NCBI GenBank assembly: GCA_035622585.1 | Contig: DASPVC010000060.1 | Location: 119,096-183,095, forward strand | Length of the DNA: 64,000 nt | Reading direction: 5' to 3' | Source of the DNA: Candidatus Acidiferrum sp. | Lineage (GTDB): Bacteria; Acidobacteriota; Terriglobia; Acidiferrales; UBA7541 | Shown: positions 1-64,000 of the stretch, in pieces | How positions within the stretch are numbered: position 1 is the first letter of the stretch | How the letters are laid out: each line of letters opens with the position of its first letter | Made by a program: the position numbers and the translations under genes | Notes under the pieces: model-generated | The model's database searches: none | The model's input: the letters and a program-made list of their open reading frames with translations, nothing else | Told to the model about the DNA's origin: nothing

Positions 1-1
1 G

Positions 2-583
2 GGTTTCAACCTAGTCCTGCATAGCGCGTCAAAATATCTGTCCGGCCACTCCGACGTGATCGCAGGCGCGGCGGCAGGCAGCGCCGTGCTGATCAAACAG
101 GTGCGCGCCAACGTGATTCAGATGGGTGGGTCGATGGACCCGGAGGCCGCGTTTCTTTTGATTCGGGGACTGAAAACGCTCGATGTGCGAATCCAGCGCC
201 AGTGCAAATCGGCGATGGCCGTCGCGAAATTCCTGGCGAAGCATCCGAAGGTGGCGTGCGTGCACTACCCCGGCCTGGCGTCGCATCCCGATCACGGTCT
301 CGCCAGACGCCAGATGCGCGATTTCGGCGCGATGATGGCGTTCGATTTGAAGGGCGGGCTCAGCGCTGCGCGGCGGTTTTGCGACCGGGTTCACGTCTTC
401 CTGCTGGCCGCGAGCCTGGGAGGCGTCGAATCGCTCGTGGTCCTGCCGATTTTCACTTCGCACTACAAGATGTCGCTCGCGGAGCTGAAGGCGGCCAGCG
501 TCGAGCCGGGAACTGTGCGCGTGTCGATCGGCCTCGAAGATGCCGAAGACCTCATCGAAGATCTCAGGCAGGCCCTCGCCTAG
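2..583 (+). CDS. Cys/Met-metabolism PLP-dependent enzyme (cystathionine gamma-synthase/lyase family), C-terminal part; 5' end lies outside the window
   Basis: Frame is open from nt 2. It contains the PLP-lysine motif SASKYLSGHSDV and the typical C-terminus VRVSIGLEDAEDLIEDLRQAL. Confidence 0.85.
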   Translation, partial: GFNLVLHSASKYLSGHSDVIAGAAAGSAVLIKQVRANVIQMGGSMDPEAAFLLIRGLKTLDVRIQRQCKSAMAVAKFLAKHPKVACVHYPGLASHPDHGLARRQMRDFGAMMAFDLKGGLSAARRFCDRVHVFLLAASLGGVESLVVLPIFTSHYKMSLAELKAASVEPGTVRVSIGLEDAEDLIEDLRQALA

Positions 584-588
584 CTTGG

Positions 589-1506
589 TTACGGCCTCAC
601 GCCCCGCCACCTCTTGGTGAGGTCGTCGAGGGCGGGATAGGAATAGGCTTCGACGAGCGTGTGTTCGGGGGGTTGCAGGCCATCTGTCATCACCCGCACA
701 AGCATCTCGAGCGCCCTATCCATCGTCAAGGAAGTCACCACGGCAGCGCACCACTCGCCGCGATCCACCAGGGGCCTGCTTCGGTCCGCTACGCCGACTC
801 CGATGCGCGGCAGCGCCAGCCACTTCAATCGCTCGTGTTCGGCGGTGTTTGCTTCAAACGCTTTCCTGGCTCCGGAAAGGAAGTCGGTATTCTGCGACAC
901 AATCAACTGCATTGAGTCCGCCCGCGCATTGGATAAGCTGAGCCACGAAGAAACGGCGGCATACGCAAACTCGGACGTCGCCCCCACCGCCTTCACGGTC
1001 TTCACTTCGACATTCCTCGGTTTGGTGCTCTCCAAACCTTCGGCGCGCTTTGTGGCCCACCAGGCCATGGCAGGTCCACGAAGATAGAGAACCGAACCGC
1101 CGTTCGGCAAGACCGCGCCGATTTGTTTTCCTTGAAGCCGCCCAACTTCCAAATGGTCCTGCGAGACCTGGAATACAGGAGCCTTCGAACTCCTGCGCAG
1201 CGCTGCGACGTAATCCACGTGCGCGTTGCTGACAACCCACGCGATTCCCGCAGCGAGGGCGGCTTCCGCGACGCGCGGCAGTCCGGCAGCGCTCGCCGGT
1301 TCGACCAAAATGCCATCCACCGGCCGCGGGGCCCGCGCCTGCACTCGGCTCAGCAACTGCTGCCCCTGAGCAACGGCATCCGTTTCCGCTGCCAGTATTT
1401 CGAGTCCGACGTCGAGCCGAGCCGCTGCGGCCTGCGCCGCGGCCACCTGTGCCCGTAAGTACAGGGTGTCACCGGGAACCGAGAGGAGGAACTTCAAGTT
1501 CTTCAC
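589..1506 (-). CDS. Periplasmic-binding-protein-fold (LacI/RbsB-type) substrate-binding domain protein
   Basis: 305-aa ORF with alternating beta-alpha pattern typical of Peripla_BP sugar-binding folds. No obvious signal peptide. Confidence 0.55.
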   Translation of the reverse strand: MKNLKFLLSVPGDTLYLRAQVAAAQAAAARLDVGLEILAAETDAVAQGQQLLSRVQARAPRPVDGILVEPASAAGLPRVAEAALAAGIAWVVSNAHVDYVAALRRSSKAPVFQVSQDHLEVGRLQGKQIGAVLPNGGSVLYLRGPAMAWWATKRAEGLESTKPRNVEVKTVKAVGATSEFAYAAVSSWLSLSNARADSMQLIVSQNTDFLSGARKAFEANTAEHERLKWLALPRIGVGVADRSRPLVDRGEWCAAVVTSLTMDRALEMLVRVMTDGLQPPEHTLVEAYSYPALDDLTKRWRGVRP

Positions 1507-1941
1507 GGATGCGCCCCTTCAGCGTAGATTACACCTCTGGCTGGGTGCCGGAACGGCCCCTGCCTGCTCTGTTGGTGTACTCGCCAATGCCTGAAAACCG
1601 AACGGAAAAACTCGTCCGCAACAGAGGCCCATCGCTGCGCCACGAGCGTGGCCAGTGAGGGTCCCCCCGGCTGCCCGAATCGCTGGCAATTTCGCCCCGA
1701 ACGGTGGTATAAGCCTGTCCCCACCCTTCGCTGGGTAGGCGAAGGGCAAGGGAAGGCCCACTAGTACTCGGTGTCCTGTTTTTGTCACTGGCCGAACGGG
1801 TAGTTCCATTGACCCGGTTTGCGGCCGCCTCGTAAAATTTCGATTTGCCTGAGGATAGCGCCCGGGCGACCATTGCCCGGGCCCGTCGAATCTAACAACA
1901 GACGGAACGCAGAGCACTTGGCGGTTTTGAGGCGACGCGCT

Positions 1942-3840
1942 ATGAAGCGCAGGGCGACAATTTGGGTCTCTTTGGCAGCCGCAGCGATCGCTCTGGCAGG
2001 CTGCGAAGAGACCGCCACCAAAGAGGTCCATGTTCGCCCGCCTGCGACGGCCCCTGCTCCCGCGCCCGCTGCCGATTTCGCCCGCCAGCCCCTTCCGTTT
2101 TCGTCAAGACCGATCGATCCGTCGTCGCAGGCGTTCTATCCCCGGCCAACGATCGATATTCTCGTAGATAAAGTTCAAGCGGGCCTGGACGCCGGGGAGC
2201 AGGCTCTGCAAGCCGGAAACGCGCAGCAGGCGCAGACAGATTTCGATCACACCGTCGATCTGATCCTGACCAGCGGCTTTCAGAAAGATTCCGATCCGCG
2301 ACTGGCGAAGCTTTTTGACGAGATCGGCGATGCGGTGCCGTCCGAGGATCTCAACGTTGCGGTGCGCGTTGCAAACGACGACGAGTCTGACACGCCGTCC
2401 GAGCCCGCTCCCATCGACGAAATTGCCGACCTCACGCTTCCGGCGGGCGACCCGAGTCTCGCGGTGAAGGCAGAGAAGGAACTCATCAGCGTTCCTCACG
2501 ATCTGCCGCTCACAGTGAACGATTCGGTGTTGCAGTATCTGAGCTTCTTCACGACCACGCGCGGGCGAGCGATCGTGAGCCGGGGACTCGACCGAGCCGG
2601 GCGCTACAACGACATGATCCGCGGCGTGCTGAAACAAGAAGGCGTCCCGCAAGATTTGATCTACCTCGCGCAGGCGGAAAGCGCGTTTCAGCCGGAAGCT
2701 GTGTCCCGGGCGGGAGCGCGCGGAATCTGGCAGTTCATGCCGTTCCGCGGCGAGGAATACGACCTCGAGCGAAGCTACTATGTGGACGATCGCAGCGATC
2801 CGGAAAAAGCTACGCGGGCCGCAGCGCGGCACCTGCGCGATCTCTACGGCATGTTCGGCGACTGGTACCTAGTGATGGCGGCGTACAACTCGGGGCCCCT
2901 TAACGTGGCGAAAGCGATCCAGCGTACCGGGTACGCGGACTTCTGGGAACTGCAGAAGCGGCGCGTGTTGCCGAAGCAGACGCAGAACTACGTGCCGATC
3001 ATTCTGGCGCTCGCGCTCGTCGCCAAGCAGCCGCAGCTCTACGGCGTCCAGGTTGATCCGGAAAAGCCGCCGCAGGTCGAAACGGTCAGCCTCGTGCATC
3101 CGATTGATCTTCATCTCGTGGCCGACGCATCCAGCGCGGACCTCGACGATCTCCGGTTGCTGAATCCCGAATTGTTGCGCAACGTGACGCCGAACCTGTC
3201 GGGTTTCCAGTTGAAGCTGCCCGCGGGAACCGCGAAGTCCTTCGAAGAGAATATTCAGCAGGTGCCGGAAGACAAGTGGACGAGCTGGCGGCTCCACTCG
3301 ACCGAAACGGACGAGACGCTGGCGGACATCGCGCGGCACTATCGCGTGACCGTGCCGGCGATCGAGGCTGCAAATCATCTCGAGGCGCATGCCACGCTGC
3401 CGCCGGGGTTTCTGCTCAATGTTCCCACGGCGCCGCCGACCGTGCACTTGGTCCGCTACCGCGTGCAACGCGGCGATACGCTTGCCGGAATCGCCGATCG
3501 ATTCGACGTGACGGTCGCAGAACTGAAGCGCTGGAATCACATCTCAGGCAATCACGTCCCGCGTGGCGCGCACCTCCGGATTTACGCGGGCAGCGAGTCG
3601 GCGCAGTCGTCGGACGGCAAATCGAAATCCGCGGAGGAGAGGACAGCGAATGGTTTGCAAAACGTGGCCGCGCGGAACTCCGAAGAAACGAAAACGCTGG
3701 AACACCACGTGAAACAGGGCGAAACGGTGTACTCGATCGCGCGCGAGTATGGCACGACCGTTTCAGCGATTCGCGAGGCAAACACCTTCCTTGCTGACAG
3801 GCCTCTGCAGGCGGGCGATGTGATTACGATTCAACGCTGA
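1942..3840 (+). CDS. Lipoprotein lytic transglycosylase (SLT domain) with C-terminal LysM repeats, MltD-like
   Basis: Internal ATG gives the lipoprotein signal MKRRATIWVSLAAAAIALAGC. SLT motifs AESAFQPEAVSRAGARGIWQFMP are present, plus two LysM repeats (YRVQRGDTLAGIADRF, HHVKQGETVYSIAREY). Confidence 0.9.
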   Translation: MKRRATIWVSLAAAAIALAGCEETATKEVHVRPPATAPAPAPAADFARQPLPFSSRPIDPSSQAFYPRPTIDILVDKVQAGLDAGEQALQAGNAQQAQTDFDHTVDLILTSGFQKDSDPRLAKLFDEIGDAVPSEDLNVAVRVANDDESDTPSEPAPIDEIADLTLPAGDPSLAVKAEKELISVPHDLPLTVNDSVLQYLSFFTTTRGRAIVSRGLDRAGRYNDMIRGVLKQEGVPQDLIYLAQAESAFQPEAVSRAGARGIWQFMPFRGEEYDLERSYYVDDRSDPEKATRAAARHLRDLYGMFGDWYLVMAAYNSGPLNVAKAIQRTGYADFWELQKRRVLPKQTQNYVPIILALALVAKQPQLYGVQVDPEKPPQVETVSLVHPIDLHLVADASSADLDDLRLLNPELLRNVTPNLSGFQLKLPAGTAKSFEENIQQVPEDKWTSWRLHSTETDETLADIARHYRVTVPAIEAANHLEAHATLPPGFLLNVPTAPPTVHLVRYRVQRGDTLAGIADRFDVTVAELKRWNHISGNHVPRGAHLRIYAGSESAQSSDGKSKSAEERTANGLQNVAARNSEETKTLEHHVKQGETVYSIAREYGTTVSAIREANTFLADRPLQAGDVITIQR

Positions 3841-3954
3841 CCACGAAATCCGGGTAACTTGCATCCTTTCTGCAACATACAGGCATTCGTCGGAACGATT
3901 GCCACCGATAAACTCAGCCTTTCTGAAAGCATCGTTTTTTGAATCCATTGCGCC

Positions 3955-3984
3955 TTGACAACGGTCCGAGACTCCGTTTATAAG
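3955..3984 (+). promoter_or_regulatory. Sigma70-like promoter, TTGACA-N18-TATAAG
   Basis: -35 TTGACA at 3955-3960 and -10 TATAAG at 3979-3984, about 55 nt upstream of the 4038 ATG, which has a GGAGGA SD. Confidence 0.5.
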
Positions 3985-4037
3985 CGCACGATGGAGTCAG
4001 CGCTTCCGGTGAAGTCCGGACCTCGCGGAGGATCGAA

Positions 4038-4340
4038 ATGTTTTTCGCCAAGATGAACGATGAAGAAGACGACGAACTGCCCGGCTACGACGACGAAGAA
4101 GAGGGGCAGGAAGAGCAGCCGCAGGACGAAATCGTAGAAGTCGAAGAGATCATCATCGAGGAAGAGCCGGAGGAGGAGGAAGCCGCAGAGACGCCCGCAG
4201 CTCCGGCTCCCGCCAAGCGCGCTCCGGCCAAGAAGGTGAAGAAGGCCAGGAAGGCGCGCCCGAAGGCGAAGAAAGCCAAGCCGAAGAAGAAAGCGAAGAA
4301 GGCGCCTGCCAAGAAGAAGGGCAAGCGCAAAAAGCGCTAG
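4038..4340 (+). CDS. Small charge-bipolar protein: acidic N-half, Lys/Ala/Pro-rich histone-H1/AlgP-like basic tail
   Basis: 100 aa. N-terminus is DEEDDELPGYDDEEEGQEEQPQDE; C-terminus is AKKVKKARKARPKAKKAKPKKKAKKAPAKKKGKRKKR. It has its own promoter, SD and downstream hairpin. Confidence 0.7.
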   Translation: MFFAKMNDEEDDELPGYDDEEEGQEEQPQDEIVEVEEIIIEEEPEEEEAAETPAAPAPAKRAPAKKVKKARKARPKAKKAKPKKKAKKAPAKKKGKRKKR

Positions 4341-4369
4341 AAGCCTCGATCGCGAAGATCGGTTCGATT

Positions 4370-4420
4370 CGCGGGATGGCGCTCCCAACAAACGGAGGAG
4401 CCATCCCGCGATCCATTTTC
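4370..4420 (+). terminator. Intrinsic-terminator-like hairpin after the small basic protein gene
   Basis: CGCGGGATGGC (4370-4380) pairs perfectly with GCCATCCCGCG (4400-4410). Inner CTCC/GGAG pairing follows, then ATCCATTTTC. Confidence 0.55.
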
Positions 4421-4506
4421 CCACCTGCCGTGCACGCGCCTGGTTTTCCCTGCTTGCGACGTTTCCCTTGCGATAAACCGCTTTGGATGGCTAGCATACG
4501 CGCTCG

Positions 4507-5304
4507 ATGCCGCTGGCGGTCGAGCAGATCCGGAGAATGCGCGGAGGGGCGCAATCGCAGTTGATGCGGTGCGCGGACGAAGGATATTACGTCGTCAAGT
4601 TTCAGAATAACCCGCAGGGACAGCGCGTTCTGGCGAACGAATTGCTTGGGACGAGACTGGCGGCGCGGCTGGGGCTGCCGACGCCTCCAGTGGCCGTCGT
4701 GGAGGTGCGGGAGAGCCTGATCGAAAATACGGACGATCTGGTCATCGAGCTCGGGCGCGGGCGCGCGCGATGCCGCGCCGGACTTCAATTCGGCTCGCGC
4801 TATCCCGGACTGCCCGCCGAAACCGTGGTATACGATTTCCTGCCCGACGAACAGCTTCGCGAAGTCGCGAATCTTACCGATTTCTGCGGCATGCTCGTCT
4901 TCGACAAGTGGACCTGCAACACCAACGGCCGCCAGGCGATCTACTTCCGCGGCCGGAGCGATGCGCGCTATCAGGCGCAAATGATCGATCAGGGTTTCTG
5001 TTTCAACGCGAACGACTGGAATTTTCCGGATGCGCCGCTGCGCGGACTCTACGCGCGGCATCGCGTCTACGAATCGGTGCGCGGAATGGATTCGTTCGAA
5101 CCGTGGCTTTCGCGGGTCGAGACGAAGATCGGAGAAGCCGCGTTCGAAGAAGCCTTCAGCGAGATTCCTCCGGAATGGTACGATTTCGATCCGGACCCGC
5201 TCGAACGGATGCTGGAGCAGCTCTTGCGCCGGAGAAAACTCGTGCGGGAGCTCATCGTCTCGGCCCGGAAATCCACGGCCCAGCCTTTTCCAAACTGGAA
5301 GTGA
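4507..5304 (+). CDS. HipA-like (HipA family) small kinase-fold protein
   Basis: 265 aa. Motifs GGAQSQLMRCADEGYYVVKF, ANELLGTRLA, FDKWTCNTNGRQ and MIDQGFCF resemble the short 'HipA family kinase' group as I recall it. Confidence 0.6.
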   Translation: MPLAVEQIRRMRGGAQSQLMRCADEGYYVVKFQNNPQGQRVLANELLGTRLAARLGLPTPPVAVVEVRESLIENTDDLVIELGRGRARCRAGLQFGSRYPGLPAETVVYDFLPDEQLREVANLTDFCGMLVFDKWTCNTNGRQAIYFRGRSDARYQAQMIDQGFCFNANDWNFPDAPLRGLYARHRVYESVRGMDSFEPWLSRVETKIGEAAFEEAFSEIPPEWYDFDPDPLERMLEQLLRRRKLVRELIVSARKSTAQPFPNWK

Positions 5305-5307
5305 ACC

Positions 5308-6114
5308 ATGCCAGAAGAACTTGCCAACACGCTGCGCTACCGAGTGCTGCGATACACGCCCAATCTCGTGCGCGACGAATGGATCAATATCGGCGTGCTG
5401 CTGGAGGAGGTGAATGGCCCGCGCCGCGCGGCGCGCCTGATGGAAGAGCCGTCCGAAATCGCGCGCGTTCGCCGGCTGCATCCCGGCGCCGACGAAAATC
5501 TGCTGCGGGCGCTGCCCGCCGAAATCGACAACCGTCTCGGCGCGCCCGACGCCGAAGCGCGGCGGTACTTTGAGAAGCTCGAAGACACGCTTTCGAACGC
5601 CGTGCAGCTGAGCCCCGCACGCGCGGTCCTGTCGGAAGACTTCGACGCGGAAATGGACCGTCTGTATCGCGACCACGTGGCACCTCCGGCTGCGGCGCGA
5701 GGCGGAATCATCGAAAACACCCGGGCGTGGATACGCGGCCGGCTGAACGACATCTTCCGGCGCCACCGCATCCTCGACAAACTCGAGCGCGGTGTCCATG
5801 TCGAAGAGTTCACGCAGCCGGGCGACCCGATGCGGCTGGACTACGCCTACCGCTACAACGGCACGCGCGGCTTCCTGCACACTCTGGCGCTCGCGCGCGA
5901 TCCTTCCCAGGCCAAGGTTCTGGCTTACACGGCGGCGCGCATCCGCGCCCGCGCCGCAAACTCGGAATTCACCGTCATCACGGAGGTCGAGCCGGCAGCC
6001 GAAAACCCCCGCCATCAGTTCGTTTCGCGGCTCCTAGGCGACCAGCGCATTGCGATCCTGCCGCTAAACCGTGTCGAAGGATTCGCAGAAGCGCTGCGCC
6101 CGCGCTTGCAATAA
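5308..6114 (+). CDS. DUF3037-like protein, coupled to the upstream kinase gene
   Basis: 268 aa. N-terminus LRYRVLRYTPNLVRDEWINIGVLL is characteristic of DUF3037 as I recall it. The start lies 3 nt after the kinase stop. Confidence 0.6.
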   Translation: MPEELANTLRYRVLRYTPNLVRDEWINIGVLLEEVNGPRRAARLMEEPSEIARVRRLHPGADENLLRALPAEIDNRLGAPDAEARRYFEKLEDTLSNAVQLSPARAVLSEDFDAEMDRLYRDHVAPPAAARGGIIENTRAWIRGRLNDIFRRHRILDKLERGVHVEEFTQPGDPMRLDYAYRYNGTRGFLHTLALARDPSQAKVLAYTAARIRARAANSEFTVITEVEPAAENPRHQFVSRLLGDQRIAILPLNRVEGFAEALRPRLQ

Positions 6115-6216
6115 GCTTTGTGGGTCGCTTTGCGCCATTGCTGCTTTTCTGGGGCAGATTGACGCACTAGTTCGATTCTGCTATCGTCTGCTTTACTTCT
6201 CCCTCGGAGTCCACCC

Positions 6217-6825
6217 GTGAAACAGCGTGCGGCGCGCAGCAGCGCTTCCTCCTCAAAGGATCGTAAGTCATTTGCCAAGAGCAGTTTAGCAGCCAGACAA
6301 AAGGCGGCGCCGCCTGACCCTGACGCCCCGGCCAAACAGCAGCAACTGAAGCTCTACGAGGAGGCATTGGGCCATTTTCACGAGCAGAAATTCAGCCGCG
6401 CGCAGCAGATCCTAGAAAAGGTGCTCGAAGGACCCAGCAAGGAGCTGGCCGACCGCGCCAAGGTTCACCTGCGAATCTGCGAGCAAAGGATTTCAAAGCT
6501 GCCTGCGGCGGCGCCTAAGACCGCGGAGGACCACTACACGCAGGGCGTGGCCTTGATGAACCTGGGCCGGTGGGATGAGGCCCGCGAACATTTGGACCGC
6601 GCTCGCAAGGCCGCGCCGAAAGCCGATCACATCGTCTACGCGATGGCCGCGCTCGATTGCCTGACCGGCGAAGCTGATTCAGCCATGGAGAATTTGAAGA
6701 TCGCCATCCAGTTGCGTCCGGAGAACCGCTATCACGCCCGCAATGACGAGGACTTCGCATTCCTGCAGGAAGATCCGCGATTTACCGAATTGCTCTACCC
6801 GGAGCGAGATAGCTCGGCCAGCTGA
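6217..6825 (+). CDS. TPR-repeat protein
   Basis: 202 aa, GTG start. TPR-like helices: AEDHYTQGVALMNLGRWDEAREHLDRARKAAP and AMENLKIAIQLRPEN. Confidence 0.7.
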   Translation: MKQRAARSSASSSKDRKSFAKSSLAARQKAAPPDPDAPAKQQQLKLYEEALGHFHEQKFSRAQQILEKVLEGPSKELADRAKVHLRICEQRISKLPAAAPKTAEDHYTQGVALMNLGRWDEAREHLDRARKAAPKADHIVYAMAALDCLTGEADSAMENLKIAIQLRPENRYHARNDEDFAFLQEDPRFTELLYPERDSSAS

Positions 6826-6840
6826 TCGCCTGCCCTCCCC

Positions 6841-7863
6841 ATGAACAATCGCAAAGAACGGCGGTCGCCATCCGTGCGCGTGGTCGCGCTCGGAGGCGGC
6901 ACAGGGCTCTCGACGATGTTGCGCGGCCTGAAGGAGCATATTGCCGAACGCGGCAAGCGCAGGCCGGAGCACGCCATCGCGGACCTGACGGCCGTTGTGA
7001 CCGTCACGGATGATGGCGGAAGCTCGGGCCGCCTGCGCCGCGAGTACAAGGTCCTGCCACCGGGCGACATTCGCAACTGCATGGTGGCGCTGTCGAAGGA
7101 CGAGCATCTCCTCGGAAAGCTCTTTCAGTATCGCTTTCCCGCGGGCCGGGGGCTGGGCGGGCACAGTTTCGGGAACCTGTTTCTTACGGCGCTCACAAAC
7201 AGCATGGGCGACTTTCCCAAGGCCGTGCAGGTGTCGGCGCAGATTCTCGCGATTCGCGGGCGGATTTTTCCGTCGACGGCGCAGAACGTCACACTCGAAG
7301 CCGTGCTGGAAGACGGAACTGTGGTGGCGGGCGAAACGAACATCTCTCGTTCGCGCAAGCGAATCGCCCGGCTGCGGCTGGTGCCGCGGCGCGTCCGCCC
7401 GCTGCCCGAGGTGCTGGCCGCGCTGCGCGATGCCGATCTGATTCTCGTCGGGCCCGGATCCCTCTATACGAGTATCCTTCCGAATCTGCTCGTGGAGGAA
7501 GTTGCGGAGGTGATTGCGCACTCGCGGGCGACGCGCGTTTACATCGCCAACTTGATGACGCAACCCGGAGAAACGCAGCACTATACGGTGGCCGACCACG
7601 TCCGCGCGATCTACGAACACACGCGGCCGAATCTCTTCGACTTCGCCGTCGTCAACCGCACTGCGGTTTCACCGCGCCTGCTGCGGCGCTACCGCGCGCA
7701 GGGCGCAGAACCGGTAAGCCCCGCGCTGGATGATCTGGCTCGGATGAAACTCAGTTGCCTCACCGGGGATTTCCTGCGGCAGGATGGCGTCGTCCGGCAC
7801 GACGAAGTGCGACTCTCGCGGCTCCTGCTCTCGGAATTCGGGAATCGCCGGGTACCGCGCTAA
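6841..7863 (+). CDS. yvcK: YvcK/CofD-family gluconeogenesis factor (UPF0052)
   Basis: VVALGGGTGLSTMLRGLK and VVTVTDDGGSSGRLRREYKVLPPGDIRNC motifs. Confidence 0.88.
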   Translation: MNNRKERRSPSVRVVALGGGTGLSTMLRGLKEHIAERGKRRPEHAIADLTAVVTVTDDGGSSGRLRREYKVLPPGDIRNCMVALSKDEHLLGKLFQYRFPAGRGLGGHSFGNLFLTALTNSMGDFPKAVQVSAQILAIRGRIFPSTAQNVTLEAVLEDGTVVAGETNISRSRKRIARLRLVPRRVRPLPEVLAALRDADLILVGPGSLYTSILPNLLVEEVAEVIAHSRATRVYIANLMTQPGETQHYTVADHVRAIYEHTRPNLFDFAVVNRTAVSPRLLRRYRAQGAEPVSPALDDLARMKLSCLTGDFLRQDGVVRHDEVRLSRLLLSEFGNRRVPR

Positions 7864-8954
7864 TCCCCGGCGGGAGAATGCGGGGCGACGTAGCCTTCGC
7901 GAGCGTTGACCACCGCCTTCTTCATCTTGCCCTTCTTGTTCGCCAACTGCAGCGGATTGCCCTGATCGTCCACGACTTCGACAGTCAGCTTGTGATAGCG
8001 GCCGTCCTGCGGCGTGGAAGGCGAAAAACCGAGCGTGTACTGGCTGCGCAGGTATGACGCGACCGTGTTGAATATTTCGGGCATTTCACCCTGGAAACGC
8101 GGGAAGAAAGCGTAGCCGCCCGTCAGACGCGAAAACGAACTGAGCTGGTTCTTCGCCTGAAGGTAGCCAAGGCCCAGTCCGCCCGGCGAACTCACGTCAA
8201 CGTCCTCGGCCATTCCGACCGCGAAAATCGTTACATCGGTTTCCTTGAGCCGGTTGAGAGTCTGATCGAGATTGTGTTTGCTGAACGTGTCGTAGCCGCT
8301 CGAAAGTATCAAGATCGATTTCTTGCCTTTCACATCGCGGAGCTGGTCGAGCGTCTCGAGCAGGGCATCGAACAGGACCGCTTCGTGAAATGTCGGAAAG
8401 CCAAGCGTGCGGAGGGCCTGATCGATGGCTCGCTTGTCCTGCGTGAAATCTTCCTGAAGGGTCGTTTTCAGGTCGAATGTCTTGAGCGCCACCCAGTCCT
8501 GCGGCTTCAGCTCGTTGAGGAAGCCGTCCGCCCAATACGCTCCTTTGTTTCCAAAGTATCCGTAGTAGAGGCCGCTGTATTCGAGAAGTATGACGACTGT
8601 GATGGGCGCCTCACTGGGCGCGAAATTCATCACCTGCTGCGGCTGTCCCTGGTCGAAAATTCGGAAGTTCTCGCGTTTGAGTCCTGTGACGAGATTGCCG
8701 TCCTGGTCGGTCACGACCGCGTCCACATTGACCAGGTTCGACTCGACGGAGATGGAGACTGTCGGAAGGGGCGCTTGAGGCTGCGCCTGCCCGCTCGAGG
8801 CGCCCGTGGGCGGCTTCACCGGCTCGGGCTGCTGGGATGCCGGTTGCTGCGGCCCCTCGCGCTGTGCCAGCAGGCTTTGAGCGCTGAGCCCGAGCAATAG
8901 CGCGACGCTCAGGGCCCCTATCGGCGCGACGCGAAACCATTTCTTCGATCGCAT
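7860..8954 (-). CDS. Secreted VWA-domain protein (acidobacterial VWFA-related type)
   Basis: Internal ATG at 8954 gives the signal peptide MRSKKWFRVAPIGALSVALLLGLSAQSLLAQ. The VWA-like core is VVILLEYSG...ILILSSGYDTFS. Confidence 0.75.
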   Translation of the reverse strand: MRSKKWFRVAPIGALSVALLLGLSAQSLLAQREGPQQPASQQPEPVKPPTGASSGQAQPQAPLPTVSISVESNLVNVDAVVTDQDGNLVTGLKRENFRIFDQGQPQQVMNFAPSEAPITVVILLEYSGLYYGYFGNKGAYWADGFLNELKPQDWVALKTFDLKTTLQEDFTQDKRAIDQALRTLGFPTFHEAVLFDALLETLDQLRDVKGKKSILILSSGYDTFSKHNLDQTLNRLKETDVTIFAVGMAEDVDVSSPGGLGLGYLQAKNQLSSFSRLTGGYAFFPRFQGEMPEIFNTVASYLRSQYTLGFSPSTPQDGRYHKLTVEVVDDQGNPLQLANKKGKMKKAVVNAREGYVAPHSPAGD

Positions 8955-9122
8955 ATTTCTGCTCCCCACCGCAGTTGGATGCAAGCAGGGCCTCCCACGG
9001 ATGGTCGATTGCAACCCAGAAAACGCCCTGCAAGGCCCGTCCCGGGCACCGCGCATGCACATGCTAGTATCAATTGTATTCGTTTGGAGACTCGCTGTCA
9101 CATGCACCCGGGGGCTGAGGGA

Positions 9123-10589
9123 ATGGAGCGCCGCACTGTGCGAATCCTGCTGCAGATGCTTGTTGCGACGTTCGTGATCGTGTCACTTGCGCGCGGACAG
9201 GCCGCCATGCGCCCCGTCTTGGCGCAAGCAACTCCTGCCGCGTCTGCCGCGGGCGACATTTCGCAAATTACGAGTGACGCGATCGGCTGGCTGCAAGGGC
9301 TGATCCGCATCAACACGACGAATCCTCCCGGCAACGAAATCGCTGCCGCGAAATACATCGCTGGAATCCTCGACCGCGAGGGAATTCATTCGGAGATTTT
9401 CGAGAGCACGCCGGGGCGCGGATTCTTGGTGGCGCGCCTGTCATCGAGCGCCATGCCGGACCCCTCGCGTGCTCTGCTGCTCATGGGGCATCTCGATGTG
9501 GTCGGCGTCGATAAGACGAAGTGGACCGTCGATCCCTTCGGTGGCGTGATTCAGGGCAACTACCTCTACGGGCGCGGAGCGATCGACGACAAAGCGATGA
9601 CGATCGCCAACGTCGCCGTAATGGTGGCTTTGAAGCGGTCGGGCGTGCGGCTCAACCGCGACGTGATTTTGCTCGCGGAGGGCGACGAAGAGGCCGGCGG
9701 CACGGACGGCATGAAGTTTGCCGTGGACAAGCACTGGGACAAGATCGCCGCCGGCTACGCGATCAATGAGGGCGGGCGCGTCGTCCTAAAGGACGGCCAG
9801 ATTCAGTACGTCGGCGTGCAGGCCAGCGAGAAAGTGATGGTCAACGTGGACGTGATCGCGACCGGCACCTCCGGCCACGGTTCGACGCCACGCAGCGACA
9901 ATGCCGTGGTTCACCTCGCTGCCGCAATGGCGAAAATCGGCACATACGAAACGCCGGTTCAGTTCAACTCAGTGACTCGTGGATATTTTTCTGGTCTTGC
10001 GCCGACGCAAGACGAAGAAACAAGCAAGTGGATCCGCGCGCTGGACACATCGGACCGTGGCGATCACGCAGCGCGCTGGATTTCGAGCGCCAGCCCCGCG
10101 TGGAACTCGATGCTGCGCGACACGATTGCGCCGACCATGCTGCAAGCGGGAATCCGGCCGAACGTGGTGCCTTCAGAGGCGCGCGGCGTGCTCAACATCC
10201 GCCTGCTGCCCGGCAACATGGTCGAACCGCTGCTGGCCAAACTACAGCAGTTGGTGAACGATCCGCAGATTCGATTCGAGGTCGAGCCGGGAGTGGGCGA
10301 GTCCACGCCGTCGTCGTCGCTTACATCGGACTTGTATGCCACGATCTCGCGCGTCTCCGCACAGGTATTGCCCGGCGCTCCGGTGCTGCCCTACATGTCC
10401 ACGGGCGCGACGGATTCGATGTATCTTCGCATGCGCGGCGTCCAGGCGTACGGTTTGCTTCCGTTTCCGCTGACGGAAGAGGATTCGCTGCGGATGCACG
10501 CCGATAACGAACGCATTCCGGTCGACTCGTTCCGTAAGGGTGTGGACTTCCTGTACGCGATCGTGAGCGATTTCGCGGTCTCGAAATAG
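9123..10589 (+). CDS. Secreted M20-family metallopeptidase (carboxypeptidase/dipeptidase-like)
   Basis: Signal peptide MERRTVRILLQMLVATFVIVSLARGQA. M20 motifs LLLMGHLDVV, GRGAIDDK and LLAEGDEEAGG. SD GAGGGA precedes 9123; 9102 is an alternative start. Confidence 0.85.
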   Translation: MERRTVRILLQMLVATFVIVSLARGQAAMRPVLAQATPAASAAGDISQITSDAIGWLQGLIRINTTNPPGNEIAAAKYIAGILDREGIHSEIFESTPGRGFLVARLSSSAMPDPSRALLLMGHLDVVGVDKTKWTVDPFGGVIQGNYLYGRGAIDDKAMTIANVAVMVALKRSGVRLNRDVILLAEGDEEAGGTDGMKFAVDKHWDKIAAGYAINEGGRVVLKDGQIQYVGVQASEKVMVNVDVIATGTSGHGSTPRSDNAVVHLAAAMAKIGTYETPVQFNSVTRGYFSGLAPTQDEETSKWIRALDTSDRGDHAARWISSASPAWNSMLRDTIAPTMLQAGIRPNVVPSEARGVLNIRLLPGNMVEPLLAKLQQLVNDPQIRFEVEPGVGESTPSSSLTSDLYATISRVSAQVLPGAPVLPYMSTGATDSMYLRMRGVQAYGLLPFPLTEEDSLRMHADNERIPVDSFRKGVDFLYAIVSDFAVSK

Positions 10590-10637
10590 GGTAACGAATC
10601 GGTTGCCGAGTGCGCCGCAGAAGCGGAACTCAGCCGT

Positions 10638-11462
10638 CTAGTTGATCCAGCTGTCCGGCCGTGACGGTGGCTTGTCACGGTGCTCGCGGACATAGACTTC
10701 GAATTTCTTGCGCAGTCTGCGGCGCTTCCAATCCGAGAAAAAATTCCGCGAGTTGTAGAGGAATGAGCCCCGGCGCAGGTAGAGATACCCAACCAACATT
10801 CCGCCCAAGTGGCAAACGTGACTCACGCCATCGCCCGTGGCACCTATAGTCAGAAAGAATTCAATCGCGCCAGAAACAATCACGAAAAGGCGCATCGACA
10901 GGGAGATCGGCAAAGGGAAGAACCAGACTTGGCGATGGGGCATGACTACGGCGCACGCGAGCAGAATTCCATAGATCGCTCCGGATGCGCCGATAGTCGA
11001 GGCGTGTAGAAGCCCCGGGCCAGCGAAACCCAACGCCACCACCAAAAATCGGACACCCATGTCGATCAGTCCAGCGCCGATCCCGCACAGAAAGAAATAG
11101 GTGTAAAACTTGCGCCTTCCCCACGTGTGTTCGAGATCGGCCCCGAACATCGCCAGGTACAGCAGGTTGAAAAAGATGTGGAGCAGGCCTCCATGCAAGA
11201 ACAGGTAGGTAAGAGGCTGCCAAATGTAGCCGTGCAGAAGCACGTCAGCGGGGATTAGGCCGAACCATCTGGTCCAAAAATTCCACCCATCCGCGCGGAA
11301 GAACAACAGGGACAGTTCTTGCAAGAGGAAAACCCCTACACAGGCGAGGCAAATCGTCTTGACGGCGCGGGGAAAATAGCCGCTCAGATTAAACTGGTAG
11401 CCGTAGCCGCGGGAAAAGGAGCCCACGAACGTCAGTCTACGGCCTGGGCGAGACGGAGTCAA
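10638..11462 (-). CDS. Rhomboid-family intramembrane serine protease
   Basis: Multi-TM protein with the catalytic GASGAIYG and HLGGMLVGYLY motifs. TTG start in the ORF track. Confidence 0.85.
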   Translation of the reverse strand: MTPSRPGRRLTFVGSFSRGYGYQFNLSGYFPRAVKTICLACVGVFLLQELSLLFFRADGWNFWTRWFGLIPADVLLHGYIWQPLTYLFLHGGLLHIFFNLLYLAMFGADLEHTWGRRKFYTYFFLCGIGAGLIDMGVRFLVVALGFAGPGLLHASTIGASGAIYGILLACAVVMPHRQVWFFPLPISLSMRLFVIVSGAIEFFLTIGATGDGVSHVCHLGGMLVGYLYLRRGSFLYNSRNFFSDWKRRRLRKKFEVYVREHRDKPPSRPDSWIN

Positions 11463-11661
11463 AGACTGCCAATCGTGACGTGTTCTGCGCGCCGGGGCGG
11501 TCGTCTCCTAACATGCGTCTGAATCAGAGGGTCGGCTCCCGAGACCGGGATGCGCCGTGCACTCTGGCCTTGAATGCTTGTCACGAGCAAACGCCCGTGG
11601 TGCGACGCCAGCGCGAGAGGGTGTACCTTGTGACGGCGCATTTCTTGCGCGGTGAAGTACG

Positions 11662-12519
11662 GTGACAACCAACTTCTCGAGGGCCATTGGCGCAAGGAAG
11701 CGGAGCGCGCACGTATGTGCGCGTGTCGTGCGTGTTGTAACAACCGCGGTGCGAACCGCGATTCCGAATGTAGCTTTCGCGGTCTTCCTGCTGGTCGGCT
11801 CCGGTCAAGCACCGGTTATTGCGCAGGGCGGACCACCTCTCCTCACGAACGACCCAGGCACACCGGGGAACGAAAAATGGGAAATCAACATCGGTGTGAT
11901 GCAGGTGCTCCGAAGCGGAACGAACATTCTGCAGTTGCCGCAGATCGACCTAAATTACGGGTTGGGCGACCGCATCCAGTTGACGTACGAAGTGCCCTTC
12001 GTCTGGCAGAGCGCGACCGGGCAGCCGAATGCAAGCGGATGGAGCAACGGATTCCCCGGAGTCAAATGGCGATTTTTCGATCAGGGCGAAGATGGGTGGG
12101 CGATTTCGACATTCCCGCAAATCGAAATTCAGGGGCCGAGAGGTTCGGTGAAGACGGGTATTGCCGACGGGGGCACGCGTTTCTTGCTGCCGGTGGAAGT
12201 AAGCCATCCGATCGGGCCGCTCGAAGTGAATTTTGAAGCCGGATATTTCTTCCCGCTCAATTCGCCGCACTCGCGCAACGAGCGCATCCTGGGACTTGCG
12301 ATGGGACACATGTTCAATCCAAAGTTCGAAGCGATTGGCGAGGTGTACAACGATGCGGTGATGGGCGTGCCTCCCCAAAATACGACGTTCGACCTTGGCG
12401 GGCGATACGAATTTCACAAAAACCTGCTGCTGCTTTTCATGGCCGGACGCAGCTTCAGCGGAAATTCGAGCGGGCAACCCGAATTTCTCGGGTACGTGGG
12501 GCTACAGATTCTCCACTGA
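11662..12519 (+). CDS. Putative outer-membrane beta-barrel protein (MetA-pathway/phenol-degradation-like transporter family?)
   Basis: Signal-like AFAVFLLVGSGQAPVIAQ. Alternating beta-strand pattern with a terminal aromatic (YVGLQILH). Start codon is uncertain. Confidence 0.5.
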   Translation: MTTNFSRAIGARKRSAHVCARVVRVVTTAVRTAIPNVAFAVFLLVGSGQAPVIAQGGPPLLTNDPGTPGNEKWEINIGVMQVLRSGTNILQLPQIDLNYGLGDRIQLTYEVPFVWQSATGQPNASGWSNGFPGVKWRFFDQGEDGWAISTFPQIEIQGPRGSVKTGIADGGTRFLLPVEVSHPIGPLEVNFEAGYFFPLNSPHSRNERILGLAMGHMFNPKFEAIGEVYNDAVMGVPPQNTTFDLGGRYEFHKNLLLLFMAGRSFSGNSSGQPEFLGYVGLQILH

Positions 12520-12560
12520 ACGGGATGAGCCGCGGAGCAGAGCGAGAGGCTGGATCCGCG

Positions 12561-12893
12561 TCAACGCGTGCTCAGCGCGTCGATCTTGGCGGCGAGGATG
12601 AAATCGCTTTCGGTGAGGCCGTTGATGGCGTGCGTCCACGTGGTGATTTCGGCTTTGCCCCACGCCAGCAGGATATCCGGATGATGGCCCTGCTGCTCGG
12701 CCAGCTCGCCTACCTCATTCACGAACGCCAGCGCCTGAACGAAATTCGGAAACTTGAAAAGACGCACGATGTGATGCCCGTCGATGACCCTCCATTCCGG
12801 CACCTGCTTCGCAAGCGCTTCGAGCTCTTTTCCCGCGAGCGGCGGGATACCTCCACGGCACGGGACGCAATTCTTGCTGGCCAGATCGGTCAT
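12561..12893 (-). CDS. Pterin-4-alpha-carbinolamine dehydratase
   Basis: 110-aa product from the internal ATG, with the GHHPD motif and ELAEQQGHHPDILLAWGKAEITTWTH. Confidence 0.85.
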   Translation of the reverse strand: MTDLASKNCVPCRGGIPPLAGKELEALAKQVPEWRVIDGHHIVRLFKFPNFVQALAFVNEVGELAEQQGHHPDILLAWGKAEITTWTHAINGLTESDFILAAKIDALSTR

Positions 12894-13041
12894 AAAGGCA
12901 GCCCTCCTCAATTCATCCGTCGGCGTGGATTGTACCGGAACAGGCTGAAGCCCGGATAGCCACAGCATGGTTTGCGGCGCGCCATTTCTGCTATTCTTTG
13001 ACGCTTCGTTAAGTCGAAAATCCGCCGGGCGAGGATCGAGA

Positions 13042-13584
13042 ATGGCCGACGAAATCCAGGAACTCCAGGAACAAGCTGAAGAGGGCTCGCACCATCCAAG
13101 CCTTGCGCCTGTGACCGTGACGATGGCGATTCTGGCCGTCCTGGTTGCCGCGGTATCACTGCTGGGCCACCGCGCGCACACCGAGGAATTGCTGCTGCAA
13201 ACCAAGTCCACTGATCAGTGGGCCTATTATCAGGCGAAAGACATCCGGCGGCATACCTATGAACTCTTTCTCGATGAAACCTCGGTTTTTTCGCTTCAGA
13301 ACTCCGAACAGGTCGACAAGCTGAAAGAGAAGTACGCGAAAGAGGTGGAGCGTTACCGCGACGAAATGAAGGACATCGAAGCCGAAGCCAAAAAAGCAGA
13401 AGACGAAGTGAGAGTGCAGCAGCGGCGGGCAGACCGTTTCGATCTCGGTGAGGTGATGCTCGAAGCCGCGCTGGTAATCTGCTCGATCACGCTGCTGACC
13501 AGAAAGCGGATCTTTTGGGGGATGGGATTGGTGCTGGGCTTGGCCGGTCTGGCCATCGGCGCCGCCGGACTTCTCATCCGATAA
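13042..13584 (+). CDS. DUF4337-like membrane protein
   Basis: Starts at MADEIQELQEQAEEG. Has a TM segment, QWAYYQAKDIRR, a coiled region and a C-terminal TM pair. Confidence 0.6.
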   Translation: MADEIQELQEQAEEGSHHPSLAPVTVTMAILAVLVAAVSLLGHRAHTEELLLQTKSTDQWAYYQAKDIRRHTYELFLDETSVFSLQNSEQVDKLKEKYAKEVERYRDEMKDIEAEAKKAEDEVRVQQRRADRFDLGEVMLEAALVICSITLLTRKRIFWGMGLVLGLAGLAIGAAGLLIR

Positions 13585-13612
13585 TCGGCATTGAGAACGG
13601 CGGGGTCCCTAC

Positions 13613-13981
13613 CTAATTCGCAATGGGCAGTTGGAAGCGAAGACCAGCTTTGAAATTCCCATCAATGATCACCGTCACCTGCATGGGATTAAAACCGTCC
13701 TTGCTCAACTTCAGGAAATACGTGCCATTCTTGGCGTGATGCCACGAAAAACGCCCATGTCGATCCGTGACCACTCGATCGAAACAGTTCCTCCATCTCT
13801 CCTGGCATCGTTCAACAACCGCTCCCTCTAAGGGCGCAGCCGATGCATCCAACACGGTTCCAGAAAGCGAGCGACTGTGGAATGGCTCGACCATTTCGAC
13901 CGAGTATTGCGAGGCCGCTGACGCACACGACAAGAACATGGCCAACATTATTAACAGAGGGGCGAGTAAGGCCGTCCCCAT
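13613..13981 (-). CDS. Small secreted carboxypeptidase-regulatory-like domain protein
   Basis: Signal peptide plus GTVLDASAAPLEGAVV...TDRHGRFSW...GTYFLKLSKDGF. Confidence 0.6.
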   Translation of the reverse strand: MGTALLAPLLIMLAMFLSCASAASQYSVEMVEPFHSRSLSGTVLDASAAPLEGAVVERCQERWRNCFDRVVTDRHGRFSWHHAKNGTYFLKLSKDGFNPMQVTVIIDGNFKAGLRFQLPIAN

Positions 13982-13993
13982 GGTCTTCTCAAC

Positions 13994-14869
13994 TCAGCGC
14001 CTACCGGACGCAGCCGTGCGCGCCTCCACGTACTCGCGGACGTAGTCGCCAAAAATCCTTTCCAGCCTTTGCGCCATCGGACCGCGCGTGACGGGCACTT
14101 TGTGGCCGGCCACCTCACTCACGGAAATGACGCCGCGATTGGTGGAAGAGATCAACACTTCGTCCGCTGTGTAGAGATCTTCAGGATAGAGAGTGCGCTC
14201 CTCGACCGACACGCCCGCGTGCGGCCCGACTTCCAGCACGATGCTGCGAGTCACTCCCTCCAGACATCCGGACGATAGCGGAGGCGTCGTCACCTGGTCC
14301 CCGTGGACGCAAAAGATGTTCGCGGCCGTGCATTCGGACACTTCTCCGCGCTCGTTGAGGAGCACAACTTCGTCGTAGCCCGCCTGCTGCGACTCGTGAA
14401 GATTCCAGACATTGTTGAGCCAGGACGTGACCTTGACGCCGGCGAGCGGTGAAGCCGCGTGCCGCCCGTGCTCGCGGAGCATCAGGCGCGCCGGATCTCG
14501 ATGGGGCGGCAGCCCAGCCGAGCAGATGAGCAGATCAGCCGCCGGAAATTCCTCGTCGCTGCGCCAGAAGCCGGACTGGTTGTACACGATGTAGATTCGC
14601 GCGCAGCCCTCGCGAACTTCATTGGCGCGCAGAACTTCGTTCATCTGATCGTGTACTGCTTCGGCGTCGAACGGGAACGGACAATACGTCTTTTGCGCGT
14701 CGCGCGAGAGCCGCGCCCAGTGGCGCTCGAAAGCGAACGGAATTCCTTCGATGATGCGGATCGTGGTAAACAGCCCCCATCCGCTCAGCAAGCCCGATTG
14801 ACCGGGAGACAGCCGCACGTCTTCGACAGGCAGCAAACGGTGATTATGAAAGACGAATCGATGGATCAT
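13994..14869 (-). CDS. Class IV aminotransferase (branched-chain aminotransferase / aminodeoxychorismate lyase family)
   Basis: Fold-type IV motifs: LSGWGLFTTIR, EVVLLNERGEVSECTAANIF and EGVTR. ATG at 14869. Confidence 0.8.
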   Translation of the reverse strand: MIHRFVFHNHRLLPVEDVRLSPGQSGLLSGWGLFTTIRIIEGIPFAFERHWARLSRDAQKTYCPFPFDAEAVHDQMNEVLRANEVREGCARIYIVYNQSGFWRSDEEFPAADLLICSAGLPPHRDPARLMLREHGRHAASPLAGVKVTSWLNNVWNLHESQQAGYDEVVLLNERGEVSECTAANIFCVHGDQVTTPPLSSGCLEGVTRSIVLEVGPHAGVSVEERTLYPEDLYTADEVLISSTNRGVISVSEVAGHKVPVTRGPMAQRLERIFGDYVREYVEARTAASGRR

Positions 14870-15027
14870 TTCACCTTCCCCGAATCCTTCTCCCCAGCGC
14901 CTTCGATGATTGTATCGCACAACGAGCCGCGCTGCCTGACACGCCACGCAGGCACGGCTCAAAAGAGAAATCCGGCGGCGAGAGGCTATCTCGCCGCCGG
15001 ATTCCGATACCGCGGGATACGGAGACC

Positions 15028-16773
15028 CTATTGCTGCTGTTGCGCGGGCGTTGCCTGCTGTTGCTTGGCGACGTCAGCCTTCGCCGCAGCAGTGACGTTC
15101 GCTCCAGGCTTCTGATAACGCGTCAAGTACGGCATGAAGGGTGTGACCTCGAACGGCATCTTTTCGCGCGCCGAAAGCAAAGCCACCGGCTTGGCTTTGA
15201 CGAGCTCGACGCGATCGGTCCACGGATCGAGCTTCACGCGCGCACCGATGGGCAGCGCCGCGATTTGATCGACCTTATCCGGCTGCAAGGCTGGTCCGGT
15301 GCTTGCTAGGCCTGATCCGAGCGCGACGCTATTGCCGACATGGGGGTTGATGAGCGCTGGAAGCGCTTTGGATTCCGTATCGAGCTGCTTGAGGAAAAGG
15401 GTGGCGTTCGTGAGCTTGTCCTTATACGGCGAATTCTTCAAGAGTTCGACGGCCTTTTGGTTCGCGGCCTGAACGTCGGCGGCGTTGTCGCGGAACGAAA
15501 AATGGCCCAGCGCCTCGACGGTCGAGACGTTGGTCATATCGTTGAAGCCCCACTGGTCGGTCGCGGGCTTGGTGACGATGATGCCGCCTAGTTCCTGCGC
15601 GAGCATGGCCGCAAGACTAGCTTCATCCGGAAGCACGTCGATCAGACCGCGGCTCATCACGATCGTATGGCCGATGGCAAACGACTCAAGCGTGCCGGTA
15701 AGCAGCACGCGGCAATGGATTTCCGGCTGAATGTCGAGATTGTTGGTGACTTCCAGGTTGTTGACGACGGTCTCGAGCACTTTGTCAATTTCGTTCGGGG
15801 GCGCCAGCAAGCCGGTGCGCTGCAAACGATCGATGACGTTCACTTCGGCCTGATGCTGCCATTCGCGCTCCGCTTCGATCGGCGAACGATCCACGGGCTG
15901 CGCACCTTGATCCTGTATTGCGGTGGGCGACTCGATGGTGAGCTGGCTGAATTCCTCTTCGTGGCCGGCGTTCTTCAGATCGTAGCCCCACAGGCGTGTC
16001 TGGGCTTTGAAGTGGACATGATTGCCCATGAAGTCTTTCAGGTCGTTTTCTTGGCTGTAAACGAACGCGGGCAACCAGAGACCGGGCTGCACGTTCATGC
16101 GCCAGCTATCGAAGTGAATGTTAAAGCCGTTGAGGCCAGCGAGCGGCGTATACACGCCATTGAAGCGGACCATCGCGAAACCCTGATCCTCCGCCCAAAT
16201 CCGGCCCTTGAAACGCCCTTTGCCAGACTTCGGCAGTGGCGTGACGTCGAACACGAGGCAACGAACCTCGCCCAAAAATTCCCTGCCGACGTAGTCGAAT
16301 TCATAGTGCTGGCGGTCGAATCCGTTCGTATCCAGATAGATCATCTGGAGGAAGCCCTCGGGCACATACGACGATTCGAAAAAGCCGGCGACGTGAGATA
16401 TGGGATTGAACTGGTCGAGCTTGCCCTTCTTCCTCGACAGCATGGAATTATCGACCACTCCCTGGGCGAGATTTGCCTGCCCGAGGAAATAGTGATCCTT
16501 CACGGGGATCGCGCCCATGTCCTTGTCGGGCCTCATATCCTGGATATATGTCTCGATGATCGGGTTAAACCGCCGGATCGTGGCGATCTCGTCGTGCTCG
16601 CGCGCGATGATGCGATCGATGGCTTCGTTGACTGTGGTGACAGGGCCGGAGGCCGAACTGCCGGCCTGCGGCTGGGTTTGATCCGCCGTCTGTGTCTGTG
16701 TCTGCGCGCCGGCGAGGCCCGCGAGAGCCCCCGCCAGGATGACCGACACCGAGAGGTTTTTCCACGTGCGCAT
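15028..16773 (-). CDS. Secreted protein with a degenerate M48-peptidase-like segment
   Basis: Signal peptide present. ESFAIGHTIVMSRGLIDVLPDEASLAAMLAQELGG aligns by eye to the M48 xAFAxxG...GLL...ELAGVLAHEIGH block, but HExxH reads QELGG (about 15584-15598). Confidence 0.6.
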   Translation of the reverse strand: MRTWKNLSVSVILAGALAGLAGAQTQTQTADQTQPQAGSSASGPVTTVNEAIDRIIAREHDEIATIRRFNPIIETYIQDMRPDKDMGAIPVKDHYFLGQANLAQGVVDNSMLSRKKGKLDQFNPISHVAGFFESSYVPEGFLQMIYLDTNGFDRQHYEFDYVGREFLGEVRCLVFDVTPLPKSGKGRFKGRIWAEDQGFAMVRFNGVYTPLAGLNGFNIHFDSWRMNVQPGLWLPAFVYSQENDLKDFMGNHVHFKAQTRLWGYDLKNAGHEEEFSQLTIESPTAIQDQGAQPVDRSPIEAEREWQHQAEVNVIDRLQRTGLLAPPNEIDKVLETVVNNLEVTNNLDIQPEIHCRVLLTGTLESFAIGHTIVMSRGLIDVLPDEASLAAMLAQELGGIIVTKPATDQWGFNDMTNVSTVEALGHFSFRDNAADVQAANQKAVELLKNSPYKDKLTNATLFLKQLDTESKALPALINPHVGNSVALGSGLASTGPALQPDKVDQIAALPIGARVKLDPWTDRVELVKAKPVALLSAREKMPFEVTPFMPYLTRYQKPGANVTAAAKADVAKQQQATPAQQQQ

Positions 16774-16785
16774 TGCGTTCCCCTT

Positions 16786-17805
16786 TCAGTACGCCAGCTC
16801 GAATGTGATGTGTGCGATCGCAGGGGAGTCTACGGGCTGTCCATCCTGCTGGGCGGGACGAAAACGAATCTGGCGAGCCGCCGTCTCAGCAGCTTCATCC
16901 AGTCCGTAACCCAATCCCCGCACGATGCGGAGCACCTTCACTTCACCTGACGCTGAGAACACCACCTCCACCAACACATCCCCTTCAATCTTCTTTGCCC
17001 GTGCCTCTTCCGTGTAAGTCGGTTTGGGCACAGACAGAATCTCGACAGGCTTTGTGTTCGAGGCTACAGAGGTTTGTTTAACCTTGGGCGCGTCCGCCGC
17101 CTTCACATCGAACATGCCTTGCTGAACCGCTCCGTGGCCTCCGCCTCCGGGGCTGCCCGTCGCAACTCCATTGCCAAAGCCCGCGCTCGCCACGACGCCT
17201 CGCGCACCCTTTGCGCCGCCCGTGCCGTTGCCGTTGCCCGGGCCCGTGGGCATGTCGTAGCCACCCATCTGCACGATGTTCGGATTCCGATCAGTCTTGG
17301 CATTCGCAGGGACGCCGTTCGGGTCGCCGAACCCGCCCGTTTGGACTGCTTCTCGCGGCTTCTTCAAAGTCGGCGGCGCGGAGCTTCCCAATGTGGGCGC
17401 CGGATCGGGAAAGACTTTTGCAACCTCCGTCATGTCAGGAGCCTGAACCTTCCGTACGACCTGTTTGACTACGGGCGTCGTGAAGACAGGGGCCGGAATT
17501 TTCGGCTTGGGCGGTTCGACAACCTCCGGCTTCGGGATTTCCTTCTTGACGACCACCTCTCGTTTCACGACGACAGGCTTCGGCGGCGGCTGCGGCTTCC
17601 AGGCTTCAATCACGGGAGCCTCTAGCGGCGTAACCCAGTAGTGCTGCATCGCCTCAAACTTCTGCGGCATAAGGAGCGGCAGGATTATCAGCGCAGTGAG
17701 GGCTACGCACTCCAGCCCCAGCCCGACGCTGAACGATCCCCAGCGGCGCTTGCCTTCGGGCAGGAGTGCCTCATTAAAGACGGGTCGATTCTTTGCCGGT
17801 GCCAT
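16786..17805 (-). CDS. tonB: TonB-family energy transducer
   Basis: N-terminal TM, a Pro/Lys/Val-rich spacer (KPQPPPKPVVVKREVVVKKEIPKPEVVEPPKPKIP) and a TonB C-terminal domain. Confidence 0.85.
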   Translation of the reverse strand: MAPAKNRPVFNEALLPEGKRRWGSFSVGLGLECVALTALIILPLLMPQKFEAMQHYWVTPLEAPVIEAWKPQPPPKPVVVKREVVVKKEIPKPEVVEPPKPKIPAPVFTTPVVKQVVRKVQAPDMTEVAKVFPDPAPTLGSSAPPTLKKPREAVQTGGFGDPNGVPANAKTDRNPNIVQMGGYDMPTGPGNGNGTGGAKGARGVVASAGFGNGVATGSPGGGGHGAVQQGMFDVKAADAPKVKQTSVASNTKPVEILSVPKPTYTEEARAKKIEGDVLVEVVFSASGEVKVLRIVRGLGYGLDEAAETAARQIRFRPAQQDGQPVDSPAIAHITFELAY

Positions 17806-18172
17806 CAGTTTTCACCCCGGATTCCCTTCGCGGTCGGACTGTCGTGCGCAGACACAGGTACCGCACAGTATTTTGGTACTAGATCAAAGGGCTGGGATGA
17901 ATAGAACCCACGTACTATTCTACCCCCGGTAGTGCTGAAAGCGATAACCCAAGAAATTGGGCCGTTCGTTGCGAGTTACTCGCCATTGGTCAGCGGCCCG
18001 AAAAGCCTCCGCACGTCTTTCGCCACTTCTAGGAACCCCGCAGCGAAGGATTGGTTGCGGTGCTTTGAGCACGCGGAGCCAGAACCTGGGGTATCGCTGT
18101 TTGTTCGATTAGCGGAGCGCGATGGCTTGGGAGGATCGCGCCCCGCCCATTGTTTGTCGTATTGCTATGCCG

Positions 18173-19669
18173 CTACTGAGAATCGATCACCACGTAACCC
18201 GTGACGCCTTGATGGTTCACAAGCAGCAGCACTTGCCCCTTGCCCGCGGCCGCTACCGCTCGCTTGTAGTCTTCGATGCTGGCCACCGGCTTATGGTTGA
18301 CCTCCTCTATCACGTCTCCGCGCTGCAGGCTGGAAGCAGCAGGGCTGGCTGGATCAACGGAGGTAACGACAACTCCGTGCGTACCCGGTTTCAACTGAAG
18401 CTGCTCCGCGATGTCCGAGGTTAGTTCCTGCACCTCAACGCCCTCCAGACCGCCGCTTTCGCCTTCCGCCGGGCCGGTCTTGTCGGCCTTCTCCGGGAGT
18501 TCGCCGAGAGCCACGTTGACGTCCTGAGTCTTGCCGTCACGCGAGATCTGCAGCTTGACGTTTGAGCCCGGAGCCATCTGCGAGATGCGCAAGCGCAGGT
18601 CATTGGCGGAAGCCACCGTTTGCCCATTGACCGCGAGAATCACATCTCCGCGCTTGAGGCCCGCGCGGGCGGCCGGGGTGTCCGACTCGACCTGTCCAAC
18701 TAGCGCGCCCGTCGGCTGAGAAAGCCCAAATTGCTTTGCAAGCGCCGGGGTCACATCCTGCGGATACAGGCCGAGATAGCCGCGCACGACTTTGCCGTGC
18801 GAAACGATCTGGTCCATCACCGAGCGAGCCATGTTGATCGGAATGGCGAAGCCGATACCCTGATTGCCGCCGTTTTCCGCGAGAATCGCAGTATTAATGC
18901 CGATCAAGTCGCCATGAAGGTCGATCATCGCCCCGCCGGAGTTCCCCGGATTGATCGCGGCGTCGGTTTGAATGAAGTCCTCATAATTTTCGATCTCTCC
19001 ATTCAAACTACGGCCCGTCGCGCTGACAATTCCCATCGTGGCCGTACCGCCGAGTCCATACGGTTCGCCGATGGCAAAAACGACATCGCCGACGTGCAGC
19101 TTCGATGAATCGCCGATGGCAAGCGTCGGCAAATTCGTGGCCTCGATTTTCAAGACCGCGATGTCCGACTTCGAGTCCGTACCGACGAGCTTGGCCTGAA
19201 ATTCCCGCTTGTCGCTCAGGTCCACTTTGATGTCCGTCGCGCCGTCAATTACGTGGTTGTTTGTGACAATCGTGCCATCCGATGTGACAATCACACCGGA
19301 GCCGAGACTGTGCTCACGTTCTGAATGTGGTTGCCCGAGGTTCCCAAACTGGTCGCCGAAAAATTGCCGGAACATCGGATCGTTAAAGAACGGCATCTGT
19401 CCGCGCCCGGTCTTGACGACTTTTGACGTGTGAATGTTCACGACCGCAGGCAGCGCGTTCTTCAGCACGGAGGCGAACCCATTCGTGAAATTCCCGAGAG
19501 GCACGGGCTCCAGATTCCTCGCCATCGTCAACTCGAGCTTCGATGCGCCGAATACTTCATGCCCCGACCAATCTCGCAATCCGATTGCAACCACTCCGCC
19601 GCCGACGAGCGCCGCCAGCACGACGATTGTCGCTACCCAGCGCGGAATGTGTAAGTAACTGCTCTTCAT
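18173..19669 (-). CDS. htrA: HtrA/DegP-family periplasmic serine protease with two PDZ domains
   Basis: GNSGGAMIDLHGDLIGINTAI catalytic Ser motif and two PDZ-like regions. ATG at 19669 is preceded by GGGAGA. Confidence 0.9.
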   Translation of the reverse strand: MKSSYLHIPRWVATIVVLAALVGGGVVAIGLRDWSGHEVFGASKLELTMARNLEPVPLGNFTNGFASVLKNALPAVVNIHTSKVVKTGRGQMPFFNDPMFRQFFGDQFGNLGQPHSEREHSLGSGVIVTSDGTIVTNNHVIDGATDIKVDLSDKREFQAKLVGTDSKSDIAVLKIEATNLPTLAIGDSSKLHVGDVVFAIGEPYGLGGTATMGIVSATGRSLNGEIENYEDFIQTDAAINPGNSGGAMIDLHGDLIGINTAILAENGGNQGIGFAIPINMARSVMDQIVSHGKVVRGYLGLYPQDVTPALAKQFGLSQPTGALVGQVESDTPAARAGLKRGDVILAVNGQTVASANDLRLRISQMAPGSNVKLQISRDGKTQDVNVALGELPEKADKTGPAEGESGGLEGVEVQELTSDIAEQLQLKPGTHGVVVTSVDPASPAASSLQRGDVIEEVNHKPVASIEDYKRAVAAAGKGQVLLLVNHQGVTGYVVIDSQ

Positions 19670-19880
19670 GGCTGTCTTTCTCCCTTTCGTCACCAAAAGG
19701 CTCTATCGGCCTTTGACGTATTAGTGCGTTAGACGTAGTTTCTGGAGAATCGTACCGTTCGCGCAGCAAGAAAGGGATTTCGCAGCAGGTACTGCGGGTA
19801 CCCGTCCTGCTACCTTCCTTATTATAGATGCATAGGGGCGTTTCCGGGTATACCGCAGCGAACGAGCGGTTTTCGCGCGG

Positions 19881-20588
19881 CTAGCTAATCAGTCGCGCGA
19901 TGAAGAACGCTGCGGCTGCGGCCAGTCCGCCGACGAGCACCGTTTGGAAACCTCCGCGCCACGGCTTCACGCCCGTGTAGTGGCCCTTGATCGCGCCGAA
20001 GACGAATAGCGCAGAGAGCGTGACACCGACCGAAACCCACAGCGCCGGACGAATGCTCTGCATCGCGATGTACGGCGCGAGAGGAATCAGCCCTCCGACG
20101 ATGTACGACCCTGCGATCGTCGCCGCGCTGCGCGCGGCGCGCGAAGGGTCCGGTTCTTCGAGTCCAAGTTCGAAGCGCATCATAAAGTCCACCCAGCGCT
20201 TTTGATTGCCGATGATCGCAGAAACGACAGGAGCCATCTGCTCCTCGGTCAGTCCGTAGTCGCGGAATACCTTCGCCACTTCTTCGGTTTCGATATCAGG
20301 CAGCTCGACCGTCTCGCGGTACTCGCGATCGAGCTCGGCAGCGTAGTGTTCCGTGTCGGTTTTCGCCGCGAGATAGCCGCCCAGGCCCATCGCAATCGAT
20401 CCAGCGGCGATTTCTGCAAAGCCGGCAGTCACGATGATTCCTGTTCCTCTCGCAACTGCGGCTGCTGCGCTCGTGAGTCCGGCAGCCAGCGCGAACGGCA
20501 CAGTCAACCCATCCGACATACCGATGACGATGTCGCGCACGGCTGCGTTCGCCGTGAAGTGCTTTTCCACATGCTCGACGGACGGCAT
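19881..20588 (-). CDS. VIT1/CCC1-family iron/manganese transporter
   Basis: [22 protein letters not shown] motif and C-terminal TM helices. Confidence 0.8.
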
Positions 20589-20628
20589 GAAGTCCTCCCG
20601 AAAGCTACTTGCAAATGTGGTCCGATTG

Positions 20629-20657
20629 TTCGACGTTTCCCGCCAGGCGCGTATAAT
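20629..20657 (+). promoter_or_regulatory. Sigma70-like promoter TTCGAC-N17-TATAAT upstream of the SOD gene
   Basis: Perfect -10 TATAAT at 20652-20657, 35 nt upstream of the 20692 ATG, which has a GGAGG SD. Confidence 0.5.
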
Positions 20658-20691
20658 TATGGCGCAGGAACCGGGAAACTGGAGGTGCATA

Positions 20692-21339
20692 ATGTCAGCT
20701 ACTTCAGGACAAGGAGCCGCTCCGCAAATGAGCCATACGTTGCCGAATCTGCCGTATTCCTTTGACGCGCTCGAACCCTACATCGACGCGAAGACGATGG
20801 AAATCCATCACGACAAGCACCACGGCGCATACGTCACCAATCTCAACAAGGCTCTCGAAGCTCAGCCGGACTTACAAAGACTGACGGTCGAGGAACTGCT
20901 CGCGCAGATCAACAAGGTGCCGGAATCCATTCGCACCGCCGTGCGCAACAACGGCGGCGGCCACATGAACCACACGATGTTTTGGAAGCTCATGAAGAAG
21001 GGTGGAGGCGGAGAACCTTCCGGTGATCTCGCCGCGGCCATCAAGGGAGCCTTTGGCACGTTTGCCGACTTCAAGGCGAAGCTGGCGCAGGCGGGGATGG
21101 GCCGGTTTGGCTCCGGTTGGGCGTGGCTGCTCCTGCGCGACGGCAAGCTCGCGATCGAATCCACCGCCAATCAGGACAACCCGATCATGGACGGCGGCAA
21201 AGCAGTTTTGGGCATCGATGTCTGGGAACACGCCTACTACTTGAAATATCAGAACCGCCGCGCGGATTACATCGAGGCGTGGTGGAACACGGTCAACTGG
21301 GCGCAAGTCGCCGACAACTACGCCGCTGCTAGGAAGTAG
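20692..21339 (+). CDS. Fe/Mn superoxide dismutase
   Basis: [26 protein letters not shown] and DVWEHAYYL motifs. Confidence 0.95.
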
Positions 21340-21446
21340 ACGGTCTTCTGTTGTTTCGATTCCTGGTCCGCTCCTGCTCTATGGAACGGACCAGGCAGTC
21401 TCTTCGACCACATGCCGCTCGCCGCTTTAGCCGCCTGCCTGCAGCT

Positions 21447-22220
21447 TTAGTGCGCCCAAATCTTGTCGGGATCCGTTTCAAACGGATAGACGTGTACCAT
21501 CCATCCGAAGATCTGGGGAATCCAGATTCCGCCCGCTTTGGCGCATGCGTCCTGCGACGCAATTGAGCCGGTCAAACCAAACTGTTTCCAATCAGCCTGC
21601 TGCGAAGGTGTCCCTTTCGGAGGCATGCACAAATTCACGTGCTCGTGCCAGCGGGCCACACTTAGGGGAACGCGGTCGTTCAGTTGCTGCTCGGTCGCGC
21701 TCTTGGGGGCCGTGTACATTGCGCCCACCAGCTCGTAGCTGTCCGACGTCTTTTTGTAGAGCAGTGACGTCGGATGCGCGGGATTGAAGATGAACGCAGC
21801 GGCAAACGCGTAGCGGTAGTTCGTGAAGTGATATTGCGGCTGCTGCACTTTAGGCAGGAAGATCTGATAACCGTCCGCCAGCGCTAATTTGTAGTCCTTA
21901 TATTTGCTGATCGACCGCCTCAGGATGTCGAGAATTTCCGCAGCCCTGCGGTCATCGCCGGGCCCCTTGGGTTGCAGTACCGTCATGTACATGTGAGGGT
22001 TCATGTCCATGTCGGAACCGGCCATCGACGACATTTCGTCATTGGCCGCTTTAGCAGCTTCCGGATACTGCTCGGTTTCGTGCTGCATGTCGCTCATGCC
22101 CGCGCTGGCCTGGCTTTGGGGGTGTCCCTCCGCGGATTTCGAAGTTTGTTGCGCGCCAGCGGATGCCGCCATGAGCATCGCCGCTGCTACAAGAAAAACT
22201 CCGTATCGTTGCGTAATCAT
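21447..22220 (-). CDS. Secreted hypothetical protein with a Met/His/Asp-rich N-terminal segment
   Basis: Signal peptide MITQRYGVFLVAAAMLMAASAGAQQ, followed by MSDMQHETEQ...MSSMAGSDMDMNPHMYM. Confidence 0.6.
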   Translation of the reverse strand: MITQRYGVFLVAAAMLMAASAGAQQTSKSAEGHPQSQASAGMSDMQHETEQYPEAAKAANDEMSSMAGSDMDMNPHMYMTVLQPKGPGDDRRAAEILDILRRSISKYKDYKLALADGYQIFLPKVQQPQYHFTNYRYAFAAAFIFNPAHPTSLLYKKTSDSYELVGAMYTAPKSATEQQLNDRVPLSVARWHEHVNLCMPPKGTPSQQADWKQFGLTGSIASQDACAKAGGIWIPQIFGWMVHVYPFETDPDKIWAH

Positions 22221-22621
22221 GCCTGCCTCTCTATAGAAATTAACGCAAAGACGGAACGGAGTTTTCAGGAGCTACAGGCAACATGCGCGAAGCGTCAACG
22301 CCGGTCTTCGAAGGCGGGCCGAGAACGAAGTGGGAGGCCCGGGGTGGGCCGGGCCTCCTAGCGGGGGTACGTCCGGAGATACAACAGGGCCAGCATGCGC
22401 GGAGCGTGTCCCGGCACACCGCGTGACTGGCCATGGCAATGTAACCCCGGACTGCGCAAAAAGTTCCGGCTTCGCGGCGGCATAGCCAAGCGGGCAGGAC
22501 TGGCGCACACCGAACTTTTGAAGAGAGTGTATACACTCGGTCAACCCGCCATTACTGGGTCACCACGTGCCGTTGGGACTCTTGACGGCGACGCCGAAAT
22601 CTGTAAACTGCCCTTTTCGAC

Positions 22622-22906
22622 ATGGCGACTCAAGCCAATCCGCTGGACGAGGCCGCGCAGGATTTCCAGTTCCCGCAGCGCGAGGCCGCTTTCTTTTACG
22701 GGCTTTTCCTGCGCGGACATACGGCCGAAGAAATTCGCCGCGATATCGCGGTGCCGGCCGCCGTTCTCGCCAAGTGGGATCGTGAAAGCCAGCGACAGCC
22801 GCACCTCCGCACGATGCTCGAACGCGTTGTCGAATACCGTCGCCATGTACTCGCGATCTTTGAGAACCTGATCGGGCACGACGCGTCCTCTCAGCGAATC
22901 CAGTAG
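22622..22906 (+). CDS. Possible small HTH protein (sigma-70 region-4-like)
   Basis: PQREAAFFYGLFLRGHTAEEIRRDIAVPAAVLAKW resembles a region-4 HTH. An antisense ORF (22541-22942) shares the second codon position, and GC1 versus GC3 counts do not discriminate between them. Confidence 0.35.
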   Translation: MATQANPLDEAAQDFQFPQREAAFFYGLFLRGHTAEEIRRDIAVPAAVLAKWDRESQRQPHLRTMLERVVEYRRHVLAIFENLIGHDASSQRIQ

Positions 22907-22997
22907 TTCCACCGGAGCAGTTCGGGGCGAACCGCCAGGCAACGCGCAGGCAGCAATTCCTGAATCCTTTTCCCTTCCTCACTGGTCTACTCAGTGT

Positions 22998-23627
22998 GTG
23001 GGAACACTAGCCGCTTCAACGTTATGCCTTGGAGGTGACTGTGTGGGTGCAGCTGAAGGCATCGGCAGGCGTGGGCTCCTGCGCGTGCTGTTCTCCGGGG
23101 CGGGATTGGCTCTCTCCAAGGGAACGAATGAAACGATCCACGCGCTGGGAAGTGTGCGGAGACTGACCGAAATTTCAGGGAAGCCCTTCGAGGATGTCGT
23201 CGCGGCATTTGAAGCTGCGATCGGGCATCCTGATATGGGCGAGTTCCTCAATGCCATCGGCGCCGCGAAAACGAACGCTGAAATGGAAGGCGTCGTTCAT
23301 GGGGCGCTGGGAAAGTCGGGCTTCATGCAGTTCGCGCGCTTTGATCTCGGCGCCGTGGTGCGGAAAGAAACCGGACTGCAATCGCCCAAGATCGTCCGGT
23401 ACCTCGTCGGAAATCCGCTAATCATGAGGGAGATGGTGAAACGCGTACCTGATGCGGGCTCATATGCGCCAGTGACTGTATTGATCGACGAGCGTTCCGA
23501 CGGCGTCCACCTTTCATACGACCTAGTAGCCTCCTTCCTGGAGTCGTACGGAAATTCCGAGGCGATCCGTGTCGCTCGCGATCTCGACGGCAAGGTCGAG
23601 AGCTTGCTAAAACAAGCCGCTGCCTGA
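22998..23627 (+). CDS. DUF302-domain protein with a Tat-like N-terminus
   Basis: RRGLLRVLFSGAGLALS leader. DUF302-like core is FARFDLGAVV...PKIVRYLVGNPLIM...APVTVLIDE. Confidence 0.65.
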   Translation: MGTLAASTLCLGGDCVGAAEGIGRRGLLRVLFSGAGLALSKGTNETIHALGSVRRLTEISGKPFEDVVAAFEAAIGHPDMGEFLNAIGAAKTNAEMEGVVHGALGKSGFMQFARFDLGAVVRKETGLQSPKIVRYLVGNPLIMREMVKRVPDAGSYAPVTVLIDERSDGVHLSYDLVASFLESYGNSEAIRVARDLDGKVESLLKQAAA

Positions 23628-23774
23628 ACGCGCCGCATCCCTTGGCGCGACGGTCGGCGACCTGTCTTGTTCAGACCGATGCTAGGCCTTCCTGGCAATC
23701 GATGTGGTCGCGTTGACTCCGCCGGGCGCGTCATCTACACTTTTTTCTGCGAACCCTTCACAGTGCGCAACGCT

Positions 23775-23814
23775 TCCCCGGTAGCTCAATGGTAGAGCGT
23801 TCGGCTGTTAACCG
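23775..23814 (+). repeat. attL: 40-nt copy of the 5' half of tRNA-Asn
   Basis: TCCCCGGTAGCTCAATGGTAGAGCGTTCGGCTGTTAACCG is identical to 35819-35858. The following sequence is unrelated to the tRNA 3' half. Confidence 0.85.
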
Positions 23815-24086
23815 TGGCCCAACGAAGAATCAACAACATACGGCAATTTTCACGGAGTGCGCCGAATTACGACTAACTGCTTTTAAGTGAAGCAGTCGCG
23901 CGGGCTGCGTCACAATTCGCGTCACTCGGTCGGGTTTGCCGGTAGGCACAAAACTGGGCACAGCCGATTTCGTCCAATCCCGCTGTGGGCCTTCGCGTGG
24001 ATTTGTTATGATTCAACTCGCCCCACTGCACGTCTGCGACGGACTTCAATCAGAACGCGCGGTTTCCATCACATCAAGGAGTCACC

Positions 24087-24356
24087 ATGTCAGAGGATGA
24101 AAGAGTGGTCGGGCAGAAGCACGTTGAAGCAACAATCGCGGAGATGATGCATGGGCGAGAAGTGCAATCCGATGCGCCCGTCGCGTGGCACCATGACTTT
24201 GACCGCGATGTCTGGATCCTCGAAGTCAGTTCCCGTGGTGAAAAACACCGTTGGAAAATCAGCGGCGAAGATTTAGCTGACTACGCAACTGACCGAAGCG
24301 TCCGCCGAAGAGTCGATGGCCAGTTGCGGATGTACGTCATTCCGCAAAAGACCTAG
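24087..24356 (+). CDS. Hypothetical small protein (89 aa)
   Basis: Canonical SD AAGGAG 7 nt upstream of the ATG. Followed by a hairpin. Confidence 0.6.
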   Translation: MSEDERVVGQKHVEATIAEMMHGREVQSDAPVAWHHDFDRDVWILEVSSRGEKHRWKISGEDLADYATDRSVRRRVDGQLRMYVIPQKT

Positions 24357-24379
24357 CCGTTGCAGTCCCAGTCTACCCG

Positions 24380-24416
24380 AAGCCCCGGCTCGGATTGTCC
24401 CGAGGCGGGGCTTTGT
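24380..24416 (+). terminator. Terminator-like hairpin
   Basis: AAGCCCCGGCTCGG / CCGAGGCGGGGCTT gives a 14-bp stem with one mismatch and a 6-nt loop. The T tract is weak. Confidence 0.4.
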
Positions 24417-24462
24417 TCCATGCTCGCACCGCTTTAATATAACGGTTCGACGGCGTCCCGAA

Positions 24463-25098
24463 ATGAACTGGACCGAGATCGTCAAAACGCTCGGCAGCGT
24501 TCTAATTGGTTCAGGCGCGGGCGTGTGGCTTCTCAAAAGCATTTGGTCGCAGGTGTTATCTCGTGACTTGGAGACATTCAAATCGAACCTCGAAAGTAGA
24601 AATGCCATCGAGATTGAACGATTGAGGGACGAACTCAAAAGAGTAGCTTTTGAACACGAAACCCGCTATGCAAGGCTTCACGAGAAACGCGCGGAGGTCT
24701 TAGAGGAGCTATTCAAGCGGCTGGTGAAGGCGAATCGCGCGTTTTCTGACAGATTCCGCACGGGTCGCTTTGCCGGTGAGCCATCCCTAGAGGTACAAAG
24801 CGAACAGGCAGCAGAAGCAGCCAACCAATTCGTCGATTGGTTTTCTGAGAACATGCTCTTCATTGACGATGCGCTGAGAGAAAAAATTTACAGTGTCAAT
24901 AATCACTTTCTCAACCTGTGGCGCACACAGGCACCTATGTCGGGAGAAGAACGAGGTAGGATTATTTCGGAGTTTTTCAAAGAATCGCCCGCGCTGTTAG
25001 ACGACATTCGAGGGAGAATTCTCGAAATGCTATCGCCGTCAGCGAATGACGGTGGGCCTCAACGAGATCATGGTGGGCTGCCGCGTGGGCGAGGCTAG
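24463..25098 (+). CDS. Hypothetical membrane-anchored protein: one N-terminal TM helix plus a long helical/coiled-coil region
   Basis: MNWTEIVKTLGSVLIGSGAGVWLLKSIW is followed by heptad-like charged helices. The ORF-track start at 24316 overlaps the previous gene, so the internal ATG is preferred. Confidence 0.55.
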   Translation: MNWTEIVKTLGSVLIGSGAGVWLLKSIWSQVLSRDLETFKSNLESRNAIEIERLRDELKRVAFEHETRYARLHEKRAEVLEELFKRLVKANRAFSDRFRTGRFAGEPSLEVQSEQAAEAANQFVDWFSENMLFIDDALREKIYSVNNHFLNLWRTQAPMSGEERGRIISEFFKESPALLDDIRGRILEMLSPSANDGGPQRDHGGLPRGRG

Positions 25099-25139
25099 GC
25101 ATCCCCGTCCTTCGCTATAATTCCAGCAGGACAACTAGG

Positions 25140-26363
25140 GTGACAAACGAAAACGGGAAGGCGCGAGAACTGACCGCGCCAACCGTCAAGACGCTCAAAC
25201 TCTTATTCGCGCGATCGGGGAACAAATGTGCGTTTCCTAGATGCGCCGTTGCGATCATAGACGGCAACACAGTCATCGGCGAAGTGTGTCACATCAAAGG
25301 GGAGAAGCCCGGTGCTGCGAGGTATGACGCCAATCAAACGGCTGCGGAGCGACATGCTTATGACAATCTGATTCTGCTTTGTCGAAACCACCACAGGGTT
25401 ATTGACGATGATGAAGAAGCATACACCGTTGAAAGACTCCACAAAATGAAGAGTGACCACGAACAGCGTGCTGCCGCAATGGCAGAAGATTTTGTCAATC
25501 AAGCAGCGGGACTCTTGATAGACAACTCCGTTACAACATCGAATCAATCTGGCGGGATAACTGCGCATACGGTGAATATTCACAACTATCCGCCGCTGAA
25601 AGCAGAAGCGGCTCCTGTCGATTCATCTAGTCGTTTTCCCGCAGCCGAACCGAAGGACGGTCAGGCTCGATTCCGGCTTCGCGACCAATCGCTCGGAGTC
25701 AACTGGAATCCGATTCCCTACGCCACTGGAATTGACCGCGAAATCTTCCTGTCTGTCGGTGCCGCTATGTGGCTTCGGGTAATGCCTAGGACCAATCAAG
25801 GACGAAGCTGGTCTGCCGACGAGTTGCGCAAGTGTGCTACGCACGGCAACATTACCTTACAGCCTTTTCTGTGGACTAGTCTCGAATATCTTCGGGCTGA
25901 GGACGGTTTCGGAACCTACGCGATAACCGGCAATCAAGAAACTGAAACAAAGTCAGTTGCGTTCGCCTTTGAAACCGGCGAGATTTGGAGCGTGGATACG
26001 TCTATACTCAATATCGACAAGCGGAAAAACCTCTACTTTCTCGACATTGCGAGAGCCTTCGTAGTGGGACTTCATAACTACGGGCTGTTCCTCAGCAATC
26101 TTGGCGTCGAGCCTCCGTTCGGTTGGATTGCCGGACTAGAAGGCGTGAAAGGTTGGAGACTTCAGTTGCCGACGCCACACGGTCGGGCGAGCGTGTTTCC
26201 CGGCAATAGCTGCCTAAGCGAATCCATCACTGCGAACGGCTCTTACGATTTGAAACAGACTCCGGGTGTTGCGCTTCGACCGTTCTTTACGCAAATCTGT
26301 CGGAAGTGCGCGATGGAATACTCAGAGTTCGTGAGATCGCACGTCGAACAGCCGCTGGCGTAG
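25140..26363 (+). CDS. HNH-nuclease-domain protein fused to a ~290-aa C-terminal domain I could not assign
   Basis: N-terminus KCAFPRC...GEVCHIKGE...YDNLILLCRNHHRVID is an HNH (CxxC, His, Asn, HH) signature. GTG start; a TATAAT lies in the 41-nt upstream gap. Confidence 0.7.
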   Translation: MTNENGKARELTAPTVKTLKLLFARSGNKCAFPRCAVAIIDGNTVIGEVCHIKGEKPGAARYDANQTAAERHAYDNLILLCRNHHRVIDDDEEAYTVERLHKMKSDHEQRAAAMAEDFVNQAAGLLIDNSVTTSNQSGGITAHTVNIHNYPPLKAEAAPVDSSSRFPAAEPKDGQARFRLRDQSLGVNWNPIPYATGIDREIFLSVGAAMWLRVMPRTNQGRSWSADELRKCATHGNITLQPFLWTSLEYLRAEDGFGTYAITGNQETETKSVAFAFETGEIWSVDTSILNIDKRKNLYFLDIARAFVVGLHNYGLFLSNLGVEPPFGWIAGLEGVKGWRLQLPTPHGRASVFPGNSCLSESITANGSYDLKQTPGVALRPFFTQICRKCAMEYSEFVRSHVEQPLA

Positions 26364-26531
26364 TAGTGGTGCACGTGGCAGGGGACTATTGGCTGCGTTC
26401 GATTTTCACGACGGCAAGATCGCGCCGGGCGCTGGCTGCGTTGCAATTGGCCTCACCCAGCCGGGTTTGCGTGTAGGTAGGATGTCAGGCACAGTGCAAC
26501 ACCGCTAATCCTATGCACGTGGAACGTATCC

Positions 26532-27416
26532 TCAGTACGTGAGCAGAAGACGGTCAGCCACGACTTCTTCCTCAAGGGTTTGCCCATCCATCTGGAAGCG
26601 TCGCAACATGGACCGACCGCAATGAACGAAAATTTCCCGCTCAAATAGTGTCGCTGGGATAGGGAGTTCGCATAGCTTTGAACCGGACTTCTTCGTGCCA
26701 TCAATGCTGACAGCGACATAGACGCCCCGCCGCTTGCAATCTGCTATCACTTGGAACAGATGCTCCAGATCAAACGATTGGGCACCATACAAGATCGTTT
26801 GGCTGTGACTGTACGGCGGGTCGCAATAAACCAAATCACGTTCCTTTGCTTTGGCCATAGCGTCTTCGTAGGGAAGGCAGAGGAATGTTGTCCCTTTCGT
26901 TCGCTGGTGCCATTCATCAACTCGCTCTGCAAAGGACTCAGGGGAAATTGGTTCGTGAATGCCGCAAGGAGTAGACATGTAGCCGTCGTTTTGCCGAAAC
27001 CGCACGACGCCGCCGTAGCAACTGCGGCACAGGAATAGCAGGTCCGCCCCGTTGGGTTTGCGATTGTAGGAAGCCTTAATTTCTTCGTACCCTCTAACCT
27101 TATTGCCAGCCTGCTTCATGCGGTGCCAACGCTTGCGATACCACTCTTTCAACTGTTCGGGATCATCGTGTAGAGTCTGCCAAATCTCTATTAGTGGCGA
27201 GAAATTATCGGATGCAGTCGCGTGCTTCGGCGACAGAGTGGCCAGCACACCGCCGCTTCCGACGAACGGCTCAAAGTAGCGGTTGAACTGTTCTGGGAAA
27301 TAGGAAACGATCTCGTGCGCGAAACGCTGCTTGTTGCCAATCCACTTTAGCAATTGCGCGGTGAAGGGTCTGACCGAGCGCGGGGCGGTCGCTTCATCAA
27401 AAAGTATAAGCTGCAT
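26532..27416 (-). CDS. Dam-like (D12 class, alpha group) N6-adenine DNA methyltransferase
   Basis: KWIGNKQRF, FEPFVGSGGV (SAM motif) and VYCDPPY (catalytic DPPY). Confidence 0.9.
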   Translation of the reverse strand: MQLILFDEATAPRSVRPFTAQLLKWIGNKQRFAHEIVSYFPEQFNRYFEPFVGSGGVLATLSPKHATASDNFSPLIEIWQTLHDDPEQLKEWYRKRWHRMKQAGNKVRGYEEIKASYNRKPNGADLLFLCRSCYGGVVRFRQNDGYMSTPCGIHEPISPESFAERVDEWHQRTKGTTFLCLPYEDAMAKAKERDLVYCDPPYSHSQTILYGAQSFDLEHLFQVIADCKRRGVYVAVSIDGTKKSGSKLCELPIPATLFEREIFVHCGRSMLRRFQMDGQTLEEEVVADRLLLTY

Positions 27417-27444
27417 CGTCTAGGGTCTTCCCAGCGGTCCGCAT

Positions 27445-27465
27445 CATATCCTGTTTTGGGATATG
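27445..27465. promoter_or_regulatory. Candidate C-box operator in the divergent M / C-R intergenic region
   Basis: CATATCC-N7-GGATATG is a perfect inverted repeat. A third CATATC half-site lies at 27477-27482, just upstream of the C gene ATG (27496). Confidence 0.4.
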
Positions 27466-27495
27466 CGTCAAGACTCCATATCATCCTAACATCTG

Positions 27496-27732
27496 ATGGC
27501 AAAGAGTAGCGTCCGAAGAACACACCTGCTGGAATTATTGCGGCAGGTGCGAACTGAAGCGGGCCTCCGCCAAGTAGACCTTGCCAAGAAGTTGCGTCAG
27601 CCGCAGTCGTTCGTCAGCAAATACGAGTCGGGCGAACGCCGTCTAGACCTTCTGGAACTCGGTCAGGTCTGCAAGGCGTGCGGAATCTCGCTGGTCAAGT
27701 TTGTTGAACGGTTCGACGGAAAGGGAGCATGA
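27496..27732 (+). CDS. XRE-family HTH controller (C) protein of the R-M system
   Basis: 78 aa. LRQVDLAKKLRQPQSFVSKYESGERRLDLLEL HTH. Its stop overlaps the next ATG (ATGA). Confidence 0.8.
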   Translation: MAKSSVRRTHLLELLRQVRTEAGLRQVDLAKKLRQPQSFVSKYESGERRLDLLELGQVCKACGISLVKFVERFDGKGA

Positions 27733-28616
27733 AGCCAGATCAGCGTTTCGTCAAGCAGCCGAAACACTTTTGGGCAAACGTTCGTTCGCTGAGTCAGAGG
27801 CTCGGGTACACCGGGGCCGGAAGCCAGATCAAAGTCTTCAGCGTTCCTGAAATCGTTGAAGGTCTGAAGTCCCTTAGTCTCTCTATTGCGCACGTCATCG
27901 ATGCCAAGGACAAACCTACAGGCTTCGGCACCACTCTTCACGACTACTTTGGTCATCGGGCAAAGGTCTTGAACGATTACGTTCGACCACGACTGATGAA
28001 CAAAGAGCGGGCCGCCAAGGAATTTGCCACTCTGTACAAAAAGCTCAAGCCACGTTGCCCGATCCCAATGAACAAACAGAAAGGCGAAAAGAGGGCTGAG
28101 GCATATTTGACCGCCATCGTGAATATGCTGGTTGAGCAGGCTATCGGCGATTTGCCGTGCGACTACGATCCTCGTGTACTCACGACCATTACCCGCGAAG
28201 GCGTTCCGGTGAGGACCTTATCGCGGCGCATTGACGGAGCGTTTCCAAGCAGCATCAACCCGGTGGCGGTGTGGGAAGTTAAGGAATACTACAACACAAC
28301 AACATTCGGAAGCCGAGTCGCCGATGGCGTGTATGAGACGCAACTGGACGGAATGGAGCTTGAAGAACTCCTTGAGCACGAGAAGATTGAGGTCAAGCAC
28401 TACCTCATGGTGGATGACGAGTTCACGTGGTGGCAATGCGGACGTTCATATCTCTGCCGGATTATTGACATGCTTCACATGGGATATGTAGATGAGGTTT
28501 TGTTTGGGTATGAAGTAATTGAGGAGCTTCCCGGTATCGCCAAGCAATGGGTAGAAGTTGAACGCCAGCGGCCCAAGAAAGCCATTGCCCGCACTCATTC
28601 TGTCCAACAGACATGA
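27729..28616 (+). CDS. Putative type II restriction endonuclease (PD-(D/E)xK-like)
   Basis: Translationally coupled to the C gene and divergent from the MTase. RRIDGAFPSSINPVAVWEVKEYY fits D-x13-E-x-K. Confidence 0.6.
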   Translation: MKPDQRFVKQPKHFWANVRSLSQRLGYTGAGSQIKVFSVPEIVEGLKSLSLSIAHVIDAKDKPTGFGTTLHDYFGHRAKVLNDYVRPRLMNKERAAKEFATLYKKLKPRCPIPMNKQKGEKRAEAYLTAIVNMLVEQAIGDLPCDYDPRVLTTITREGVPVRTLSRRIDGAFPSSINPVAVWEVKEYYNTTTFGSRVADGVYETQLDGMELEELLEHEKIEVKHYLMVDDEFTWWQCGRSYLCRIIDMLHMGYVDEVLFGYEVIEELPGIAKQWVEVERQRPKKAIARTHSVQQT

Positions 28617-28625
28617 GTCCGCGCA

Positions 28626-29537
28626 CTAGCCGCGCCGCGAGCGTGCACGCATCGCCGCTTTATACTCCGCCTCGATTTCACTATCTGAAAGGTCGTCCAA
28701 AGCAACCGATTCCGGCACGGGCGCGGGCGTTGCATCGGGCGTGCTCGCCGCGCTGCGCTCGGCTTCTTGGCACGCAGTCCACGCGGCATCAAGCAGCGAA
28801 ATTGTTAGGGGCCTGCCTGCGCAGAATCCGTGAATGTATTCCTCGCGCTCCGGTGTCGGGCTGTAGTTGTCGCGCGAATGCACCCACGCCAGTGCGCACG
28901 CTTCGTCGCAGACATCGCGATAGCGCGGATCATCGAGGATGCGGAACCAGTCAATGTCGCGTCCGTTGAAGGCGTAGTACAAGAAGCGACCGATGCTCTC
29001 CTGAACGAGTCCTTGCTGCGCGTACCTTATGCACTCCAGCCGCTCGTTCTCTGTTAGCTCTCGCGTCGCATCTTTCTTTTGCTCGGCGTCCAGTGCGCGA
29101 CACAGCGACACGAGCTTTTCCATCAATGCGTCGCGGCTTGGAGCCTTCAACATTTTCTTCTCGCCGTCCAAGTCCAGCGTCGCGGTCCATTCGGAACCGA
29201 TCTTGCGAACACGCGCTTCCCACCCGGCCAGATGCACAACGGAATCGCTATGAGCTTCTTCGTATTCCTGTATCAGCGCGGGGTCGCCGGTCTCGCGCAC
29301 AGCGGCTTCATCGAGATTCGACAAAAACTGCTTGAGTGCCTTGGCACCCACGGAACTGTCGGGCGTCAAGCCCGCAAATCGCGGATCGGGTGCGAGCGGG
29401 TCGGTCTCGTCCTGTGCTGCACGCTTCAAATCCGCAGCGTTGAGTGGAAGACCGCGACGGTCAAGCGGCGCTAGTCTCAGCGAATCGCTCACAAATTCGC
29501 GCTCTGCGTTTCGTCGCGCGAGTGTCGTTGGTTTCAT
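28626..29537 (-). CDS. Hypothetical protein (303 aa), second gene of an orphan two-gene operon
   Basis: Strong SD AGGAGG 7 nt upstream of the ATG, 9 nt after the upstream gene's stop. I recognised no domain. Confidence 0.6.
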   Translation of the reverse strand: MKPTTLARRNAEREFVSDSLRLAPLDRRGLPLNAADLKRAAQDETDPLAPDPRFAGLTPDSSVGAKALKQFLSNLDEAAVRETGDPALIQEYEEAHSDSVVHLAGWEARVRKIGSEWTATLDLDGEKKMLKAPSRDALMEKLVSLCRALDAEQKKDATRELTENERLECIRYAQQGLVQESIGRFLYYAFNGRDIDWFRILDDPRYRDVCDEACALAWVHSRDNYSPTPEREEYIHGFCAGRPLTISLLDAAWTACQEAERSAASTPDATPAPVPESVALDDLSDSEIEAEYKAAMRARSRRG

Positions 29538-29546
29538 ATTTTCCTC

Positions 29547-30320
29547 CTAATCATTCAACTCCGTTCCGCACGTAGGCATGTACGGATGCTGGCGCTTGCG
29601 AAGTCGGTCGGTGCGCTTGTGGACTGATTCGCGCTCCGATTCCTGTACGGCTCGGATTCGGAGATGGTCCGCGATGCCCAGTTGTCGGCGCGGCTGGAAT
29701 TGGATCGGCTCAACGGGCGGACGTAGCAATTCAATCCGTTCCGTGATGTCTCGAACCGCAACCTTCAGGTCCAATCCTTCAGCCGCCGCCGCGCGTTCCA
29801 ATGCGCCAAACTGAGCTTGCAATTCACGAAGCCTGTCGGACTCCGCACGATTGAGCGGCGCAGTCGCGCATCGAGCACGCTGCGTCAAGATGCCGTGCGC
29901 GAGTGCTCGGCCATCTTCAATGAGTGAGCGTTGCGCGATTGTTGCCGTGCTCGCTTGCTGGCTCGGTCGTGCTTCGGTCTCGCCTGACGCTCCGTCCGTT
30001 TTCTGGACAGGCGCGTCTGCCTTCGGCGTGGATGGTTCTTCGGCGCGTTGGGCGTCGCTCTCAGCCTCCGTCAGAAATGCAGCAAGTCGAGGATCAATTC
30101 CCGAGAGCGACGATGTGTCCGTGTCCTCTTCGAGTGTGCGCAGCATTTCAGCGACGCGGACGGCGACCTTCGGATGGGTTGCTTCAGCAGAAGCGATCTT
30201 CGCTAGCCACTTTGCGCTCGGCTGGCGCATCTGCGCTAGTGCGGCGAGCTTCGTTCTTACGGGCGCTTTGCGCTCGACGATTCGGCGTAGTGCGGTTTCA
30301 GTTTTGTTCGTTCGAGCCAT
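29547..30320 (-). CDS. Hypothetical Ala/Arg/Glu-rich protein (257 aa), first gene of the orphan operon
   Basis: SD AGGGAG upstream. Low-complexity acidic centre. I recognised no domain. Confidence 0.55.
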   Translation of the reverse strand: MARTNKTETALRRIVERKAPVRTKLAALAQMRQPSAKWLAKIASAEATHPKVAVRVAEMLRTLEEDTDTSSLSGIDPRLAAFLTEAESDAQRAEEPSTPKADAPVQKTDGASGETEARPSQQASTATIAQRSLIEDGRALAHGILTQRARCATAPLNRAESDRLRELQAQFGALERAAAAEGLDLKVAVRDITERIELLRPPVEPIQFQPRRQLGIADHLRIRAVQESERESVHKRTDRLRKRQHPYMPTCGTELND

Positions 30321-30370
30321 TTTTTCTACCGCTCCCTTTCGTTTCTGGTTTGCGAAACCGATTAGCGGAG

Positions 30371-30388
30371 AGTACCGCGAGTACCGCG
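30371..30388. repeat. Tandem 9-mer AGTACCGCG x2 in a divergent promoter region
   Basis: AGTACCGCGAGTACCGCG lies 50-70 nt upstream of the 30320 start. Possible iteron or operator. Confidence 0.4.
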
Positions 30389-30659
30389 TTTGCTAGGTGA
30401 TCGTGGGTAGACGATTGCCTGCCTAGAGGCTCCTCCACCTCCGGTCCCTGCGATTCAAACTAATGTTACTGTTCGCTCCGACCGACTAGCCGCGACAAGC
30501 AGGACGAATCCGCAAAGCGAACGGACCATCGAACGGAGCGTCGGCAGTTCAGCTTTCTCCCGGCTGCGCTGTTGGCCGTGGCGTCTCGAAAATCGGTGCC
30601 GACGTACACTGACGATTCTCGCCTATTGACTACGTATGGCGGTTGTGCATACTTAGGCT

Positions 30660-30788
30660 GTGAAGCGCACAACGATTTGGCTTACCGACCGGCAGCAAAA
30701 GAAGCTAGCCGCACTGTCAAAGAAGACAGGCATCACAGTCGCCGAACTCATTCGGCGGTACATTGATGCCGGACTGGAAAAGGCATGA
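30660..30788 (+). CDS. Small ribbon-helix-helix (CopG/Arc-like) protein, 42 aa; absent from the ORF track because it is under 60 aa
   Basis: Hand translation: VKRTTIWLTDRQQKKLAALSKKTGITVAELIRRYIDAGLEKA. Its stop overlaps the recombinase ATG (ATGA). TTGACT-N16-CATACT lies just upstream. Confidence 0.55.
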   Translation: MKRTTIWLTDRQQKKLAALSKKTGITVAELIRRYIDAGLEKA

Positions 30789-31360
30789 GAATCGCCCTCT
30801 ATTTGCGCGTCAGCACGGATAAGCAGGAGACAGAGAATCAGGCCGTCCAACTCCGTGAGTTTGCAGCGAAGCAGGGCTGGGAGGTCGTCGGCGAGTATTG
30901 CGATTACGAGTCGGGCGCTAAGACGGATCGCGCTGAGTTCAAACGGATGTTTGAGGACGCGAGCCGTCGCAGGTTCGATCTCGTGCTGTTCTGGGCGCTC
31001 GACCGATTGTCGCGCGAGGGTGTATACCAAACTCTCCAGCACCTTGATCGTCTGGAATCCTACGGCGTCGGCTTCCGTTCGTTCACGGAGCCGTACTTCG
31101 ATAGTTGCGGCGTGTTCAAGGATGCCGTCATTGCGATCATGGCGACGCTCGCCAAACAGGAGCGCATCAAGCGGTCGGAGCGGACGCGAGCCGGACTCGC
31201 GCGAGTGAAGGCATCGGGGAAGAGACTGGGCCGTCCGAGACTGACTGTGCGCGCCTCTGAGATAGCCCGCCTTCGCATTGCCGGGCTGTCTGGCCGGGCC
31301 ATCGCTCGCGAGCTTGGTATTTCCGAAGGCTCCGTCCGCCGTATCGCGTCAGCAGCCTAA
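30785..31360 (+). CDS. Serine recombinase (resolvase/invertase family)
   Basis: MRIALYLRVSTDKQ catalytic Ser motif, FWALDRLSR, and a C-terminal HTH GLSGRAIARELGISEGSVRR. Confidence 0.92.
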   Translation: MRIALYLRVSTDKQETENQAVQLREFAAKQGWEVVGEYCDYESGAKTDRAEFKRMFEDASRRRFDLVLFWALDRLSREGVYQTLQHLDRLESYGVGFRSFTEPYFDSCGVFKDAVIAIMATLAKQERIKRSERTRAGLARVKASGKRLGRPRLTVRASEIARLRIAGLSGRAIARELGISEGSVRRIASAA

Positions 31361-31385
31361 CCGACCGCGCAAGAAACGTCCCCTC

Positions 31386-31430
31386 GAAACCGCTGCTATC
31401 TCCCCCGATTTCACAGCGGTTTCTTCTCGA
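31386..31430 (+). terminator. Terminator-like hairpin after the recombinase gene
   Basis: GAAACCGCTG (31386-31395) pairs perfectly with CAGCGGTTTC (31414-31423), followed by TTCTC. The loop is 18 nt. Confidence 0.45.
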
Positions 31431-31727
31431 TTTCCACGCGCCAGAAACGAACCATTTTGACGCGATTCAATCGTCTAACACAAGATCGTGGAGGCGAGTC
31501 CGGCGACGGGTAAGGCGTCATTCTACGGGCGTTGATCCCGCATGGCAGATGCAGAAATCGCGTTTGAAAAACCGATTCCGCAACCGCGCGGGTAGTAGCG
31601 CCATGTAACATCCACATCTCACGCGAGCCAGACCGAGTGTCCGATTACGCAACTATATCTCCATCGAGTCTTGGAATAACCGATAGAACGCACTCGCCGC
31701 GCACCTAAGCGTTCAGATGCGGCCAGC

Positions 31728-32285
31728 GTGATAGCCTTGTTCATGGCTGCTTCAATTACGCCTGCGCAGATAATGTTCCGACTTACTCAGCGAGACGTGT
31801 ACAGAGCGAATGTCGCAATAGCGGCAGACAATTTCAAGAAGCCAACGATTGTTCTCGGCCTTGTTTGTATCGAGGTACTGGCCATCGCAGGTCTCGTAGG
31901 ATTTGTGCTCCGAGGGAAAAACACGTTGTATGTGCTCGCAGCAATTGGCGTGGCCCTGTATTTTCCGCTCATCATTTTGTCTTCAATGTTCATTAGTACG
32001 TACTTCGCTGCGAAATCCCTGTTCAAGAGCGACCTAAACCTCCAGAGTGACATTCGCTGTTCCTTTTCGGACGATGTCGTATCCGTCGAGATGGCGACCG
32101 GCGAGTCCAAACTTCTATGGAACACATTTCCTAAGGCGACCGAGAGATCGGACTTTTTCTTACTATACCTGCGAAAGAGCCTAGCGTATGTCATACCTAA
32201 GCGGGTGTTTGCTAACGAGGCGGAAATTTCAACATTCCGCGAACTGCTTCGGCGAAATGTATCGAAAACTTCGCTTTCTCGCTGA
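31728..32285 (+). CDS. YcxB-like membrane protein (two TM helices plus C-terminal domain)
   Basis: Two hydrophobic helices, then LWNTFPKATERSDFFLLYLRKSLAYVIPKRVFANEAEISTFRELL, which is typical of YcxB-like proteins as I recall them. Confidence 0.45.
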   Translation: MIALFMAASITPAQIMFRLTQRDVYRANVAIAADNFKKPTIVLGLVCIEVLAIAGLVGFVLRGKNTLYVLAAIGVALYFPLIILSSMFISTYFAAKSLFKSDLNLQSDIRCSFSDDVVSVEMATGESKLLWNTFPKATERSDFFLLYLRKSLAYVIPKRVFANEAEISTFRELLRRNVSKTSLSR

Positions 32286-33121
32286 CTGATGAGTGGGCGT
32301 AGGACGATCAATTTCTGAGATGCCTGATTGACGGCGTTACCGAACAAGCTCGGGATCGTCGTGATCCGCGCCCTCGCAGCAGTAACATCGCCGCCATGCG
32401 AACCGATCCCATGCACAGCCTACTGGAGTTGATCGACGGGCGGTCAACAAAGGAAAGCGTCATCGCTGCGGTTCGATTGGAGATGGCGATAACTAAGCAG
32501 GCTGACGCCGCGATGAGATGCGTTGCGTCCGTGGCGGTGCGGGAAATTCTCCTATCGGAGACACGGCCATCCCTCTCTCAAAAGGGAGAGATGGCCTCTT
32601 CTGGCACCGAAGAGGCAGGCAGAGCAGAAAGTCCAGAGTGAGCAACTGAACTTTCACCATTCGCTCGCCGCTTTTTGCGCTTTGAGATGTCGGACTCGGA
32701 CGTAGGCCGTAAGACGAGGGAATGAACCGCTCGAATGTGAGATCGTACTTCAGTTCCGTCGCGAGACGTGCTGAAGCCCAGCCGAGAAGCTGACTACTCA
32801 CCCGTTGCCGAGAAAACCTCGTGGGATAAATCCTTCGAGGGGAAACAGCGTTATGGTCGCTCTACCATCCCGCACCGGCGTAGTGCGGGCACAGCGTCAA
32901 GGTTCGAGATCATCGCCGTCGAACCCAGAAAGACAGCATAATCGTGCCGCGCCGAAAGTTGTTGTCGAGACTCGCAAACTGCCGCCCGGCCCATAGAACC
33001 GCCGATTTCAAGCAGACGTAGTGCCTCTACTTATAGGCGAAAAGCGGCCCAAAACTGCCTCTCCGACGCGGGTTGTGCTGAAAATGCGGCGGTTAGAGGT
33101 CAAAAAAGTGGATCGGAATTT

Positions 33122-33811
33122 TCAGGCGCTTGCGTGTTGTTGGGTGTCCGGCATCGGCATTTCCCCGGACAGCAACGCCGACGCCGGGCTGGGAGGCCGC
33201 AGCGCGGTTACGATCTCATCTCTGCCGTCGTCTCGGATCAGAAACACGTCGCAAATCTCTGAATCCTTTCTTCGTCTCACAACGATGCCATAGGCTCGAT
33301 GCTTTTGAAGGTAGACCAACTCCAACTTCGCCAACTGCGACCTCGCTTCGTCGAACTCAAGCGGGCATGGGCGCTGACTGTCGCGCAGCCAATTTGAGCG
33401 CATGTCCCCGCTACCGCCAGCAATGGCTTTGACGGTCGGTGCGTGATCGGTTTTCTTTGGCATGTTCCCTGAGTCCTCCTTCTCGATTGGTTGTTGAGGC
33501 TTGTAGCCGAGCGCGAGCCGCGCTCGCTCCCTCGCCGCCGCGAGGTCGATCTGGCCGAGTTCGCGCTTGAGACGTTGAATCGCCGGTCGGCTCACTCTGA
33601 GCTTCCGCGCCGCCTGTCGTTCCGTCATAACCAAGAGGCACCCGCGCAGCCGTTCGTAACAATCTGCGAGTTGCTGGCGCTCGTTGTTGCGGCCCTCGAC
33701 CTCGCGGCCATACACGGAGTTTCGCCACGCGATGGTCAACAATTCTTCTTGACTTACTGCTTCGGCCTGTTCGATCTCATTCTGGATACGACGCAGACGC
33801 CGCTTCTTCAC
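33122..33811 (-). CDS. Hypothetical HTH DNA-binding protein
   Basis: GTG at 33811 is preceded by GGAAAGGA, 17 nt after the xis-like stop. HTH is MTERQAARKLRVSRPAIQRLKRE. An internal AAGGAGG-ATG (MPKKTDH) may mark a second cistron. Confidence 0.5.
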   Translation of the reverse strand: MKKRRLRRIQNEIEQAEAVSQEELLTIAWRNSVYGREVEGRNNERQQLADCYERLRGCLLVMTERQAARKLRVSRPAIQRLKRELGQIDLAAARERARLALGYKPQQPIEKEDSGNMPKKTDHAPTVKAIAGGSGDMRSNWLRDSQRPCPLEFDEARSQLAKLELVYLQKHRAYGIVVRRRKDSEICDVFLIRDDGRDEIVTALRPPSPASALLSGEMPMPDTQQHASA

Positions 33812-33828
33812 TGGATTTTCCTTTCCGG

Positions 33829-34038
33829 TTACGCCGCCTTGCTCGGCTTGGCGCGAATCAGGCTCGCATCGAGAAGAGCGTCCAAATCGGCCCGCCTGAC
33901 GAACACGCGCCGCCCGACTTTCAGATAGGAAATGCGCTTCGCCAGAATCCACGCCCGGATCGTTGAAGGCTTCAGCCGCAAGAATGCTGCGGCCTCTTCA
34001 ACGGTCAACCGCTCGCCTGCTGTTTGTTGCGTCGTCAT
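33829..34038 (-). CDS. Excisionase/AlpA-type HTH DNA-binding protein
   Basis: LTVEEAAAFLRLKPSTIRAWILAKRISYLKVGRRVFVRRADLDALL. Start may be 34038 or 34062. Confidence 0.75.
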   Translation of the reverse strand: MTTQQTAGERLTVEEAAAFLRLKPSTIRAWILAKRISYLKVGRRVFVRRADLDALLDASLIRAKPSKAA

Positions 34039-34062
34039 TTTCGTTCGACCTCGATCTTTCAC

Positions 34063-34091
34063 TTGACAGCGTAAACGTGTGGCGCTATGCT
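34063..34091 (+). promoter_or_regulatory. Sigma70-like promoter TTGACA-N17-TATGCT with a downstream operator-like inverted repeat
   Basis: -35 at 34063-34068 and -10 at 34086-34091. CACTGT-N5-ACAGTG at 34110-34126 precedes the 34144 GTG. Confidence 0.45.
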
Positions 34092-34143
34092 AGTCAATGC
34101 TGTTACATGCACTGTCCTATACAGTGTCTAGCAAGAGGCGAGA

Positions 34144-34671
34144 GTGAAACAGCGCGCGACAAATGAACTGCGAAATCTGCGAACGCTCGCAGACTTCTCG
34201 AATTTGGAGACCGCAGAGCAAGCAGACTACTTCCGCCACAACTACCGTGAGTTTTTGCCAGAGGAGTTTTGGAGACCCGGTGTGCTCTTGGCAGGCAAGC
34301 GGGGGCCGAGCGACTGGAGGTATCTTCAGTCGGGAGTGCGTGCTGCTTGGCGAGAGAAGTTCCCGCCCGACGCATGTCTTTCTCTAATCGTCTTCCTCGC
34401 AATCTCGCCGGAGCAAATCGAAGGCAGCGAGTCGGTCAAGGTTTGGCCGTACCAGAAGGCGATAATGACACTCGCGACTGAGCCGTGGCGCGCCCGGTTT
34501 TGTAAATCGTGCGGCAATCGCTACGTCGCAGACAAGCCGGGGCGCGTCTTCTGTAGCGACAGTTGTGCGAAGGAGGCTCGCAAGTTGTCGAAGCGCATCT
34601 CTTGGACGAAACATCGCGACGAATGGCGAGGATCGAAAAAGCGTCAGCGCGGAAGGAGGCAAGCCCAATGA
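34144..34671 (+). CDS. Hypothetical protein with a C-terminal zinc-ribbon, coupled to the integrase gene
   Basis: FCKSCGNRYVADKPGRVFCSDSC. Its stop overlaps the integrase ATG (ATGA). Confidence 0.55.
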   Translation: MKQRATNELRNLRTLADFSNLETAEQADYFRHNYREFLPEEFWRPGVLLAGKRGPSDWRYLQSGVRAAWREKFPPDACLSLIVFLAISPEQIEGSESVKVWPYQKAIMTLATEPWRARFCKSCGNRYVADKPGRVFCSDSCAKEARKLSKRISWTKHRDEWRGSKKRQRGRRQAQ

Positions 34672-35801
34672 TCTACAAGCGCGGCAAAATCTACTGGTAC
34701 AAATTCCAGTTCGGCGGTGTTGTTCTCCGCGAATCCACGAAACAGCGCAACGACAAAGTGGCGCGGCAAATGGAATCGGCGCACCGCACGTCGTTGGCAA
34801 AGGGCGAGGTCGGCATCCGCGAAAAGAAGCTCGCGCCGACGCTAAGGGAGTTCATGGAGAATCAATTCAGGCCGTGGGTGGAAGCAACCTTCCGCGAAAG
34901 GCCGCGCACGAAAATCTGGTACATCGGCGGCGTCCGCAGATTATCAGAGTTTGCGCCGCTTGCGAGAACACGAATCAACGAGCTTTCGGCAGATATGGTT
35001 CGCGCTTACATCGCAAAGCGGCAGGCGGACGAACTCAACGTCACCTCCATCAATCGGGAGTTGCAAATTCTCCGGCGCATCTTGCGTTTGGCTTCCGAAT
35101 GGGGTGCGGCGGATTCCACTGTGAAGATCAAGTTGCTCCCCGGCGAGCGACGGAGGGAGCGCGTAATAACACCAGAAGAGGAGGCCCGGTATCTCGCCGC
35201 TGCGCCCGACCCTCTGGAGTCATTTTCCACAGTACTGGCCGACACTGGAATGCGCCCAGAAGAGTGTTTCCGGCTTCGTTGGGAGTATGTCACGTGGCTC
35301 AATGGGCGCAACGGAACATTGCTTGTCTCGCATGGTAAGACTCCCGCCGCGCGCCGCGTAATTCCTCTGACGCCTCGCGTGCGCGCGGTTCTTGAATCAC
35401 GTTGGGAGGCAGCGGAAAAACCGGATGACGGCTGGGTATGGCCCGCACAAACGCGCAGCGGGCACATCGAGCCGTCGAGCCTTCGCAAATTGCACAGCAG
35501 GACGTTCGAGACGATCACGGAAGAAGCAGCGAAGAACAATCTGAAGCCGGTCCGACCATTCGTGCTGTACTCATTCCGCCATACGTTCTTGACGCGGCTT
35601 GGACAATCGGGGTGTGATGTGTGGACGTTGGCGCGAATCGCCGGTCACAGTTCCATCAATATCTCTTCGCGGTACGTCCATCCATCCGAGGACGCGGTGT
35701 TGAACGCCATGGCGAAACTGGGTGGGCACAAAAGCGGGCACACTCAAAAGGACACGCCTCGATTGCCGGTTGCGACGAGTGAACGAAGCACAATACAATG
35801 A
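34668..35801 (+). CDS. Tyrosine site-specific integrase
   Basis: SD GGAAGGAGG. Has an N-terminal SAM-like domain. Catalytic signatures are TGMRPEECFRLRW, HSFRHTF and GHSSINISSRYVH. Confidence 0.92.
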   Translation: MIYKRGKIYWYKFQFGGVVLRESTKQRNDKVARQMESAHRTSLAKGEVGIREKKLAPTLREFMENQFRPWVEATFRERPRTKIWYIGGVRRLSEFAPLARTRINELSADMVRAYIAKRQADELNVTSINRELQILRRILRLASEWGAADSTVKIKLLPGERRRERVITPEEEARYLAAAPDPLESFSTVLADTGMRPEECFRLRWEYVTWLNGRNGTLLVSHGKTPAARRVIPLTPRVRAVLESRWEAAEKPDDGWVWPAQTRSGHIEPSSLRKLHSRTFETITEEAAKNNLKPVRPFVLYSFRHTFLTRLGQSGCDVWTLARIAGHSSINISSRYVHPSEDAVLNAMAKLGGHKSGHTQKDTPRLPVATSERSTIQ

Positions 35802-35818
35802 ACGAATTGCATGACTGA

Positions 35819-35858
35819 TCCCCGGTAGCTCAATGGTAGAGCGTTCGGCTGTTAACCG
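35819..35858 (+). repeat. attR: 40-nt direct repeat (5' half of the intact tRNA-Asn)
   Basis: Identical to 23775-23814. Confidence 0.85.
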
Positions 35859-35893
35859 AAATGTTGCAGGTTCGAGTCCTGCCCGGGGAGCCA
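35819..35893 (+). tRNA. tRNA-Asn (anticodon GTT), CCA encoded
   Basis: Hand-folded cloverleaf. Acceptor TCCCCGG/CCGGGGA, D stem GCTC/GAGC, anticodon stem TTCGG/CCGAA with loop CTGTTAA, and T arm GCAGG-TTCGAGT-CCTGC. Confidence 0.9.
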
Positions 35894-36100
35894 TTTTGAT
35901 CGATTCGCGGGAACGCCTCGAACCACTGTCAATCTCGCTCGCCACCAGCCGCAAACGACGCCATGAGATGCGAACCGCGGCGATCAACCGCTTCCCCCAG
36001 AGTCTGCGATATCGATCGCCTTTAAACCTGAAGCCTTCCAGCCCGTAAAGCATCCAATCTCGTTTCAGCCGCACGGGTCGCTGGACTGTGCTGGAGCCCT

Positions 36101-37744
36101 ATGGCAGCTAGCGCTAAGAGCCTCGATAGTTCCGCGCTCGACCACGCCACTCTCGCGGATGCGGTGGGGCTTCCTCGCGCTGCATGGCGTCCTGCTTTCA
36201 ACCCGTGGCTCATTGCCGTAGTGGTCGCAATGGCCGCGTTCATGGAGGTGCTCGATACGAGCATCGCCAACGTTGCGCTTCCGTACATGGCGGGGAACCT
36301 GGGGGTCAGCAACGACGAGAGCACCTGGGTGCTCACGTCGTATCTCGTGTCCAACGCGATCGTGCTGCCCATCAGCGGATGGCTCGTCACGGTCATGGGT
36401 CGCAAGCGGCTTTTCCTGATGTGTCTCGCCACTTTCACGGTGAGTTCGCTTCTGTGCGGTCTCGCCCCGAGCCTCGGCGCGTTGATTCTGTTTCGCGTCC
36501 TTCAGGGCGCGGGTGGCGGCGGACTTCAACCCTTGGCGCAATCCATCCTGGCGGATTCCTTCCCGCCCGAGAAACGCGGAATCGCATTTGCGGTTTACGG
36601 AATCACGGTGATCGTTGCACCGACAGTCGGCCCGACGTTGGGTGGCTGGATCACGGACAACTACACCTGGCGCTGGATCTTTTTCATCAACCTCCCGGTC
36701 GGCATTCTTACTTTGCTTCTGGTCCTTCGATTCGTGCAGGATCCGCCGTGGGCCAAACGCATCAAAGATGCGCTCGCGCAAATCGACTATGTTGGCATCT
36801 CTCTGCTCATCATCGGCGTCGGCGCATTGCAAGTGATGCTGGACAAGGGACAAGAGGATGACTGGTTCGGATCGCGTTTCATCGTGACCTTCTTCATTCT
36901 CGCCGCAGGGGGTTTGGTTTCTCTTTTCATTTGGGAGTGGCGGTTCTCCAAGAACGCGGTCGTCGACGTCCGCCTGTACAAGAACTTGAACTTCCTAGGT
37001 GCTAACGCAATGATGTTCACACTGGGCGTGATCTATTTTTCGAGTCTGGTCATCATGCCCCAGTTTCTCCAAACACTGATGGGCTACACCGCCGAAACGT
37101 CCGGGTTTGTGCTTTCCGGCGGATCCTTGGTGCTGCTTTTCACCATGCCCCTTATCGGCGTGCTTTCTTCCAAGTTTCAGGCGCGCTATCTCATCGCAAT
37201 CGGCTGGCTGAGTATCGCGGCCGGACTGTACTATTCGGCCCTGCACCTCGACCTCGACATCAGCTTTGGGGTTGCCAGCATCGTCCGCGTCGTGCAAGTC
37301 ATCGGTCTGCCTTTTTTGTTCGTTCCGATCAATCTGGTGACGTATGTGGGGCTGTCGACGGAAAAAAGCAGCAGCATCTCCGGCCTGATCAATTTCATGC
37401 GAAATATCGGCAGTAGCGTCGGCACTTCGCTCGTTACTACGCTGATTGCTCGCCGAGCGCAACGACACCAGATCGACTTGGTCGCAAATGTTACTGCGGG
37501 AGCTTCCACTCTCCATAGCGCAGTGGCAGGACTGTCGAGCCACTTGGCCACTTCCGGCGCGGACAGCGTGCGAGCCTTGAGGGAGGCTTACGCTGTGCTG
37601 TATCGTTCCACAATCGGCCAGGCCACGGTTTTGGCCTACATGGATACGTACGTGATCCTGGCTGTCGGAGCCGCGATCATGTTTGTGCTTTCCTTCGCGT
37701 TGAGGAAGAATGAGCTGGGCGGGCGGCGCATCGTCGTGGACTAG
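36101..37744 (+). CDS. MFS transporter, DHA2 (EmrB/QacA) 14-TM drug-efflux subfamily
   Basis: FMEVLDTSIANVALP, GRKRLF and LQGAGGGGL motifs. 547 aa, multi-TM. Confidence 0.88.
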   Translation: MAASAKSLDSSALDHATLADAVGLPRAAWRPAFNPWLIAVVVAMAAFMEVLDTSIANVALPYMAGNLGVSNDESTWVLTSYLVSNAIVLPISGWLVTVMGRKRLFLMCLATFTVSSLLCGLAPSLGALILFRVLQGAGGGGLQPLAQSILADSFPPEKRGIAFAVYGITVIVAPTVGPTLGGWITDNYTWRWIFFINLPVGILTLLLVLRFVQDPPWAKRIKDALAQIDYVGISLLIIGVGALQVMLDKGQEDDWFGSRFIVTFFILAAGGLVSLFIWEWRFSKNAVVDVRLYKNLNFLGANAMMFTLGVIYFSSLVIMPQFLQTLMGYTAETSGFVLSGGSLVLLFTMPLIGVLSSKFQARYLIAIGWLSIAAGLYYSALHLDLDISFGVASIVRVVQVIGLPFLFVPINLVTYVGLSTEKSSSISGLINFMRNIGSSVGTSLVTTLIARRAQRHQIDLVANVTAGASTLHSAVAGLSSHLATSGADSVRALREAYAVLYRSTIGQATVLAYMDTYVILAVGAAIMFVLSFALRKNELGGRRIVVD

Positions 37745-37771
37745 CCGCGGAATCGATCTGGAGAATCATCC

Positions 37772-38434
37772 GTGATTCGAGTGATCACGATCGAGCGCGA
37801 ATACGGCAGCGGCGGTGCAGAGATCGCGAGAAAGGTCGCGGACCGGCTTGGCTGGAAGCTCTGGGACCAGGCGTTGACGAACGAAATCGCGTCCGTTATG
37901 GAATGTGATTGCCGAGTGGTTGAGGAGCGCGCCGAGAAGCGTGATCCATTGCACTATCGTTTGTTCAGGGCCTTCATGCGTGGCAGTTTCGAAGGCAGCC
38001 TCAATGCTCCGCGGCTCAAAATGGCGGATGCCGATTGCATCCGGGAAGTGACCGAGCGCGTAGTAAAGCGCGTGGCCGAGCAGGGCAATTGCGTGATCGT
38101 GGGGCGCGGGTCAGCTTACTACCTGCAGAACCGGCAGGATGCGTTTCACGTGTTCGTGTACGCTCCGGTAGAAGAAAAGATCCAGCGCCTTCGAGAAGGC
38201 GGGAAAAGCGCACAGGAAGCCGCGCAACTCGTCGAAACTGTGGACCGTGATCGCGGAGCCTTCATAAAACAATACTTTGGCGTCGAATGGCCCGATCGTC
38301 ACCGCTTCGATCTCATGATTAACTCAACGATTGGCGAAGACGGTGTCGTCGAGGCGATTTTGGATGGCGTCCTGCGACTGGAAAAGCGTGGAACGGCGTC
38401 GACATCATCGAATCCGCAGCACGCCGTGCGATAG
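37772..38434 (+). CDS. Cytidylate-kinase-like family protein (P-loop NTPase)
   Basis: ITIEREYGSGGAEIARKVADRLGW is typical of the 'cytidylate kinase-like family'. GTG start. Confidence 0.7.
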   Translation: MIRVITIEREYGSGGAEIARKVADRLGWKLWDQALTNEIASVMECDCRVVEERAEKRDPLHYRLFRAFMRGSFEGSLNAPRLKMADADCIREVTERVVKRVAEQGNCVIVGRGSAYYLQNRQDAFHVFVYAPVEEKIQRLREGGKSAQEAAQLVETVDRDRGAFIKQYFGVEWPDRHRFDLMINSTIGEDGVVEAILDGVLRLEKRGTASTSSNPQHAVR

Positions 38435-38618
38435 TCCGCGTAGACCTTGCCGGGTGCAGGCCGTATCGCGCGCTTTCTCCTTCAGGAACACCGGGATCCT
38501 CTCCGCATCGGCGAAGGTGCATCTCATGCTCCGCATCAATTGGTTGGCATTCAATCACAATCCCTTTGCCTTCAATCGCTGGCAACGTTAGCTGAGCGTG
38601 ATTGCAGCCACGCGACGG

Positions 38619-38634
38619 CGTGACACGCGTCACA
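38619..38634. promoter_or_regulatory. CRP-type box cGTGA-CACGCG-TCACA
   Basis: 9/10 match to TGTGA-N6-TCACA, centred about 54 nt upstream of the USP ATG (38681). Confidence 0.45.
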
Positions 38635-38680
38635 GCACCCCCTTCGCAACTCCTGCAACCTATTACGTAGGAGGCGCGAC

Positions 38681-39571
38681 ATGAAGGCCGCCGTAGCAAC
38701 TCCCGGCATCGCCGTCAAAGCGATTCTCTTCGCAACCGATTTTTCGGATGCAGCCAAAAGAGCACAGTCTTATGCCACCGGATTGGCCAATCGGTTTCGG
38801 GCCAGACTCGTGGTCGTCCACGCAAACGAACCGCCCAATTATGGCCTTCGCCCCGAAAACTGGCGCGCCGCAAACGAAGCCTCGGCCGCCCAAATGAAGG
38901 ACCTTCGGGAAACGCTCGAAACGAATTTTCCCGGCTTCGAAAGTGACTTCTGCGTGGGCGAAGGGAACGCCTGGCAAGTGGTCGAATCGGTGCTCATGAA
39001 AGACAAGATCGACCTGATCGTGCTCGGCACGCGTGGCCGGACCGGCGTTGGAAAACTGCTGCTTGGGTCACAAGCGGAGGAAATTTTCCGTCACGCTCCG
39101 TGCCCGGTATTGACCGTCGGTCCAAACTCGCAGCAGATGACAGGCAAAGAAAACGAGTTAGCCGAAATTCTCTACGCGACCGACTTCAGCCCGGAGTCTC
39201 AGGCGGCCGCACCGTATGCTGTTGGCATGGCACTGTCCCTACAGGCGCATTTGAACCTTCTGCACGTCGTAGAAGAACCGAAGACCAGCGAGCTGCTGCG
39301 CCCGGAGGAAGTGGTCACGTCGTCGGAGCGCCTTCTCCGCAGTTTGATCCCCGAGGATGCAAAGTTCTGGCGCGAGCCGCGTTGTTTCGCCGAGCGAGGA
39401 GCGCCGGCAGAGAGGATTCTCGAAGTGGCCGAGCGAGTGCACGCGGGATTGATCGTGCTGGGGGTTCGGAAGCCCGCGGGCGTGCCCGGCGCAGCAACGC
39501 ACCTGGGGGTCGGCGTAGCGCACAAGGTGGTGTCCGCAGCGACTTGTCCGGTTCTAACGGTGCGTGGTTAA
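38681..39571 (+). CDS. Tandem-domain universal stress protein
   Basis: Two UspA domains. ILFATDFS, LIVLGTRGRTGVGKLLLGSQAEEI and CPVLTV, with a repeat in the second half. Confidence 0.88.
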   Translation: MKAAVATPGIAVKAILFATDFSDAAKRAQSYATGLANRFRARLVVVHANEPPNYGLRPENWRAANEASAAQMKDLRETLETNFPGFESDFCVGEGNAWQVVESVLMKDKIDLIVLGTRGRTGVGKLLLGSQAEEIFRHAPCPVLTVGPNSQQMTGKENELAEILYATDFSPESQAAAPYAVGMALSLQAHLNLLHVVEEPKTSELLRPEEVVTSSERLLRSLIPEDAKFWREPRCFAERGAPAERILEVAERVHAGLIVLGVRKPAGVPGAATHLGVGVAHKVVSAATCPVLTVRG

Positions 39572-39626
39572 TTTGAGCGCGCCGCAAAGAGTTTCATCGA
39601 GGGTCGAGGCGAGGAGGAGGTGGGCC

Positions 39627-40526
39627 ATGGCTGGAGTCCAAACCGGTTCTCGAGTTGTTCTCAAAAACGTACTGTACCTGACAGATTTTTCGGAGCCCTC
39701 AGAGGCGGCTCTGCCCTTTGCGTCGTCAATCGCTCGTGAGTACGGCGCGAAAGTGTACGCGTATCACGTGCTCATCCCGGCGACCTACACCTACACGACG
39801 CCCGAGTTGACTGCGGCAGCGATCGAAGGGCAGGAGGAGGCCGCACTGGCAAACATGCAGCGCGTGGACGCACACCTCTCCGGTCTGCCGCACGAGACAA
39901 TTGTCGAGCGCGGGACGGGAATCTGGTCTTCACTCGAGCAAGCCATGAAAGACTATGAAATCGACCTGATCGTGCTGGGAACCCATGGACGTACGGGAGC
40001 GCAGAAGCTTCTGATGGGTTCCGTCGCCGAAGAAGTCTTCCGCCGCTCACACGTTCCGGTGCTGACCATCGGCCCGGGCGAGCGTCGCGGTGCGCATCGA
40101 GGCGCGCGATTCCGCCACGTGCTTTTTGCGACGGATTTCAGTGCTGAGGCCCTTGCCGCAGCACCGTATGCCCTGTCGATGGCCCAGGAGAATGAGGCAC
40201 GGCTCACCTTGTTGCACGTAATGAAAGAGCCTGAGACCAAGCCGTTCGACAAAGCCACCGAGGACGCGATATCGAGCGCCCTATTCCAGCTGCATGAAAT
40301 CGTGCCGGAGACAGCTGAATCCTGGTGCCGCCCCGAGGCGGTCGTCGAGTTCGGAAATGCAGCCGAGCAGATCTTGAAGACCGCAATGGAACGCGGCGCG
40401 GACTTGATCGTTCTCGGCGTTCGCGGTGGTCGGGGAGTGCCAGGCGCCGCTACGCATCTCGAGCGGGCTACCGCTCACAAGGTCGTGGTGCACGCCCTCT
40501 GCCCGGTGCTGACGGTCCGCGGATGA
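39627..40526 (+). CDS. Tandem-domain universal stress protein
   Basis: [44 protein letters not shown] and VPVLTI; the second domain ends CPVLTVRG. Confidence 0.88.
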
Positions 40527-40551
40527 AGCAAGAAAACTTGTAAAAAACCGC

Positions 40552-43332
40552 ATGGCCGCCGATATTGTAGGCGTGAGTTCACCAAGCCTGCCTCGAGAAG
40601 CCAAATCCTCACCGCTCGGCGGCACCGCAGCCCGCCGAGCGTCGCTCGACGCCATATTCCAGCCTCGCTCGGTCGCCGTCATCGGGGCGACGGACCGTGA
40701 AGGCAGCGTTGGCCGGGCGACGCTCGTCAATCTGATTGGCGTTTCTTTTCCAGGAAGGATTTACCCGGTTAATCCGCACCGGTCCGAAATTCTGGGCCGC
40801 CGCTCCTTCCAGAAAATCGGCGACATTCCCGAAGCCGTCGATCTCGCTGTTATTGTGACGCCCGCCGCAACCGTTCCTGCCATTGTGGGCGAGTGCATCG
40901 CCGCGGGCGTCAAAGGAGCGGTGGTTATCTCGGCCGGATTCCGCGAGCACGGAGCGCAAGGGCTGGCTCTGGAACGCGAAATTTCCGAACAGCTTCGCCG
41001 GGATCGCCTGCGAGTCGTTGGCCCGAATTGCCTCGGAGTCATGAATCCCGTCATCGGACTGAACGCAACCTTCGCGCAGACCATCGCGCGGCCGGGCAAT
41101 GTGGCGTTTCTCAGCCAGAGTGGCGCGCTCCTGACGGCGATTCTCGATTGGAGCCTGCGCGAACAGGTTGGATTCAGCGCGTTCGTATCGACCGGATCGA
41201 TGCTCGACGTCGGATGGGGCGACCTGATCGACTACTTCGGAGACGATCCAAACACGCAGAGCATTTTGATCTACATGGAGTCGGTCGACGACGCGCGCTC
41301 GTTTCTTTCCGCGGCGCGAGCCGTGGCGATGAGCAAGCCGATCATCGTTATCAAAGCTGGCCGCAGCGAAGCCGCATCGAAAGCGGCGTCCTCGCACACC
41401 GGCGCACTGACCGGCAGCGACGAAGTGTTCGACGCCGTTTTGCGGCGCTGCGGGGTGCTGCGCGTGCAAAGTATTTCGGACGTCTTCTACATGGCGGAGG
41501 TCCTGAGCAAGCAGCCGCGTCCCCGCGGGCCGCGCCTTGTGATCGTCACCAATGCGGGAGGGCCGGCGGTGCTCGCGACAGACGCGCTCGTCGCAGAAGG
41601 CGGCGAAGTCGCGTCTCTCTCCGACGCGTCCCGGAAGGCGTTGGACGATCTCCTGCCGCCGTTTTGGAGCCATGGGAATCCGATCGATGTTCTTGGCGAC
41701 GCGGATCCGGAGCGGTACGCCCGGGCTATCGAAATCGCGATAAAGGATCCGGGCAGCGACGGTCTGCTGGCAATTCTTGCACCGCAAGGAATGACCGATC
41801 CCGCGGGCGTTGCGCGGCGCCTGGGGCCTTACGCGCGGGATCACGGCAAACCGCTGCTTGCGAGCTGGATGGGCGGAAAATACGTTGAACCTGGCGAGGT
41901 GACGCTCAACGCGTCCGGAATTCCTACCTTTGCCTATCCAGACACCGCCGCGCGCGTCTTCGTGAATATGTGGCGCTATTCCTATCATCTTAGGGGACTC
42001 TACGAAACGCCGACGATTGCGGACGATCCGAGCGTGGCAGCCGAGCGAGTGCGCAAAGGACGCGAAATCCTCTCTTTGGTTTTGGCACAAGGGCGCACGC
42101 TGCTCACCGAAGTGGAATCGAAACAGGTCTTGGCTCTCTATGACATTCCCACGGTCACGACGAAGGTGGCGCGAAACCCGGACGAAGCCGTAGCGGTCGC
42201 GCGCGAAATCGGGTTTCCCGTCGTCCTCAAGCTGCACTCCCGAAAGATCACGCACAAGACAGATGTGGGCGGCGTGAAGCTCGACCTGGCCGATGCGGAC
42301 GCGGTCAGAAAAGCGTACGGTGAGATCCAGAAGAGCGTCACTTCACTGGCTGGCGCGGATAGCTTCGAAGGCGTGACGGTGCAGCCCATGGTACGACTCG
42401 AGGGATACGAGCTGATCCTGGGCAGCAGCGTCGATCCGCAGTTTGGTCCCGTGCTGCTGTTCGGCTCAGGGGGACAACTTGTGGAAGTCTATCGCGACCG
42501 CGCGCTCGGCTTACCGCCGCTCAATACGACGCTGGCGCAGCGCTTGATGGAACAAACAAAGATCTATAGCGCGCTAAAAGGAGTTCGCGGGCGGAAGCCG
42601 GTGAATCTGGACGAACTCGAGCGCATATTGGTCCGTTTCAGCTACATGCCCATCGAACTATCGCGCATCAAGGAAATCGACATTAATCCCCTTGTCGCGT
42701 CCGCCGACAGGCTCTCGGCGCTGGATGCTCGCATCGTGCTGTTCGACACCAGTGTGCCGGACTCGGCCCTGCCGCGTCCGGCCATCCGACCCTACCCCAG
42801 TCAGTATGTGTCTCGCTGGAAGATGAAAGATGGCCGCGATGTTCTGATTCGGCCGATCCGGCCCGAGGACGAGCCTCTCATGCGGAGCTTTCACCAATCG
42901 CTTTCCGCGCAAACCGTGTATCTGCGCTATTTCCACATGGAGGCGCTCAGCGCGCGCGTCGCACACGAGCGCCTGCTGCGGAAGTGCTTCATTGACTACG
43001 ACCGCGAGATGGCGCTCGTCGCCGAAGCAGTTGATCCGGCAACACATGAGCGCAAGATCCTGGGCGTCGGGCGGCTGGCGCGCCAGCGCGACCCCTTGGA
43101 GGGCGAAGTCGCCGTCTTGATTGAGGACCATTCCCAGAATCTTGGATTGGGCACCGAGTTGCTGCGCCTCTTGATTGAACTGGCCCGCGACGAGGGCTAT
43201 GCGCGTATTGTCGCCCACGTGCTGCCGGAAAACACGACCATGCGCAGACTCGCCGAACGCTTCCATTTCGAGATCCAACCGCATGAAGACCCCTCGCAGG
43301 TCGTCTCAGTCCTGAATATTAAACACGCCTAA
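40552..43332 (+). CDS. Pat-type bifunctional protein: ADP-forming acetyl-CoA synthetase-like (CoA-binding + ATP-grasp) fused to a C-terminal GNAT acetyltransferase
   Basis: 926 aa. CoA-binding [21 protein letters not shown], an ATP-grasp region, and a GNAT tail ([27 protein letters not shown]). Confidence 0.85.
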
Positions 43333-43388
43333 CAAATTGCTCGTTTGCTGCCGATACGCAATTAATGAGTGACCTGGACGCGGTCGAT

Positions 43389-43404
43389 TGTGATTAGCGT
43401 CACA
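43389..43404. promoter_or_regulatory. Perfect CRP-type box TGTGA-TTAGCG-TCACA
   Basis: 10/10 match to TGTGA-N6-TCACA in the 43333-43456 intergenic region. Confidence 0.5.
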
Positions 43405-43456
43405 GCGAATGTGCCGATCGGTGCGGCATAACGCGCTCGAACTGGGGGAGAGGCCG

Positions 43457-43909
43457 GTGAAGTGCGATCGCCAAAAGCTCGCAAGTGTCCTCAAATCAGA
43501 GCTTACGTTTCTTGAGAGCGGCGGATATCGTTACGAACCCGCGTCGCGGTGGCGCGCAACATTGATCTTCGAAGACTCTCCCATCTGCCTGAACTATCAC
43601 CTTTCTTCCGATCGCCGCCCGTGTGACGAGTGTGTGTTGATGCAGTTTGTACCGGGCGAATATAGGCTCAAGAAGGTTCCATGCAGGTACGTCCCCTTGA
43701 ACAGCCAAGGGGAAACGCTCGATTCTCTGTATCGATCTGGCACTCAGGAGGAGGTGGAAACCGCCGTCACAGCCTGGTTGAAAGGCATGATACGCGATCT
43801 GGAGTCCGCAGGTGACCGTAGTCCCGCCAGAAAATTTTGCGCTGCGGCAGAGACGTTCGATGCATCAAAGAAATTGGCGGCAGCCAATCTGAGGGGAGGC
43901 CAGGGATGA
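43457..43909 (+). CDS. Hypothetical Cys-containing protein
   Basis: GTG at 43457 follows GGGGAGAGG. The ORF-track start (43409) would abut the CRP box. Contains PCDECVLMQF...CRY. Confidence 0.5.
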   Translation: MKCDRQKLASVLKSELTFLESGGYRYEPASRWRATLIFEDSPICLNYHLSSDRRPCDECVLMQFVPGEYRLKKVPCRYVPLNSQGETLDSLYRSGTQEEVETAVTAWLKGMIRDLESAGDRSPARKFCAAAETFDASKKLAAANLRGGQG

Positions 43910-44160
43910 TAACAAAGTGCGCGAATCCCAACTGCTCGGCCGCATTCGATCACCGGGAAGGCAGGTTGTTTCGCTTTCCGAAGAGCCCAAGCAAGGAAGG
44001 TTGTCCAGCCAACACGCACGCAGTCCAGCATTTTTGGTTATGCGCGACCTGCTTCCAGACCTATTCATTGGAATACCACGACGGTCTGGGAGTCGCCATC
44101 ACGCGGCAGTTTGAGAGAGTCGCCACTGCCACGAGTCGCAGATTTATTGCTGCGGCTTGA
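43906..44160 (+). CDS. Small zinc-ribbon-like protein (CxxC...CxxC)
   Basis: MITKCANPNCSAAFDHREGRLFRF...FWLCATCF. The ATG overlaps the upstream stop (ATGA). Confidence 0.55.
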   Translation: MITKCANPNCSAAFDHREGRLFRFPKSPSKEGCPANTHAVQHFWLCATCFQTYSLEYHDGLGVAITRQFERVATATSRRFIAAA

Positions 44161-44381
44161 AATTCACCGACCGTAGCGGTCTTCTCCTGCCTACGCCCCA
44201 CCGGACCGGTTCGTGCGTCGTCGCGCTGAGCGCACACCAGATGTGCGCGCGCAAACCAACTAGCGCTTGCGCGAGCGGTTGCGGGATGAATAGACTCATC
44301 TTCGTGTCCGATTGATTCAAAGCCATCTGGAAAAGGCCTATCACCTCGCCGTGCGGTGATAGTTTCATTCCATAGTCGCGG

Positions 44382-46127
44382 GTGACCAGCGTGGAGCAGC
44401 ATGCCGAAATCCTGATCGGGAAGCCATGGCGACAACGAATCCCTGGCTGGCACGACGTAGTCGCCATGCTGTTGTTGGTCGCCGTAATTGTCTTGCTGGG
44501 TTCCGGCGGCCGCCAGATGGTTGCTCCATTTGCGCTGGCGCAGCAGCCAACGATTTCCCTTTCACCGTCCGTTCTGCCGGGCTATGCCCTCCGCACCACG
44601 ATGCGGATGCTCGCAGCTCTGGTCGCCTCGCTGATTTTCACATTCACGTACGCAACTGCCGCAGGGAAAAGTCGCCGGGCGGAAATGGTCCTCATCCCGC
44701 TGCTCGACGTGCTGCAGTCGGTTCCCGTGCTCGGGTATCTGTCGTTCACCGTTGTCTTCTTCGTTTCGTTATTTCCGGGCAGTTCGTTGGGACCGGAGCT
44801 CGCGGCGATCTTCGCAATCTTCACGAGCCAGGCCTGGAACATGGCCTTCAGCTTTTATCAGGGGCTGCGAACGATTCCAATCGACTTGGACGAAGCGAGC
44901 CGTGCTTTCCAGCTGTCGGCCTGGCAGCGTTTTTGGCGCTTGGAAACTCCTTTCGCGATGCCGGGACTCGTGTGGAACATGATGATGTCGATGTCGGGCG
45001 GTTGGTTCTTCCTGGTGGCATCTGAAGCCATCTCGGTCGGCTCGATTCAGGTCACCCTTCCCGGAGTCGGTTCCTACGTCGCTCTGGCAATTGAGCAACG
45101 CGACCTTCGAGCTATCGGATGGGCGATCGTGGCCATGACGGTCACCATTGTGCTGTACGATCAGCTTCTCTTTCGCCCGATGGTCGCTTGGGCCGACAAG
45201 TTCCGCTTTGAGCAGACAGCCGCTGTGACGGTTCCCCGAAGTTGGGTTCTTGATGTATTCCGCCAATCGCCATTGCTTACCGCGATGGGCACCCCGCTCA
45301 TGACGGGCATGGAGGTGCTCGCCCGGTCCCGATTTTCTTTTCCGAGAAAAATTCGCTGGCCTCATCCCATGCGCGCACACCAGCGGCTTGGTGATGTAGC
45401 CTGGCTGGCTCTGATTGCTATGGTGCTGGCGTACGTCGGATGGAAGCTCGCCGAATTTGCTCGCCCTACGCTGACGTGGGCCGACCTCGGGGACGTGACG
45501 GCTAACGGCGCTCTCACGCTTCTGCGTGTCGTCATCTTGATCATCCTCGCTTCCGTGATCTGGGTTCCCATCGGGGTCGCCGTGGGCCTCCGGCCCCGGC
45601 TCGCCGAGAAGGTTCAGCCCCTCGCGCAGTTTCTGGCGGCCTTTCCCGCGAATTTGCTCTTCCCGATTGCGGTGTTTCTGATCGTGCGATACCAGCTCAC
45701 GCCCAAGATCTGGCTGAGCACACTGATGATCCTTGGGACGCAGTGGTACATTCTTTTCAACGTGATCGCCGGAGCGACGGCGTTTCCGAGCGACTTGCGC
45801 GAATGCGCCACGAGCTTTGGCGTACGAGGCTGGCGGTGGTGGAGGGAAGTCATGCTGCCCGGAGTTTTTCCATACTACGTGACAGGCGCGATCACCGCCT
45901 CGGGAGGCGCTTGGAATGCGAGCATCGTCTCAGAAGCGGTCAGTTGGGGCTCGCAGCACATCAGCGGACTCGGGCTCGGCGCGTACATCGCAGACAAGAC
46001 AGCGGCCGGCGACTACCCGCGAATTGCCCTGGGAGTCGCGGTCATGTCCGTCATCGTCATAAGCCTGAACCGATTAATCTGGCGCCCGCTCTACGCTCTC
46101 GCTGAAAGACGTACACGTCTCGACTGA
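44382..46127 (+). CDS. ABC transporter permease, duplicated/fused (NitT/TauT-like)
   Basis: 581 aa with two permease halves, each about 6 TM. EAA-like loops: DEASRAFQLSAWQRFWRLETP and ECATSFGVRGWRWWREVMLP. Confidence 0.8.
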   Translation: MTSVEQHAEILIGKPWRQRIPGWHDVVAMLLLVAVIVLLGSGGRQMVAPFALAQQPTISLSPSVLPGYALRTTMRMLAALVASLIFTFTYATAAGKSRRAEMVLIPLLDVLQSVPVLGYLSFTVVFFVSLFPGSSLGPELAAIFAIFTSQAWNMAFSFYQGLRTIPIDLDEASRAFQLSAWQRFWRLETPFAMPGLVWNMMMSMSGGWFFLVASEAISVGSIQVTLPGVGSYVALAIEQRDLRAIGWAIVAMTVTIVLYDQLLFRPMVAWADKFRFEQTAAVTVPRSWVLDVFRQSPLLTAMGTPLMTGMEVLARSRFSFPRKIRWPHPMRAHQRLGDVAWLALIAMVLAYVGWKLAEFARPTLTWADLGDVTANGALTLLRVVILIILASVIWVPIGVAVGLRPRLAEKVQPLAQFLAAFPANLLFPIAVFLIVRYQLTPKIWLSTLMILGTQWYILFNVIAGATAFPSDLRECATSFGVRGWRWWREVMLPGVFPYYVTGAITASGGAWNASIVSEAVSWGSQHISGLGLGAYIADKTAAGDYPRIALGVAVMSVIVISLNRLIWRPLYALAERRTRLD

Positions 46128-46135
46128 AACGGCAA

Positions 46136-47455
46136 ATGACCACGTCCCTAGGTGTTCCGATCGTTGAGATGCACAAGGTCTCGAAGGCCTTTCCAAGACC
46201 TTCAGGCGAGCCCCTGACGGCGCTGGCCGATATCAATCTCTGCCTAAGGGAAGGCGAAATCCTGGGCTTGGTGGGGCGCTCAGGCTCGGGCAAGTCGACA
46301 CTCGTGCGCATCGCGGCAGGATTGATCGAGCCGACTTCGGGCGAGGTACTCTATTGCGGTAGACCTGTTCACGGACCAGTCGCAGGTGTCGCCGTCGTCT
46401 TTCAAACCTTCGCGCTCTTTCCGTGGCTCAACGTCATCGAAAACGTCGAACTTGGACTCGATGCCCAGGGCGTTGATCGCCAAGAAGCGCGCCGTCGGTC
46501 CGAGGCGGCAATCGATCTGATCGGCCTTGACGGTTTCCAGTCTGCATACCCGCGCGAACTATCAGGAGGCATGCGTCAGCGCGTGGGCTTCGCCAGAGCG
46601 ATGGTGATCCAGCCCACCGTGCTCTTGATGGATGAGCCCTTCTCTGCGCTCGACGTCCTGACCGCGGAAACGCTGCGGACCGATTTTATCGATCTGTGGG
46701 TCGAGCATCAGTTGCCGACAAAGTCCGTGGTCCTCGTGACGCACAACATCGAGGAAGCGGCGCTGATGTGCGATCGCGTTTTGGTTCTCTCGTCGCATCC
46801 CGGCCGTATCGCGGCGGAAATCCCGGTTCCGTTATCGCACCCTCGCAATCGCCTCGATCATGAGTTCCGCAACATCGTCGAGGAGTTCTATTCGATATTG
46901 ACGGCGCGTGCCGTGGAATCAAAGAAGGCACAGAGAGAGCTTCACGGCGGATTTGTGCGGCCGTTGCCGACCCTCGGAATCAATCGAATCATCGGCTTCA
47001 TCGAAGCGCTGGCTTCCCCGATGCATCAGGGACAGGCCGAGCTCGCCAAGATCGCGCACCTGCCGTCTCTGCAGGTAAGGGACGTTCTGGCGGTGGCCGA
47101 GGCTCTTCACATCCTTGAATTTGCGGAACTGCAAGAAGGCTCGATCAAACTGACTGCAGCGGGCCGAGTTTTCGCCCAGAGCGGGACGGACGAGCGTAAG
47201 CGCCTATTCCGCGAGCACCTTCTACGTTTCGTACCGTTCGCGGCCCACATTTGTCGCGTACTCCAGGAGCGCGAGGGGCACTCTGCTCCGAGCGTAAGAT
47301 TTAGGTCCGAACTAGAGGATCATCTGAGCGCCGAGGACGCCGAAAAGACGCTGTACACCATTATCCGCTGGGGACGATACGCGGAAGCTTTCGCCTACGA
47401 CGACGAAACACACAGTTTCAGCATGATCCCTGCCGCTGAGCAGACGAAACCATAA
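46136..47455 (+). CDS. ABC transporter ATP-binding protein (NitT/TauT-like) with a ~180-aa C-terminal extra domain
   Basis: Walker A GRSGSGKST, signature LSGGMRQR and Walker B LLMDEPFSALD, followed by a long C-terminal extension. Confidence 0.85.
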   Translation: MTTSLGVPIVEMHKVSKAFPRPSGEPLTALADINLCLREGEILGLVGRSGSGKSTLVRIAAGLIEPTSGEVLYCGRPVHGPVAGVAVVFQTFALFPWLNVIENVELGLDAQGVDRQEARRRSEAAIDLIGLDGFQSAYPRELSGGMRQRVGFARAMVIQPTVLLMDEPFSALDVLTAETLRTDFIDLWVEHQLPTKSVVLVTHNIEEAALMCDRVLVLSSHPGRIAAEIPVPLSHPRNRLDHEFRNIVEEFYSILTARAVESKKAQRELHGGFVRPLPTLGINRIIGFIEALASPMHQGQAELAKIAHLPSLQVRDVLAVAEALHILEFAELQEGSIKLTAAGRVFAQSGTDERKRLFREHLLRFVPFAAHICRVLQEREGHSAPSVRFRSELEDHLSAEDAEKTLYTIIRWGRYAEAFAYDDETHSFSMIPAAEQTKP

Positions 47456-47563
47456 GAAACGTCGCCTTGCTTCGAAGGCAGCGACGGCCAATCCCCATCG
47501 CCCCCCTTTGTTCGGCCATATCATCTCGGCACAGCCTGTTGTTGCCAGGTCGTAACTTGCCCT

Positions 47564-49891
47564 GTGACTACACACGGTGTTAACTTCTGCCTTGCTATGA
47601 AGGAAGAGGGGGCCCTGCAAGCATCGTCCCTAAGGGTAGCGTCCACAGATCGTTGGAGGCTGTTGGAATCGGCCCCCGACGCCATGGTAATCGTGGACGG
47701 AGGTGGACGGATTGCATTCATCAATTCGCAGGCCGAACGCATGTTCGGCTATTCCCACAGCGAATTGCTGGGCCAGCCCGTAGAAGTGCTTACCCCTGAG
47801 TCAGTTCGGCACGCGCACGTTCGTCATCGCGCAGAATACGCGGCGGCCCCTCGCACTCGCGAGATGGGGTCCGGCCTCGAACTTAGGGGTCGCCGAAAAG
47901 ACGGCAGTAGCTTCCCGGTAGAAATCAGTTTGAGCCCGCTGCAAGAGCCGGACGGCCGATTTTTCGTCAGCGCGATTCGCGACATAACGGAGCGACGGCA
48001 GATTCAAGAAGCCTTGCGATTAAGCGAGGAGCGCTTTCGTCGGCTCGTCGCAGAGGTTCGCGACTACGCCATTTTTCTGCTCGATCCGCAGGGGAACATA
48101 CGAACGTGGAATGTGGGCGCCGAGAGGATCAAAGGCTACCGGGCCGATGAAGTTATCGGTAAGCATTTTTCGATGTTCTTTCCCTCCGAAGAGGTCGAAC
48201 GTGGCAGGCCCGCGGCCGAACTGGCAGAGGCCGCCAAAGAAGGCCGCGCCGAGGACGAGGGCTGGCGCATTCGAAAGGACGGCTCGCGTTTCTGGGCGAG
48301 CATCGTAATTACCGCGCTCCACGACGAGAATGGCAAGCTACTCGGTTTCACGAAAGTCACGCGGGACATCACGCAACGAAAGCGCGTCCGCGAGGCGTTT
48401 CTTCTCGAAGTGACGAACGCCCTTCTTTCAAACCTTGACATCACAAAGTTGCTCCGAGCCATCGGCCTGTGCGTTCGTCAAGTGAAGGAATTCGACTACG
48501 CAACGCTGGCGCTCTATGATGCCGAGACAAAAATGCTTCGCGTGCAGCCGGTGGGAGCGGGACCCGGCAACGAGCCGTTTCCTCCCGGAATGCTAATCCC
48601 GATTACAGGCTCGCCGAACGGATGGTCCTACGTCTCCGGCAAGCCTCTTTTGCTCAAGGGTTTGCCCGGAGAGCAATTCCCCTTTCAGATCCCTGAGCAC
48701 GTCGCGCAGGCATCGGTGAAGTCCGGCTGTTGGGTGCCGCTGATCGGCAGAGAGGGACCGCTTGGCACCCTCAACCTCTTCAGCCGGAAACCCGGTGCCT
48801 TCTCCGAGGACGATTTACCAGGGCTCTTGCAGCTGGGCGCCCAAGTTGCTGTGGCGCTCGATAATGCCCTCGCCTATCAGCGCCTGGCCGACCTGAATGC
48901 AAGGCTGGCAAAGGAAAAGCTCTACCTAGAAGACGAGTTGCGGACGAGCGCTAGTTTCGAGGAGATCATCGGAAATAGCAACGCCCTCAAGCGGGTCCTC
49001 AAACAAATTGAGACCGTCGCGCCCACCGAGTCGACGGTTCTGATTCTGGGAGAAACCGGCACGGGAAAAGAACGGCTCGCACGGGCGGTTCACGATCTAA
49101 GTCCCCGGAGGGACCGGCCCTTCGTGAAGGTCAATTGCGCTTCCGTGCCGGCAGGGCTTCTTGAAAGCGAACTCTTTGGCCACGAGAAGGGCGCCTTCAC
49201 CGGTGCGATCGCGCAGAGAATCGGACGATTTGAGCTGGCTCATCAGGGCACGCTCTTTCTCGACGAGGTGGGAGAGATTCCCCTCGAGCTCCAGCCGAAG
49301 CTCTTGCGCGTCCTGCAGGAGAAGCAATTCGAGCGCCTCGGCAACAGCCGCACGATGACGACTGACGTTCGCATCGTGGCGGCCACCAACCGTGACCTAG
49401 GCAAGCTGGTGGCGTCCGGCCAATTCCGTAGCGATCTCTATTACCGCCTCAGCGTGTTCCCGGTTCTCGTGCCGCCGCTGCGAGAACGAGCCGAGGACAT
49501 TCCTCTGCTTGTCCATTATTTTCTCTCCAAATTTTCGAAGATCATGGGAAGAAACATCGAGTCGGTACCTCCGGACACAATGCAGGCTTTAGTCCGCTAC
49601 CCGTGGCCGGGCAACGTCCGGGAACTCGAGCACCTCGTAGAACGGGCTGTGATTCTCTCGCCCGGACCTGAACTCCGCATTCCGCTCACAGAACTTGCCT
49701 ACGGCGACGAGGTGATTCCCAAAGCGTCCTCGACGCTGCACGATATGGAGCGGGAGCACATTATCCGCATTCTGCGTGAGACCCACGGCAAGATCGGTGG
49801 TCCCGGCGGCGCCGCCGAGCGGTTGGGCATGAATCGAACCACGCTCAATTCGCGCATGCAGAAATTGGGAATCTCCCGAAAAGACTTCTGA
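47564..49891 (+). CDS. Sigma54-dependent transcriptional activator (PAS-PAS-GAF-AAA+-Fis HTH)
   Basis: Two PAS modules and a GAF-like region. [15 protein letters not shown], the exact GAFTGA loop (EKGAFTGA), and a C-terminal [24 protein letters not shown]. Start is uncertain (47564 GTG or 47597 ATG). Confidence 0.9.
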
Positions 49892-49932
49892 TTTCAATAA
49901 CTTTGACAATTCCTTAGACAGTCACAGGCGGC

Positions 49933-49948
49933 TGTGACGCGCATCACT
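49933..49948. promoter_or_regulatory. CRP-type box TGTGA-CGCGCA-TCACt
   Basis: 9/10 match to TGTGA-N6-TCACA between the activator stop and the hsp20 start. It overlaps a 7-bp inverted repeat, GTCACAG-N4-CTGTGAC (49921-49938). Confidence 0.45.
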
Positions 49949-50086
49949 GTCCGCTTTGTCCCCTTCTGGAATCTTAGGCTTGAGCGCTGGCCTTCGTGAT
50001 TCCTGTCAGCGCCGGTCGCAGGACAGGACCGGGGGACCGAACCATCAAAGCCAGCGCTGATATTGATGGAAAGTGAGGAAGGTAAG

Positions 50087-50614
50087 ATGGCTGAGAAAGG
50101 GGCAGCTGTACAACTCGCTAAACAACCGACCACTATCGCGCCGCTCGGGGTGGAAAACCTGTTCGAGCGAGCAAATAACATCTTCGATGCGATTTCCCGC
50201 CGGGCCTACGACATCTTTGAGAGCAATGGCAGGCTGTTCGGCCGCGAACTCGAAGACTGGTTCCGAGCCGAAAGGGAATTGCTCCATCCCGTTCACGTTC
50301 ATGTCACCGAGTCAGGCGACGCCCTAGAGGTCAAAGCCGAAGTGCCAGGCTTCAACGAGAAGGAATTGGAAATCAACGTCGAACCCCGCCGGCTTGTGAT
50401 TAGCGGCAAGCGAGAATCGAAAAAAGAGGAGAAAAAGGGCAAGACCGTCTACTCCGAGGCCTGCTCCGACCAAATCATGCGCATGATCGAGCTCCCGGCC
50501 GACGTGGAAACGGAAAAAGTCACAGCGACACTAAAGAACGGCGTTCTTGAACTGACTCTTCCCAAGTCAGCCAAGGCGCGCAGTGTGCGCATCGAGCCAA
50601 AAGCCGCCGCGTGA
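50087..50614 (+). CDS. Hsp20/alpha-crystallin small heat-shock protein
   Basis: ALEVKAEVPGFNEKELEINVEPRRLVISGKRE...IELPADVETEKVTATLKNGVLELTLPK. SD GAGGAAGG precedes 50087. Confidence 0.9.
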   Translation: MAEKGAAVQLAKQPTTIAPLGVENLFERANNIFDAISRRAYDIFESNGRLFGRELEDWFRAERELLHPVHVHVTESGDALEVKAEVPGFNEKELEINVEPRRLVISGKRESKKEEKKGKTVYSEACSDQIMRMIELPADVETEKVTATLKNGVLELTLPKSAKARSVRIEPKAAA

Positions 50615-50626
50615 AGCTGCGGTTCA

Positions 50627-50673
50627 CTCAGCCGAACGGGCGGAGCAGTCAGAATTCCGCCCGCTTGGCTGAG
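50627..50673 (+). terminator. Long hairpin after hsp20 (17-bp stem with one wobble and one mismatch, 13-nt loop); no U tract
   Basis: CTCAGCCGAACGGGCGG ... CCGCCCGCTTGGCTGAG. Confidence 0.35.
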
Positions 50674-50763
50674 GGCGTTCAACGTGACGTCGAATGGCCT
50701 CAGGATAATTGGCGCGGCGACAGGTGACCTGAAAGCCAGGCGTCACGAAGAAGGAGACAAATT

Positions 50764-51252
50764 ATGAAGGTGCAAGACATAATGATGAGAACACCTGCCT
50801 GCTGCACGCCAGAAACCAATCTTGGCGCTGCAGTCGAAATCCTCTGGAACCGCAATTGCGGCATGCTCCCCGTGGTGGACGCTAGGCAGAGAGTGATTGG
50901 GGTGATCACAGATCGCGACCTATGCGTGGCCTTGGGAACCCGCAACCGGCTGCCCGGCGAAATCACCGTGGGGGAGGTTCTGAGCGGAGAGGCTTTTACT
51001 TGTCGGACGGAGGACGATATCCACGCGGCGCTGCAGACGATGGCCGCGAAAAAAGTCCGTCGCCTCCCTGTGGTGGATGAAAGCGGCGTTCTGCAAGGGA
51101 TCCTGTCAATGGACAACGTTGTCCTCCATGCAGAGTTGGGCGGCTGGAATCAGTCGGCCGAACTCTCGCAGGAGGACATTGTCAGAACATTGCAGCAGAT
51201 CTACGGTCCGCGGCTGCCGCAAGTGGTGCGGGCGCGCGCGATGGTGGTCTGA
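50764..51252 (+). CDS. Stand-alone CBS-pair domain protein
   Basis: Two CBS motifs: MLPVVDARQRVIGVITDRDL and RLPVVDESGVLQGILSMDNV. Confidence 0.88.
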   Translation: MKVQDIMMRTPACCTPETNLGAAVEILWNRNCGMLPVVDARQRVIGVITDRDLCVALGTRNRLPGEITVGEVLSGEAFTCRTEDDIHAALQTMAAKKVRRLPVVDESGVLQGILSMDNVVLHAELGGWNQSAELSQEDIVRTLQQIYGPRLPQVVRARAMVV

Positions 51253-51454
51253 CAGACTGAGCCAAGCAAGGACCATGCGGTGACGCAAGGCTCAGGGGCA
51301 GCGCGTTCTAGAGCAGGCTGGGCGGCACAAGTTCCAGGGAAATGAGGTACCCTTGGCTTCGTCGGCCAGCCTGATACATCGTTCACCGAGACGCCCGGTG
51401 GATGATCAAATGGATGGGCGCGTCAAGCCTTACTGCGGGGGAAAGTGGGGAGTT

Positions 51455-52660
51455 ATGACAACCGATACCTATTCAAGCAGCGCAAGAGCAGGAAGTAAAG
51501 AAGCAACCTATGCGGCATTGGCAGCCGAGCATGTTGCTCCGTGCATTTCAATCTACCTGACGAGCGGCGTGGGAGCCGACGTTGCCAAACAGCAGCTTCC
51601 GCGAGTCAAAAGCCTACTTCGCGCAGCGGAGGCTGACCTGCGGAACTCGGCGATGAGCCTCGAAGAGGCGGAAGCATTCTTGACGTCCAATTGGCGCGCC
51701 GTTGAAGAGGGGCAACCGCCGCATCCCATTGCTGAGGCTCTCGCAGTGTTCATTAGCAAGGATTTCTTCGGCTTCAGCCACCTGCCCGCGCCCGTAATAG
51801 ACCGGGTCATGGTTGGCGAAGAGTTCTTCGTGCGGCCGCTGCTGTCTTGTCTGCCGCATGAGGACCGATTTTTCGTTCTCACTCTCAGCCAAAAACATGT
51901 GAAGTTACTGGAAGGCTCACGCCGCGGATTGCGCGAGCGCACGCTGTGGGATACGCCAGAAAGCCTTCGCGAAGATTTCGAGGGATACAGCTTCGGCTTC
52001 GAGAGGCAATATCAGATGCATACGGCCTCTTCGCCGGAGTCCCTCCAGAAAGGAGCTGTCTTCCACGGCCGCTCGCTCCGCCACAAGGACCGGATCGCTC
52101 ACTTCCTTCACGACGTCAATCAAGGCGTCGTCACCGCGCTTAAGGACCAGCCGGGCCCGCTGATCGTGGCCGCACTCGACTATCTGGTCCCAATTTATAG
52201 GGAGGTGAACACTCACACGCAACTCCTCCAAGAGACCATTGGCGGAAATCCTGACCTGCTCTCGCCAAATGCAATCTACACCGCCGCCTGGAACATTGTC
52301 GGGAAAGAGCTTTCCAAAACGACCGAGCACGCATTCGCTGTGTACACCCAGCACATGAACTCGCCGCTCACGTCGAGCAATCTTCGCGAGACTGTTGCTG
52401 CGGCGCACCGCGGGCTTGTCCGTTTCCTGTTTGTGCCGGCTACAGGTGAGCGGTGGGGTTCTCTGGTGCCGCCTGAAACAGTGCATGTCCACAGCGTGCA
52501 GGAACCCGGCGATAGCGATCTCTTGAATCTCGCAGCGATTCTGACGCTTCGCCACGGGGGACAAGTGTATGCCTTGCCGCCGGGCAATCTGAGCGAAGGG
52601 GCCGATATGGCCGCGGTATTTCGGTACGCACTAGGGTCGCAAGCCGCAGGCGTTGCTTAG
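51455..52660 (+). CDS. Hypothetical protein, probably a bacterial eRF1-like (baeRF-family) protein
   Basis: [39 protein letters not shown] and a C-terminal [19 protein letters not shown]...AAVFRY match my recollection of baeRF-type proteins. Not verifiable here. Confidence 0.5.
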
Positions 52661-52692
52661 GCCAGTTCGACAGGCCCACAAGGAGAGAAGCG

Positions 52693-54315
52693 ATGCCGGG
52701 CAAACAACTGCTTTTCCGATCTGCCGCGCGGGAAAAGGTCCTCAAGGGAGCGACGGCGATCACCGACGCCATTCGCATCACCCTGGGCCCGAAGTCCAAG
52801 TGTGTGCTGATCCAGAAAAAGTGGGGCAAGCCCGTTGTCTGCAATGACGGCGTCACGATCGCCAAAGAGATCGAGTTCGAAAACGCGGAGGAAAATCTTG
52901 GTGCTCAGATGATCCGCGAAGCCGCCGAACGCACTGGCGACGTTGTGGGAGACGGCACCAGCACGGCGTCAATTTTGACGAACGCGATTTTCGCGGAGGG
53001 CTTGCACAACATCGCCGCTGGCGCCAGCGCGGTTGACTTGAAACGCGGCCTCGACCGCGGCCTCCGCATCGCTGTCGAAGCTCTTAAGAAGCTCGCGCGC
53101 CCTGTGACTGGCCGCCTGGAAAAAAGCCAGGTCGCCACGATTTCCGCTCACAACGATAGCTCCATCGGCGAACTCGTCGCCGATGCCGTCGAAAAAGTCG
53201 GCGCGGAGGGTGTGATCACGGTCGAAGAAGCGAAGACGACCGAGACGACACTCGAGTTGGTCGAAGGAATGCAGTTCGATCGCGGTTATATCTCGCCTTA
53301 TTTCGTCACCGACGCGGCCAAGATGGAGGCCGTGCTCCTTGATCCCGTGATCCTGATCCATGAGAAGAGAATCAGCAATCTTCAAGACCTGCTGCCCCTG
53401 CTCGAAGAAATCTCCAAGGCCGGGCGGTCTCTTCTCGTCATCGCCGAAGATGTGGATGGCGAAGCTCTCGCGACGCTGGTGGTGAATAAGGTTCGCGGAG
53501 CTCTGCTTTCCGCCGCCGTCAAGGCGCCTGGCTTCGGCGACCGGCGGAAGGAGATGCTGCAGGACGTCGCCATTCTGACCGGCGGACAGGTGATCGCCGA
53601 GGAACTCGGCATCAAGATCGAAAATGTCACGCTCGATCAGCTCGGCAAGGCCAAGCGTGTCGTCATCGACCGTGACAAAACAACGATCGTCGAAGGCGCC
53701 GGATCGAAGCAGGGGATTGAAGCGCGCTGCGCAGACATCCGAAAGCAGGTCGAACTCTGCAAGTCCGATTACGATCGCGAGAAGCTGCAGGAGAGGCTGG
53801 CGAAACTCGCGGGGGGCGTGGCCCTGATCCGCGTCGGCGCTCCTTCTGAAGCGGAGTTGAAAAACCGCAAGGAAGCCTTCGAAGACGCCATCAGCGCCAC
53901 GAAAGCCGCCATTGCCGAGGGCATCGTTGCGGGCGGAGGCCTCGCGTTCCTTCGCCTGATCGAAGCGGTGGGCAAGGAAGAGGCAAATTGTACAGGTGAT
54001 GAGCGCACCGGGCTCACCATTCTGAAACGCGCTTTGGAGGCTCCGACGCGCCAGATCGCCGAGAATTCCGCATTCGACGGCGGCGTCGTTGTGGATCGAA
54101 TGAGGTCCGGGCAGGGCGATTTCGGATTCGACGCAGCCCGCGGCGAATATGTCGATCTGGTGAAGGCGGGAATCATCGACGCAGCGAAGGTGGTGCGCGT
54201 CGCGCTCGAAAATGCCGTGTCCGTCGCGAGTGTCCTGCTGCTCACCGAAGCAACACTCACCGAGATTCCCGAAAAAAAAGAAAGAGCAGCAAGTCAGGAA
54301 TTGGCTGAGGTATAA
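52693..54315 (+). CDS. groEL: GroEL-type chaperonin paralog with no adjacent groES and no GGM tail
   Basis: [22 protein letters not shown] and [12 protein letters not shown]. The C-terminus [14 protein letters not shown] replaces the Gly-Met repeats. Confidence 0.92.
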
Positions 54316-54379
54316 GTAAGGGCCGCTTCCCAAAGCGCACTGCAGGAATCAGGCTTGGGGCGCGCGGAGATGGATTCAC

Positions 54380-55267
54380 ATGAAGCTCTTGATCGCCACC
54401 GACCTCTCGCCAACTTCGCATTGGGTAATCGACGCCGTGAAAGGGCGCCCCTGGCCTGCGGGGACCGAGGCGTGCATTCTCCATGTAGTCGATCTCACGC
54501 CGTTTCCGCTGGGCGCCGAACTCATGGACTCTGCGCGAAAAGCGGCCGAGTCGTCCGTGAAATCGATCAGCGATAGCCTCGCAAAATTAGGGCTCAAGAT
54601 TTACACCGAGGTCTTCCCGGGTGCTCCCCGGAGTGCGGTGCCCGAATACGCGAAGAATTGGGGGGCTGACTTCGTAATGGTCGGATCTCACGGGAGCACC
54701 GGCATTGGACGCTTCCTGCTCGGGAGCGTGGCGCAAGCCGTAGTTCGCAACGTTCCCTGTTCCGTCGAAATCGTGCGACACAGGCCGGATCGCAAGCCGG
54801 CTCCGGGCGAGGGCCTGAGAATCTTGGTCGCAACGGATGGCTCGGATTGCTCCGCCGCGGCGGTTCGATCAGTCGCCACGCGCCCCTGGCCGCCTCGGAC
54901 CTCGATTCGAGTCATCAGCGCTGTTGCTCCTTTCATCCCGATCGCCGATGCTGCCTCGGCCTACTTCTACGCGAGTCAGTCAGTCTTGGCAGCCCAAGCC
55001 GTTGAAGAGGCGGGTCGGTCACGCGCGACCGAGGCCATCGCGCGGGCCGGCGATCTCTTCCGCGGGGCTGGGGTCACCGGGGTTGAAACTGGCGAGCCGA
55101 TTCTCGGTGACCCGAAAGCCGTGATCCTGGACGAAGCGCAACAGTGGGCCGCAGACATCATCGTCGTCGGCTCGCATGGCTGGCATGGCTTGGATCGCCT
55201 GATGATGGGTAGCGTCTCCGAGTCCGTCGCCATGCACGCGCATTGTTCCGTGGAAGTGATTCGGTAG
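54380..55267 (+). CDS. Tandem-domain universal stress protein
   Basis: LLIATDLS, FVMVGSHGSTGIGRFLLGSVAQAV and CSVEIVR; the second domain has IVVGSHGWHGLDRLMMGSVSESV and CSVEVIR. Confidence 0.88.
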   Translation: MKLLIATDLSPTSHWVIDAVKGRPWPAGTEACILHVVDLTPFPLGAELMDSARKAAESSVKSISDSLAKLGLKIYTEVFPGAPRSAVPEYAKNWGADFVMVGSHGSTGIGRFLLGSVAQAVVRNVPCSVEIVRHRPDRKPAPGEGLRILVATDGSDCSAAAVRSVATRPWPPRTSIRVISAVAPFIPIADAASAYFYASQSVLAAQAVEEAGRSRATEAIARAGDLFRGAGVTGVETGEPILGDPKAVILDEAQQWAADIIVVGSHGWHGLDRLMMGSVSESVAMHAHCSVEVIR

Positions 55268-55489
55268 GCGAGTTTCGATTCACACTGCAGCCTCATTGAA
55301 GTTCGCTGCGCCGGGGCGTAACGGCACAGTGCGCCGCACGCGGTGACGAAGCTAGGCGACGATATTTCGTCGCGTGACGAGATGTCGCCTGATCCCGCTC
55401 CCAATTTGGGACGCTCTAATCCCTCCCTGCCTAACTTAACTGCCCACTTTTGAATGGCTTACGCCGCGGCACCGTCGCCTCTTTCGGAG

Positions 55490-55505
55490 TGGCTCAACTC
55501 TTGCA
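55490..55505 (+). promoter_or_regulatory. Sigma54 promoter TGGCTC-AACTC-TTGCA (canonical -24 GG / -12 GC spacing)
   Basis: Matches TGGCAC-N5-TTGCW at 13 of the 16 positions, and at all spacing-critical ones. The C of the -12 GC (55504) is 12 nt from the A of the STAS ATG (55516). Confidence 0.55.
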
Positions 55506-55515
55506 TTTGTGATCC

Positions 55516-55836
55516 ATGGACAGAACAAACGTGCTGCGGATCACACGAAGCAACGAACCAAACTCACTCGGGCTGAGACTCGAAGGCCGATTGGAAGGAC
55601 CTTGGGTCGAAGTGCTGAGAAAGACTTGGGCGGACACGCTCGATCATGACCGGCGCCGGCGAATCGTCGTAGATCTGAGCGGCGTCAGCTTTGCGGATTC
55701 CGTGGGTCGCACGCTGTTGCTCAACATGCAAGGAGAGGGCGTAGGGCTCATCAAGGCATCGGCATTTCTGCGCGAAATGCTGAAACTAAACGGATTGAAC
55801 CTCAAGCAGCACGACGCGAATGAAAAAGGAGAATGA
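55516..55836 (+). CDS. STAS-domain protein (anti-sigma-factor-antagonist-like)
   Basis: 106 aa. RIVVDLSGVSFADSVGRTLLLNM is a typical STAS core. Confidence 0.75.
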   Translation: MDRTNVLRITRSNEPNSLGLRLEGRLEGPWVEVLRKTWADTLDHDRRRRIVVDLSGVSFADSVGRTLLLNMQGEGVGLIKASAFLREMLKLNGLNLKQHDANEKGE

Positions 55837-55837
55837 A

Positions 55838-56557
55838 ATGCGAGCTCCATACGGCATGGAACTGATCGAGGACTGCAAAACTTGTCCGATGAGGAAAAAC
55901 GGCTTCTTCTGCCAGCTGGCCGGCCCTGCGCTTCAAGCGTTCAGCAACGTCAAGTTCACGACCACATACCCGGCGCAGGCGGTTCTATACGTCGAGGGAC
56001 AAGCCCCACGCGGGATTTACATGCTCTGCAAGGGCCGCGTCAAGCTCACGATGAACTCTGCCGACGGCAAGACCCTGATCGTCCGCATCTGCGAACCCGG
56101 AGAGATTCTCGGCGCACATGCGGCGATTTCGGGAGAGACGTACGAGCTGACGGCCGAAGCTCTTCAGCCCTGCCAAGTCGACTTCGTTCGGCGCGAAGAC
56201 TTCCTGAAACTGCTCCGCGAACAGCCCGATATCGCTGCAGCTGTGATGCGGCAGCTCAGCACTGGTTACCGCCGGGCCTGCCAGGAAATTCGCTACCTTG
56301 GCCTCTCCCGGTCGGCGAGTGAGAAGGTTGCGCAATTCCTGCTGGAAACGGCGTCCAGCGGCCAGCAGACGAACCAGGGAAAGCGCTTCCATCTGGGTTT
56401 GACCCATGAAGAAATCTCTCAGATCGTCGGGATTTCTCGCGAGACGGTGACGCGCACCATGACTGAGTTCAAGAACAAAGCCCTGATCGCGACAAAAGGC
56501 GCAATGATCGTCATCCGGAATGAGTCCGGGCTCAGGGCGCAGGCTGCGGCGGCGTGA
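55838..56557 (+). CDS. Crp/Fnr-family transcriptional regulator with a CRP-type recognition helix and an N-terminal Cys cluster
   Basis: cNMP-binding-like beta-roll. HTH is EEISQIVGISRETVTRTMTEF (compare E. coli CRP GCSRETVGRILKML). N-terminus is DCKTCPMRKNGFFC. SD AAAGGAG precedes 55838. Confidence 0.88.
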   Translation: MRAPYGMELIEDCKTCPMRKNGFFCQLAGPALQAFSNVKFTTTYPAQAVLYVEGQAPRGIYMLCKGRVKLTMNSADGKTLIVRICEPGEILGAHAAISGETYELTAEALQPCQVDFVRREDFLKLLREQPDIAAAVMRQLSTGYRRACQEIRYLGLSRSASEKVAQFLLETASSGQQTNQGKRFHLGLTHEEISQIVGISRETVTRTMTEFKNKALIATKGAMIVIRNESGLRAQAAAA

Positions 56558-56602
56558 CGCTCCCCGGAGCGCAAAGGCGGCGCCAAAGGGCGGAGGCGCA
56601 TT

Positions 56603-57067
56603 ATGGAAACAACCCACAGATACGAGGTCAGAGCTAAATCGACCAGACCGCGCTCTGGTGTGGTCGCATCGGATGCGATAGCGCAGCCGATTGTGTTCAG
56701 CGTCCCGCCGGAATTTGCCGGCGAGCCTCGCGTCTGGACGCCGGAGCACTTTTTCGTCGCTGCCATCGTCGCGTGTTATGTGAGCACGTTTTCCGGCATG
56801 GCGGAAATATCTAAGTTCCATTTCATTTCGCTTGAGGTCGATGCTGAAGGGACGCTCGAGAAAGACACAAGCGGCTGGAAGTTCACGGAAATCAAGCTGC
56901 GCCCGGCTTTGAGAGTTTCTCAGGAGAAAGACGGCGACCGAGGCGTTCGGTTGTTGGAGAAGGCGGAGCGCACGTGTCTCATCGCGCGCTCGATCACGGC
57001 GAAGGTCACGCTGGAACCCACGATTAAGGTTTCCCCGGAAGTCGTGCTCTCAGAAGCGGCGCCATAG
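56603..57067 (+). CDS. OsmC/Ohr-family peroxiredoxin-like protein
   Basis: 154 aa. PEHFFVAAIVACYVSTF and ERTCLIARSI (two conserved Cys). Confidence 0.8.
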   Translation: METTHRYEVRAKSTRPRSGVVASDAIAQPIVFSVPPEFAGEPRVWTPEHFFVAAIVACYVSTFSGMAEISKFHFISLEVDAEGTLEKDTSGWKFTEIKLRPALRVSQEKDGDRGVRLLEKAERTCLIARSITAKVTLEPTIKVSPEVVLSEAAP

Positions 57068-57270
57068 CGCGCGTCGCTGGCATCACTCAGCAGAAATCGG
57101 CGCAGGAAGATCGCTCGCGGCAGTTTCCTCTCTCATGCGCGCGTGAGCGATTCCGTCCCGGTGACGTTCATTGACCGTCCATTCATAATCGGAGGTCCAT
57201 ACTAGTTCGTCCCCTGGTTTCGAGCGCAAGATAGCGGGGCGCTTCGAGCCCTCTCGGCAGGATACCCAGA

Positions 57271-59001
57271 TTGGAGCGCACCTTGAGCCCAAACTTCCAC
57301 GCGCGCTTCGCAGCTTACTTTTCCATGGAAATCGCCTTAGACCCGGCGATGCCCACCTACTCCGGCGGCCTCGGCATTCTGGCGGGCGATACGTTGCGGT
57401 CCGCCGCGGACGCAAACGTGCCTCTCGTCGGAATCACTCTCCTGCATCGCAAGGGATACTTCGAGCAGCATCTCGATTCGGCGGGCAACCAGACGGAAAG
57501 CCCTTCGATCTGGGCCCCGGAATCCGTCCTCAAGGAAATGCAGCCGCGCGCTACTGTGCGCATTGAAGGCAGGAACGTCCGTATTCGCGCGTGGGAGCAC
57601 GTGATCATCGGGGTCGACGGCTACACCGTACCGGTCTATCTCCTCGATACCGCTCTCGCCGAGAACACTCCTTTTGACCAAACGATCACGGACCACCTCT
57701 ACGGCGGCGACGATCACTACCGCTTGTGCCAGGAAGTCGTCCTTGGGATGGGCGGCGTCGAAATGCTGCGCGAACTCGGCTACCACCACATTCAAACCTT
57801 TCACATGAATGAGGGCCACTCCGCGCTCCTCACGCTCGCAATCCTTCAACTCCATATGGCGGGACGGCCCGTGGCGGAAGCGACCGCCGATGACATCGCG
57901 TTTCTTCGCAAGAAATGCGTCTTTACAACGCACACGCCGGTCCCGGCGGGCCACGACAAATTCTCGAAGGAACTGGTACGCAGCGTGATGGGCGAAGATC
58001 GCTTGGCGGAACTGGAAAAGCTCGGCTGTCTCCACGAGAACGTCTTGAATATGACGTACCTGGGCCTTCGCGGCTCCCACTACGTCAACGGGGTCGCCAT
58101 GCAGCACGGCGAGATATCGCGAACGATGTTCCCCGAATATCCCGTCCATGCCATCACGAACGGCGTCCATGCGGTCACGTGGACCTCGCCCTCGTTTCAG
58201 CAGCTTTACGACAAGCACATTCCCGAGTGGCGTCACGACAAGCTGTATCTTCGCTACGCCATCGGCATTCCCCTCCGCGAGATTGACGACGCGCACCGCC
58301 AGGCCAAGCAGGCGTTGTTGGACGCCGTCAAGGAGAAGACCGGTGCCGCGCTGGACCCTTCTGTCATGACCATCGGCTTCGCCCGCCGCGCGGCGACCTA
58401 CAAGCGGGCGGATCTCGTGTTTACGGATCCCGACCGCCTCAAATGGATCGCGCAAAATGCAGGCTCGCTGCAAATCGTCTTTGCGGGCAAAGCTCACCCC
58501 AATGACGGACCTGCAAAGGACATGATCCGTCACGTCTTTCAAATGATCGGAGTGCTCAAAGATGCCGTTCGGATCGTGTACCTCGAAAATTACGAGATGG
58601 TCTGGGCCCAGCTTCTGACAAGTGGAACCGATCTTTGGTTGAATACGCCTCATCGTCCGTATGAGGCTTCCGGAACGAGCGGAATGAAAGCGGCGCTCAA
58701 TGGCGTGCCGAGTTTCAGCGTGCCCGACGGCTGGTGGATCGAGGGTCACATCGAGGGAGCGACCGGGTGGGATATCGGCCACGAGGAAATTCCGGATGTC
58801 GCCGCCGAGGAGATCGGCTCGCTGTATGACAAGCTGGAGAATGTCATCCTGCCGACATTCTATGGCCGCAGGAATGTCTACCTGGAAATCATGCGCCACT
58901 GCATCGCGCTGAATGGCTCGTTTTTCAATACCCAAAGGATGCTGGCGCAGTATGTCGCAAACGCGTATTCACTGGGCAGGCGTCAGGAAACGGCAAAGTA
59001 A
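57271..59001 (+). CDS. glgP: Alpha-glucan phosphorylase (GlgP-family, short form)
   Basis: AYFSMEIAL...PTYSGGLGILAGD, HMNEGHSA, FARRAATYKR and EASGTSGMKAALNG (PLP Lys). TTG start in the ORF track. Confidence 0.9.
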   Translation: MERTLSPNFHARFAAYFSMEIALDPAMPTYSGGLGILAGDTLRSAADANVPLVGITLLHRKGYFEQHLDSAGNQTESPSIWAPESVLKEMQPRATVRIEGRNVRIRAWEHVIIGVDGYTVPVYLLDTALAENTPFDQTITDHLYGGDDHYRLCQEVVLGMGGVEMLRELGYHHIQTFHMNEGHSALLTLAILQLHMAGRPVAEATADDIAFLRKKCVFTTHTPVPAGHDKFSKELVRSVMGEDRLAELEKLGCLHENVLNMTYLGLRGSHYVNGVAMQHGEISRTMFPEYPVHAITNGVHAVTWTSPSFQQLYDKHIPEWRHDKLYLRYAIGIPLREIDDAHRQAKQALLDAVKEKTGAALDPSVMTIGFARRAATYKRADLVFTDPDRLKWIAQNAGSLQIVFAGKAHPNDGPAKDMIRHVFQMIGVLKDAVRIVYLENYEMVWAQLLTSGTDLWLNTPHRPYEASGTSGMKAALNGVPSFSVPDGWWIEGHIEGATGWDIGHEEIPDVAAEEIGSLYDKLENVILPTFYGRRNVYLEIMRHCIALNGSFFNTQRMLAQYVANAYSLGRRQETAK

Positions 59002-59014
59002 TCGAGCCGCGCCG

Positions 59015-60616
59015 CTATAGTGACATTGCGCGCGGCAAGAAACGGAAGAAAACCAGCGCGATCAGTATGAGATAGGCTAGCACGATCAGCGTCCAACCCA
59101 TGTTGTGCCGGATCACCTGACCTTCGCTGCGAACGAGCTTGCTCGTCGAAACGCCCACGCTCGCCGTCTGCGGCGCAATCGGTTTTCCGACCTCCGCTCC
59201 TACCGAGTTCAGTGTGGGAAGCAAAAGGACCGGCAAATTCAGCAGCCTTCCAGTCACCATTTGTACGGGCCCGAACATCGCGTTCGTGGACGTGTTGCTG
59301 CCCGATAGTGCGACTCCGATCCAGCCCAGAATCGGCGCCAGAACAACGAAGAAGATTCCGATCTTCGACAGTCCGTAGGCCAGCGAATTTGCCATTCCCG
59401 TGTAAACGAAAACGTACGCCAGCGCGAAGATGAAGAAGGCGACCAGCAGCGCGCCCCACATCTGCTTGAACGTCCGTGAAAAGACTTGCCGCAGAATCCG
59501 GCCGCTCGGCTGCAAGAGCGCCAGGATGACAAGCCACGAAGCGAAGATCGACGAGCCGCCGTTGAAAGGCGCGAAGTTGAACACAGACGCGATCGGCTTC
59601 AGCGTAACCGATGACTTCGCGGCAATCGACAGCTTGAACAGAATGATCGTCGGCAGCGTCGACCACGGGCCGGTCCACGCGACAACTACGACAATCAGCA
59701 CGATGTACGGCAACCACACTCGCAGCGCTTCACGCACGGAAGTCGGCGCAGTCACGTTCCGCGCTGGCGACTCCAGCACGGCGCCGCCGAATCCCCGCAC
59801 AGTCTTTGGCCGCCAGATCTTCACGAAAAGGAACAGAATCCAGAACGAAGCCAGCGCGCCGCTCAGGTCCGGAAGATAGGGACCAAGGAAGCGCGCCACC
59901 GGCCACTGTCCTGCGATGTAGGAAAGCGATCCAACGACGGCCAGCGGCCACGCCTCAGCCACTCCCCTTCGCCCGCTGACCAAATAGATCAGGACCCACG
60001 GCGGCAGCAGAGCCAGCACCGCGACCACGTTGCCGATCGAACCCGAGAGCGCCATCAGCGGTAATCCCGTCACCGCCGCCAGGCCGATAATCGGCGCGCC
60101 GAGCGCTCCGTACGATACCGGCGCGTTGTTCGCCAGCGCCGCCACCCGGATCGCGTCCAGGTCCGCGATCCCGAGCCCGACCAGAATCGGCACGACCACC
60201 GCCCAAGGATAGCCGAACCCGACGAGCCCCTCCAAAAGCGCGCCAAAGGCCCATGCCAGCATGATCGTCTGGATTCGAATGTCCGCCGTCGCGTGGTGAA
60301 CCATCCAGCTCTCAAACCGCTCGAAATCTCCCGTCAGCACAAGCGTATTGAAAATGATCAGGCCCCAGAACGTGATCCAGTCGATCGACCAAACGCCGGT
60401 CATCCCGCCAAACAGGTAGGACTTCATCGCGCTCGCAAGTGGAGCGTGCCAGACCAGTACACCCACCGGGATCGTGATCGCGCCCGCGATGATTGTGGCG
60501 AACCAAGCCGTGATTCGAAAAACCGCGAGCATCAAGATCAGCGCGATCAGCGGCACCAGAGCAGCCAAAATGGTCAGCCAAAGATGCCCTGTCGGATTAA
60601 GTGTCTGCTCGAACAT
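59015..60616 (-). CDS. lctP: L-lactate permease (LctP family)
   Basis: About 533 aa, multi-TM. The ATG at 60616 gives MFEQTLNPTGHLWLTILAALVP. LctP-like motifs are GALGAPI and TSTNAMFG. Confidence 0.85.
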   Translation of the reverse strand: MFEQTLNPTGHLWLTILAALVPLIALILMLAVFRITAWFATIIAGAITIPVGVLVWHAPLASAMKSYLFGGMTGVWSIDWITFWGLIIFNTLVLTGDFERFESWMVHHATADIRIQTIMLAWAFGALLEGLVGFGYPWAVVVPILVGLGIADLDAIRVAALANNAPVSYGALGAPIIGLAAVTGLPLMALSGSIGNVVAVLALLPPWVLIYLVSGRRGVAEAWPLAVVGSLSYIAGQWPVARFLGPYLPDLSGALASFWILFLFVKIWRPKTVRGFGGAVLESPARNVTAPTSVREALRVWLPYIVLIVVVVAWTGPWSTLPTIILFKLSIAAKSSVTLKPIASVFNFAPFNGGSSIFASWLVILALLQPSGRILRQVFSRTFKQMWGALLVAFFIFALAYVFVYTGMANSLAYGLSKIGIFFVVLAPILGWIGVALSGSNTSTNAMFGPVQMVTGRLLNLPVLLLPTLNSVGAEVGKPIAPQTASVGVSTSKLVRSEGQVIRHNMGWTLIVLAYLILIALVFFRFLPRAMSL

Positions 60617-60728
60617 CGCGGAGGGGTATATCACATTTGGGCGGCGGAGGGTGAGTTGATAACCGGCACGCCGCGACATACAATACGCGCCACTGACAGC
60701 ACATTCGCAATCCGAGTTCGGGGGAAAC

Positions 60729-61106
60729 ATGCCAGCCACATCAGAGCGGATTTACGTCGGCGCGAGTGATCGCGTGCCGGAAGGCGGCCGCCTGGTCGTC
60801 GACGTAAACGAGAAAACTGTGGGCATCTTTCGCTTCGAGGGCACGCTCTATGCTTGGGAGAACGTCTGCGCCCATCAAGGCGGTCCGGTCTGCCAGGGCA
60901 AAATCATTCATCGCGTCACGGAAGTGATCGACTCGGGCGGTGAAAGTCGCGGCTTCGCCTTCGATGAATCGCACCTGCATATCGTCTGTCCGTGGCACGG
61001 CTTCGAGTACGACATTAAAACAGGCGTGCATCCGGGACGCCCTGCAGCCAGGCTGATCCGCGTGGCGGTGGAAGAGACGAGCGACGGAATTTATGTCACC
61101 GTCTGA
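60729..61106 (+). CDS. Rieske [2Fe-2S] domain protein
   Basis: CAHQGGPV and CPWHGFEYD cluster ligands. Confidence 0.88.
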   Translation: MPATSERIYVGASDRVPEGGRLVVDVNEKTVGIFRFEGTLYAWENVCAHQGGPVCQGKIIHRVTEVIDSGGESRGFAFDESHLHIVCPWHGFEYDIKTGVHPGRPAARLIRVAVEETSDGIYVTV

Positions 61107-61413
61107 AGAGTCCGCGAAATTGTCTGCGCTCGTTGCGCAACTAGGCCTGCAAATCGAGCGAACGATCCAGGCTGGTGAACTGGCTCAGGTGCCTCCGCCC
61201 GATATCACGCAGCTCGTCAGCGGGGCGGTAAGGCTGTATGCGATGAGCGTCGAAGAGGCGGAACCAGGCGCGGAAACGGCGCCCGTGATCGACGATACGG
61301 TTTCCACCACGGAAGCGATGGTCGTCGCCTGCGCTCTGCTGCGCGCGCATCATTTGAACCCGTTCGATCTCGCGCTTTGGTTCCAACGAACCGCGCCGCA
61401 GCGCGGCCAGTAA
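61093..61413 (+). CDS. Hypothetical protein
   Basis: 106-aa ORF overlapping the Rieske stop by 14 nt. High GC3. I recognised no motif. Confidence 0.45.
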   Translation: MSPSEESAKLSALVAQLGLQIERTIQAGELAQVPPPDITQLVSGAVRLYAMSVEEAEPGAETAPVIDDTVSTTEAMVVACALLRAHHLNPFDLALWFQRTAPQRGQ

Positions 61414-61454
61414 ATAACAGGAGATTGAGAACGGCCCTGTAAGAGGACATACCT

Positions 61455-62675
61455 ATGAGCACAACGAAGACCCTGAATGGCACAACCACGGCGAGGGAAC
61501 ATCCGGTCCAGCAGATCACTACACGCACGGACTCGCGCGAAATCCTGGCAAATGCTCGCCGCGACATCGCGCGCTATCACCTCGACGACTACTTCATCGT
61601 CGATGTCGATGCGCATCACGTCGAGTTCGACTCATGGGCCGAAATCCTCGATCACCTTGAAAATCCCGTGCTTCGTCACAACGCCAAGGTGATGACCCAG
61701 GATTGGCCCCGCGCCCGCCAGATGGCTTTCAGCAATCATCCTGTCGGGATGACGTTTCAGGACGTTTTCGGCCGTATCCCGCACCAGGCCGAACTCGCCG
61801 AGCACGTCGAGAGGACCGACGAGCACCGTGATCTGACTCTGATTCGTCGGGCTATGGATTCGATGGGCATCAAGATGCAGGTCGTCTTCCCGCAGCCGAT
61901 GCTCGAAATGGGCCTGCACCCTGAGCAGGACATCGTCACCGCGATGACGTTCGCTTACAACCGCTGGTTCACTCGGACGATCCTGCCGCGCGAGAAGCGC
62001 GTGAAGTCGCTGCTCTGCCTGCCCTTTCACGATCCCGACGCGTCGCTCAGAACGATCCGCGAATTCGGCGAGACGCCCGGCGTCGTCGGCTTCATGATCA
62101 CCAGCCAGCGCCACACCGGCGTCCATCGCAATATGTACATGCGGATCTACAGGGAGCTCGAGGAGCGCGGCCTCCCGCTCGCTTTCCACGCCGGACCGAG
62201 CTGGGGCGACTCGATGACGACCACTATGAACCGCTTCCTTTCGGTTCATTCGATGTCGTTCGTCACCTGCAACATGACCCACTTGACCAACTGGGTCATA
62301 AACGGCCTGCCCGAGCGCTTCCCGAAATTGAAGGTCATCTGGATCGAAAGCGGCCTCGCCTGGATTCCGTTCATGATGCAGCGCCTCGACCACGAATACC
62401 TGATGCGCCAGTCCGACGCGCCGCTGCTGAAGCGCCTTCCGAGCGAATATATTGCCGACATGTATTTCACCTCGCAGCCGCTCGAGGTGACCATGCCGCA
62501 CATGCTCGAAGCCACAATGAAGGCCATTCGCGCGGAGACCCAGTTAATGTACTCCTCTGACTGGCCGCACTGGGATTTCGACGTTCCATCGCGCATCGCC
62601 GGGTTGCCGTTTCTGAGCGAACAGGCCAAGCGCAACATTCTGGGTGAGACCGCGCGAAAACTGTTTCACATCTAG
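61455..62675 (+). CDS. Amidohydrolase-2 (ACMSD/decarboxylase-like) family metal hydrolase
   Basis: IVDVDAHH metal-binding start, FHAGPSW, SDWPHWDF. Confidence 0.8.
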   Translation: MSTTKTLNGTTTAREHPVQQITTRTDSREILANARRDIARYHLDDYFIVDVDAHHVEFDSWAEILDHLENPVLRHNAKVMTQDWPRARQMAFSNHPVGMTFQDVFGRIPHQAELAEHVERTDEHRDLTLIRRAMDSMGIKMQVVFPQPMLEMGLHPEQDIVTAMTFAYNRWFTRTILPREKRVKSLLCLPFHDPDASLRTIREFGETPGVVGFMITSQRHTGVHRNMYMRIYRELEERGLPLAFHAGPSWGDSMTTTMNRFLSVHSMSFVTCNMTHLTNWVINGLPERFPKLKVIWIESGLAWIPFMMQRLDHEYLMRQSDAPLLKRLPSEYIADMYFTSQPLEVTMPHMLEATMKAIRAETQLMYSSDWPHWDFDVPSRIAGLPFLSEQAKRNILGETARKLFHI

Positions 62676-62705
62676 CTGCGCCACACTCGCCGAAAGGAAA
62701 CCGCC

Positions 62706-63407
62706 GTGCACAAAGTTCTCGTGCTGTATCCGCCTCCCAAAGATCCGGCACATTTCAAGCGCTACTACGAGGAGACGCACCTCCCTCTCGCCGCACAGCT
62801 CCCCGGACTTGTGTCGAGCCGCCATACTTTCTTTGTCGAAGGCGTTGGCGGCGCGTCGCCATATTTCTGCATTTGGGAGGGCGAATTCGCCGATGCCGCT
62901 TCGATGGCCGCTGCGATGCAATCGCCCATCGGGCAAAAAGTCGCGGCGGACGTCCCCAACTACGCCACGGGCGGCGCCACGGTCCTTCACTTCGATGCGC
63001 AGCCTTCTCCGGCGCCAACCGCAGGCGGAAAACAAGACACCTTGTCTGCGGGGATGAGCATCCGCCGCGACATGTTCGGCCCGGCGAATGCCGACCAGGT
63101 TCTCGAAAAGGCCACTGATTTCAACCGGCCGCTTCAGGAGCTCGTCACGCGCTATTGCTTTGGCGAGGTCTGGACGCGTTCGCTGCTCGATCGCAGGACG
63201 CGCAGCATGTTGACGATGGCGCTTCTCGTCGCCCTGAATAAGCCGAATCAATTGAAAGGCCACGTTCGCGGCGCGATCAAGAACGGCGTCACCAAGGACG
63301 AAATCCGCGAAGTCCTTCTCCACAGCATGATCTATGCCGGCGTGCCAGCCGGCGTGGACAGCTTCAATCACGCCATCGACGTGCTGAAAGAACTCGGGCT
63401 CGAGTAA
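62706..63407 (+). CDS. Fusion protein: N-terminal EthD-like domain plus C-terminal carboxymuconolactone decarboxylase (AhpD-like) domain
   Basis: N-terminus KVLVLYPPPKDPAHFKRYYEETHLPLA...ATVLHFD. C-terminus YCFGEVWTRSLLDRRTRSMLTMALLVAL...HVRGAIKNGVTKDEIREVLLHSMIYAGVPA. GTG start. Confidence 0.7.
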   Translation: MHKVLVLYPPPKDPAHFKRYYEETHLPLAAQLPGLVSSRHTFFVEGVGGASPYFCIWEGEFADAASMAAAMQSPIGQKVAADVPNYATGGATVLHFDAQPSPAPTAGGKQDTLSAGMSIRRDMFGPANADQVLEKATDFNRPLQELVTRYCFGEVWTRSLLDRRTRSMLTMALLVALNKPNQLKGHVRGAIKNGVTKDEIREVLLHSMIYAGVPAGVDSFNHAIDVLKELGLE

Positions 63408-63423
63408 AGGAGCACACATCTCC

Positions 63424-64000
63424 ATGCGCGTCGGCTTCATCGGCATCGGCAACATGGGTTGGCCTATGGCCGGCCATATCGCGGCGGCGGGTCACGCGCT
63501 CACGGTGTACGACCTCGACGCCGAAAAGAGCGCCCGCTTCGCCCGCGAACACAATTGCCGGGCCGCGCGCAGCCTCGCAGAACTCGCGGAGAACGAAATC
63601 ACGATCACGATGCTGCCCACCGGCCAAATCGTGCGCGACGTAATCCTCCAGGCCGAGAACGGCGCGTTCGCGAAATCCTTGCGCCCCGGCGCGCTCGTCG
63701 TGGACATGAGCTCTTCCGAGCCAGTCGGCACGCGCGAGCTGGGAAAAGTGCTCGAGCGAAGCGGTGTCATTCTGATCGACGCTCCAGTGTCTGGCGCGGT
63801 CCCTCGCGCGAAAACCGGGACGCTCGCGATCATGATCGGCGGCAACGACAAAGCCGCAATCGAGCGCGCCAAGCCGCTGCTGCGCTCGATGGGCGACCGC
63901 CTCTTCGAAACCGGCCCGCTAGGTACGGGCCACGCGATGAAGGCGCTCAATAATTACATCGCTGCGGCGGGCTACACGGCCGTCGCCGAGGCGCTGCTGA
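63424..64000 (+). CDS. NAD(P)-dependent 3-hydroxyisobutyrate-dehydrogenase-family oxidoreductase; 3' end lies outside the window
   Basis: Hand translation MRVGFIGIGNMGWPMAGHI (Rossmann GxGxxG) ...DAPVSGAVPRAKTGTLAIMIGG. The frame is open to the window end, so it is absent from the ORF track. Confidence 0.85.
   Translation, partial: MRVGFIGIGNMGWPMAGHIAAAGHALTVYDLDAEKSARFAREHNCRAARSLAELAENEITITMLPTGQIVRDVILQAENGAFAKSLRPGALVVDMSSSEPVGTRELGKVLERSGVILIDAPVSGAVPRAKTGTLAIMIGGNDKAAIERAKPLLRSMGDRLFETGPLGTGHAMKALNNYIAAAGYTAVAEALL

Follow-up and report, generated by a model that had tools for sequence, protein, structure and literature searches.

A 407-residue HNH fusion protein with an unnamed C-terminal domain, a candidate single-gene immune nuclease on a tRNA-Asn island of Candidatus Acidiferrum

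The island and the genes at its left end

The window is a stretch of 64,000 nucleotides from a Candidatus Acidiferrum sp. assembly (contig DASPVC010000060.1), and all coordinates refer to it. It contains a 12-kb tRNA-Asn integrative island, which is real: its direct repeats are perfect (40 of 40 nt identical, with the sequence of the 5' part of tRNA-Asn) and it encodes a tyrosine integrase, in line with the mobile-element setting that had been proposed in an earlier note on this DNA. Genes for proteins of 89, 211 and 407 aa form the left end of the island and adjoin a type II restriction-modification (R-M) system. The features are as follows.

23775..23814, + strand: left direct repeat of the island (40 nt), a truncated 5' copy of tRNA-Asn
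24087..24356, + strand: 89-aa ORFan gene with an AAGGAG Shine-Dalgarno sequence; no conserved partner role
24397..24411, + strand: terminator-like hairpin between the 89-aa and 211-aa genes
24463..25098, + strand: gene of the 211-aa protein (N-terminal hydrophobic helix, charged helical remainder); no conserved partner role
25140..26363, + strand: gene of the HNH/C-domain fusion, 407 aa, GTG start; an ORF and the conserved unit
25179..25529, + strand: residues 14-130 of the fusion, HNH effector domain of the Cap5/SPARHA type by PADLOC, PDB profile and Foldseek
25530..25622, + strand: residues 131-161, predicted disordered linker (pLDDT below 50)
25632..26360, + strand: residues 165-407 (about 245 aa), C-terminal domain without a name, putative sensor or regulatory module
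26532..28616, mixed strands: type II R-M system, whole (Pfam and PADLOC)
26532-27416, - strand: D12 methyltransferase of the R-M system
27496-27732, + strand: C protein of the R-M system
27729-28616, + strand: restriction endonuclease of the R-M system, with DUF7690/DUF7687
34563..35801, + strand: tyrosine integrase of the island (Pfam Phage_integrase, E 9e-20)
35819..35858, + strand: right direct repeat (40 nt), within the intact tRNA-Asn gene (35819-35893)

The three plus-strand ORFs and the type II R-M neighbour (D12 methyltransferase, C protein and endonuclease, by Pfam and PADLOC) were all present as the earlier note had described them. Its statement that the segment is AT-richer than the host held in direction, the GC content being 52-54% between 24 and 28 kb and about 58-63% elsewhere in the window, but the host does not have the 70% GC given there, so that the contrast is real, yet smaller than had been stated. 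No paralogue of the 89-, 211- or 407-aa gene was found elsewhere in the window.

The AAGGAG sequence claimed for the 89-aa gene was located 6 nt 5' of the ATG, and the hairpin said to be its own lies downstream (24397-24411) and is terminator-like; such sites are no more frequent there than expected from shuffled sequence. A search of 5.8 billion sequences with the 89-aa protein returned 2, which leaves it one relative; with no family match in Pfam, NCBIfam, PHROGs or PADLOC, it is by these searches an ORFan. The 211-aa gene begins at an ATG inside a longer ORF of 260 aa, and its start residue agrees with the starts of the homologues (tblastn). The single N-terminal transmembrane helix that had been claimed corresponds to one hydrophobic helix (19-residue Kyte-Doolittle maximum of 1.57 at residue 6), and this helix is kept among the homologues, which number only 17. 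Searches with the 211-aa protein of Pfam, NCBIfam and PADLOC were empty, and PHROGs gave only a weak match (phrog_1009, E 3e-4). The gap between the 211-aa and 407-aa genes is 41 bp and no terminator-like site was found in it, so that co-transcription of the two in this window is possible.

The HNH domain of the 407-aa protein

The assigned start of the 407-aa protein agrees with the N-termini of its homologues, of which 613 were found, and an AF2 model (mean pLDDT 88.8) has two domains. The N-terminal HNH nuclease reported earlier was recovered with PADLOC (PDC-M68A, 2.5e-32; CBASS HNH effector, 6.4e-22), by a profile search of the PDB (SPARHA HNH-APAZ 9om4, E 8.1e-25 over query residues 13-107; Cap5 7rwk and 7rwm, about 1e-15, with 1.2e-15 for 7rwk) and with Foldseek (Cap5 8fmf, probability 1.0, rmsd 2.5 Å over about 103 residues). 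The PADLOC matches, to PDC-M68A, CBASS HNH effectors, SAVED_HNH and SduA, all fall within residues 15-119. The domain is made up of an N-terminal helix (residues 16-26), a zinc-finger set (C30, C35, C81 and H84) and catalytic-type residues (H51, N76 and H85); among 72 HNH-type homologues, conservation is 90% or higher for T18, K20, L22 and F23 of the helix and for C30, C35, H51, N76, C81 and H84. On alignment, the metal-binding and catalytic-type residues are intact, and by homology the N-terminus is the HNH domain of the tetramerising effector clade that serves CBASS (Cap5) and SPARHA as killing module. The HNH domains of Cap5 and SPARHA superimpose, dimerise via the N-terminal helix and are activated by tetramerisation; domains of this clade occur on many sensor platforms and have been proposed to act as tetramers or filaments (PMC12738770).

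CBASS Cap5 (HNH-SAVED; 7RWK, 7RWM and 8FMF) has an HNH domain homologous to that of the 407-aa protein, is of similar size (about 380-400 aa) and likewise carries an N-terminal HNH and a C-terminal regulatory domain; activation by oligomerisation is, by analogy, likely to be common to both. Cap5 differs in its C-terminal domain, since that of the 407-aa protein is not SAVED by sequence or fold, and matches to the SAVED_HNH/Cap5 models end at about residue 119. Unlike CBASS effectors, the 407-aa gene stands alone, with no CD-NTase or other partner linked, and no CD-NTase or cyclase was found among the island genes (Pfam for all of them, PADLOC for all except those at 31.7-35.8 kb). By sequence, the HNH domain matches SPARHA HNH-APAZ (9OM4; PMC12738770) best, the region of the N-terminal dimerisation helix included. 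The 407-aa protein differs in that it has no APAZ (the match to 9om4 ends at residue 106 of 435), its platform being another domain, without a name, fused in the same polypeptide; no pAgo gene was found among the neighbours of the 407-aa gene.

The match to subunit A of PDC-M68, the top PADLOC match of the HNH domain, spans profile positions 8-115 of 253 only, and PDC-M68 is a multi-gene candidate. Shedu was considered and rejected: the SduA model PDLC00406 matches only via its N-terminal HNH part (profile positions 12-119 of 326), and there is no DUF4263 match in Pfam. Septu consists of the ATPase PtuA and the HNH protein PtuB, and resembles the 407-aa protein in having an HNH nuclease as effector. 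The locus is not Septu, as had been argued from the lack of an ATPase: no ATPase gene was found, nor any PADLOC match to PtuA or PtuB among nine scanned island proteins (24.1-31.4 kb). The HNH of Septu is a monomeric nicking type that has diverged from the Cap5/SPARHA clade (PMC12738770).

The C-terminal domain and its family

Residues from about 165 to 407 gave no match in Pfam, NCBIfam, PADLOC, PHROGs or PDB sequences, in keeping with the earlier failure to recognise this part of the protein. None of the described Abi or defence families that could be compared matched it, the PADLOC-DB release being that of 2023, so that systems named later fall outside the comparison. The isolated C-domain gave nothing in PADLOC at E<=1, and its profile gave nothing among PDB sequences at E<=10. 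The C-domain was modelled separately with AF2 (pLDDT 88.3, pTM 0.88), and Foldseek searches of PDB and BFVD with the full and C-domain models returned no significant fold for it, only sub-threshold matches to TBP and AdoMetDC. The best of these was TBP (E 7e-3), and the TBP-like matches had TM values of 0.2-0.3 and probabilities below 0.6; being sub-threshold, 'TBP-like' was treated as a lead only. The DSSP order in the model is beta-alpha-beta4-alpha (domain residues 49-160).

A profile of the C-domain (alignment A3, with the window protein as first row) retrieved 2,185 representatives of clusters at 50% identity with a threshold of E<=1e-3, and 688 with one of E<=1e-10. The window protein bears the conserved motifs of the domain, ARFR, WLR, RAEDGxG, TGExWxxDT and PPFxWIAGLxG. 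The C-domain is almost always C-terminal, and its N-terminal partners include TIR_2, SEFIR, CAP12/Pycsar-type TIR-like, HNH, deaminase, caspase, Hypoth_Ymh (HEPN), PNP_UDP_1, Schlafen, nucleotide cyclase and HTH domains. Two members (P0090 and P0098) have SEFIR N-termini, and another (P0156) has SLFN_AlbA_2 at 30-167 followed by the C-domain at 250-486. In the family as profiled, the C-terminal domain is constant and the N-terminus is exchanged among known immune effectors. Assignment of the C-domain to a named bSEFIR or PDC-S66 system was rejected, as the matches to these in family members span the SEFIR/TIR part only.

The mean pairwise identity of the 72 HNH-type members is 63% in the HNH domain and 38% in the C-domain; the faster divergence of the C-domain would suit sensor-like evolution. 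A similar arrangement, in which a single polypeptide combines an effector that is conserved with a C-terminal sensor that evolves faster, lies in defence islands and undergoes swapping of effector or sensor, is seen in the prokaryotic Schlafen pSlfn5 (PMC13056530) and in bSEFIR. The sensor of pSlfn5 is Ig-like, unlike the C-domain, and the PADLOC bSEFIR model matches the SEFIR part only (positions 37-202 of 412). In the literature, no description of the C-domain or of its architecture was found, the only lead being a 'TBP-like' class of pSlfn. PMC13056530 gives 'TBP-like' fusions as 1.5% of pSlfn, and this class and the C-domain may be the same.

Neighbouring genes varied across ten family loci (L001-L010, seven of the HNH type and three TIR/SEFIR or deaminase fusions). 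A scan with the closer alignment set A6 found no recurring neighbour family within 6 kb of C-domain genes in 35 genomes from several phyla. Defence genes were plentiful directly beside the family members and not in distal positions of the same loci. By crude longest-ORF calls, with counts pooled at family level and not per locus, the 119 proteins encoded no more than two genes away from a family member matched 219 PADLOC families, whereas 82 genes of these loci at distances above 6.5 kb matched six only, weakly. Matches among the neighbours included Dsr2 (2e-159), PDC-S19 (5e-122), AbiEii (3e-91), OLD (1e-50) and AriA (5e-46), as well as Cas1, mad2/3 and SIR2-ThsA, and PARIS and AbiE were among the defence neighbours. 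About half of the individually inspected contexts were housekeeping neighbourhoods (L005, L007 and L008). From gene order, the family genes stand alone, adjoining known defence genes.

Function of the 407-aa gene and competing explanations

The clade of the HNH domain, the modular family, the lone genes, the defence neighbours and the divergence of the C-domain together led to a single-gene reading of the 407-aa protein. The functional unit is, on balance, likely to be the 407-aa gene alone, an item of cargo of the 12-kb island that would encode sensor and effector of an immune nuclease in one polypeptide. From its architecture, the C-terminal domain would be a sensor or regulatory platform, or alternatively a scaffold or a ligand receptor. 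An infection cue, perhaps a phage protein, as with other fused sensors, or a nucleic-acid feature, would change the oligomeric state of the C-domain and join HNH dimers into an active tetramer, as in Cap5 and SPARHA. The tetramer would then cleave double-strand DNA non-specifically, and phage DNA would be destroyed, the infection aborted, or both.

A wider proposal is more tentative, and a little more apt to fail than to hold. The C-domain may be a widespread infection-sensing module, possibly of TBP-like fold, which in one polypeptide switches on at least ten effector chemistries (HNH DNase, TIR, SEFIR and TIR-like NADases, deaminase, caspase, HEPN and Schlafen RNases, PNP nucleosidase and nucleotide cyclase), the gene in the window being the HNH branch of a new single-gene defence family in Acidobacteriota, Proteobacteria and candidate phyla. 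If confirmed, this would add to the bacterial immune repertoire a new sensor domain, borne by over 2,000 representatives of clusters at 50% identity, which escapes Pfam, NCBIfam, PADLOC-2023, PHROGs and PDB in their current state. It would also give the Cap5/SPARHA type of HNH a third activation platform, free of cofactor, and the natural effector swaps would provide a ready experiment in which one sensor controls many oligomerisation-activated effectors.

A variant of the single-gene reading, which we consider unlikely, takes DNA itself as the trigger: the weakly TBP-like C-domain would bind to DNA at modified bases, ends or unusual structures and target or activate the HNH domain. McrA and SRA-HNH proteins, which are modification-dependent HNH restriction enzymes, would be comparable. 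The fold searches of PDB and BFVD alike gave a signal only for TATA-box-binding proteins, the DSSP order of the modelled C-domain would fit one TBP-type repeat, and DNA-reader domains are often coupled to HNH domains (PMC12738770). The fold matches are not significant, however (E about 7e-3 or worse, TM 0.2-0.3), a C-domain that is also fused to caspase, TIR, PNP and deaminase looks more like a general switch for activation than like a means of DNA targeting, and the HNH domain is of the tetramerising effector clade, not of the dimeric type IV clade.

An orphan second-messenger effector is less probable still. Here the C-domain would be, like SAVED in Cap5, the receptor for a nucleotide signal from a synthase encoded elsewhere. 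The effector palette of the family (Cap5-type HNH, TIR, CAP12/Pycsar-type TIR-like, caspase and PNP) overlaps those of CBASS, Pycsar and type III CRISPR, and the conserved Arg, Trp, Asp and Glu motifs of the C-domain could be compatible with a ligand pocket. Against this, no cyclase or other conserved partner was found near any of 45 inspected family loci, the C-domain fold is not SAVED or CARF, and the PADLOC SAVED models end at the HNH domain. Moreover, one member has an N-terminal nucleotide cyclase and others have an HTH, so that the C-domain better fits an upstream sensor than a downstream receptor.

On the three-gene reading, which goes back to the earlier note, the 407-aa nuclease would act together with the 89- and 211-aa proteins in abortive infection, and the 211-aa membrane protein would be its partner or its sensor. 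The genes are on one strand and tightly spaced, with no terminator-like site between the last two, and another assembly of this island (L054) shows the identical arrangement; a terminator-like hairpin nevertheless parts the 89-aa gene from the others, and the co-occurrence survey found the trio nowhere beyond this island. Both upstream genes are missing beside 407-aa homologues of 70%, 55%, 53% and 47% identity (among L001-L007) and in 35 further loci of the wider C-domain family, around which no neighbour family recurs. Across the 45 loci of 407-aa or C-domain relatives, tblastn with the 89- and 211-aa proteins gave no credible match, only two weak 211-aa alignments in L007 (E 0.19 and 0.36). 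Conversely, relatives of the 211-aa protein (83-31% identity; eight loci, L011-L014 and L050-L053) have no adjoining HNH or C-domain gene, a second 211-aa paralogue of the same MAG lies on another island without an HNH gene, and the 89-aa protein is an ORFan. An 89-aa gene beside the 211-aa homologues in L051-L053 was set aside, being on the opposite strand and not homologous to that of the window.

A three-component system is therefore very improbable, and the conserved unit, as these comparisons have it, is the single 407-aa gene; on the best reading the 89- and 211-aa genes are unrelated island cargo, upstream by chance. What stands of the candidate novel defence locus is the HNH fusion gene alone, on a mobile island beside an R-M system, and not the three-gene module. 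As only the 407-aa protein has conserved relatives and an immune-type architecture, it is probably a one-gene anti-phage protein. That genes adjoin in one island says little about where a system begins and ends: neither the small protein nor the putative membrane partner is conserved with the nuclease.

A selfish or non-immune gene (HNH homing endonuclease, polymorphic toxin or island addiction module) is hardly credible despite the mobile-island location and weak PHROG matches to phage HNH endonucleases (phrog_740, E 1e-4): the HNH is not of the homing type, with defence-type models at 1e-17 to 1e-32 and phage HNH PHROGs at no better than E 1e-4. The gene is free-standing and does not lie in an intron, an intein or the genome of a phage. 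It is the N-terminal domain that varies, neither a secretion nor a trafficking domain is present, and no immunity gene is conserved beside it. Many homologues are chromosomal, outside mobile elements, and the best relatives of the HNH domain are immune effectors.

The island and its left end

The island on which the three genes sit is real: it is bounded by perfect 40-nt direct repeats (23775-23814 and 35819-35858, 12,044 bp apart), which are the 5' part of tRNA-Asn(GTT). An HTH_17 Xis-like gene lies with the integrase at its right end.

Features of the island
24087-24356, +, ORF of the 89-aa protein (ORF calling)
24397-24411, terminator-like hairpin 3' of the 89-aa gene
24463-25098, +, ORF of the 211-aa protein (ORF calling)
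25140-26363, +, ORF of the 407-aa protein, GTG start (ORF calling)
26532-27416, -, D12 adenine methyltransferase (D12/Dam-like MTase)
27496-27732, HTH C protein, overlapping the restriction enzyme start
27729-28616, restriction enzyme with Pfam DUF7690 and DUF7687
34563-35801, tyrosine integrase, right end of the island
35819-35893, intact tRNA-Asn gene

The three + strand ORFs were found where the earlier note had placed them, and its sequence features were confirmed. AAGGAG precedes the ATG of the 89-aa gene, which has its own hairpin, and the 211-aa protein has a single, conserved hydrophobic N-terminal helix and 30% charged residues. The adjacent type II R-M system was recovered with Pfam and PADLOC as MTase, C protein and REase (REase_II by PADLOC, 3.6e-61). 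The three-gene segment is indeed AT-richer (52-54% GC vs about 58-63% in the remaining window), but a host at 70% GC was not borne out.

It is the 5' side of the tRNA, through the anticodon loop, that is duplicated, and not its 3' end. On the left, the truncated copy retains its native upstream region, within which a promoter-like site (TTGACT-17-TACACT, 23713-23741) is oriented into the island, toward the genes of the 89-, 211- and 407-aa proteins; the integrase gene is now directly followed by the intact tRNA gene. The type II R-M system at 26532-28616 is complete and under C-protein control. Further cargo, at 28626-30320 (-), 30785-31360 (+) and 31728-32285 (+), includes a serine resolvase/invertase and a YcxB-like membrane protein, and the 303-aa and 257-aa cargo proteins gave no family match. 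A 257-aa gene is also present in three islands with HNH homologues (L001, L003, L004), where tblastn found no similarity to the copy in the window.

Domains of the 407-aa protein

The AlphaFold2 model (72 homologues; mean pLDDT 88.8) has two domains: HNH to about residue 130, a disordered, flexible linker (131-161) and a C-terminal domain (165-407; C-domain). The HNH nuclease recognised by the earlier note was upheld by PADLOC matches to PDC-M68A (2.5e-32), CBASS HNH effectors (6.4e-22), SAVED_HNH and the HNH-bearing SduA model, all ending at about residue 119, by PDB profile matches to SPARHA HNH-APAZ (9om4, 8e-25) and Cap5 (7rwk/7rwm, 1e-15), and by a Foldseek match to Cap5 (8fmf). The domain is a member of the immune-effector clade, of Cap5/SPARHA type with intact motifs. 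HNH domains of Cap5 and SPARHA superimpose, dimerize via the N-terminal helix, are active as tetramers and are joined to many sensor platforms (PMC12738770). In the 72 homologues conservation is 90% or more for helix residues T18, K20, L22 and F23, for the Cys/His set C30, C35, C81 and H84, and for H51, N76 and H85; the nuclease is therefore probably active. Within the HNH branch mean pairwise identity is 63% for the HNH domain vs 38% for the C-domain, the same contrast between effector and sensor as in pSlfn5 (PMC13056530).

As the earlier note had supposed, the remainder of the protein matches no recognised family: the C-domain had no match in Pfam, NCBIfam, PHROGs, PADLOC (even at E<=1) or PDB sequences (E<=10). 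Among 1.84 billion cluster representatives its sequence profile (A3) matched 2,185 proteins at E<=1e-3 (688 at E<=1e-10), almost always at the C-terminus. The commonest partner, in the majority, is TIR-like (FxSWQSD...PNPNV.E.G.A), and some of these match CAP12/Pycsar TIR.

Other N-terminal partners of the C-domain
TIR_2/SEFIR (P0090, P0164)
HNH
Cytidine-deaminase-like (P0140, 120-246)
Caspase (P0097)
Hypoth_Ymh/HEPN (P0152)
PNP_UDP_1 (P0155)
Schlafen AlbA_2 (P0156)
Nucleotide cyclase
HTH (HTH_3 in a 328-aa protein, L038:2242-3228)

The partners are the usual immune effectors, swapped on a constant C-terminal domain. PADLOC matches of C-domain relatives to bSEFIR, PDC-S66 and ThsB covered the effector part only.

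We lean toward the 407-aa gene being a single-gene sensor-effector nuclease. The C-domain would sense an infection cue and shift its oligomeric state; this would assemble HNH dimers into an active tetramer that cuts DNA non-specifically, and in the end either the infection would be aborted or the phage DNA degraded. Sensing of a DNA feature via a TBP-like domain is rather unlikely. Neither PDB nor BFVD gave a significant structural neighbour for the C-domain modelled alone (pLDDT 88.3, pTM 0.88); TATA-box-binding proteins and AdoMetDC recurred as weak matches (best E 7e-3, TM 0.2-0.3), and the DSSP order in C-domain residues 49-160 (beta-alpha-beta4-alpha) would be compatible with one TBP-type repeat. 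That the protein is an orphan second-messenger effector is less probable still, as the cyclase and HTH fusions of the C-domain suit an upstream sensor better than a second-messenger receptor.

Genomic setting

The proposal that the three genes form one system was not supported, and we consider it very unlikely. A search of 5.8 billion clustered proteins gave a single relative of the 89-aa protein, 79% identical and encoded on a contig of 506 nt, and the protein had no family match in Pfam, NCBIfam, PADLOC or PHROGs. The 89-aa and 211-aa genes are absent from the ten loci (L001-L010) of the closest 407-aa relatives (70%, 55%, 53% and 47% identity) and TIR and deaminase cousins. The 211-aa protein has 17 relatives, and no HNH gene, C-domain gene or 89-aa homologue was found near those in eight loci (83-31% identity; L011-L014, L050-L053). 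One of them, P0122 (83% identity), shares the locus-tag prefix of the window's copy (VEJ46), so the same MAG has a second copy (L011-L013; 6001-6630 in L011). Since this copy has a different integrase and a 1,622-aa RHS/YD-repeat toxin locus beside it, the 211-aa family, itself small, seems to travel alone as mobile-element cargo. Elsewhere the three genes occur together only in L054, which is the same island in another assembly.

With each GTDB species represented by a single genome, a scan gave 35 C-domain loci from Acidobacteriota, Alpha-, Beta-, Gamma- and Deltaproteobacteria, Dependentiae and Paceibacterota. Comparison of the ORFs within 6 kb of the C-domain family (focal) gene by all-against-all BLASTP found no recurrent neighbour family, the sole recurring cluster being unannotated proteins at 4 loci; the focal gene is therefore a stand-alone unit. 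Its neighbourhoods are rich in defence genes: by crude longest-ORF calls and as family counts only, 119 proteins within two genes matched 219 PADLOC families (E<=1e-5), against 6 (best 5.8e-10) for 82 control genes of these loci at distances above 6.5 kb. Examples were Dsr2 (2e-159), PDC-S19 (5e-122), AbiEii (3e-91) and OLD (1e-50); AriA of PARIS (5e-46), type II MTase, mad2/mad3, Cas1 and SIR2-ThsA also matched, and for these 119 proteins Pfam added an Mrr nuclease and three integrases. At some loci (L005, L007, L008) the context is clearly one of housekeeping genes. At two Acidobacteriota loci (L043, L044) very large ORFs (1,200-1,850 aa; e.g. L043:5631-9266 and 10682-16255) flank the TIR-like/C-domain gene on both sides and may be the source of the Dsr2 or PDC-S19 matches.

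Comparison with known systems

The 407-aa protein would work similarly to the Cap5 and SPARHA effectors but belongs to neither group: the SAVED domain and CD-NTase partner of CBASS Cap5, and the APAZ domain and pAgo partner of SPARHA, were tested for and are absent. The features that define Septu, Shedu and homing endonucleases are likewise lacking, and a selfish or homing element is hardly credible. Of the candidate novel defence system proposed earlier, the three-gene unit is not supported, and the 407-aa gene alone is left, credible as a candidate single-gene immune nuclease whose defining part is a widespread, still unnamed putative sensor domain. No description of the C-domain family was found in the literature to which we had limited access, and a recent name could escape both this search and the 2023 PADLOC library. 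Closest in kind are pSlfn5 and like single-gene effector-sensor fusions. Schlafen fusions to 'TBP-like domains' make up 1.5% of pSlfn and were listed as untested (PMC13056530); because P0156 is a Schlafen/C-domain fusion, that domain may be the C-domain.

Follow-up and report, generated by a model that had tools for sequence, protein, structure and literature searches.

A conserved stress-gene cluster of peat Acidobacteriota with DosR-like gene content and a putative two-tier wiring

Do the co-oriented stress genes of this 64,000-nucleotide stretch of DNA (hereafter the window) form one regulatory system, and to what signal might they respond? A sequence-only reading had described 19 consecutive plus-strand genes at 37772-57067 as a probable single regulon of dormancy type. 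Pfam scans of this region recovered every gene that it had named, in the same order and on the plus strand (Table 1). However, the region holds 17 protein genes, and a count of 19 requires that the flanking, co-oriented MFS and phosphorylase genes be included. Several ORF starts sit 3' of the earliest possible start codon. The host is an uncultured acidobacterium whose habitat is peat.

Table 1. Genes and regulatory elements of the cluster and its borders, in order along the window.
Feature	Position	Strand	Basis or remark
MFS gene	36101-37744	+	co-oriented, upstream of cytidylate-kinase-like gene
Cytidylate_kin2	37772-38434	+	Pfam
Motif A CGTGACACGCGTCACA, upstream of usp1	38619-38634	+	1 mismatch
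USP1, tandem-domain universal stress protein	38681-39571	+	Pfam Usp x2
USP2, tandem-domain universal stress protein	39564-40526	+	Pfam
Pat/PatZ-type protein lysine acetyltransferase	40552-43332	+	Pfam: NDP-forming acyl-CoA-synthetase-like domains, C-terminal GNAT
Motif A TGTGATTAGCGTCACA, upstream of sC1	43389-43404	+	1 mismatch
sC1, small Cys-rich protein, 150 aa	43457-43909	+	without Pfam match
sC2, small Cys-rich protein, 84 aa	43906-44160	+	without Pfam match
ABC permease, NitT/TauT-like, two fused BPD_transp_1 domains	44382-46127	+	Pfam, NCBIfam
ABC ATPase, C-terminal AAA_assoc_C domain	46136-47455	+	Pfam
Sigma-70-type promoter of activator gene, TTGCCC-N18-TAACTT	47557-47586	+	alignment of 13 orthologous upstream regions
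Sigma-54 activator, PAS-PAS-GAF-Sigma54_activat-HTH_8	47597-49891	+	Pfam
Motif A TGTGACGCGCATCACT, hsp20 promoter	49933-49948	+	conserved, centre predicted at ~-41.5
Extended -10 element TGGAATCTT, hsp20 promoter, consensus TGnRAnnnT	49967-49975	+	conserved across orthologs
5'-terminal hairpin of hsp20 leader, ~76 nt	49983-50058	+	conserved fold
Small heat-shock protein Hsp20, DUF2934 + HSP20 (alpha-crystallin domain)	50087-50614	+	Pfam
Stand-alone CBS-pair protein	50764-51252	+	Pfam
eRF1-like protein, baeRF_family3	51455-52660	+	Pfam
GroEL paralogue, Cpn60	52693-54315	+	Pfam
USP3, tandem USP	54380-55267	+	Pfam
Motif B, tandem dyad GACGATATTTCGTC and GACGAGATGTCGCC, 18 nt apart	55358-55389	+	conserved dyad
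Sigma-54 promoter TGGCTCAACTCTTGCA, -24 GG and -12 GC	55490-55505	+	consensus match, conservation
Single-domain STAS protein, anti-sigma-antagonist-like	55516-55836	+	Pfam STAS_2
Crp/Fnr-family regulator	55838-56557 (ORF also open from 55820)	+	Pfam
OsmC-family peroxiredoxin-like protein, final conserved cluster gene	56603-57067	+	Pfam, NCBIfam
Phosphorylase	57271-59001	+	3' of osmC
Lactate permease	59015-60739	-	convergent

At its borders the block is narrower than had been proposed. The cytidylate-kinase-like gene instead forms a conserved pair with the MFS gene upstream of it, and in one relative this pair lies ~35 kb from the cluster. The glucan phosphorylase, which had been counted with the block, is peripheral: relatives either lack it or carry it 1-5 kb away. 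The lactate permease, placed in the same set, lies on the opposite strand, and of the relatives only the closest has it after OsmC.

The core has the order activator, Hsp20, CBS, eRF1-like (baeRF), GroEL, USP, STAS, Crp and OsmC, where GroEL and USP3 are optional members. This order is kept in ~20 species-level genomes of Acidobacteriota ('Acidiferrales'/Terriglobia) whose flanks differ, which indicates that the arrangement is more than chance; the check proposed with the sequence-only reading, whether relatives keep the block together, thus comes out positive for the core. The baeRF proteins of these genomes are 41-67% identical; baeRF3 homologues from other phyla, at 37% identity or less, have unrelated neighbours. 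A homologue of hsp20 (57-82% identity) is present in every syntenic locus that reaches its position, with cbs conserved immediately 3', and the STAS gene is conserved beside crp, which starts 1 nt past the STAS stop codon here and in L001; osmC follows crp in 15 loci. GroEL is 87-95% identical in L011, L013, L025-L028 and L030, and absent from the loci of L012, L014, L018, L019, L022, L023 and L033, while USP3 is found in most, not all, orthologous loci. Upstream of the core, Pat is present in L011, L012, L014, L016, L018, L025, L027 and L030 (74-87% identity), the order USP1-USP2-Pat recurs in L012 and L018, and sC2 is co-conserved with sC1. Among the relatives compared, the ABC permease is found only here and in L013, where the ATPase is 72% identical; it occupies a variable transporter slot that in other relatives is empty or holds a minus-strand P-type cation ATPase. 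As had been noticed, no binding-protein gene for this transporter is present in the block.

Concerning the effectors, the eRF1-like protein matches the Balon chain 8rd8_B over its full length as a single sequence (E 1e-4) and over its N-terminal part with a profile (E 8e-12), and gives a marginal match to the MSMEG_1130 Balon (E 0.1). It lacks the NIKS motif, and GGQ is not conserved. We regard it as a putative Balon-type (bacterial aeRF1-like, baeRF family 3) ribosome hibernation factor; Balon homologues inhibit translation (PMC10901736). The CBS-pair protein has an architecture like that of Hrp1/Rv2626c, and no GroES gene lies beside GroEL. USP1 carries one G-x2-G-x9-G(S/T) ATP-binding motif and USP3 carries it in both domains; the start of USP2 overlaps the end of USP1. 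The family of sC1 counts just 77 proteins, the sole source name given pointing to Acidobacteria, and its alignment has four invariant cysteines (C44, C56, C59 and C76); sC1 has no match in Pfam, NCBIfam or PDB, and its AF2 model (pLDDT 70) gave no Foldseek hit. sC2 shows a zinc-ribbon-like CX4C...CX2C pattern, again with no match in Pfam, NCBIfam or PDB; some genomes encode it as a fusion with sC1, and one such fusion, P0287, aligns to sC2 with E 1e-13.

How might such genes be controlled together? Two conserved sets of regulatory signals, a sigma-54 promoter with an upstream dyad (Motif B) and a Crp-type palindrome (Motif A), can explain the wiring, and lend support to the earlier proposal of sigma-54 plus Crp control. 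We lean, with somewhat better than even confidence, towards reading usp1-osmC (~38.6-57.1 kb) as a conserved island for low oxygen and dormancy, specific to this lineage of peat Acidobacteriota and run by a two-tier cascade.

In the first tier, the activator gene would be expressed from its own conserved sigma-70-type promoter, which ends 10 nt before the ATG and thus predicts a near-leaderless mRNA. The protein combines PAS1, a second PAS, GAF, AAA+ (GAFTGA) and HTH_8 domains. PAS1 aligns with the FixL haem domains (E 1e-22) and, as in FixL, keeps the proximal-type His, which is invariant across 14 activator orthologs together with GAFTGA; in contrast, the alignment does not show conservation of FixL R206. 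PAS1 hence looks like a FixL-like haem-PAS domain and the regulator looks oxygen- or redox-sensitive: it may sense O2, another haem ligand or redox state. Motif B (GACGA-N4-TCGTC) is a candidate upstream activating sequence for this protein. Of the 16 orthologous loci in which STAS or Crp was detected, 15 carry the dyad at least once (7 carry it twice), 125-216 nt 5' of STAS/Crp, and it is rare elsewhere; here the two copies map to roughly -133 and -151 relative to the predicted start. The sigma-54 promoter consensus has just two 1-mismatch matches in the window, and only the one before STAS falls within the cluster; its GG-N10-GC is invariant in 12/12 aligned orthologs, 10-11 nt before the STAS start, with a varying spacer. 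The STAS gene is predicted to open the sigma-54-driven unit, and the activator, bound to the tandem dyad ~130-150 nt upstream of this promoter, would switch on stas-crp-osmC.

In the second tier, the Crp/Fnr-like product would bind Motif A (TGTGAC-N4-GTCACA) near -41.5 and activate usp1-usp2, sC1-sC2 (perhaps with the ABC transporter) and hsp20-cbs-balon-groEL-usp3. The N-terminal Cys cluster ascribed to this regulator is borne out as C-X2-C-X8-C, invariant in 15 orthologs, as is its CRP-type recognition helix SRETVTR (RE..R), which aligns with R180/E181/R185 of E. coli CRP. In CRP-DNA structures these residues read TGTGA. The cAMP-contact residues E72, R82 and S83 of E. coli CRP are not conserved in the alignment, and a candidate fourth Cys ligand, C118, is lost in L031. 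An oxygen- or redox-sensitive cluster is probably held by the N-terminal cysteines, whose spacing (X8) differs from the X5 of FNR. The hypoxia flavour ascribed to the block thus has two sources, the FixL-like haem-PAS of the activator and the FNR-like Cys motif of Crp.

The same cascade and regulon could nonetheless answer to a trigger other than oxygen limitation (NO/CO, redox or energy state, starvation or stationary phase, heat, desiccation), as a general dormancy/stress module. NO, CO and redox state are also among the signals of haem-PAS domains, the activator has a second PAS and a GAF domain besides PAS1, and the Cys spacing of Crp is unlike that of FNR. Moreover, Hsp20, GroEL, OsmC, USPs and Balon are general stress proteins, and Balon operons have been associated with stationary phase and with heat, osmotic and acid stress (PMC10901736). 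We nevertheless consider this rather unlikely: both classic oxygen-sensor hallmarks are present, the FixL haem-PAS proximal His and the Crp/Fnr N-terminal Cys cluster, the gene content matches that of the hypoxia-induced DosR regulon, and the organism lives in peat.

For the low-oxygen cascade, the position of Motif A is informative. The three best matches of the window all fall in intergenic regions of the cluster, before usp1, the sC1-sC2 pair and hsp20, at what by sequence is a class II distance; the whole 64 kb has two 1-mismatch matches, those of usp1 and sC1. A -10-like CAACCT follows the usp1 copy by ~22 nt. The sC1 copy is conserved in six loci, 41-82 nt upstream (L013, L019, L022, L023, L030 and L031), and glgP is preceded by Motif A in four. 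At hsp20 it lies 120-145 nt upstream in 15 of 17 orthologous loci, with a variable 4-nt spacer, and is separated from the conserved extended -10 by 18 nt across orthologs (19 nt in two loci), which places its centre at -41.5 from a predicted start at 49982. This start is only predicted, since one RNA contig has 72 extra nucleotides, unlike the window, 5' of it; another contig matches the window only from 49982, and one starts at 49992. When 16 leaders are folded from the predicted start, the leader hairpin is the 5'-end MFE structure of 14; it shows compensatory changes in its closing stem, leaves the Shine-Dalgarno sequence free, and has no Rfam match.

Transcripts from peat give a compatible outline of the units. 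Among assembled metatranscriptome contigs compared with 17.5-64 kb of the window (~46 kb), the deepest on protein genes cover usp1-usp2, hsp20-cbs-balon-groEL and stas-crp-osmC, with hsp20 at the top (depth 41-59; cbs 9-29), contig depth being a poor measure of expression. Those of usp1-usp2 span ~38.7-40.53 kb and stop at 40522-40545, at the usp2 stop codon; those of stas begin at 55544 and 55552, and those of osmC reach 57059. No contig falls on the cytidylate-kinase-like gene, pat or the ABC genes, most of the activator gene is uncovered, and the 20-kb upstream and 6.6-kb downstream flanks are barely covered. The phosphorylase of this window has neither a motif nor, essentially, RNA contigs. 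Pat, the ABC transporter and the activator are without a Motif A or B of their own, and are taken as members of the system by neighbourhood alone. Conserved cis-elements join the units, but the block, read earlier as probably a single regulon, is neither one operon nor a flat regulon: it appears to comprise at least five transcription units in two tiers.

Could the cluster be a conserved neighbourhood, brought together by common function or inheritance, in which the activator and Crp control their own unit or distant genes and a Crp/Fnr paralogue elsewhere reads Motif A? We infer that Motif A is read by Crp and Motif B by the activator; the two motifs have TGAC/GTCA half-sites in common, which would in principle allow a single protein to bind both. 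In L020, L021 and L024, which have reduced versions of the cluster, Motif A is kept before osmC and a phosphoribosyltransferase gene, and neither crp nor an activator gene lies within 10 kb; L026 and L028 have no adjacent activator gene, and in relatives Motif A also precedes other genes outside the cluster. Yet 13 of the 16 syntenic loci that extend this far have the activator gene immediately 5' of hsp20, crp is inside the block in 15 loci, the invariant recognition helix fits Motif A, and the sigma-54 promoter and dyads stand exactly in front of stas-crp. Even the distant relative L031 pairs a Crp homologue with copies of Motif A; the activator, sigma-54 promoter and Motif B are all absent nearby. 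Such a loose neighbourhood therefore appears improbable. That unrelated stress genes came together by chance, or that the block is a mobile island of recent acquisition, is very improbable and contradicted by synteny and by the conserved motifs that join the units, despite a lower-G+C integrase/resolvase/methyltransferase island adjoining tRNA-Asn (24-35.8 kb) and a syntenic locus (L025) binned as Verrucomicrobiia, as the order persists in ~20 species, cluster G+C equals that of the remaining window, and the mobile-looking genes lie, viewed from the cluster, beyond the tRNA gene and the MFS/kinase-like pair.

Under the two-tier cascade, the effectors would together shut down and protect the cell: Balon would park ribosomes, Hsp20 and GroEL would hold and refold proteins, the USPs and the CBS protein would bind nucleotides, OsmC would remove peroxide, and possible targets of acetylation by Pat are metabolic enzymes or the adjacent USPs. 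The parallel with the mycobacterial DosR dormancy regulon that had been drawn from USP, alpha-crystallin and CBS content goes deeper, the eRF1-like gene coding for a putative Balon-type factor, as does Rv2629 of the DosR regulon, which is hypoxia-induced (PMC10901736). The match in gene content extends item by item, whereas the wiring is different, with a haem-sensor sigma-54 activator followed by an FNR-like Crp regulator. The block thus looks like a counterpart of the DosR hypoxia/dormancy regulon under a new wiring.

A Pfam scan of the + strand ORFs at 37772-57067 identified all the genes named by the sequence-only reading, in the order it gave. A Cytidylate_kin2 NTPase is followed by two tandem-domain USPs (usp1 and usp2), an acetyltransferase with the Pat architecture (pat), two small Cys-rich proteins (sC1 and sC2), and an ABC importer-type permease with two fused BPD_transp_1 domains next to an ATPase carrying AAA_assoc_C, the gene for a binding protein being absent. 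The middle of the cluster encodes a PAS-PAS-GAF sigma-54 activator, a DUF2934-Hsp20 protein, a CBS pair and a protein of baeRF family 3 (balon). The right-hand part includes a GroEL without GroES, a third tandem USP (usp3), a STAS protein, a Crp/Fnr-family regulator and OsmC. We counted 17 genes instead of the 19 initially proposed, a number that is reached only by adding the co-oriented upstream MFS gene and the downstream alpha-glucan phosphorylase. Moreover, the lactate permease lies on the minus strand and is convergent. The true starts of sC1, sC2, the activator, Hsp20 and baeRF all lie 3' of the first start codon, and the same is probably the case for Crp (see table). From its true start, the baeRF protein has 401 aa and is identical to the homologous protein P0001.

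Positions of genes, candidate regulatory elements and other features in the window
Feature	Position	Strand	Remark
Protease, transporter and dismutase genes	18173-21339	minus (protease)	HtrA/DegP-type protease, VIT1 iron transporter, Fe/Mn superoxide dismutase
Isolated Motif B copy	22027		exact, within an ORF
Stretch of lower G+C	24000-35900		G+C 0.53-0.58
tRNA-Asn	35819-35893		
MFS and cytidylate-kinase-like NTPase genes	36101-38434		
Motif A, usp1	38619		
Predicted promoter/start-codon region, usp1	38657-38683		
Peat RNA contigs, usp1-usp2	~38.7-40.53 kb		depth 5-11
Stretch skipped in one RNA contig	39381-39606		224 nt, usp1/usp2 junction
Motif A, sC1	43389		
sC1-sC2 pair	43457-44160	+	
Start of sC1	43457	+	
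Start of sC2	43906	+	
Predicted promoter/start-codon region, activator	47581-47599		
Start of activator	47597	+	
Motif A, hsp20	49933		
Predicted hsp20 transcription start	49982		
Leader hairpin, hsp20	49983-50058		~76 nt
Start of Hsp20	50087	+	
Inverted repeat after hsp20	50628-50675		GC-rich, no T-run
Start of baeRF	51455	+	
Motif B, first copy	55358-55371		
Motif B, second copy	55376-55389		
Sigma-54 promoter of stas-crp-osmC	55490-55505		TGGCTCAACTCTTGCA
Predicted promoter/start-codon region, stas	55503-55518		
Peat RNA contigs, stas-crp-osmC	55544-57059		depth 3-10
Start of Crp	55838	+	probable
Alpha-glucan phosphorylase (glgP)	57271-59001		TIGR02094

Homologues of the baeRF protein are present in 'Candidatus Acidoferrales/Acidiferrales' and other Terriglobia MAGs, and the DNA was found in peat metagenomes. 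The contexts of three homologues (67, 58 and 52% identical) have the same core order with different flanks. A scan based on the baeRF alignment with one genome per GTDB species, combined with tblastn of 24 window proteins against 90 loci, showed that the order activator, Hsp20, CBS, baeRF, (GroEL), (USP3), STAS, Crp, OsmC is kept in about 20 species-level Acidobacteriota genomes, as expected if the block is conserved as a unit. The sC1-sC2 pair usually lies 5' of the activator gene and is separated from it by a variable slot. In the window and in one relative (L013) this slot holds the ABC transporter; many others have a P-type cation ATPase gene there on the minus strand, and it can also be empty. 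The slot ATPase is of the Cation_ATPase_N/C type (3621-6149 in locus L001, 2812-5334 in L005). Pat and the USP1-USP2 pair often occur on the upstream side as well, and in some relatives a phosphoribosyltransferase gene lies between cbs and baeRF (e.g. L005, 9306-9971). No such neighbourhood surrounds the more distant baeRF3 homologues (at most 37% identical) of Syntrophales, Bacillota, Planctomycetota, Chloroflexota and others, whose adjacent genes are unrelated. We conclude that the block is specific to this lineage and conserved as a whole, and its synteny rules out a chance juxtaposition of the genes.

Two variants of this arrangement were also observed. Three loci (L020, L021 and L024, ~6400-11200) carry a reduced module made of OsmC, a HAD-family/P-loop protein, a phosphoribosyltransferase and Balon, which keeps Motif A (the Crp-type palindrome TGTGAC-N4-GTCACA) before osmC and the transferase gene and has no crp or activator gene nearby. 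Another locus, L025, is fully syntenic, with proteins 50-88% identical to those of the window, and is labelled Verrucomicrobiia; either this label is a binning error, or the whole island was transferred horizontally.

The comparison also narrows the cluster at both ends. The cytidylate-kinase-like gene had been counted as a member, but it directly follows the MFS gene in three genomes where the downstream genes are unrelated, and in L001/L091, the contig with the closest syntenic counterpart of the cluster, about 35 kb separate the pair from that counterpart. Its product is very widespread in Acidobacteria. This places the left edge at the usp1 promoter, at about 38.6 kb. The MFS-kinase-like pair, with a gap of 10-50 nt, is present in all three other acidobacterial genomes examined (L091, L092, L093), and the kinase-like proteins are 73-99% identical among the 120 best matches listed. 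At the other end, conservation stops with OsmC. The phosphorylase, previously placed with the cluster, is missing in the closest relative, whereas six others have it at a distance of 1-5 kb downstream, and the convergent lactate permease follows OsmC in L001/L011 only. In relatives, glgP has one or two tandem copies of Motif A upstream (L026, 19183-19240; L028; L030; L013, 17527); the window's glgP has none and is nearly absent from the peat RNA contigs.

Two other regions of the window lie outside the cluster. The stretch of lower G+C encodes an HNH-like protein, a D12 adenine methyltransferase, a DUF7690/DUF7687 protein, a serine resolvase and a tyrosine integrase, whose gene ends 18 nt before tRNA-Asn; it looks like an integrated mobile island beside a tRNA gene. 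The HtrA/DegP-type protease, VIT1 and superoxide dismutase genes lie together upstream and show no relation to the motifs of the cluster.

Concerning regulation, the proposed wiring through sigma-54 and Crp is supported by a conserved promoter and two conserved motifs, from which we infer which protein binds which element. The sigma-54 promoter ends 10 nt before the STAS start codon and is one of two matches with one mismatch to TGGCAC-N5-TTGCW in the window, the sole one in the cluster. The element TGG-N9-TGCA (GG-N10-GC) is invariant 10-11 nt before the STAS start in all 12 aligned orthologous loci, with a spacer that varies, and at the sequence level this combination is the signature of a functional -24/-12 promoter. 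Further upstream, Motif B (the dyad GACGA-N4-TCGTC) is present in most loci as two copies 18 nt apart. Allowing one mismatch, 15 of the 16 orthologous loci in which a STAS or Crp gene was detected have the dyad 125-216 nt before STAS/Crp, and at other positions it is nearly absent. The isolated copy in the window, which has neither a partner copy nor a promoter, was taken as chance. NtrC/NifA-type activators are expected to have upstream activating sequences in the form of dyads at such a position, and by analogy Motif B is a candidate for the upstream activating sequence of the in-cluster activator. The latter matches Sigma54_activat (Pfam, E 3e-72) and HTH_8, and the GAFTGA motif is present in the window protein and all 14 orthologs. 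A -24 GG/-12 GC promoter with dyads about 100-150 bp upstream is the arrangement that characterises sigma-54 enhancer-binding proteins.

The activator gene itself has a conserved promoter of the sigma-70 type (TTGCCC-N18-TAACTT), located only 10 nt ahead of the ATG. A sigma-54-like element before this gene was discarded, as its conserved CTTGCC is the -35 hexamer of that promoter. We could not find any conserved sigma-54 promoter before hsp20, cbs or baeRF; a CTGGCC...TTGCC stretch has the wrong spacing and is one arm of an RNA stem. For activator, stas and usp1, only about 0-10 nt separate the expected start site from the start codon, which suggests leaderless or near-leaderless mRNAs in this lineage.

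The first PAS domain of the activator (PAS1) matches the haem domains of FixL (1DP6/1Y28, E 1e-22), as well as E. coli DosP. The His in its 'RHAH' aligns with that in the 'RSRH' of FixL, the proximal His (BjFixL His200), and is invariant in the 14 orthologs. FixL-type domains bind haem b and switch in response to O2. PAS1 thus resembles a FixL-type haem-PAS and may sense O2 or a related haem or redox signal.

The second tier involves Motif A, whose three best matches in the 64 kb precede usp1, sC1 and hsp20. With up to two mismatches, Motif A occurs before hsp20 in 15 of 17 orthologous loci, at a distance of 120-145 nt. Six loci have it 41-82 nt before the sC1 match, and four have it 120-180 nt before glgP; some sites adjoin divergent usp genes, and no match at this threshold falls inside a recognised gene in the orthologous loci. 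The four central bases vary freely, as would be expected for a protein-binding site. Before hsp20, Motif A is followed by exactly 18 nt of unconserved sequence (19 in two loci) and then by an extended -10, TGnRAnnnT, a spacing that sets the centre of Motif A at -41.5 from the predicted start. Similarly, usp1 and sC1 have a -10-like CAAYCT 21-22 nt past Motif A. This placement is that of a class II activator.

The recognition helix of the in-cluster Crp, SRETVTR, aligns with SRETVGR of E. coli CRP and is invariant in 15 orthologs. In CRP, R180, E181 and R185 read TGTGA. A divergent locus, L031, encodes a 46%-identical Crp with the same helix and has two copies of Motif A upstream, and we could not find an activator gene, a sigma-54 promoter or Motif B there. 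From the helix match and this pairing of Motif A with Crp, we infer that Motif A is read by the in-cluster Crp.

The Crp protein also has an invariant N-terminal C-X2-C-X8-C, together with invariant C70 and C154; C118 is conserved in close orthologs and replaced by Ile in L031. In E. coli FNR, C20, C23, C29 and C122 ligate [4Fe-4S], and the C-X2-C-X8-C spacing differs from that of FNR. The helix is of the CRP type (R-E-x3-R) and the conserved box is Motif A, in place of the E-x2-S-R helix and TTGAT-N4-ATCAA box of FNR. At the cAMP-contact residues E72, R82 and S83 of E. coli CRP, whose roles come from established CRP structures, the window protein has A, E and L (HMMER alignment). Taken together, the PAS1 and Cys-motif features make the two regulators resemble the classic oxygen sensors FixL and FNR.

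Four peat metatranscriptomes contain assembled contigs at least 95% identical to the cluster, in which depth is a rough measure and the samples carry no oxygen metadata. Contigs cover usp1-usp2, ending at the usp2 stop codon, and stas-crp-osmC. Depth is highest over hsp20 (41-59), with 9-29 over cbs, 1-5 over balon and 3-44 over groEL. No contigs were found over the kinase-like gene, pat, the ABC genes or the greater part of the activator gene. The flanks served as controls. In the 20 kb upstream, the sole contigs were those of the HtrA-type protease gene (depth 2.5-6.7) and of a cross-matching tRNA, and almost none came from the 6.6 kb downstream, where glgP and the permease lie. The RNA coverage coincides with the stretches that should be induced according to the cis-element model. 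One contig skips 224 nt across the usp1/usp2 junction, which may reflect strain variation or a join of the paralogous USP genes made in the assembly.

The hsp20 leader contains a conserved hairpin that starts 1-8 nt past the predicted transcription start and leaves the Shine-Dalgarno unpaired beside it. Its closing stem, GCGCTGGCC/GGCCAGCGC, shows compensatory changes from CTGG/CCAG to CCGG/CCGG. An Rfam scan detected tRNA only and no match in the leader. The hairpin could be a 5' stem-loop that stabilises the mRNA, or a leader element of a new kind. One RNA contig has 72 extra nt, unlike the window, upstream of 49982. Just past the hsp20 stop codon lies a long inverted repeat (CTCAGCCGAACGGGCGGA...TCCGCCCGCTTGGCTGAG), which may explain the drop in RNA depth from hsp20 to cbs. 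Generic sigma-70 and terminator scans gave fewer sites than in shuffled sequence and are thus uninformative on operon ends.

Among the effectors, baeRF3 matches Balon (8rd8_B) over residues 17-391 with E 1e-4, and a profile over the N-terminal part gives 8e-12; the match to the Balon MSMEG_1130 is marginal (E 0.1). NIKS is absent, and the sole GGQ (residue 367) is not conserved in the baeRF alignment (A1). This remote similarity points to a Balon-type, putative hibernation factor. Balon itself occupies the A site of the ribosome together with EF-Tu and inhibits translation. Hypoxia induces Rv2629, and genes for Hsp20, OsmC and Hrp1 are common neighbours of Balon genes (PMC10901736). All three USPs contain the G-x2-G-x9-G(S/T) ATP motif. 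Pat contains CoA_binding_2, Succ_CoA_lig, Ligase_CoA_2, ATP-grasp_5 and, at residues 764-907, Acetyltransf_1/3 (Pfam), and thus has the architecture of class I Pat/PatZ, in which an NDP-forming acyl-CoA-synthetase-like region of ~700 aa precedes a C-terminal GNAT (PMC8556138). As a USP is a physiological substrate of a mycobacterial protein acetyltransferase (PMC8556138), it is reasonable to think that Pat may acetylate the adjacent USPs. Finally, sC1, with four invariant Cys, and sC2, with the pattern CX4C...CX2C, are a narrow protein pair, fused in some genomes (e.g. the homologous protein P0287), always preceded by Motif A and apparently restricted to Acidobacteria. We could not find any Pfam, NCBIfam or PDB sequence match for either protein, nor any Foldseek match in PDB for the AF2 model of sC1 (pLDDT 70).

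These data are consistent with a two-tier cascade. A constitutively expressed activator would sense low oxygen or a related haem/redox signal, bind the Motif B dyads and open the sigma-54 promoter of stas-crp-osmC. Crp, probably active only with an intact Cys-ligated centre, would then activate the class II promoters of usp1-usp2, sC1-sC2 and hsp20-cbs-balon-groEL-usp3, and STAS may modulate one of the regulators. Such a cascade would work as a coherent feed-forward or AND gate, in which oxygen limitation would have to be sustained before ribosomes hibernate and chaperones are loaded. We tentatively raise the possibility that the whole represents a self-contained dormancy programme of abundant uncultured peat Acidobacteriota, in which an undescribed AND gate, from a one-component haem-PAS sigma-54 activator to an FNR-like/CRP hybrid in its oxygen-sensitive active form, would act on the class II promoters of a Balon-centred module, with sC1/sC2 as a new Cys-rich metal or Fe-S component of two proteins and a conserved hairpin stabilising the 5' end of the hsp20 mRNA.

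Few bacteria of soil and peat are as abundant as the Acidobacteriota, most of which have never been grown in culture, and how they survive waterlogging and anoxia is little understood. The island offers a concrete candidate programme for persistence, with predicted sensors, promoters and sites at defined coordinates and a putative hibernation factor at its centre. Its conserved motifs could predict the remaining regulon across hundreds of metagenome-assembled genomes, and hsp20 and usp transcripts could be in-situ markers of oxygen-limited dormancy in peat metatranscriptomes.

We could not find any description of this acidobacterial cluster in the searchable literature. In gene neighbourhood, a close precedent is the Balon stress operons, where a Balon homologue lies beside Hsp20, OsmC and a Hrp1-like CBS protein, neighbours that the study describing them lists as typical (Helena-Bueno et al. 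2024, PMC10901736); in its main text we saw no reference to Acidobacteria, to a dedicated regulator pair or to cis-elements. The protein described here, a member of Pfam baeRF family 3, shows only remote similarity (E 1e-4) to the structurally characterised Balons.

Among regulators, the Crp protein shares with both FNR and CRP a cNMP-binding-like beta-roll and an HTH. Its N-terminal Cys motif recalls FNR, although with a C-X2-C-X8-C instead of a C-X2-C-X5-C spacing, whereas its R-E-x3-R helix contacts and 16-bp TGTGA-N6-TCACA-type site at class II distance recall CRP, whose cAMP-contact residues are not conserved here. It would thus combine FNR-like sensing features with CRP-like DNA specificity in one protein and, unlike either, its gene appears to be sigma-54-driven. 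The cascade as a whole is reminiscent of FixL-FixJ-FixK, with a FixL-type haem-PAS on top, the involvement of sigma-54 (through NifA in that system), and a first tier that would induce a crp/fnr-family gene whose product acts via a palindrome near -41.5. However, the sensor domain is here fused to an AAA+ sigma-54 activator with no kinase/response-regulator step, Crp has an FNR-like Cys motif that FixK lacks and a TGTGA-N6-TCACA instead of a TTGAT-N4-ATCAA box, and the targets are dormancy/stress genes, not respiration or nitrogen fixation.

The parallel with the DosR regulon of M. tuberculosis, drawn earlier from gene content, holds closely for the effectors, almost gene by gene, and fails for the regulators. 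That regulon is induced by hypoxia, NO or CO. Both have ATP-binding USPs, an alpha-crystallin sHSP, a CBS pair and a Balon-type factor, represented in the DosR regulon by several USPs, hspX, Hrp1/Rv2626c and the aeRF1-like Rv2629 (PMC3177182, PMC10901736). In both, the alpha-crystallin sHSP (hspX in M. tuberculosis) is the most strongly expressed member, and a haem-based gas sensor, here a predicted one, stands at the top. The P-type cation ATPase and phosphoribosyltransferase of relatives presumably correspond to ctpF and Rv0571c of the DosR regulon. However, there is no DosR, DosS or DosT and no Dev box, and none of the 17 genes encodes a response-regulator or histidine-kinase domain, the only regulators being the sigma-54 activator, the Crp/Fnr protein and STAS. 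A NarL/LuxR response regulator and the haem-GAF kinases DosS/DosT are thus replaced by a one-component activator and a Crp/Fnr protein, and a regulon spread over several loci by one contiguous block in a different phylum. This suggests that DosR-like effectors were assembled under entirely different regulators in another phylum, a difference in wiring that bears on the evolution of dormancy modules.

Follow-up and report, generated by a model that had tools for sequence, protein, structure and literature searches.

Balon was defined by cryo-EM in 2024 as a ribosome hibernation factor (Helena-Bueno et al., Nature, PMC10901736), and its genes sit in stress operons with those for Hsp20, DnaK/J, Hrp1, OsmC and RaiA; for mycobacteria, the vicinity of Balon and Hrp1 and induction by hypoxia are cited in the same paper. 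Reference structures come from Psychrobacter urativorans (8rd8, 8rdv and 8rdw), M. smegmatis (Msmeg1130; 8v9j and 8v9l) and M. tuberculosis (Rv2629; 8v9k). Family 3 of the baeRF-1 clade (PF18845) was described by Burroughs and Aravind (2019, PMC6514570). As for chaperonins, stand-alone GroEL paralogues are documented in Myxococcus (GroEL1 and GroEL2; PMC3578752, PMC5406781), a groEL without a neighbouring groES was counted in 770 of 4,861 genomes (PMC5406781), and the mycobacterial GroEL1 has a His-rich tail (on GroEL tails see also PMC11978752).

The locus analysed here brings a gene of each kind side by side. It belongs to an assembly of Candidatus Acidiferrum sp., a peat Acidobacteriota (4.26 Mb, 93% complete, 85 contigs), and lies in a 64,000-nt stretch of DNA, the whole of which is referred to as the window. 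A sequence-only reading had proposed that a 401-aa eRF1-like protein and the GroEL encoded behind it might form a dedicated module, of a kind not known to have been characterised. The features of the island are as follows:

47564..49891, + strand: sigma-54-dependent activator, PAS-PAS-GAF-AAA+-HTH_8 (Pfam Sigma54_activat, E = 3.3e-72, with PAS, GAF and HTH_8)
49933..49948, + strand: CRP-type box TGTGACGCGCATCACT upstream of hsp20, one mismatch to TGTGA-N6-TCACA
50063..50614, + strand: Hsp20 small heat-shock protein with an N-terminal DUF2934 (Pfam HSP20, E = 1.1e-21)
50764..51252, + strand: CBS-pair protein, Hrp1-like (Pfam CBS, two stretches, E = 8.9e-24)
51455..52660, + strand: protein of the Balon family (baeRF family 3, aeRF1-like), 401 aa (Pfam PF18845, profile and Foldseek)
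52693..54315, + strand: GroEL paralogue, 540 aa, of a clade without groES and GGM tail (PF00118 Cpn60, E = 6.8e-68)
54380..55267, + strand: tandem-domain universal stress protein, USP (Pfam Usp, two stretches, E = 1.6e-46)
55490..55505, + strand: sigma-54-like -24/-12 element TGGCTCAACTCTTGCA immediately upstream of STAS, one mismatch to TGGCAC-N5-TTGCW
55516..55836, + strand: STAS-domain protein (Pfam STAS_2, E = 2.2e-8)
55820..56557, + strand: Crp/Fnr-family regulator, start codon uncertain (Pfam cNMP_binding and HTH_Crp_2)
56603..57067, + strand: OsmC-like protein (Pfam OsmC, E = 1.3e-14)

The sigma-54 activator, with which the island opens, is conserved in synteny at related loci (73-89% identity), and the Crp/Fnr-family regulator keeps 68-92% identity across syntenic loci. 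With Hsp20, CBS, USP and OsmC, they make the surroundings of the Balon gene a stress-response neighbourhood. Mycobacterial hypoxia/dormancy neighbourhoods of the DosR type that contain Balon (Rv2629) hold USPs and an alpha-crystallin small heat-shock protein. The clustering of Balon, USP, CBS-pair and Hsp20 families is common to these neighbourhoods and the present island; however, the latter comes from another phylum, includes a GroEL paralogue and has, in the place of DosR, a sigma-54 activator with PAS and GAF domains and a regulator of the Crp family, together with TGTGA-N6-TCAC boxes. With the described Balon clusters it shares Hsp20, an Hrp1-like CBS protein and OsmC, but no RaiA/HPF gene adjoins the Balon gene, the HPF of this genome being on another contig. 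For baeRF-1 family 3 a linkage to HPF/YfiA was stressed (PMC6514570), whereas the company here is Hsp20, CBS, GroEL and USP.

The 401-aa ORF starts at an ATG with GGGGAAAGTGGGGAG ahead of it, and its homologues begin at the same Met. Residues 138-320 match baeRF_family3 (PF18845) with 109.1 bits against a gathering cut-off of 31.5 (E = 3.8e-31), and the Pfam baeRF families 7, 6, 8 and 11 also score above the gathering cut-off. A profile built from 75 homologues matched the full length of Balon chain 8rd8_B (E = 7.7e-30), with query residues 17-390 aligned to chain residues 3-369, and also Msmeg1130 chain 8v9j_z (E = 9.1e-7); the single sequence alone still matched 8rd8_B at full length (E = 1.3e-4). 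The AlphaFold (AF2) model of the protein (pLDDT 83, pTM 0.79) shows a three-domain aeRF1-like fold in N-M-C order. When it was compared by Foldseek, a check that the sequence-only reading had recommended, ranks 1-6 were all taken by chains of Balon, Msmeg1130 and Rv2629 (E = 3e-20 to 4e-12, TM 0.58-0.68), with aRF1/eRF1 and Pelota below them (E = 1e-11 to 1e-4). The protein therefore shares its fold and domain order with aeRF1 and Pelota/Dom34 as well, but matches them far more poorly than it matches Balon. Pfam, profile and fold searches agree on the eRF1/baeRF-type homology that had been proposed and, by homology and predicted fold, the 401-aa gene is one for a Balon-type ribosome hibernation factor. 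The idea that such a factor was uncharacterised has to be dropped, since Balon was described in 2024, and in chaperone-bearing stress operons (PMC10901736).

The likeness to Balon reaches the C-terminal region, where the conserved AAVFRY of the 401-aa ORF, present as the sequence-only reading had described it, aligns with the ...ALVTRY of Balon, although a 10-residue extension follows FRY here and identity to the solved Balon chains is 13-17%. As in baeRF-1 family 3, the full N-M-C architecture is present, with a two-strand insert in the Pelota-like C domain; the model has a two-strand hairpin in this domain (334-338/342-346), a candidate counterpart of the beta-hairpin that Balon has inserted in its EF-Tu-binding C-terminal domain, and W334, G335 and H346 are at least 90% conserved. 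In the loop after strand 1 the protein departs from Balon, where the sequence is KTHREHPANDQDP, and from most of family 3, where it is PTHRxGxExQQ(D/N)P: the PTHR...QQ(D/N)P loop is conserved in the rest of family 3 and in P. urativorans Balon but lost from the Acidobacteriota subclade, so that the contact with the decoding centre may differ. Balon contacts the decoding centre with an HP motif and an extended N-domain loop; in the 401-aa protein another H-P is found, at residues 91-92 (QPPHP). By analogy with the Psychrobacter and mycobacterial complexes, the protein is predicted to bind the ribosome: under stress it would, together with EF-Tu and without depending on mRNA, enter the A site, and it would keep the peptidyl-transferase centre inert.

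The GroEL paralogue begins 32 nt downstream (Balon ORF end at 52660, ATG at 52693). Its 540 aa align end to end with solved GroELs and keep the ATP-site and apical motifs ITLGPK, GDGTSTA, VAGGG, GYISPYF, LLPLL and EALATLVVN; all that characterises a Group I chaperonin (Cpn60 fold, TLGPK/GDGT/GGG, apical hydrophobic groove residues) is found. Upstream groES and GGM tail, the canonical features of a housekeeping groESL, are both absent: the tail is acidic/charged (E-K-P-E-E-K-K-E...), and a Cpn10 search of the window gave no match. On the spacing, the GDGTSTA site, the tail and the missing groES the earlier observations were accurate. In the whole 4.26-Mb assembly Cpn10 is matched just once, by a groES N-terminus running off the start of contig C19; this GroEL is thus an orphan at the locus, not in the genome. 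GroEL identities are bimodal, at 74-100% inside the paralogue clade and at most 60% to housekeeping copies, and upstream groES and GGM tail are absent from 20/20 clade members examined and both present in 7/7 housekeeping copies. Fixed differences between clade and housekeeping copies number 57, only 3 of them apical, with a concentration in the equatorial domain. As with other duplicated GroEL paralogues, a second groEL has no adjacent groES and a non-GGM end, while another copy keeps groES and GGM tail; unlike them, the present paralogues form a specific Acidobacteriota clade, with a charged tail and mainly equatorial fixed changes, which recurs in USP/Hsp20 stress islands. The ATPase and apical GroES/substrate-binding residues of the paralogue are intact, and we infer that its partner is most probably the one housekeeping GroES, whose gene lies elsewhere in the genome.

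The distribution of the two genes was surveyed in 151 genomes from the order to which the assembly belongs, and further in 8 close metagenomic relatives and 69 distant family-3 loci. The paralogue is present in 20 of the 151 genomes and Balon in 15. The two are adjacent in 5, all from one genus, and 0.5-1.2 Mb apart in 2, while 13 genomes carry the paralogue alone and 8 carry Balon alone. Among the close relatives 3 of 8 show the adjacency, and no groEL was found near any of the 69 distant loci. At groEL-less sister loci a USP gene directly follows Balon, in the place of groEL; elsewhere the paralogue, with no Balon beside it, is often a neighbour of USP, Hsp20, CBS, a sigma-54 activator or Crp. 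To ask if groEL had a single gain, trees were built for the activator, Balon and Hsp20 genes; their resolution is poor, loci with and without groEL are intermingled in them, and we claim no order of events.

Our preferred reading, to which we assign a probability of roughly 80%, is that a Balon-type hibernation factor is encoded in a variable stress island and that the adjoining GroEL is independent, optional cargo, co-regulated with it and not part of a dedicated machine. The island takes in the sigma-54 activator, Hsp20, CBS pair, Balon, GroEL, tandem USP, STAS, Crp and OsmC genes, and the adjacency of Balon and GroEL would reflect co-regulation in the dormancy/stress response. Since only a few close relatives have this GroEL next to Balon, the locus is well organised but ordinary, and, as stand-alone GGM-less GroELs and Balon in chaperone stress operons are both documented, it is no new kind of system.

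Signals for expression were examined across the island. The gap between Balon and groEL contains a Shine-Dalgarno sequence, the promoter/terminator scan found no terminator in it, and one metatranscriptome contig crosses the junction (52487-53018). Peat RNA-library contigs also cover hsp20 and bridge hsp20 and the CBS gene. These are assembled contigs of unstranded origin, which can include DNA and are no proof of one continuous transcript; we infer that Balon and GroEL are probably co-transcribed here. Some parts have no RNA-contig cover, for example 53948-54499. Upstream of hsp20, the CRP core TGTGAy-N4-rTCAC is kept in 10/10 aligned syntenic loci and may be a regulatory input; window-wide, CRP-box matches number 16 against 17 expected, near-perfect ones being found only at 38619, 43389 and 49933, and none directly before Balon. 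Matches to the sigma-54 element (TGGCAC-N5-TTGCW, up to 2 mismatches) are not above chance, with 37 found against 30 expected: none lies upstream of hsp20, CBS, Balon or groEL, and the only one near consensus, at 55490, precedes STAS. The scan for sigma-70 promoters and terminators gave nothing above chance. Two candidates were rejected, a GG/GC pair in the conserved block upstream of hsp20, which has the wrong spacing for a sigma-54 site, and a fold of the hsp20 5' UTR, in which a conserved stem forms, but with z = -1.66, not compelling, and without sequestering the Shine-Dalgarno sequence.

The module that had been proposed would serve ribosome or nascent-chain quality control, the specialised GroEL taking chains from Balon-arrested ribosomes or folding or delivering Balon. 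The gap of 32-65 nt in all 6 groEL-bearing loci measured shows that the pair is kept tight where present, as some functional link would allow, and the RNA-library contig bridging the junction and the lineage-specific equatorial domain and tail of the paralogue can be read in the same way. Preservation of the nascent chains on hibernating ribosomes has moreover been reported for Balon, so that a chaperone partner is conceivable. Yet a dedicated machine fits poorly with an adjacency limited to one genus (5/151), to 3/8 close relatives and to 0/69 distant loci, with the genomes in which either gene occurs alone or both lie far apart, and with the replacement of groEL by USP; we found no literature link between Balon and GroEL, and we consider the module very improbable. 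The sequence-only reading was prepared to yield if the adjacency proved unique to this genome or a groES serving this paralogue, with ordinary housekeeping expression, turned up elsewhere, and the outcome comes close: the adjacency does extend beyond this genome, but to a subset of one genus, and a groES lies on contig C19. A narrower version, in which the GGM-less, groES-less GroEL was recruited in this Acidobacteriota genus as a partner of Balon, acting on nascent chains or in entry into and exit from hibernation, is very unlikely; if true, the partnership would be a chaperonin-coupled ribosome hibernation operon, so far undescribed.

We regard it as very doubtful that the 401-aa protein acts as a peptidyl-tRNA hydrolase of the aeRF1 type or as a Pelota-like rescue factor, releasing or splitting stalled ribosomes. 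Its aeRF1/Pelota three-domain fold would allow this, rescue roles are admitted for some baeRF-1 families by Burroughs and Aravind (PMC6514570), and close relatives show strong conservation (77-97%) of FERQYQMH...QKGAVFHG, the M-domain loop. However, the NIKS motif is absent from the sequence, the M-domain loop (about residues 176-210) contains no GGQ, and no Gln in it is invariant or 90% conserved across the 75 homologues; the only GGQ tripeptide, at 368-370, belongs to a strand of the C domain and has a Gln that varies. The search for a GGQ-like catalytic loop suggested by the sequence-only reading thus came back empty: unlike aeRF1, this bacterial protein has neither the GGQ catalytic loop nor the NIKS/YxCxxxF codon-reading motifs of a functional release factor in the corresponding domains. 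Balon likewise has no NIKS and no M-domain GGQ, family 3 has no conserved catalytic Gln, and most baeRF-1 families were inferred to be catalytically inactive (PMC6514570). The top structural and profile matches are to the non-catalytic Balon and not to eRF1 or Pelota, and from its motifs we predict a catalytically dead aeRF1 homologue.

That the window GroEL is the organism's sole housekeeping chaperonin, its missing groES an assembly artefact, is scarcely credible: no other full Cpn60 was found in the 93%-complete assembly, but the groES start at the edge of contig C19 is preceded by a CIRCE-like operator (TTAGCACTC-N9-GACTGCTAA), which implies a housekeeping groESL operon cut by the assembly and left unassembled, clade-bearing relatives have a second, groES-linked and GGM-tailed GroEL that is only 56-59% identical, and 131 of the 151 genomes of the order are without the clade.

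A Balon-type hibernation factor in a variable stress island means that genes of peat and soil Acidobacteriota carried as "hypothetical" or "baeRF family 3" can be re-annotated as encoding Balon-type hibernation factors, which would extend a recently found mechanism of dormancy to a soil phylum that is abundant and grows slowly. The compact and probably transcribed island, whose Balon, small heat-shock protein, CBS/USP sensors and optional GroEL travel together, may serve as a dormancy marker set for peat metatranscriptomes.

The 401-aa ORF and its adjoining groEL lie in a stress-gene island on contig C60, from an assembly of 85 contigs and 4.26 Mb that is 93% complete; the G+C content of the window is about 59%.

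Genes and elements of the island (window coordinates, strand, feature)
47564-49891, +, PAS-PAS-GAF sigma-54 activator
49933-49948, CRP-type box TGTGACGCGCATCACT upstream of hsp20, kept in 10/10 aligned syntenic loci
49984-49992 and 50050-50057, inverted repeat GCGCTGGCC ... GCCAGCGC, conserved; it follows the CRP box and precedes hsp20
50063-50614, +, Hsp20
50764-51252, +, CBS pair
51455-52660, +, Balon-family ORF, 401 aa, ATG start with GGGGAAAGTGGGGAG directly before it
52693-54315, +, Cpn60/GroEL, 540 aa, contains GDGTSTA
54380-55267, +, tandem USP
55490-55505, near-consensus sigma-54 -24/-12 element TGGCTCAACTCTTGCA, ending 10 nt before the STAS ATG (55516)
55516-55836, +, STAS
55820-56557, +, Crp/Fnr regulator
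56603-57067, +, OsmC

The sequence-only reading had described an eRF1-like ORF followed by groEL, and both are present as described: the ORF has all the motifs quoted, and it is separated by 32 nt from groEL, the start of which is preceded by AAGGAGAGAAGCG. Of the interpretation built on this pair, the kinship with baeRF/eRF1 proteins stands; a novel quality-control module is not supported.

The 401-aa protein matches Pfam baeRF_family3 at 109 bits (cut-off 31.5). A profile of 75 homologues aligned end to end with PDB 8rd8_B (E 7.7e-30), the misleadingly named entry for the hibernation factor Balon of Psychrobacter urativorans, and matched the M. smegmatis Balon Msmeg1130 at E 9e-7; the sequence alone reached 8rd8_B at E 1.3e-4. 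With the AlphaFold2 model (pLDDT 83, pTM 0.79), the best six Foldseek matches were Balon, Msmeg1130 and Rv2629 chains (E 3e-20 to 4e-12, TM 0.58-0.68), and aRF1/eRF1 and Pelota/Dom34 ranked below them. No NIKS was found in the protein and no GGQ in its M-domain loop (approximately residues 176-210, low pLDDT), where no Gln reaches 90% conservation among the 75 homologues; the GGQ tripeptide at 368-370 belongs to a strand of the C domain and has a Gln that varies among homologues. The missing NIKS and M-domain GGQ are the features by which Helena-Bueno et al. (Nature 2024; PMC10901736) set Balon apart from aeRF1. Identity to the solved Balons is only 13-17%, and the Acidobacteriota subclade has another sequence in place of the loop that follows strand 1, which is PTHRxGxExQQ(D/N)P in the remainder of family 3 and KTHREHPANDQDP in Balon. 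Judged by these profile matches and the predicted fold, the 401-aa ORF adds a new and divergent member from the Acidobacteriota to the known Balon family.

This identity means that the family had already been characterised. Burroughs and Aravind (2019; PMC6514570) defined the baeRF-1 clade and predicted most families in it to be A-site binders that are non-catalytic and linked to HPF. Balon was then shown to sit with EF-Tu in the A site in an mRNA-independent manner, keeping the peptidyl-transferase centre inert (PMC10901736). The same description already includes the chaperone-rich context, as Balon genes typically reside in stress operons with Hsp20, DnaK/J, OsmC/Y, RaiA, RtcB and Hrp1.

Conservation of the Balon-groEL adjacency was surveyed in three samples. 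Among 80 family-3 loci from species-representative genomes, with flanks of up to 8 kb, 11 share the order sigma-54 activator-Hsp20-CBS-Balon-(groEL)-USP-STAS-Crp, ten of them under Acidobacteriota record labels. Only two of the 11 (L010 and L011) carry groEL; in the others USP or STAS-Crp directly follows Balon. No groEL was found near Balon in the 69 loci of other lineages (Deltaproteobacteria, Cyanobacteria, Gemmatimonadota and others) within flanks of up to 8 kb. Locus L010 (DATJXJ010000079.1) is labelled Verrucomicrobiia; it shows full synteny with the Acidobacteriota island at 73-88% identity, its genome G039 is listed under the window's genus, and the label is probably wrong.

In 151 genomes of the order, Balon occurs in 15 and the GroEL paralogue in 20. 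The two are adjacent in five, all of the window's genus (the window's own genome G000, G086, G090, G039 and G056); in G121 and G073 they lie 0.5 Mb and 1.2 Mb from each other, respectively. The paralogue occurs without Balon in 13 genomes, and Balon without the paralogue in eight. The unpublished genomes G018, G021, G029, G078 and G097 were counted solely as lacking both genes, and no positive claim is made on them. Of eight close metagenomic relatives (Balon identity 50-72%), three have groEL after Balon (L113, L114 and L120; GroEL 94-98% identical) and five do not. In each of the six groEL-bearing loci measured, 32-65 nt separate Balon from groEL. The Balon-less paralogue often still lies among USP, Hsp20, CBS, sigma-54 activator, STAS and Crp genes (L092-L098, L105, L107). 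The adjacency is thus lineage-restricted, without conservation beyond a narrow lineage, and a dedicated eRF1-like/GroEL quality-control module is not borne out. A functional link between Balon and the chaperonin within the window's genus is unlikely.

Matches to the window's GroEL in the 151 genomes are bimodal, with 21 matches in 20 genomes at 74-100% identity and the rest at or below 60%. We compared 20 members of the paralogue clade with seven housekeeping copies, all extracted from relatives. All seven housekeeping copies directly follow a groES and end in ...GGGMGGMY; the lack of groES and of the GGM tail, correctly noticed from the sequence, is common to all 20 clade members, whose C-termini are charged tails (TE-x-PE-x-KKE...). 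Members of the paralogue clade share 80% identity on average, against 57% between clades. Of the 57 positions fixed differently, 45 are equatorial, including K105H, E462D and A464G in the paralogue, and only three apical; ATP-site motifs and apical groove residues are intact. The equivalent residues of E. coli GroEL (K105, E461 and S463) we take to be inter-ring contacts. This equatorial clustering may point to a change in how the rings assemble on each other, or to a means of avoiding mixed oligomers. In three genomes without Balon (loci L100, L101 and L103), a conserved ORF (about 100 aa; MEL..VPLGRG...LDYRLTA.GTNVEG.WEQL...) lies upstream of the paralogue; it may resemble the MTH1187/YkoF family.

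The paralogue is the only full-length Cpn60 in the window's genome. At the start of contig C19 (bases 1-200), the contig edge truncates a groES of which the N-terminus (MAVNITPLHDRVLVRR...) is present, preceded by a CIRCE-like operator (TTAGCACTC-N9-GACTGCTAA); the remainder of the operon is absent from the assembly. A housekeeping groESL operon therefore exists and was left unassembled. In a wider sample of the phylum the clade is sparse (8/400 other genomes, 63-76% identity). This GroEL falls into a known class, the stand-alone paralogues without a GGM tail, which are common and have been well reviewed: about 30% of genomes carry a duplicated groEL (PMC3578752), 770 of 4,861 have one that lacks a neighbouring groES (PMC5406781), and multi-chaperonin species always retain one GGM-tailed copy (PMC11978752).

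No terminator-like or promoter-like site was found between Balon and groEL. Four peat metatranscriptome libraries contain contigs that match the window at 95-99% identity and cover portions of hsp20, CBS, Balon, groEL and USP; one (52487-53018) crosses the Balon stop and the groEL start, and two bridge the hsp20-CBS junction. These data are only consistent with Balon-groEL co-transcription, since assembled contigs can neither prove a single transcript nor exclude DNA carry-over. Contigs from three libraries start at 49982-49994, just ahead of the inverted repeat 5' of hsp20. This repeat, a possible 5' UTR element of the sHsp gene, shows compensatory changes in relatives (e.g., CGCCGGTC/GACCGGCG in L010) and folds as a long stem (z only -1.66) that leaves the SD free. 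No convincing sigma-54 promoter was found before hsp20 or Balon; transcription from the putative element before STAS would leave the mRNA with no leader or a very short one.

The island itself varies. CBS, USP and STAS are each missing from some locus or other, and in most syntenic relatives a PF00156 phosphoribosyltransferase gene (235 aa) lies between CBS and Balon (L003, 7260-7967; also L004-L009, L013, L108, L116, L118 and L119); the window, L110, L113, L114 and L120 lack it and have a CBS-Balon gap of only about 115-205 nt. In gene trees of island genes, loci with and without groEL do not fall into separate groups. Read most simply, this is a mosaic stress island for which Balon and the GroEL paralogue are each optional cargo. 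Balon is the fastest-evolving island gene when the window is compared with L113, L114, L115 and L120; identities to L113 are 94% for the ABC ATPase, 89% for the activator, 86% for Hsp20, 89% for CBS, 98% for GroEL and 72% for Balon. Within Balon the N domain is most divergent (57-71%), and the poorly modelled M-domain loop 176-210 is best kept (77-97%).

Beside the homology, fold, missing motifs, synteny and distribution observed here, we infer ribosome binding, GroES use and regulatory inputs. Stress signals would induce the island via the PAS-GAF sigma-54 activator, the Crp-family regulator or both, and CBS and USP proteins may sense nucleotides. EF-Tu would deliver Balon to the A sites of vacant and translating ribosomes, holding them inert, while Hsp20 would hold unfolded clients and the GroEL paralogue would provide extra folding capacity, using the housekeeping GroES via its conserved apical groove.
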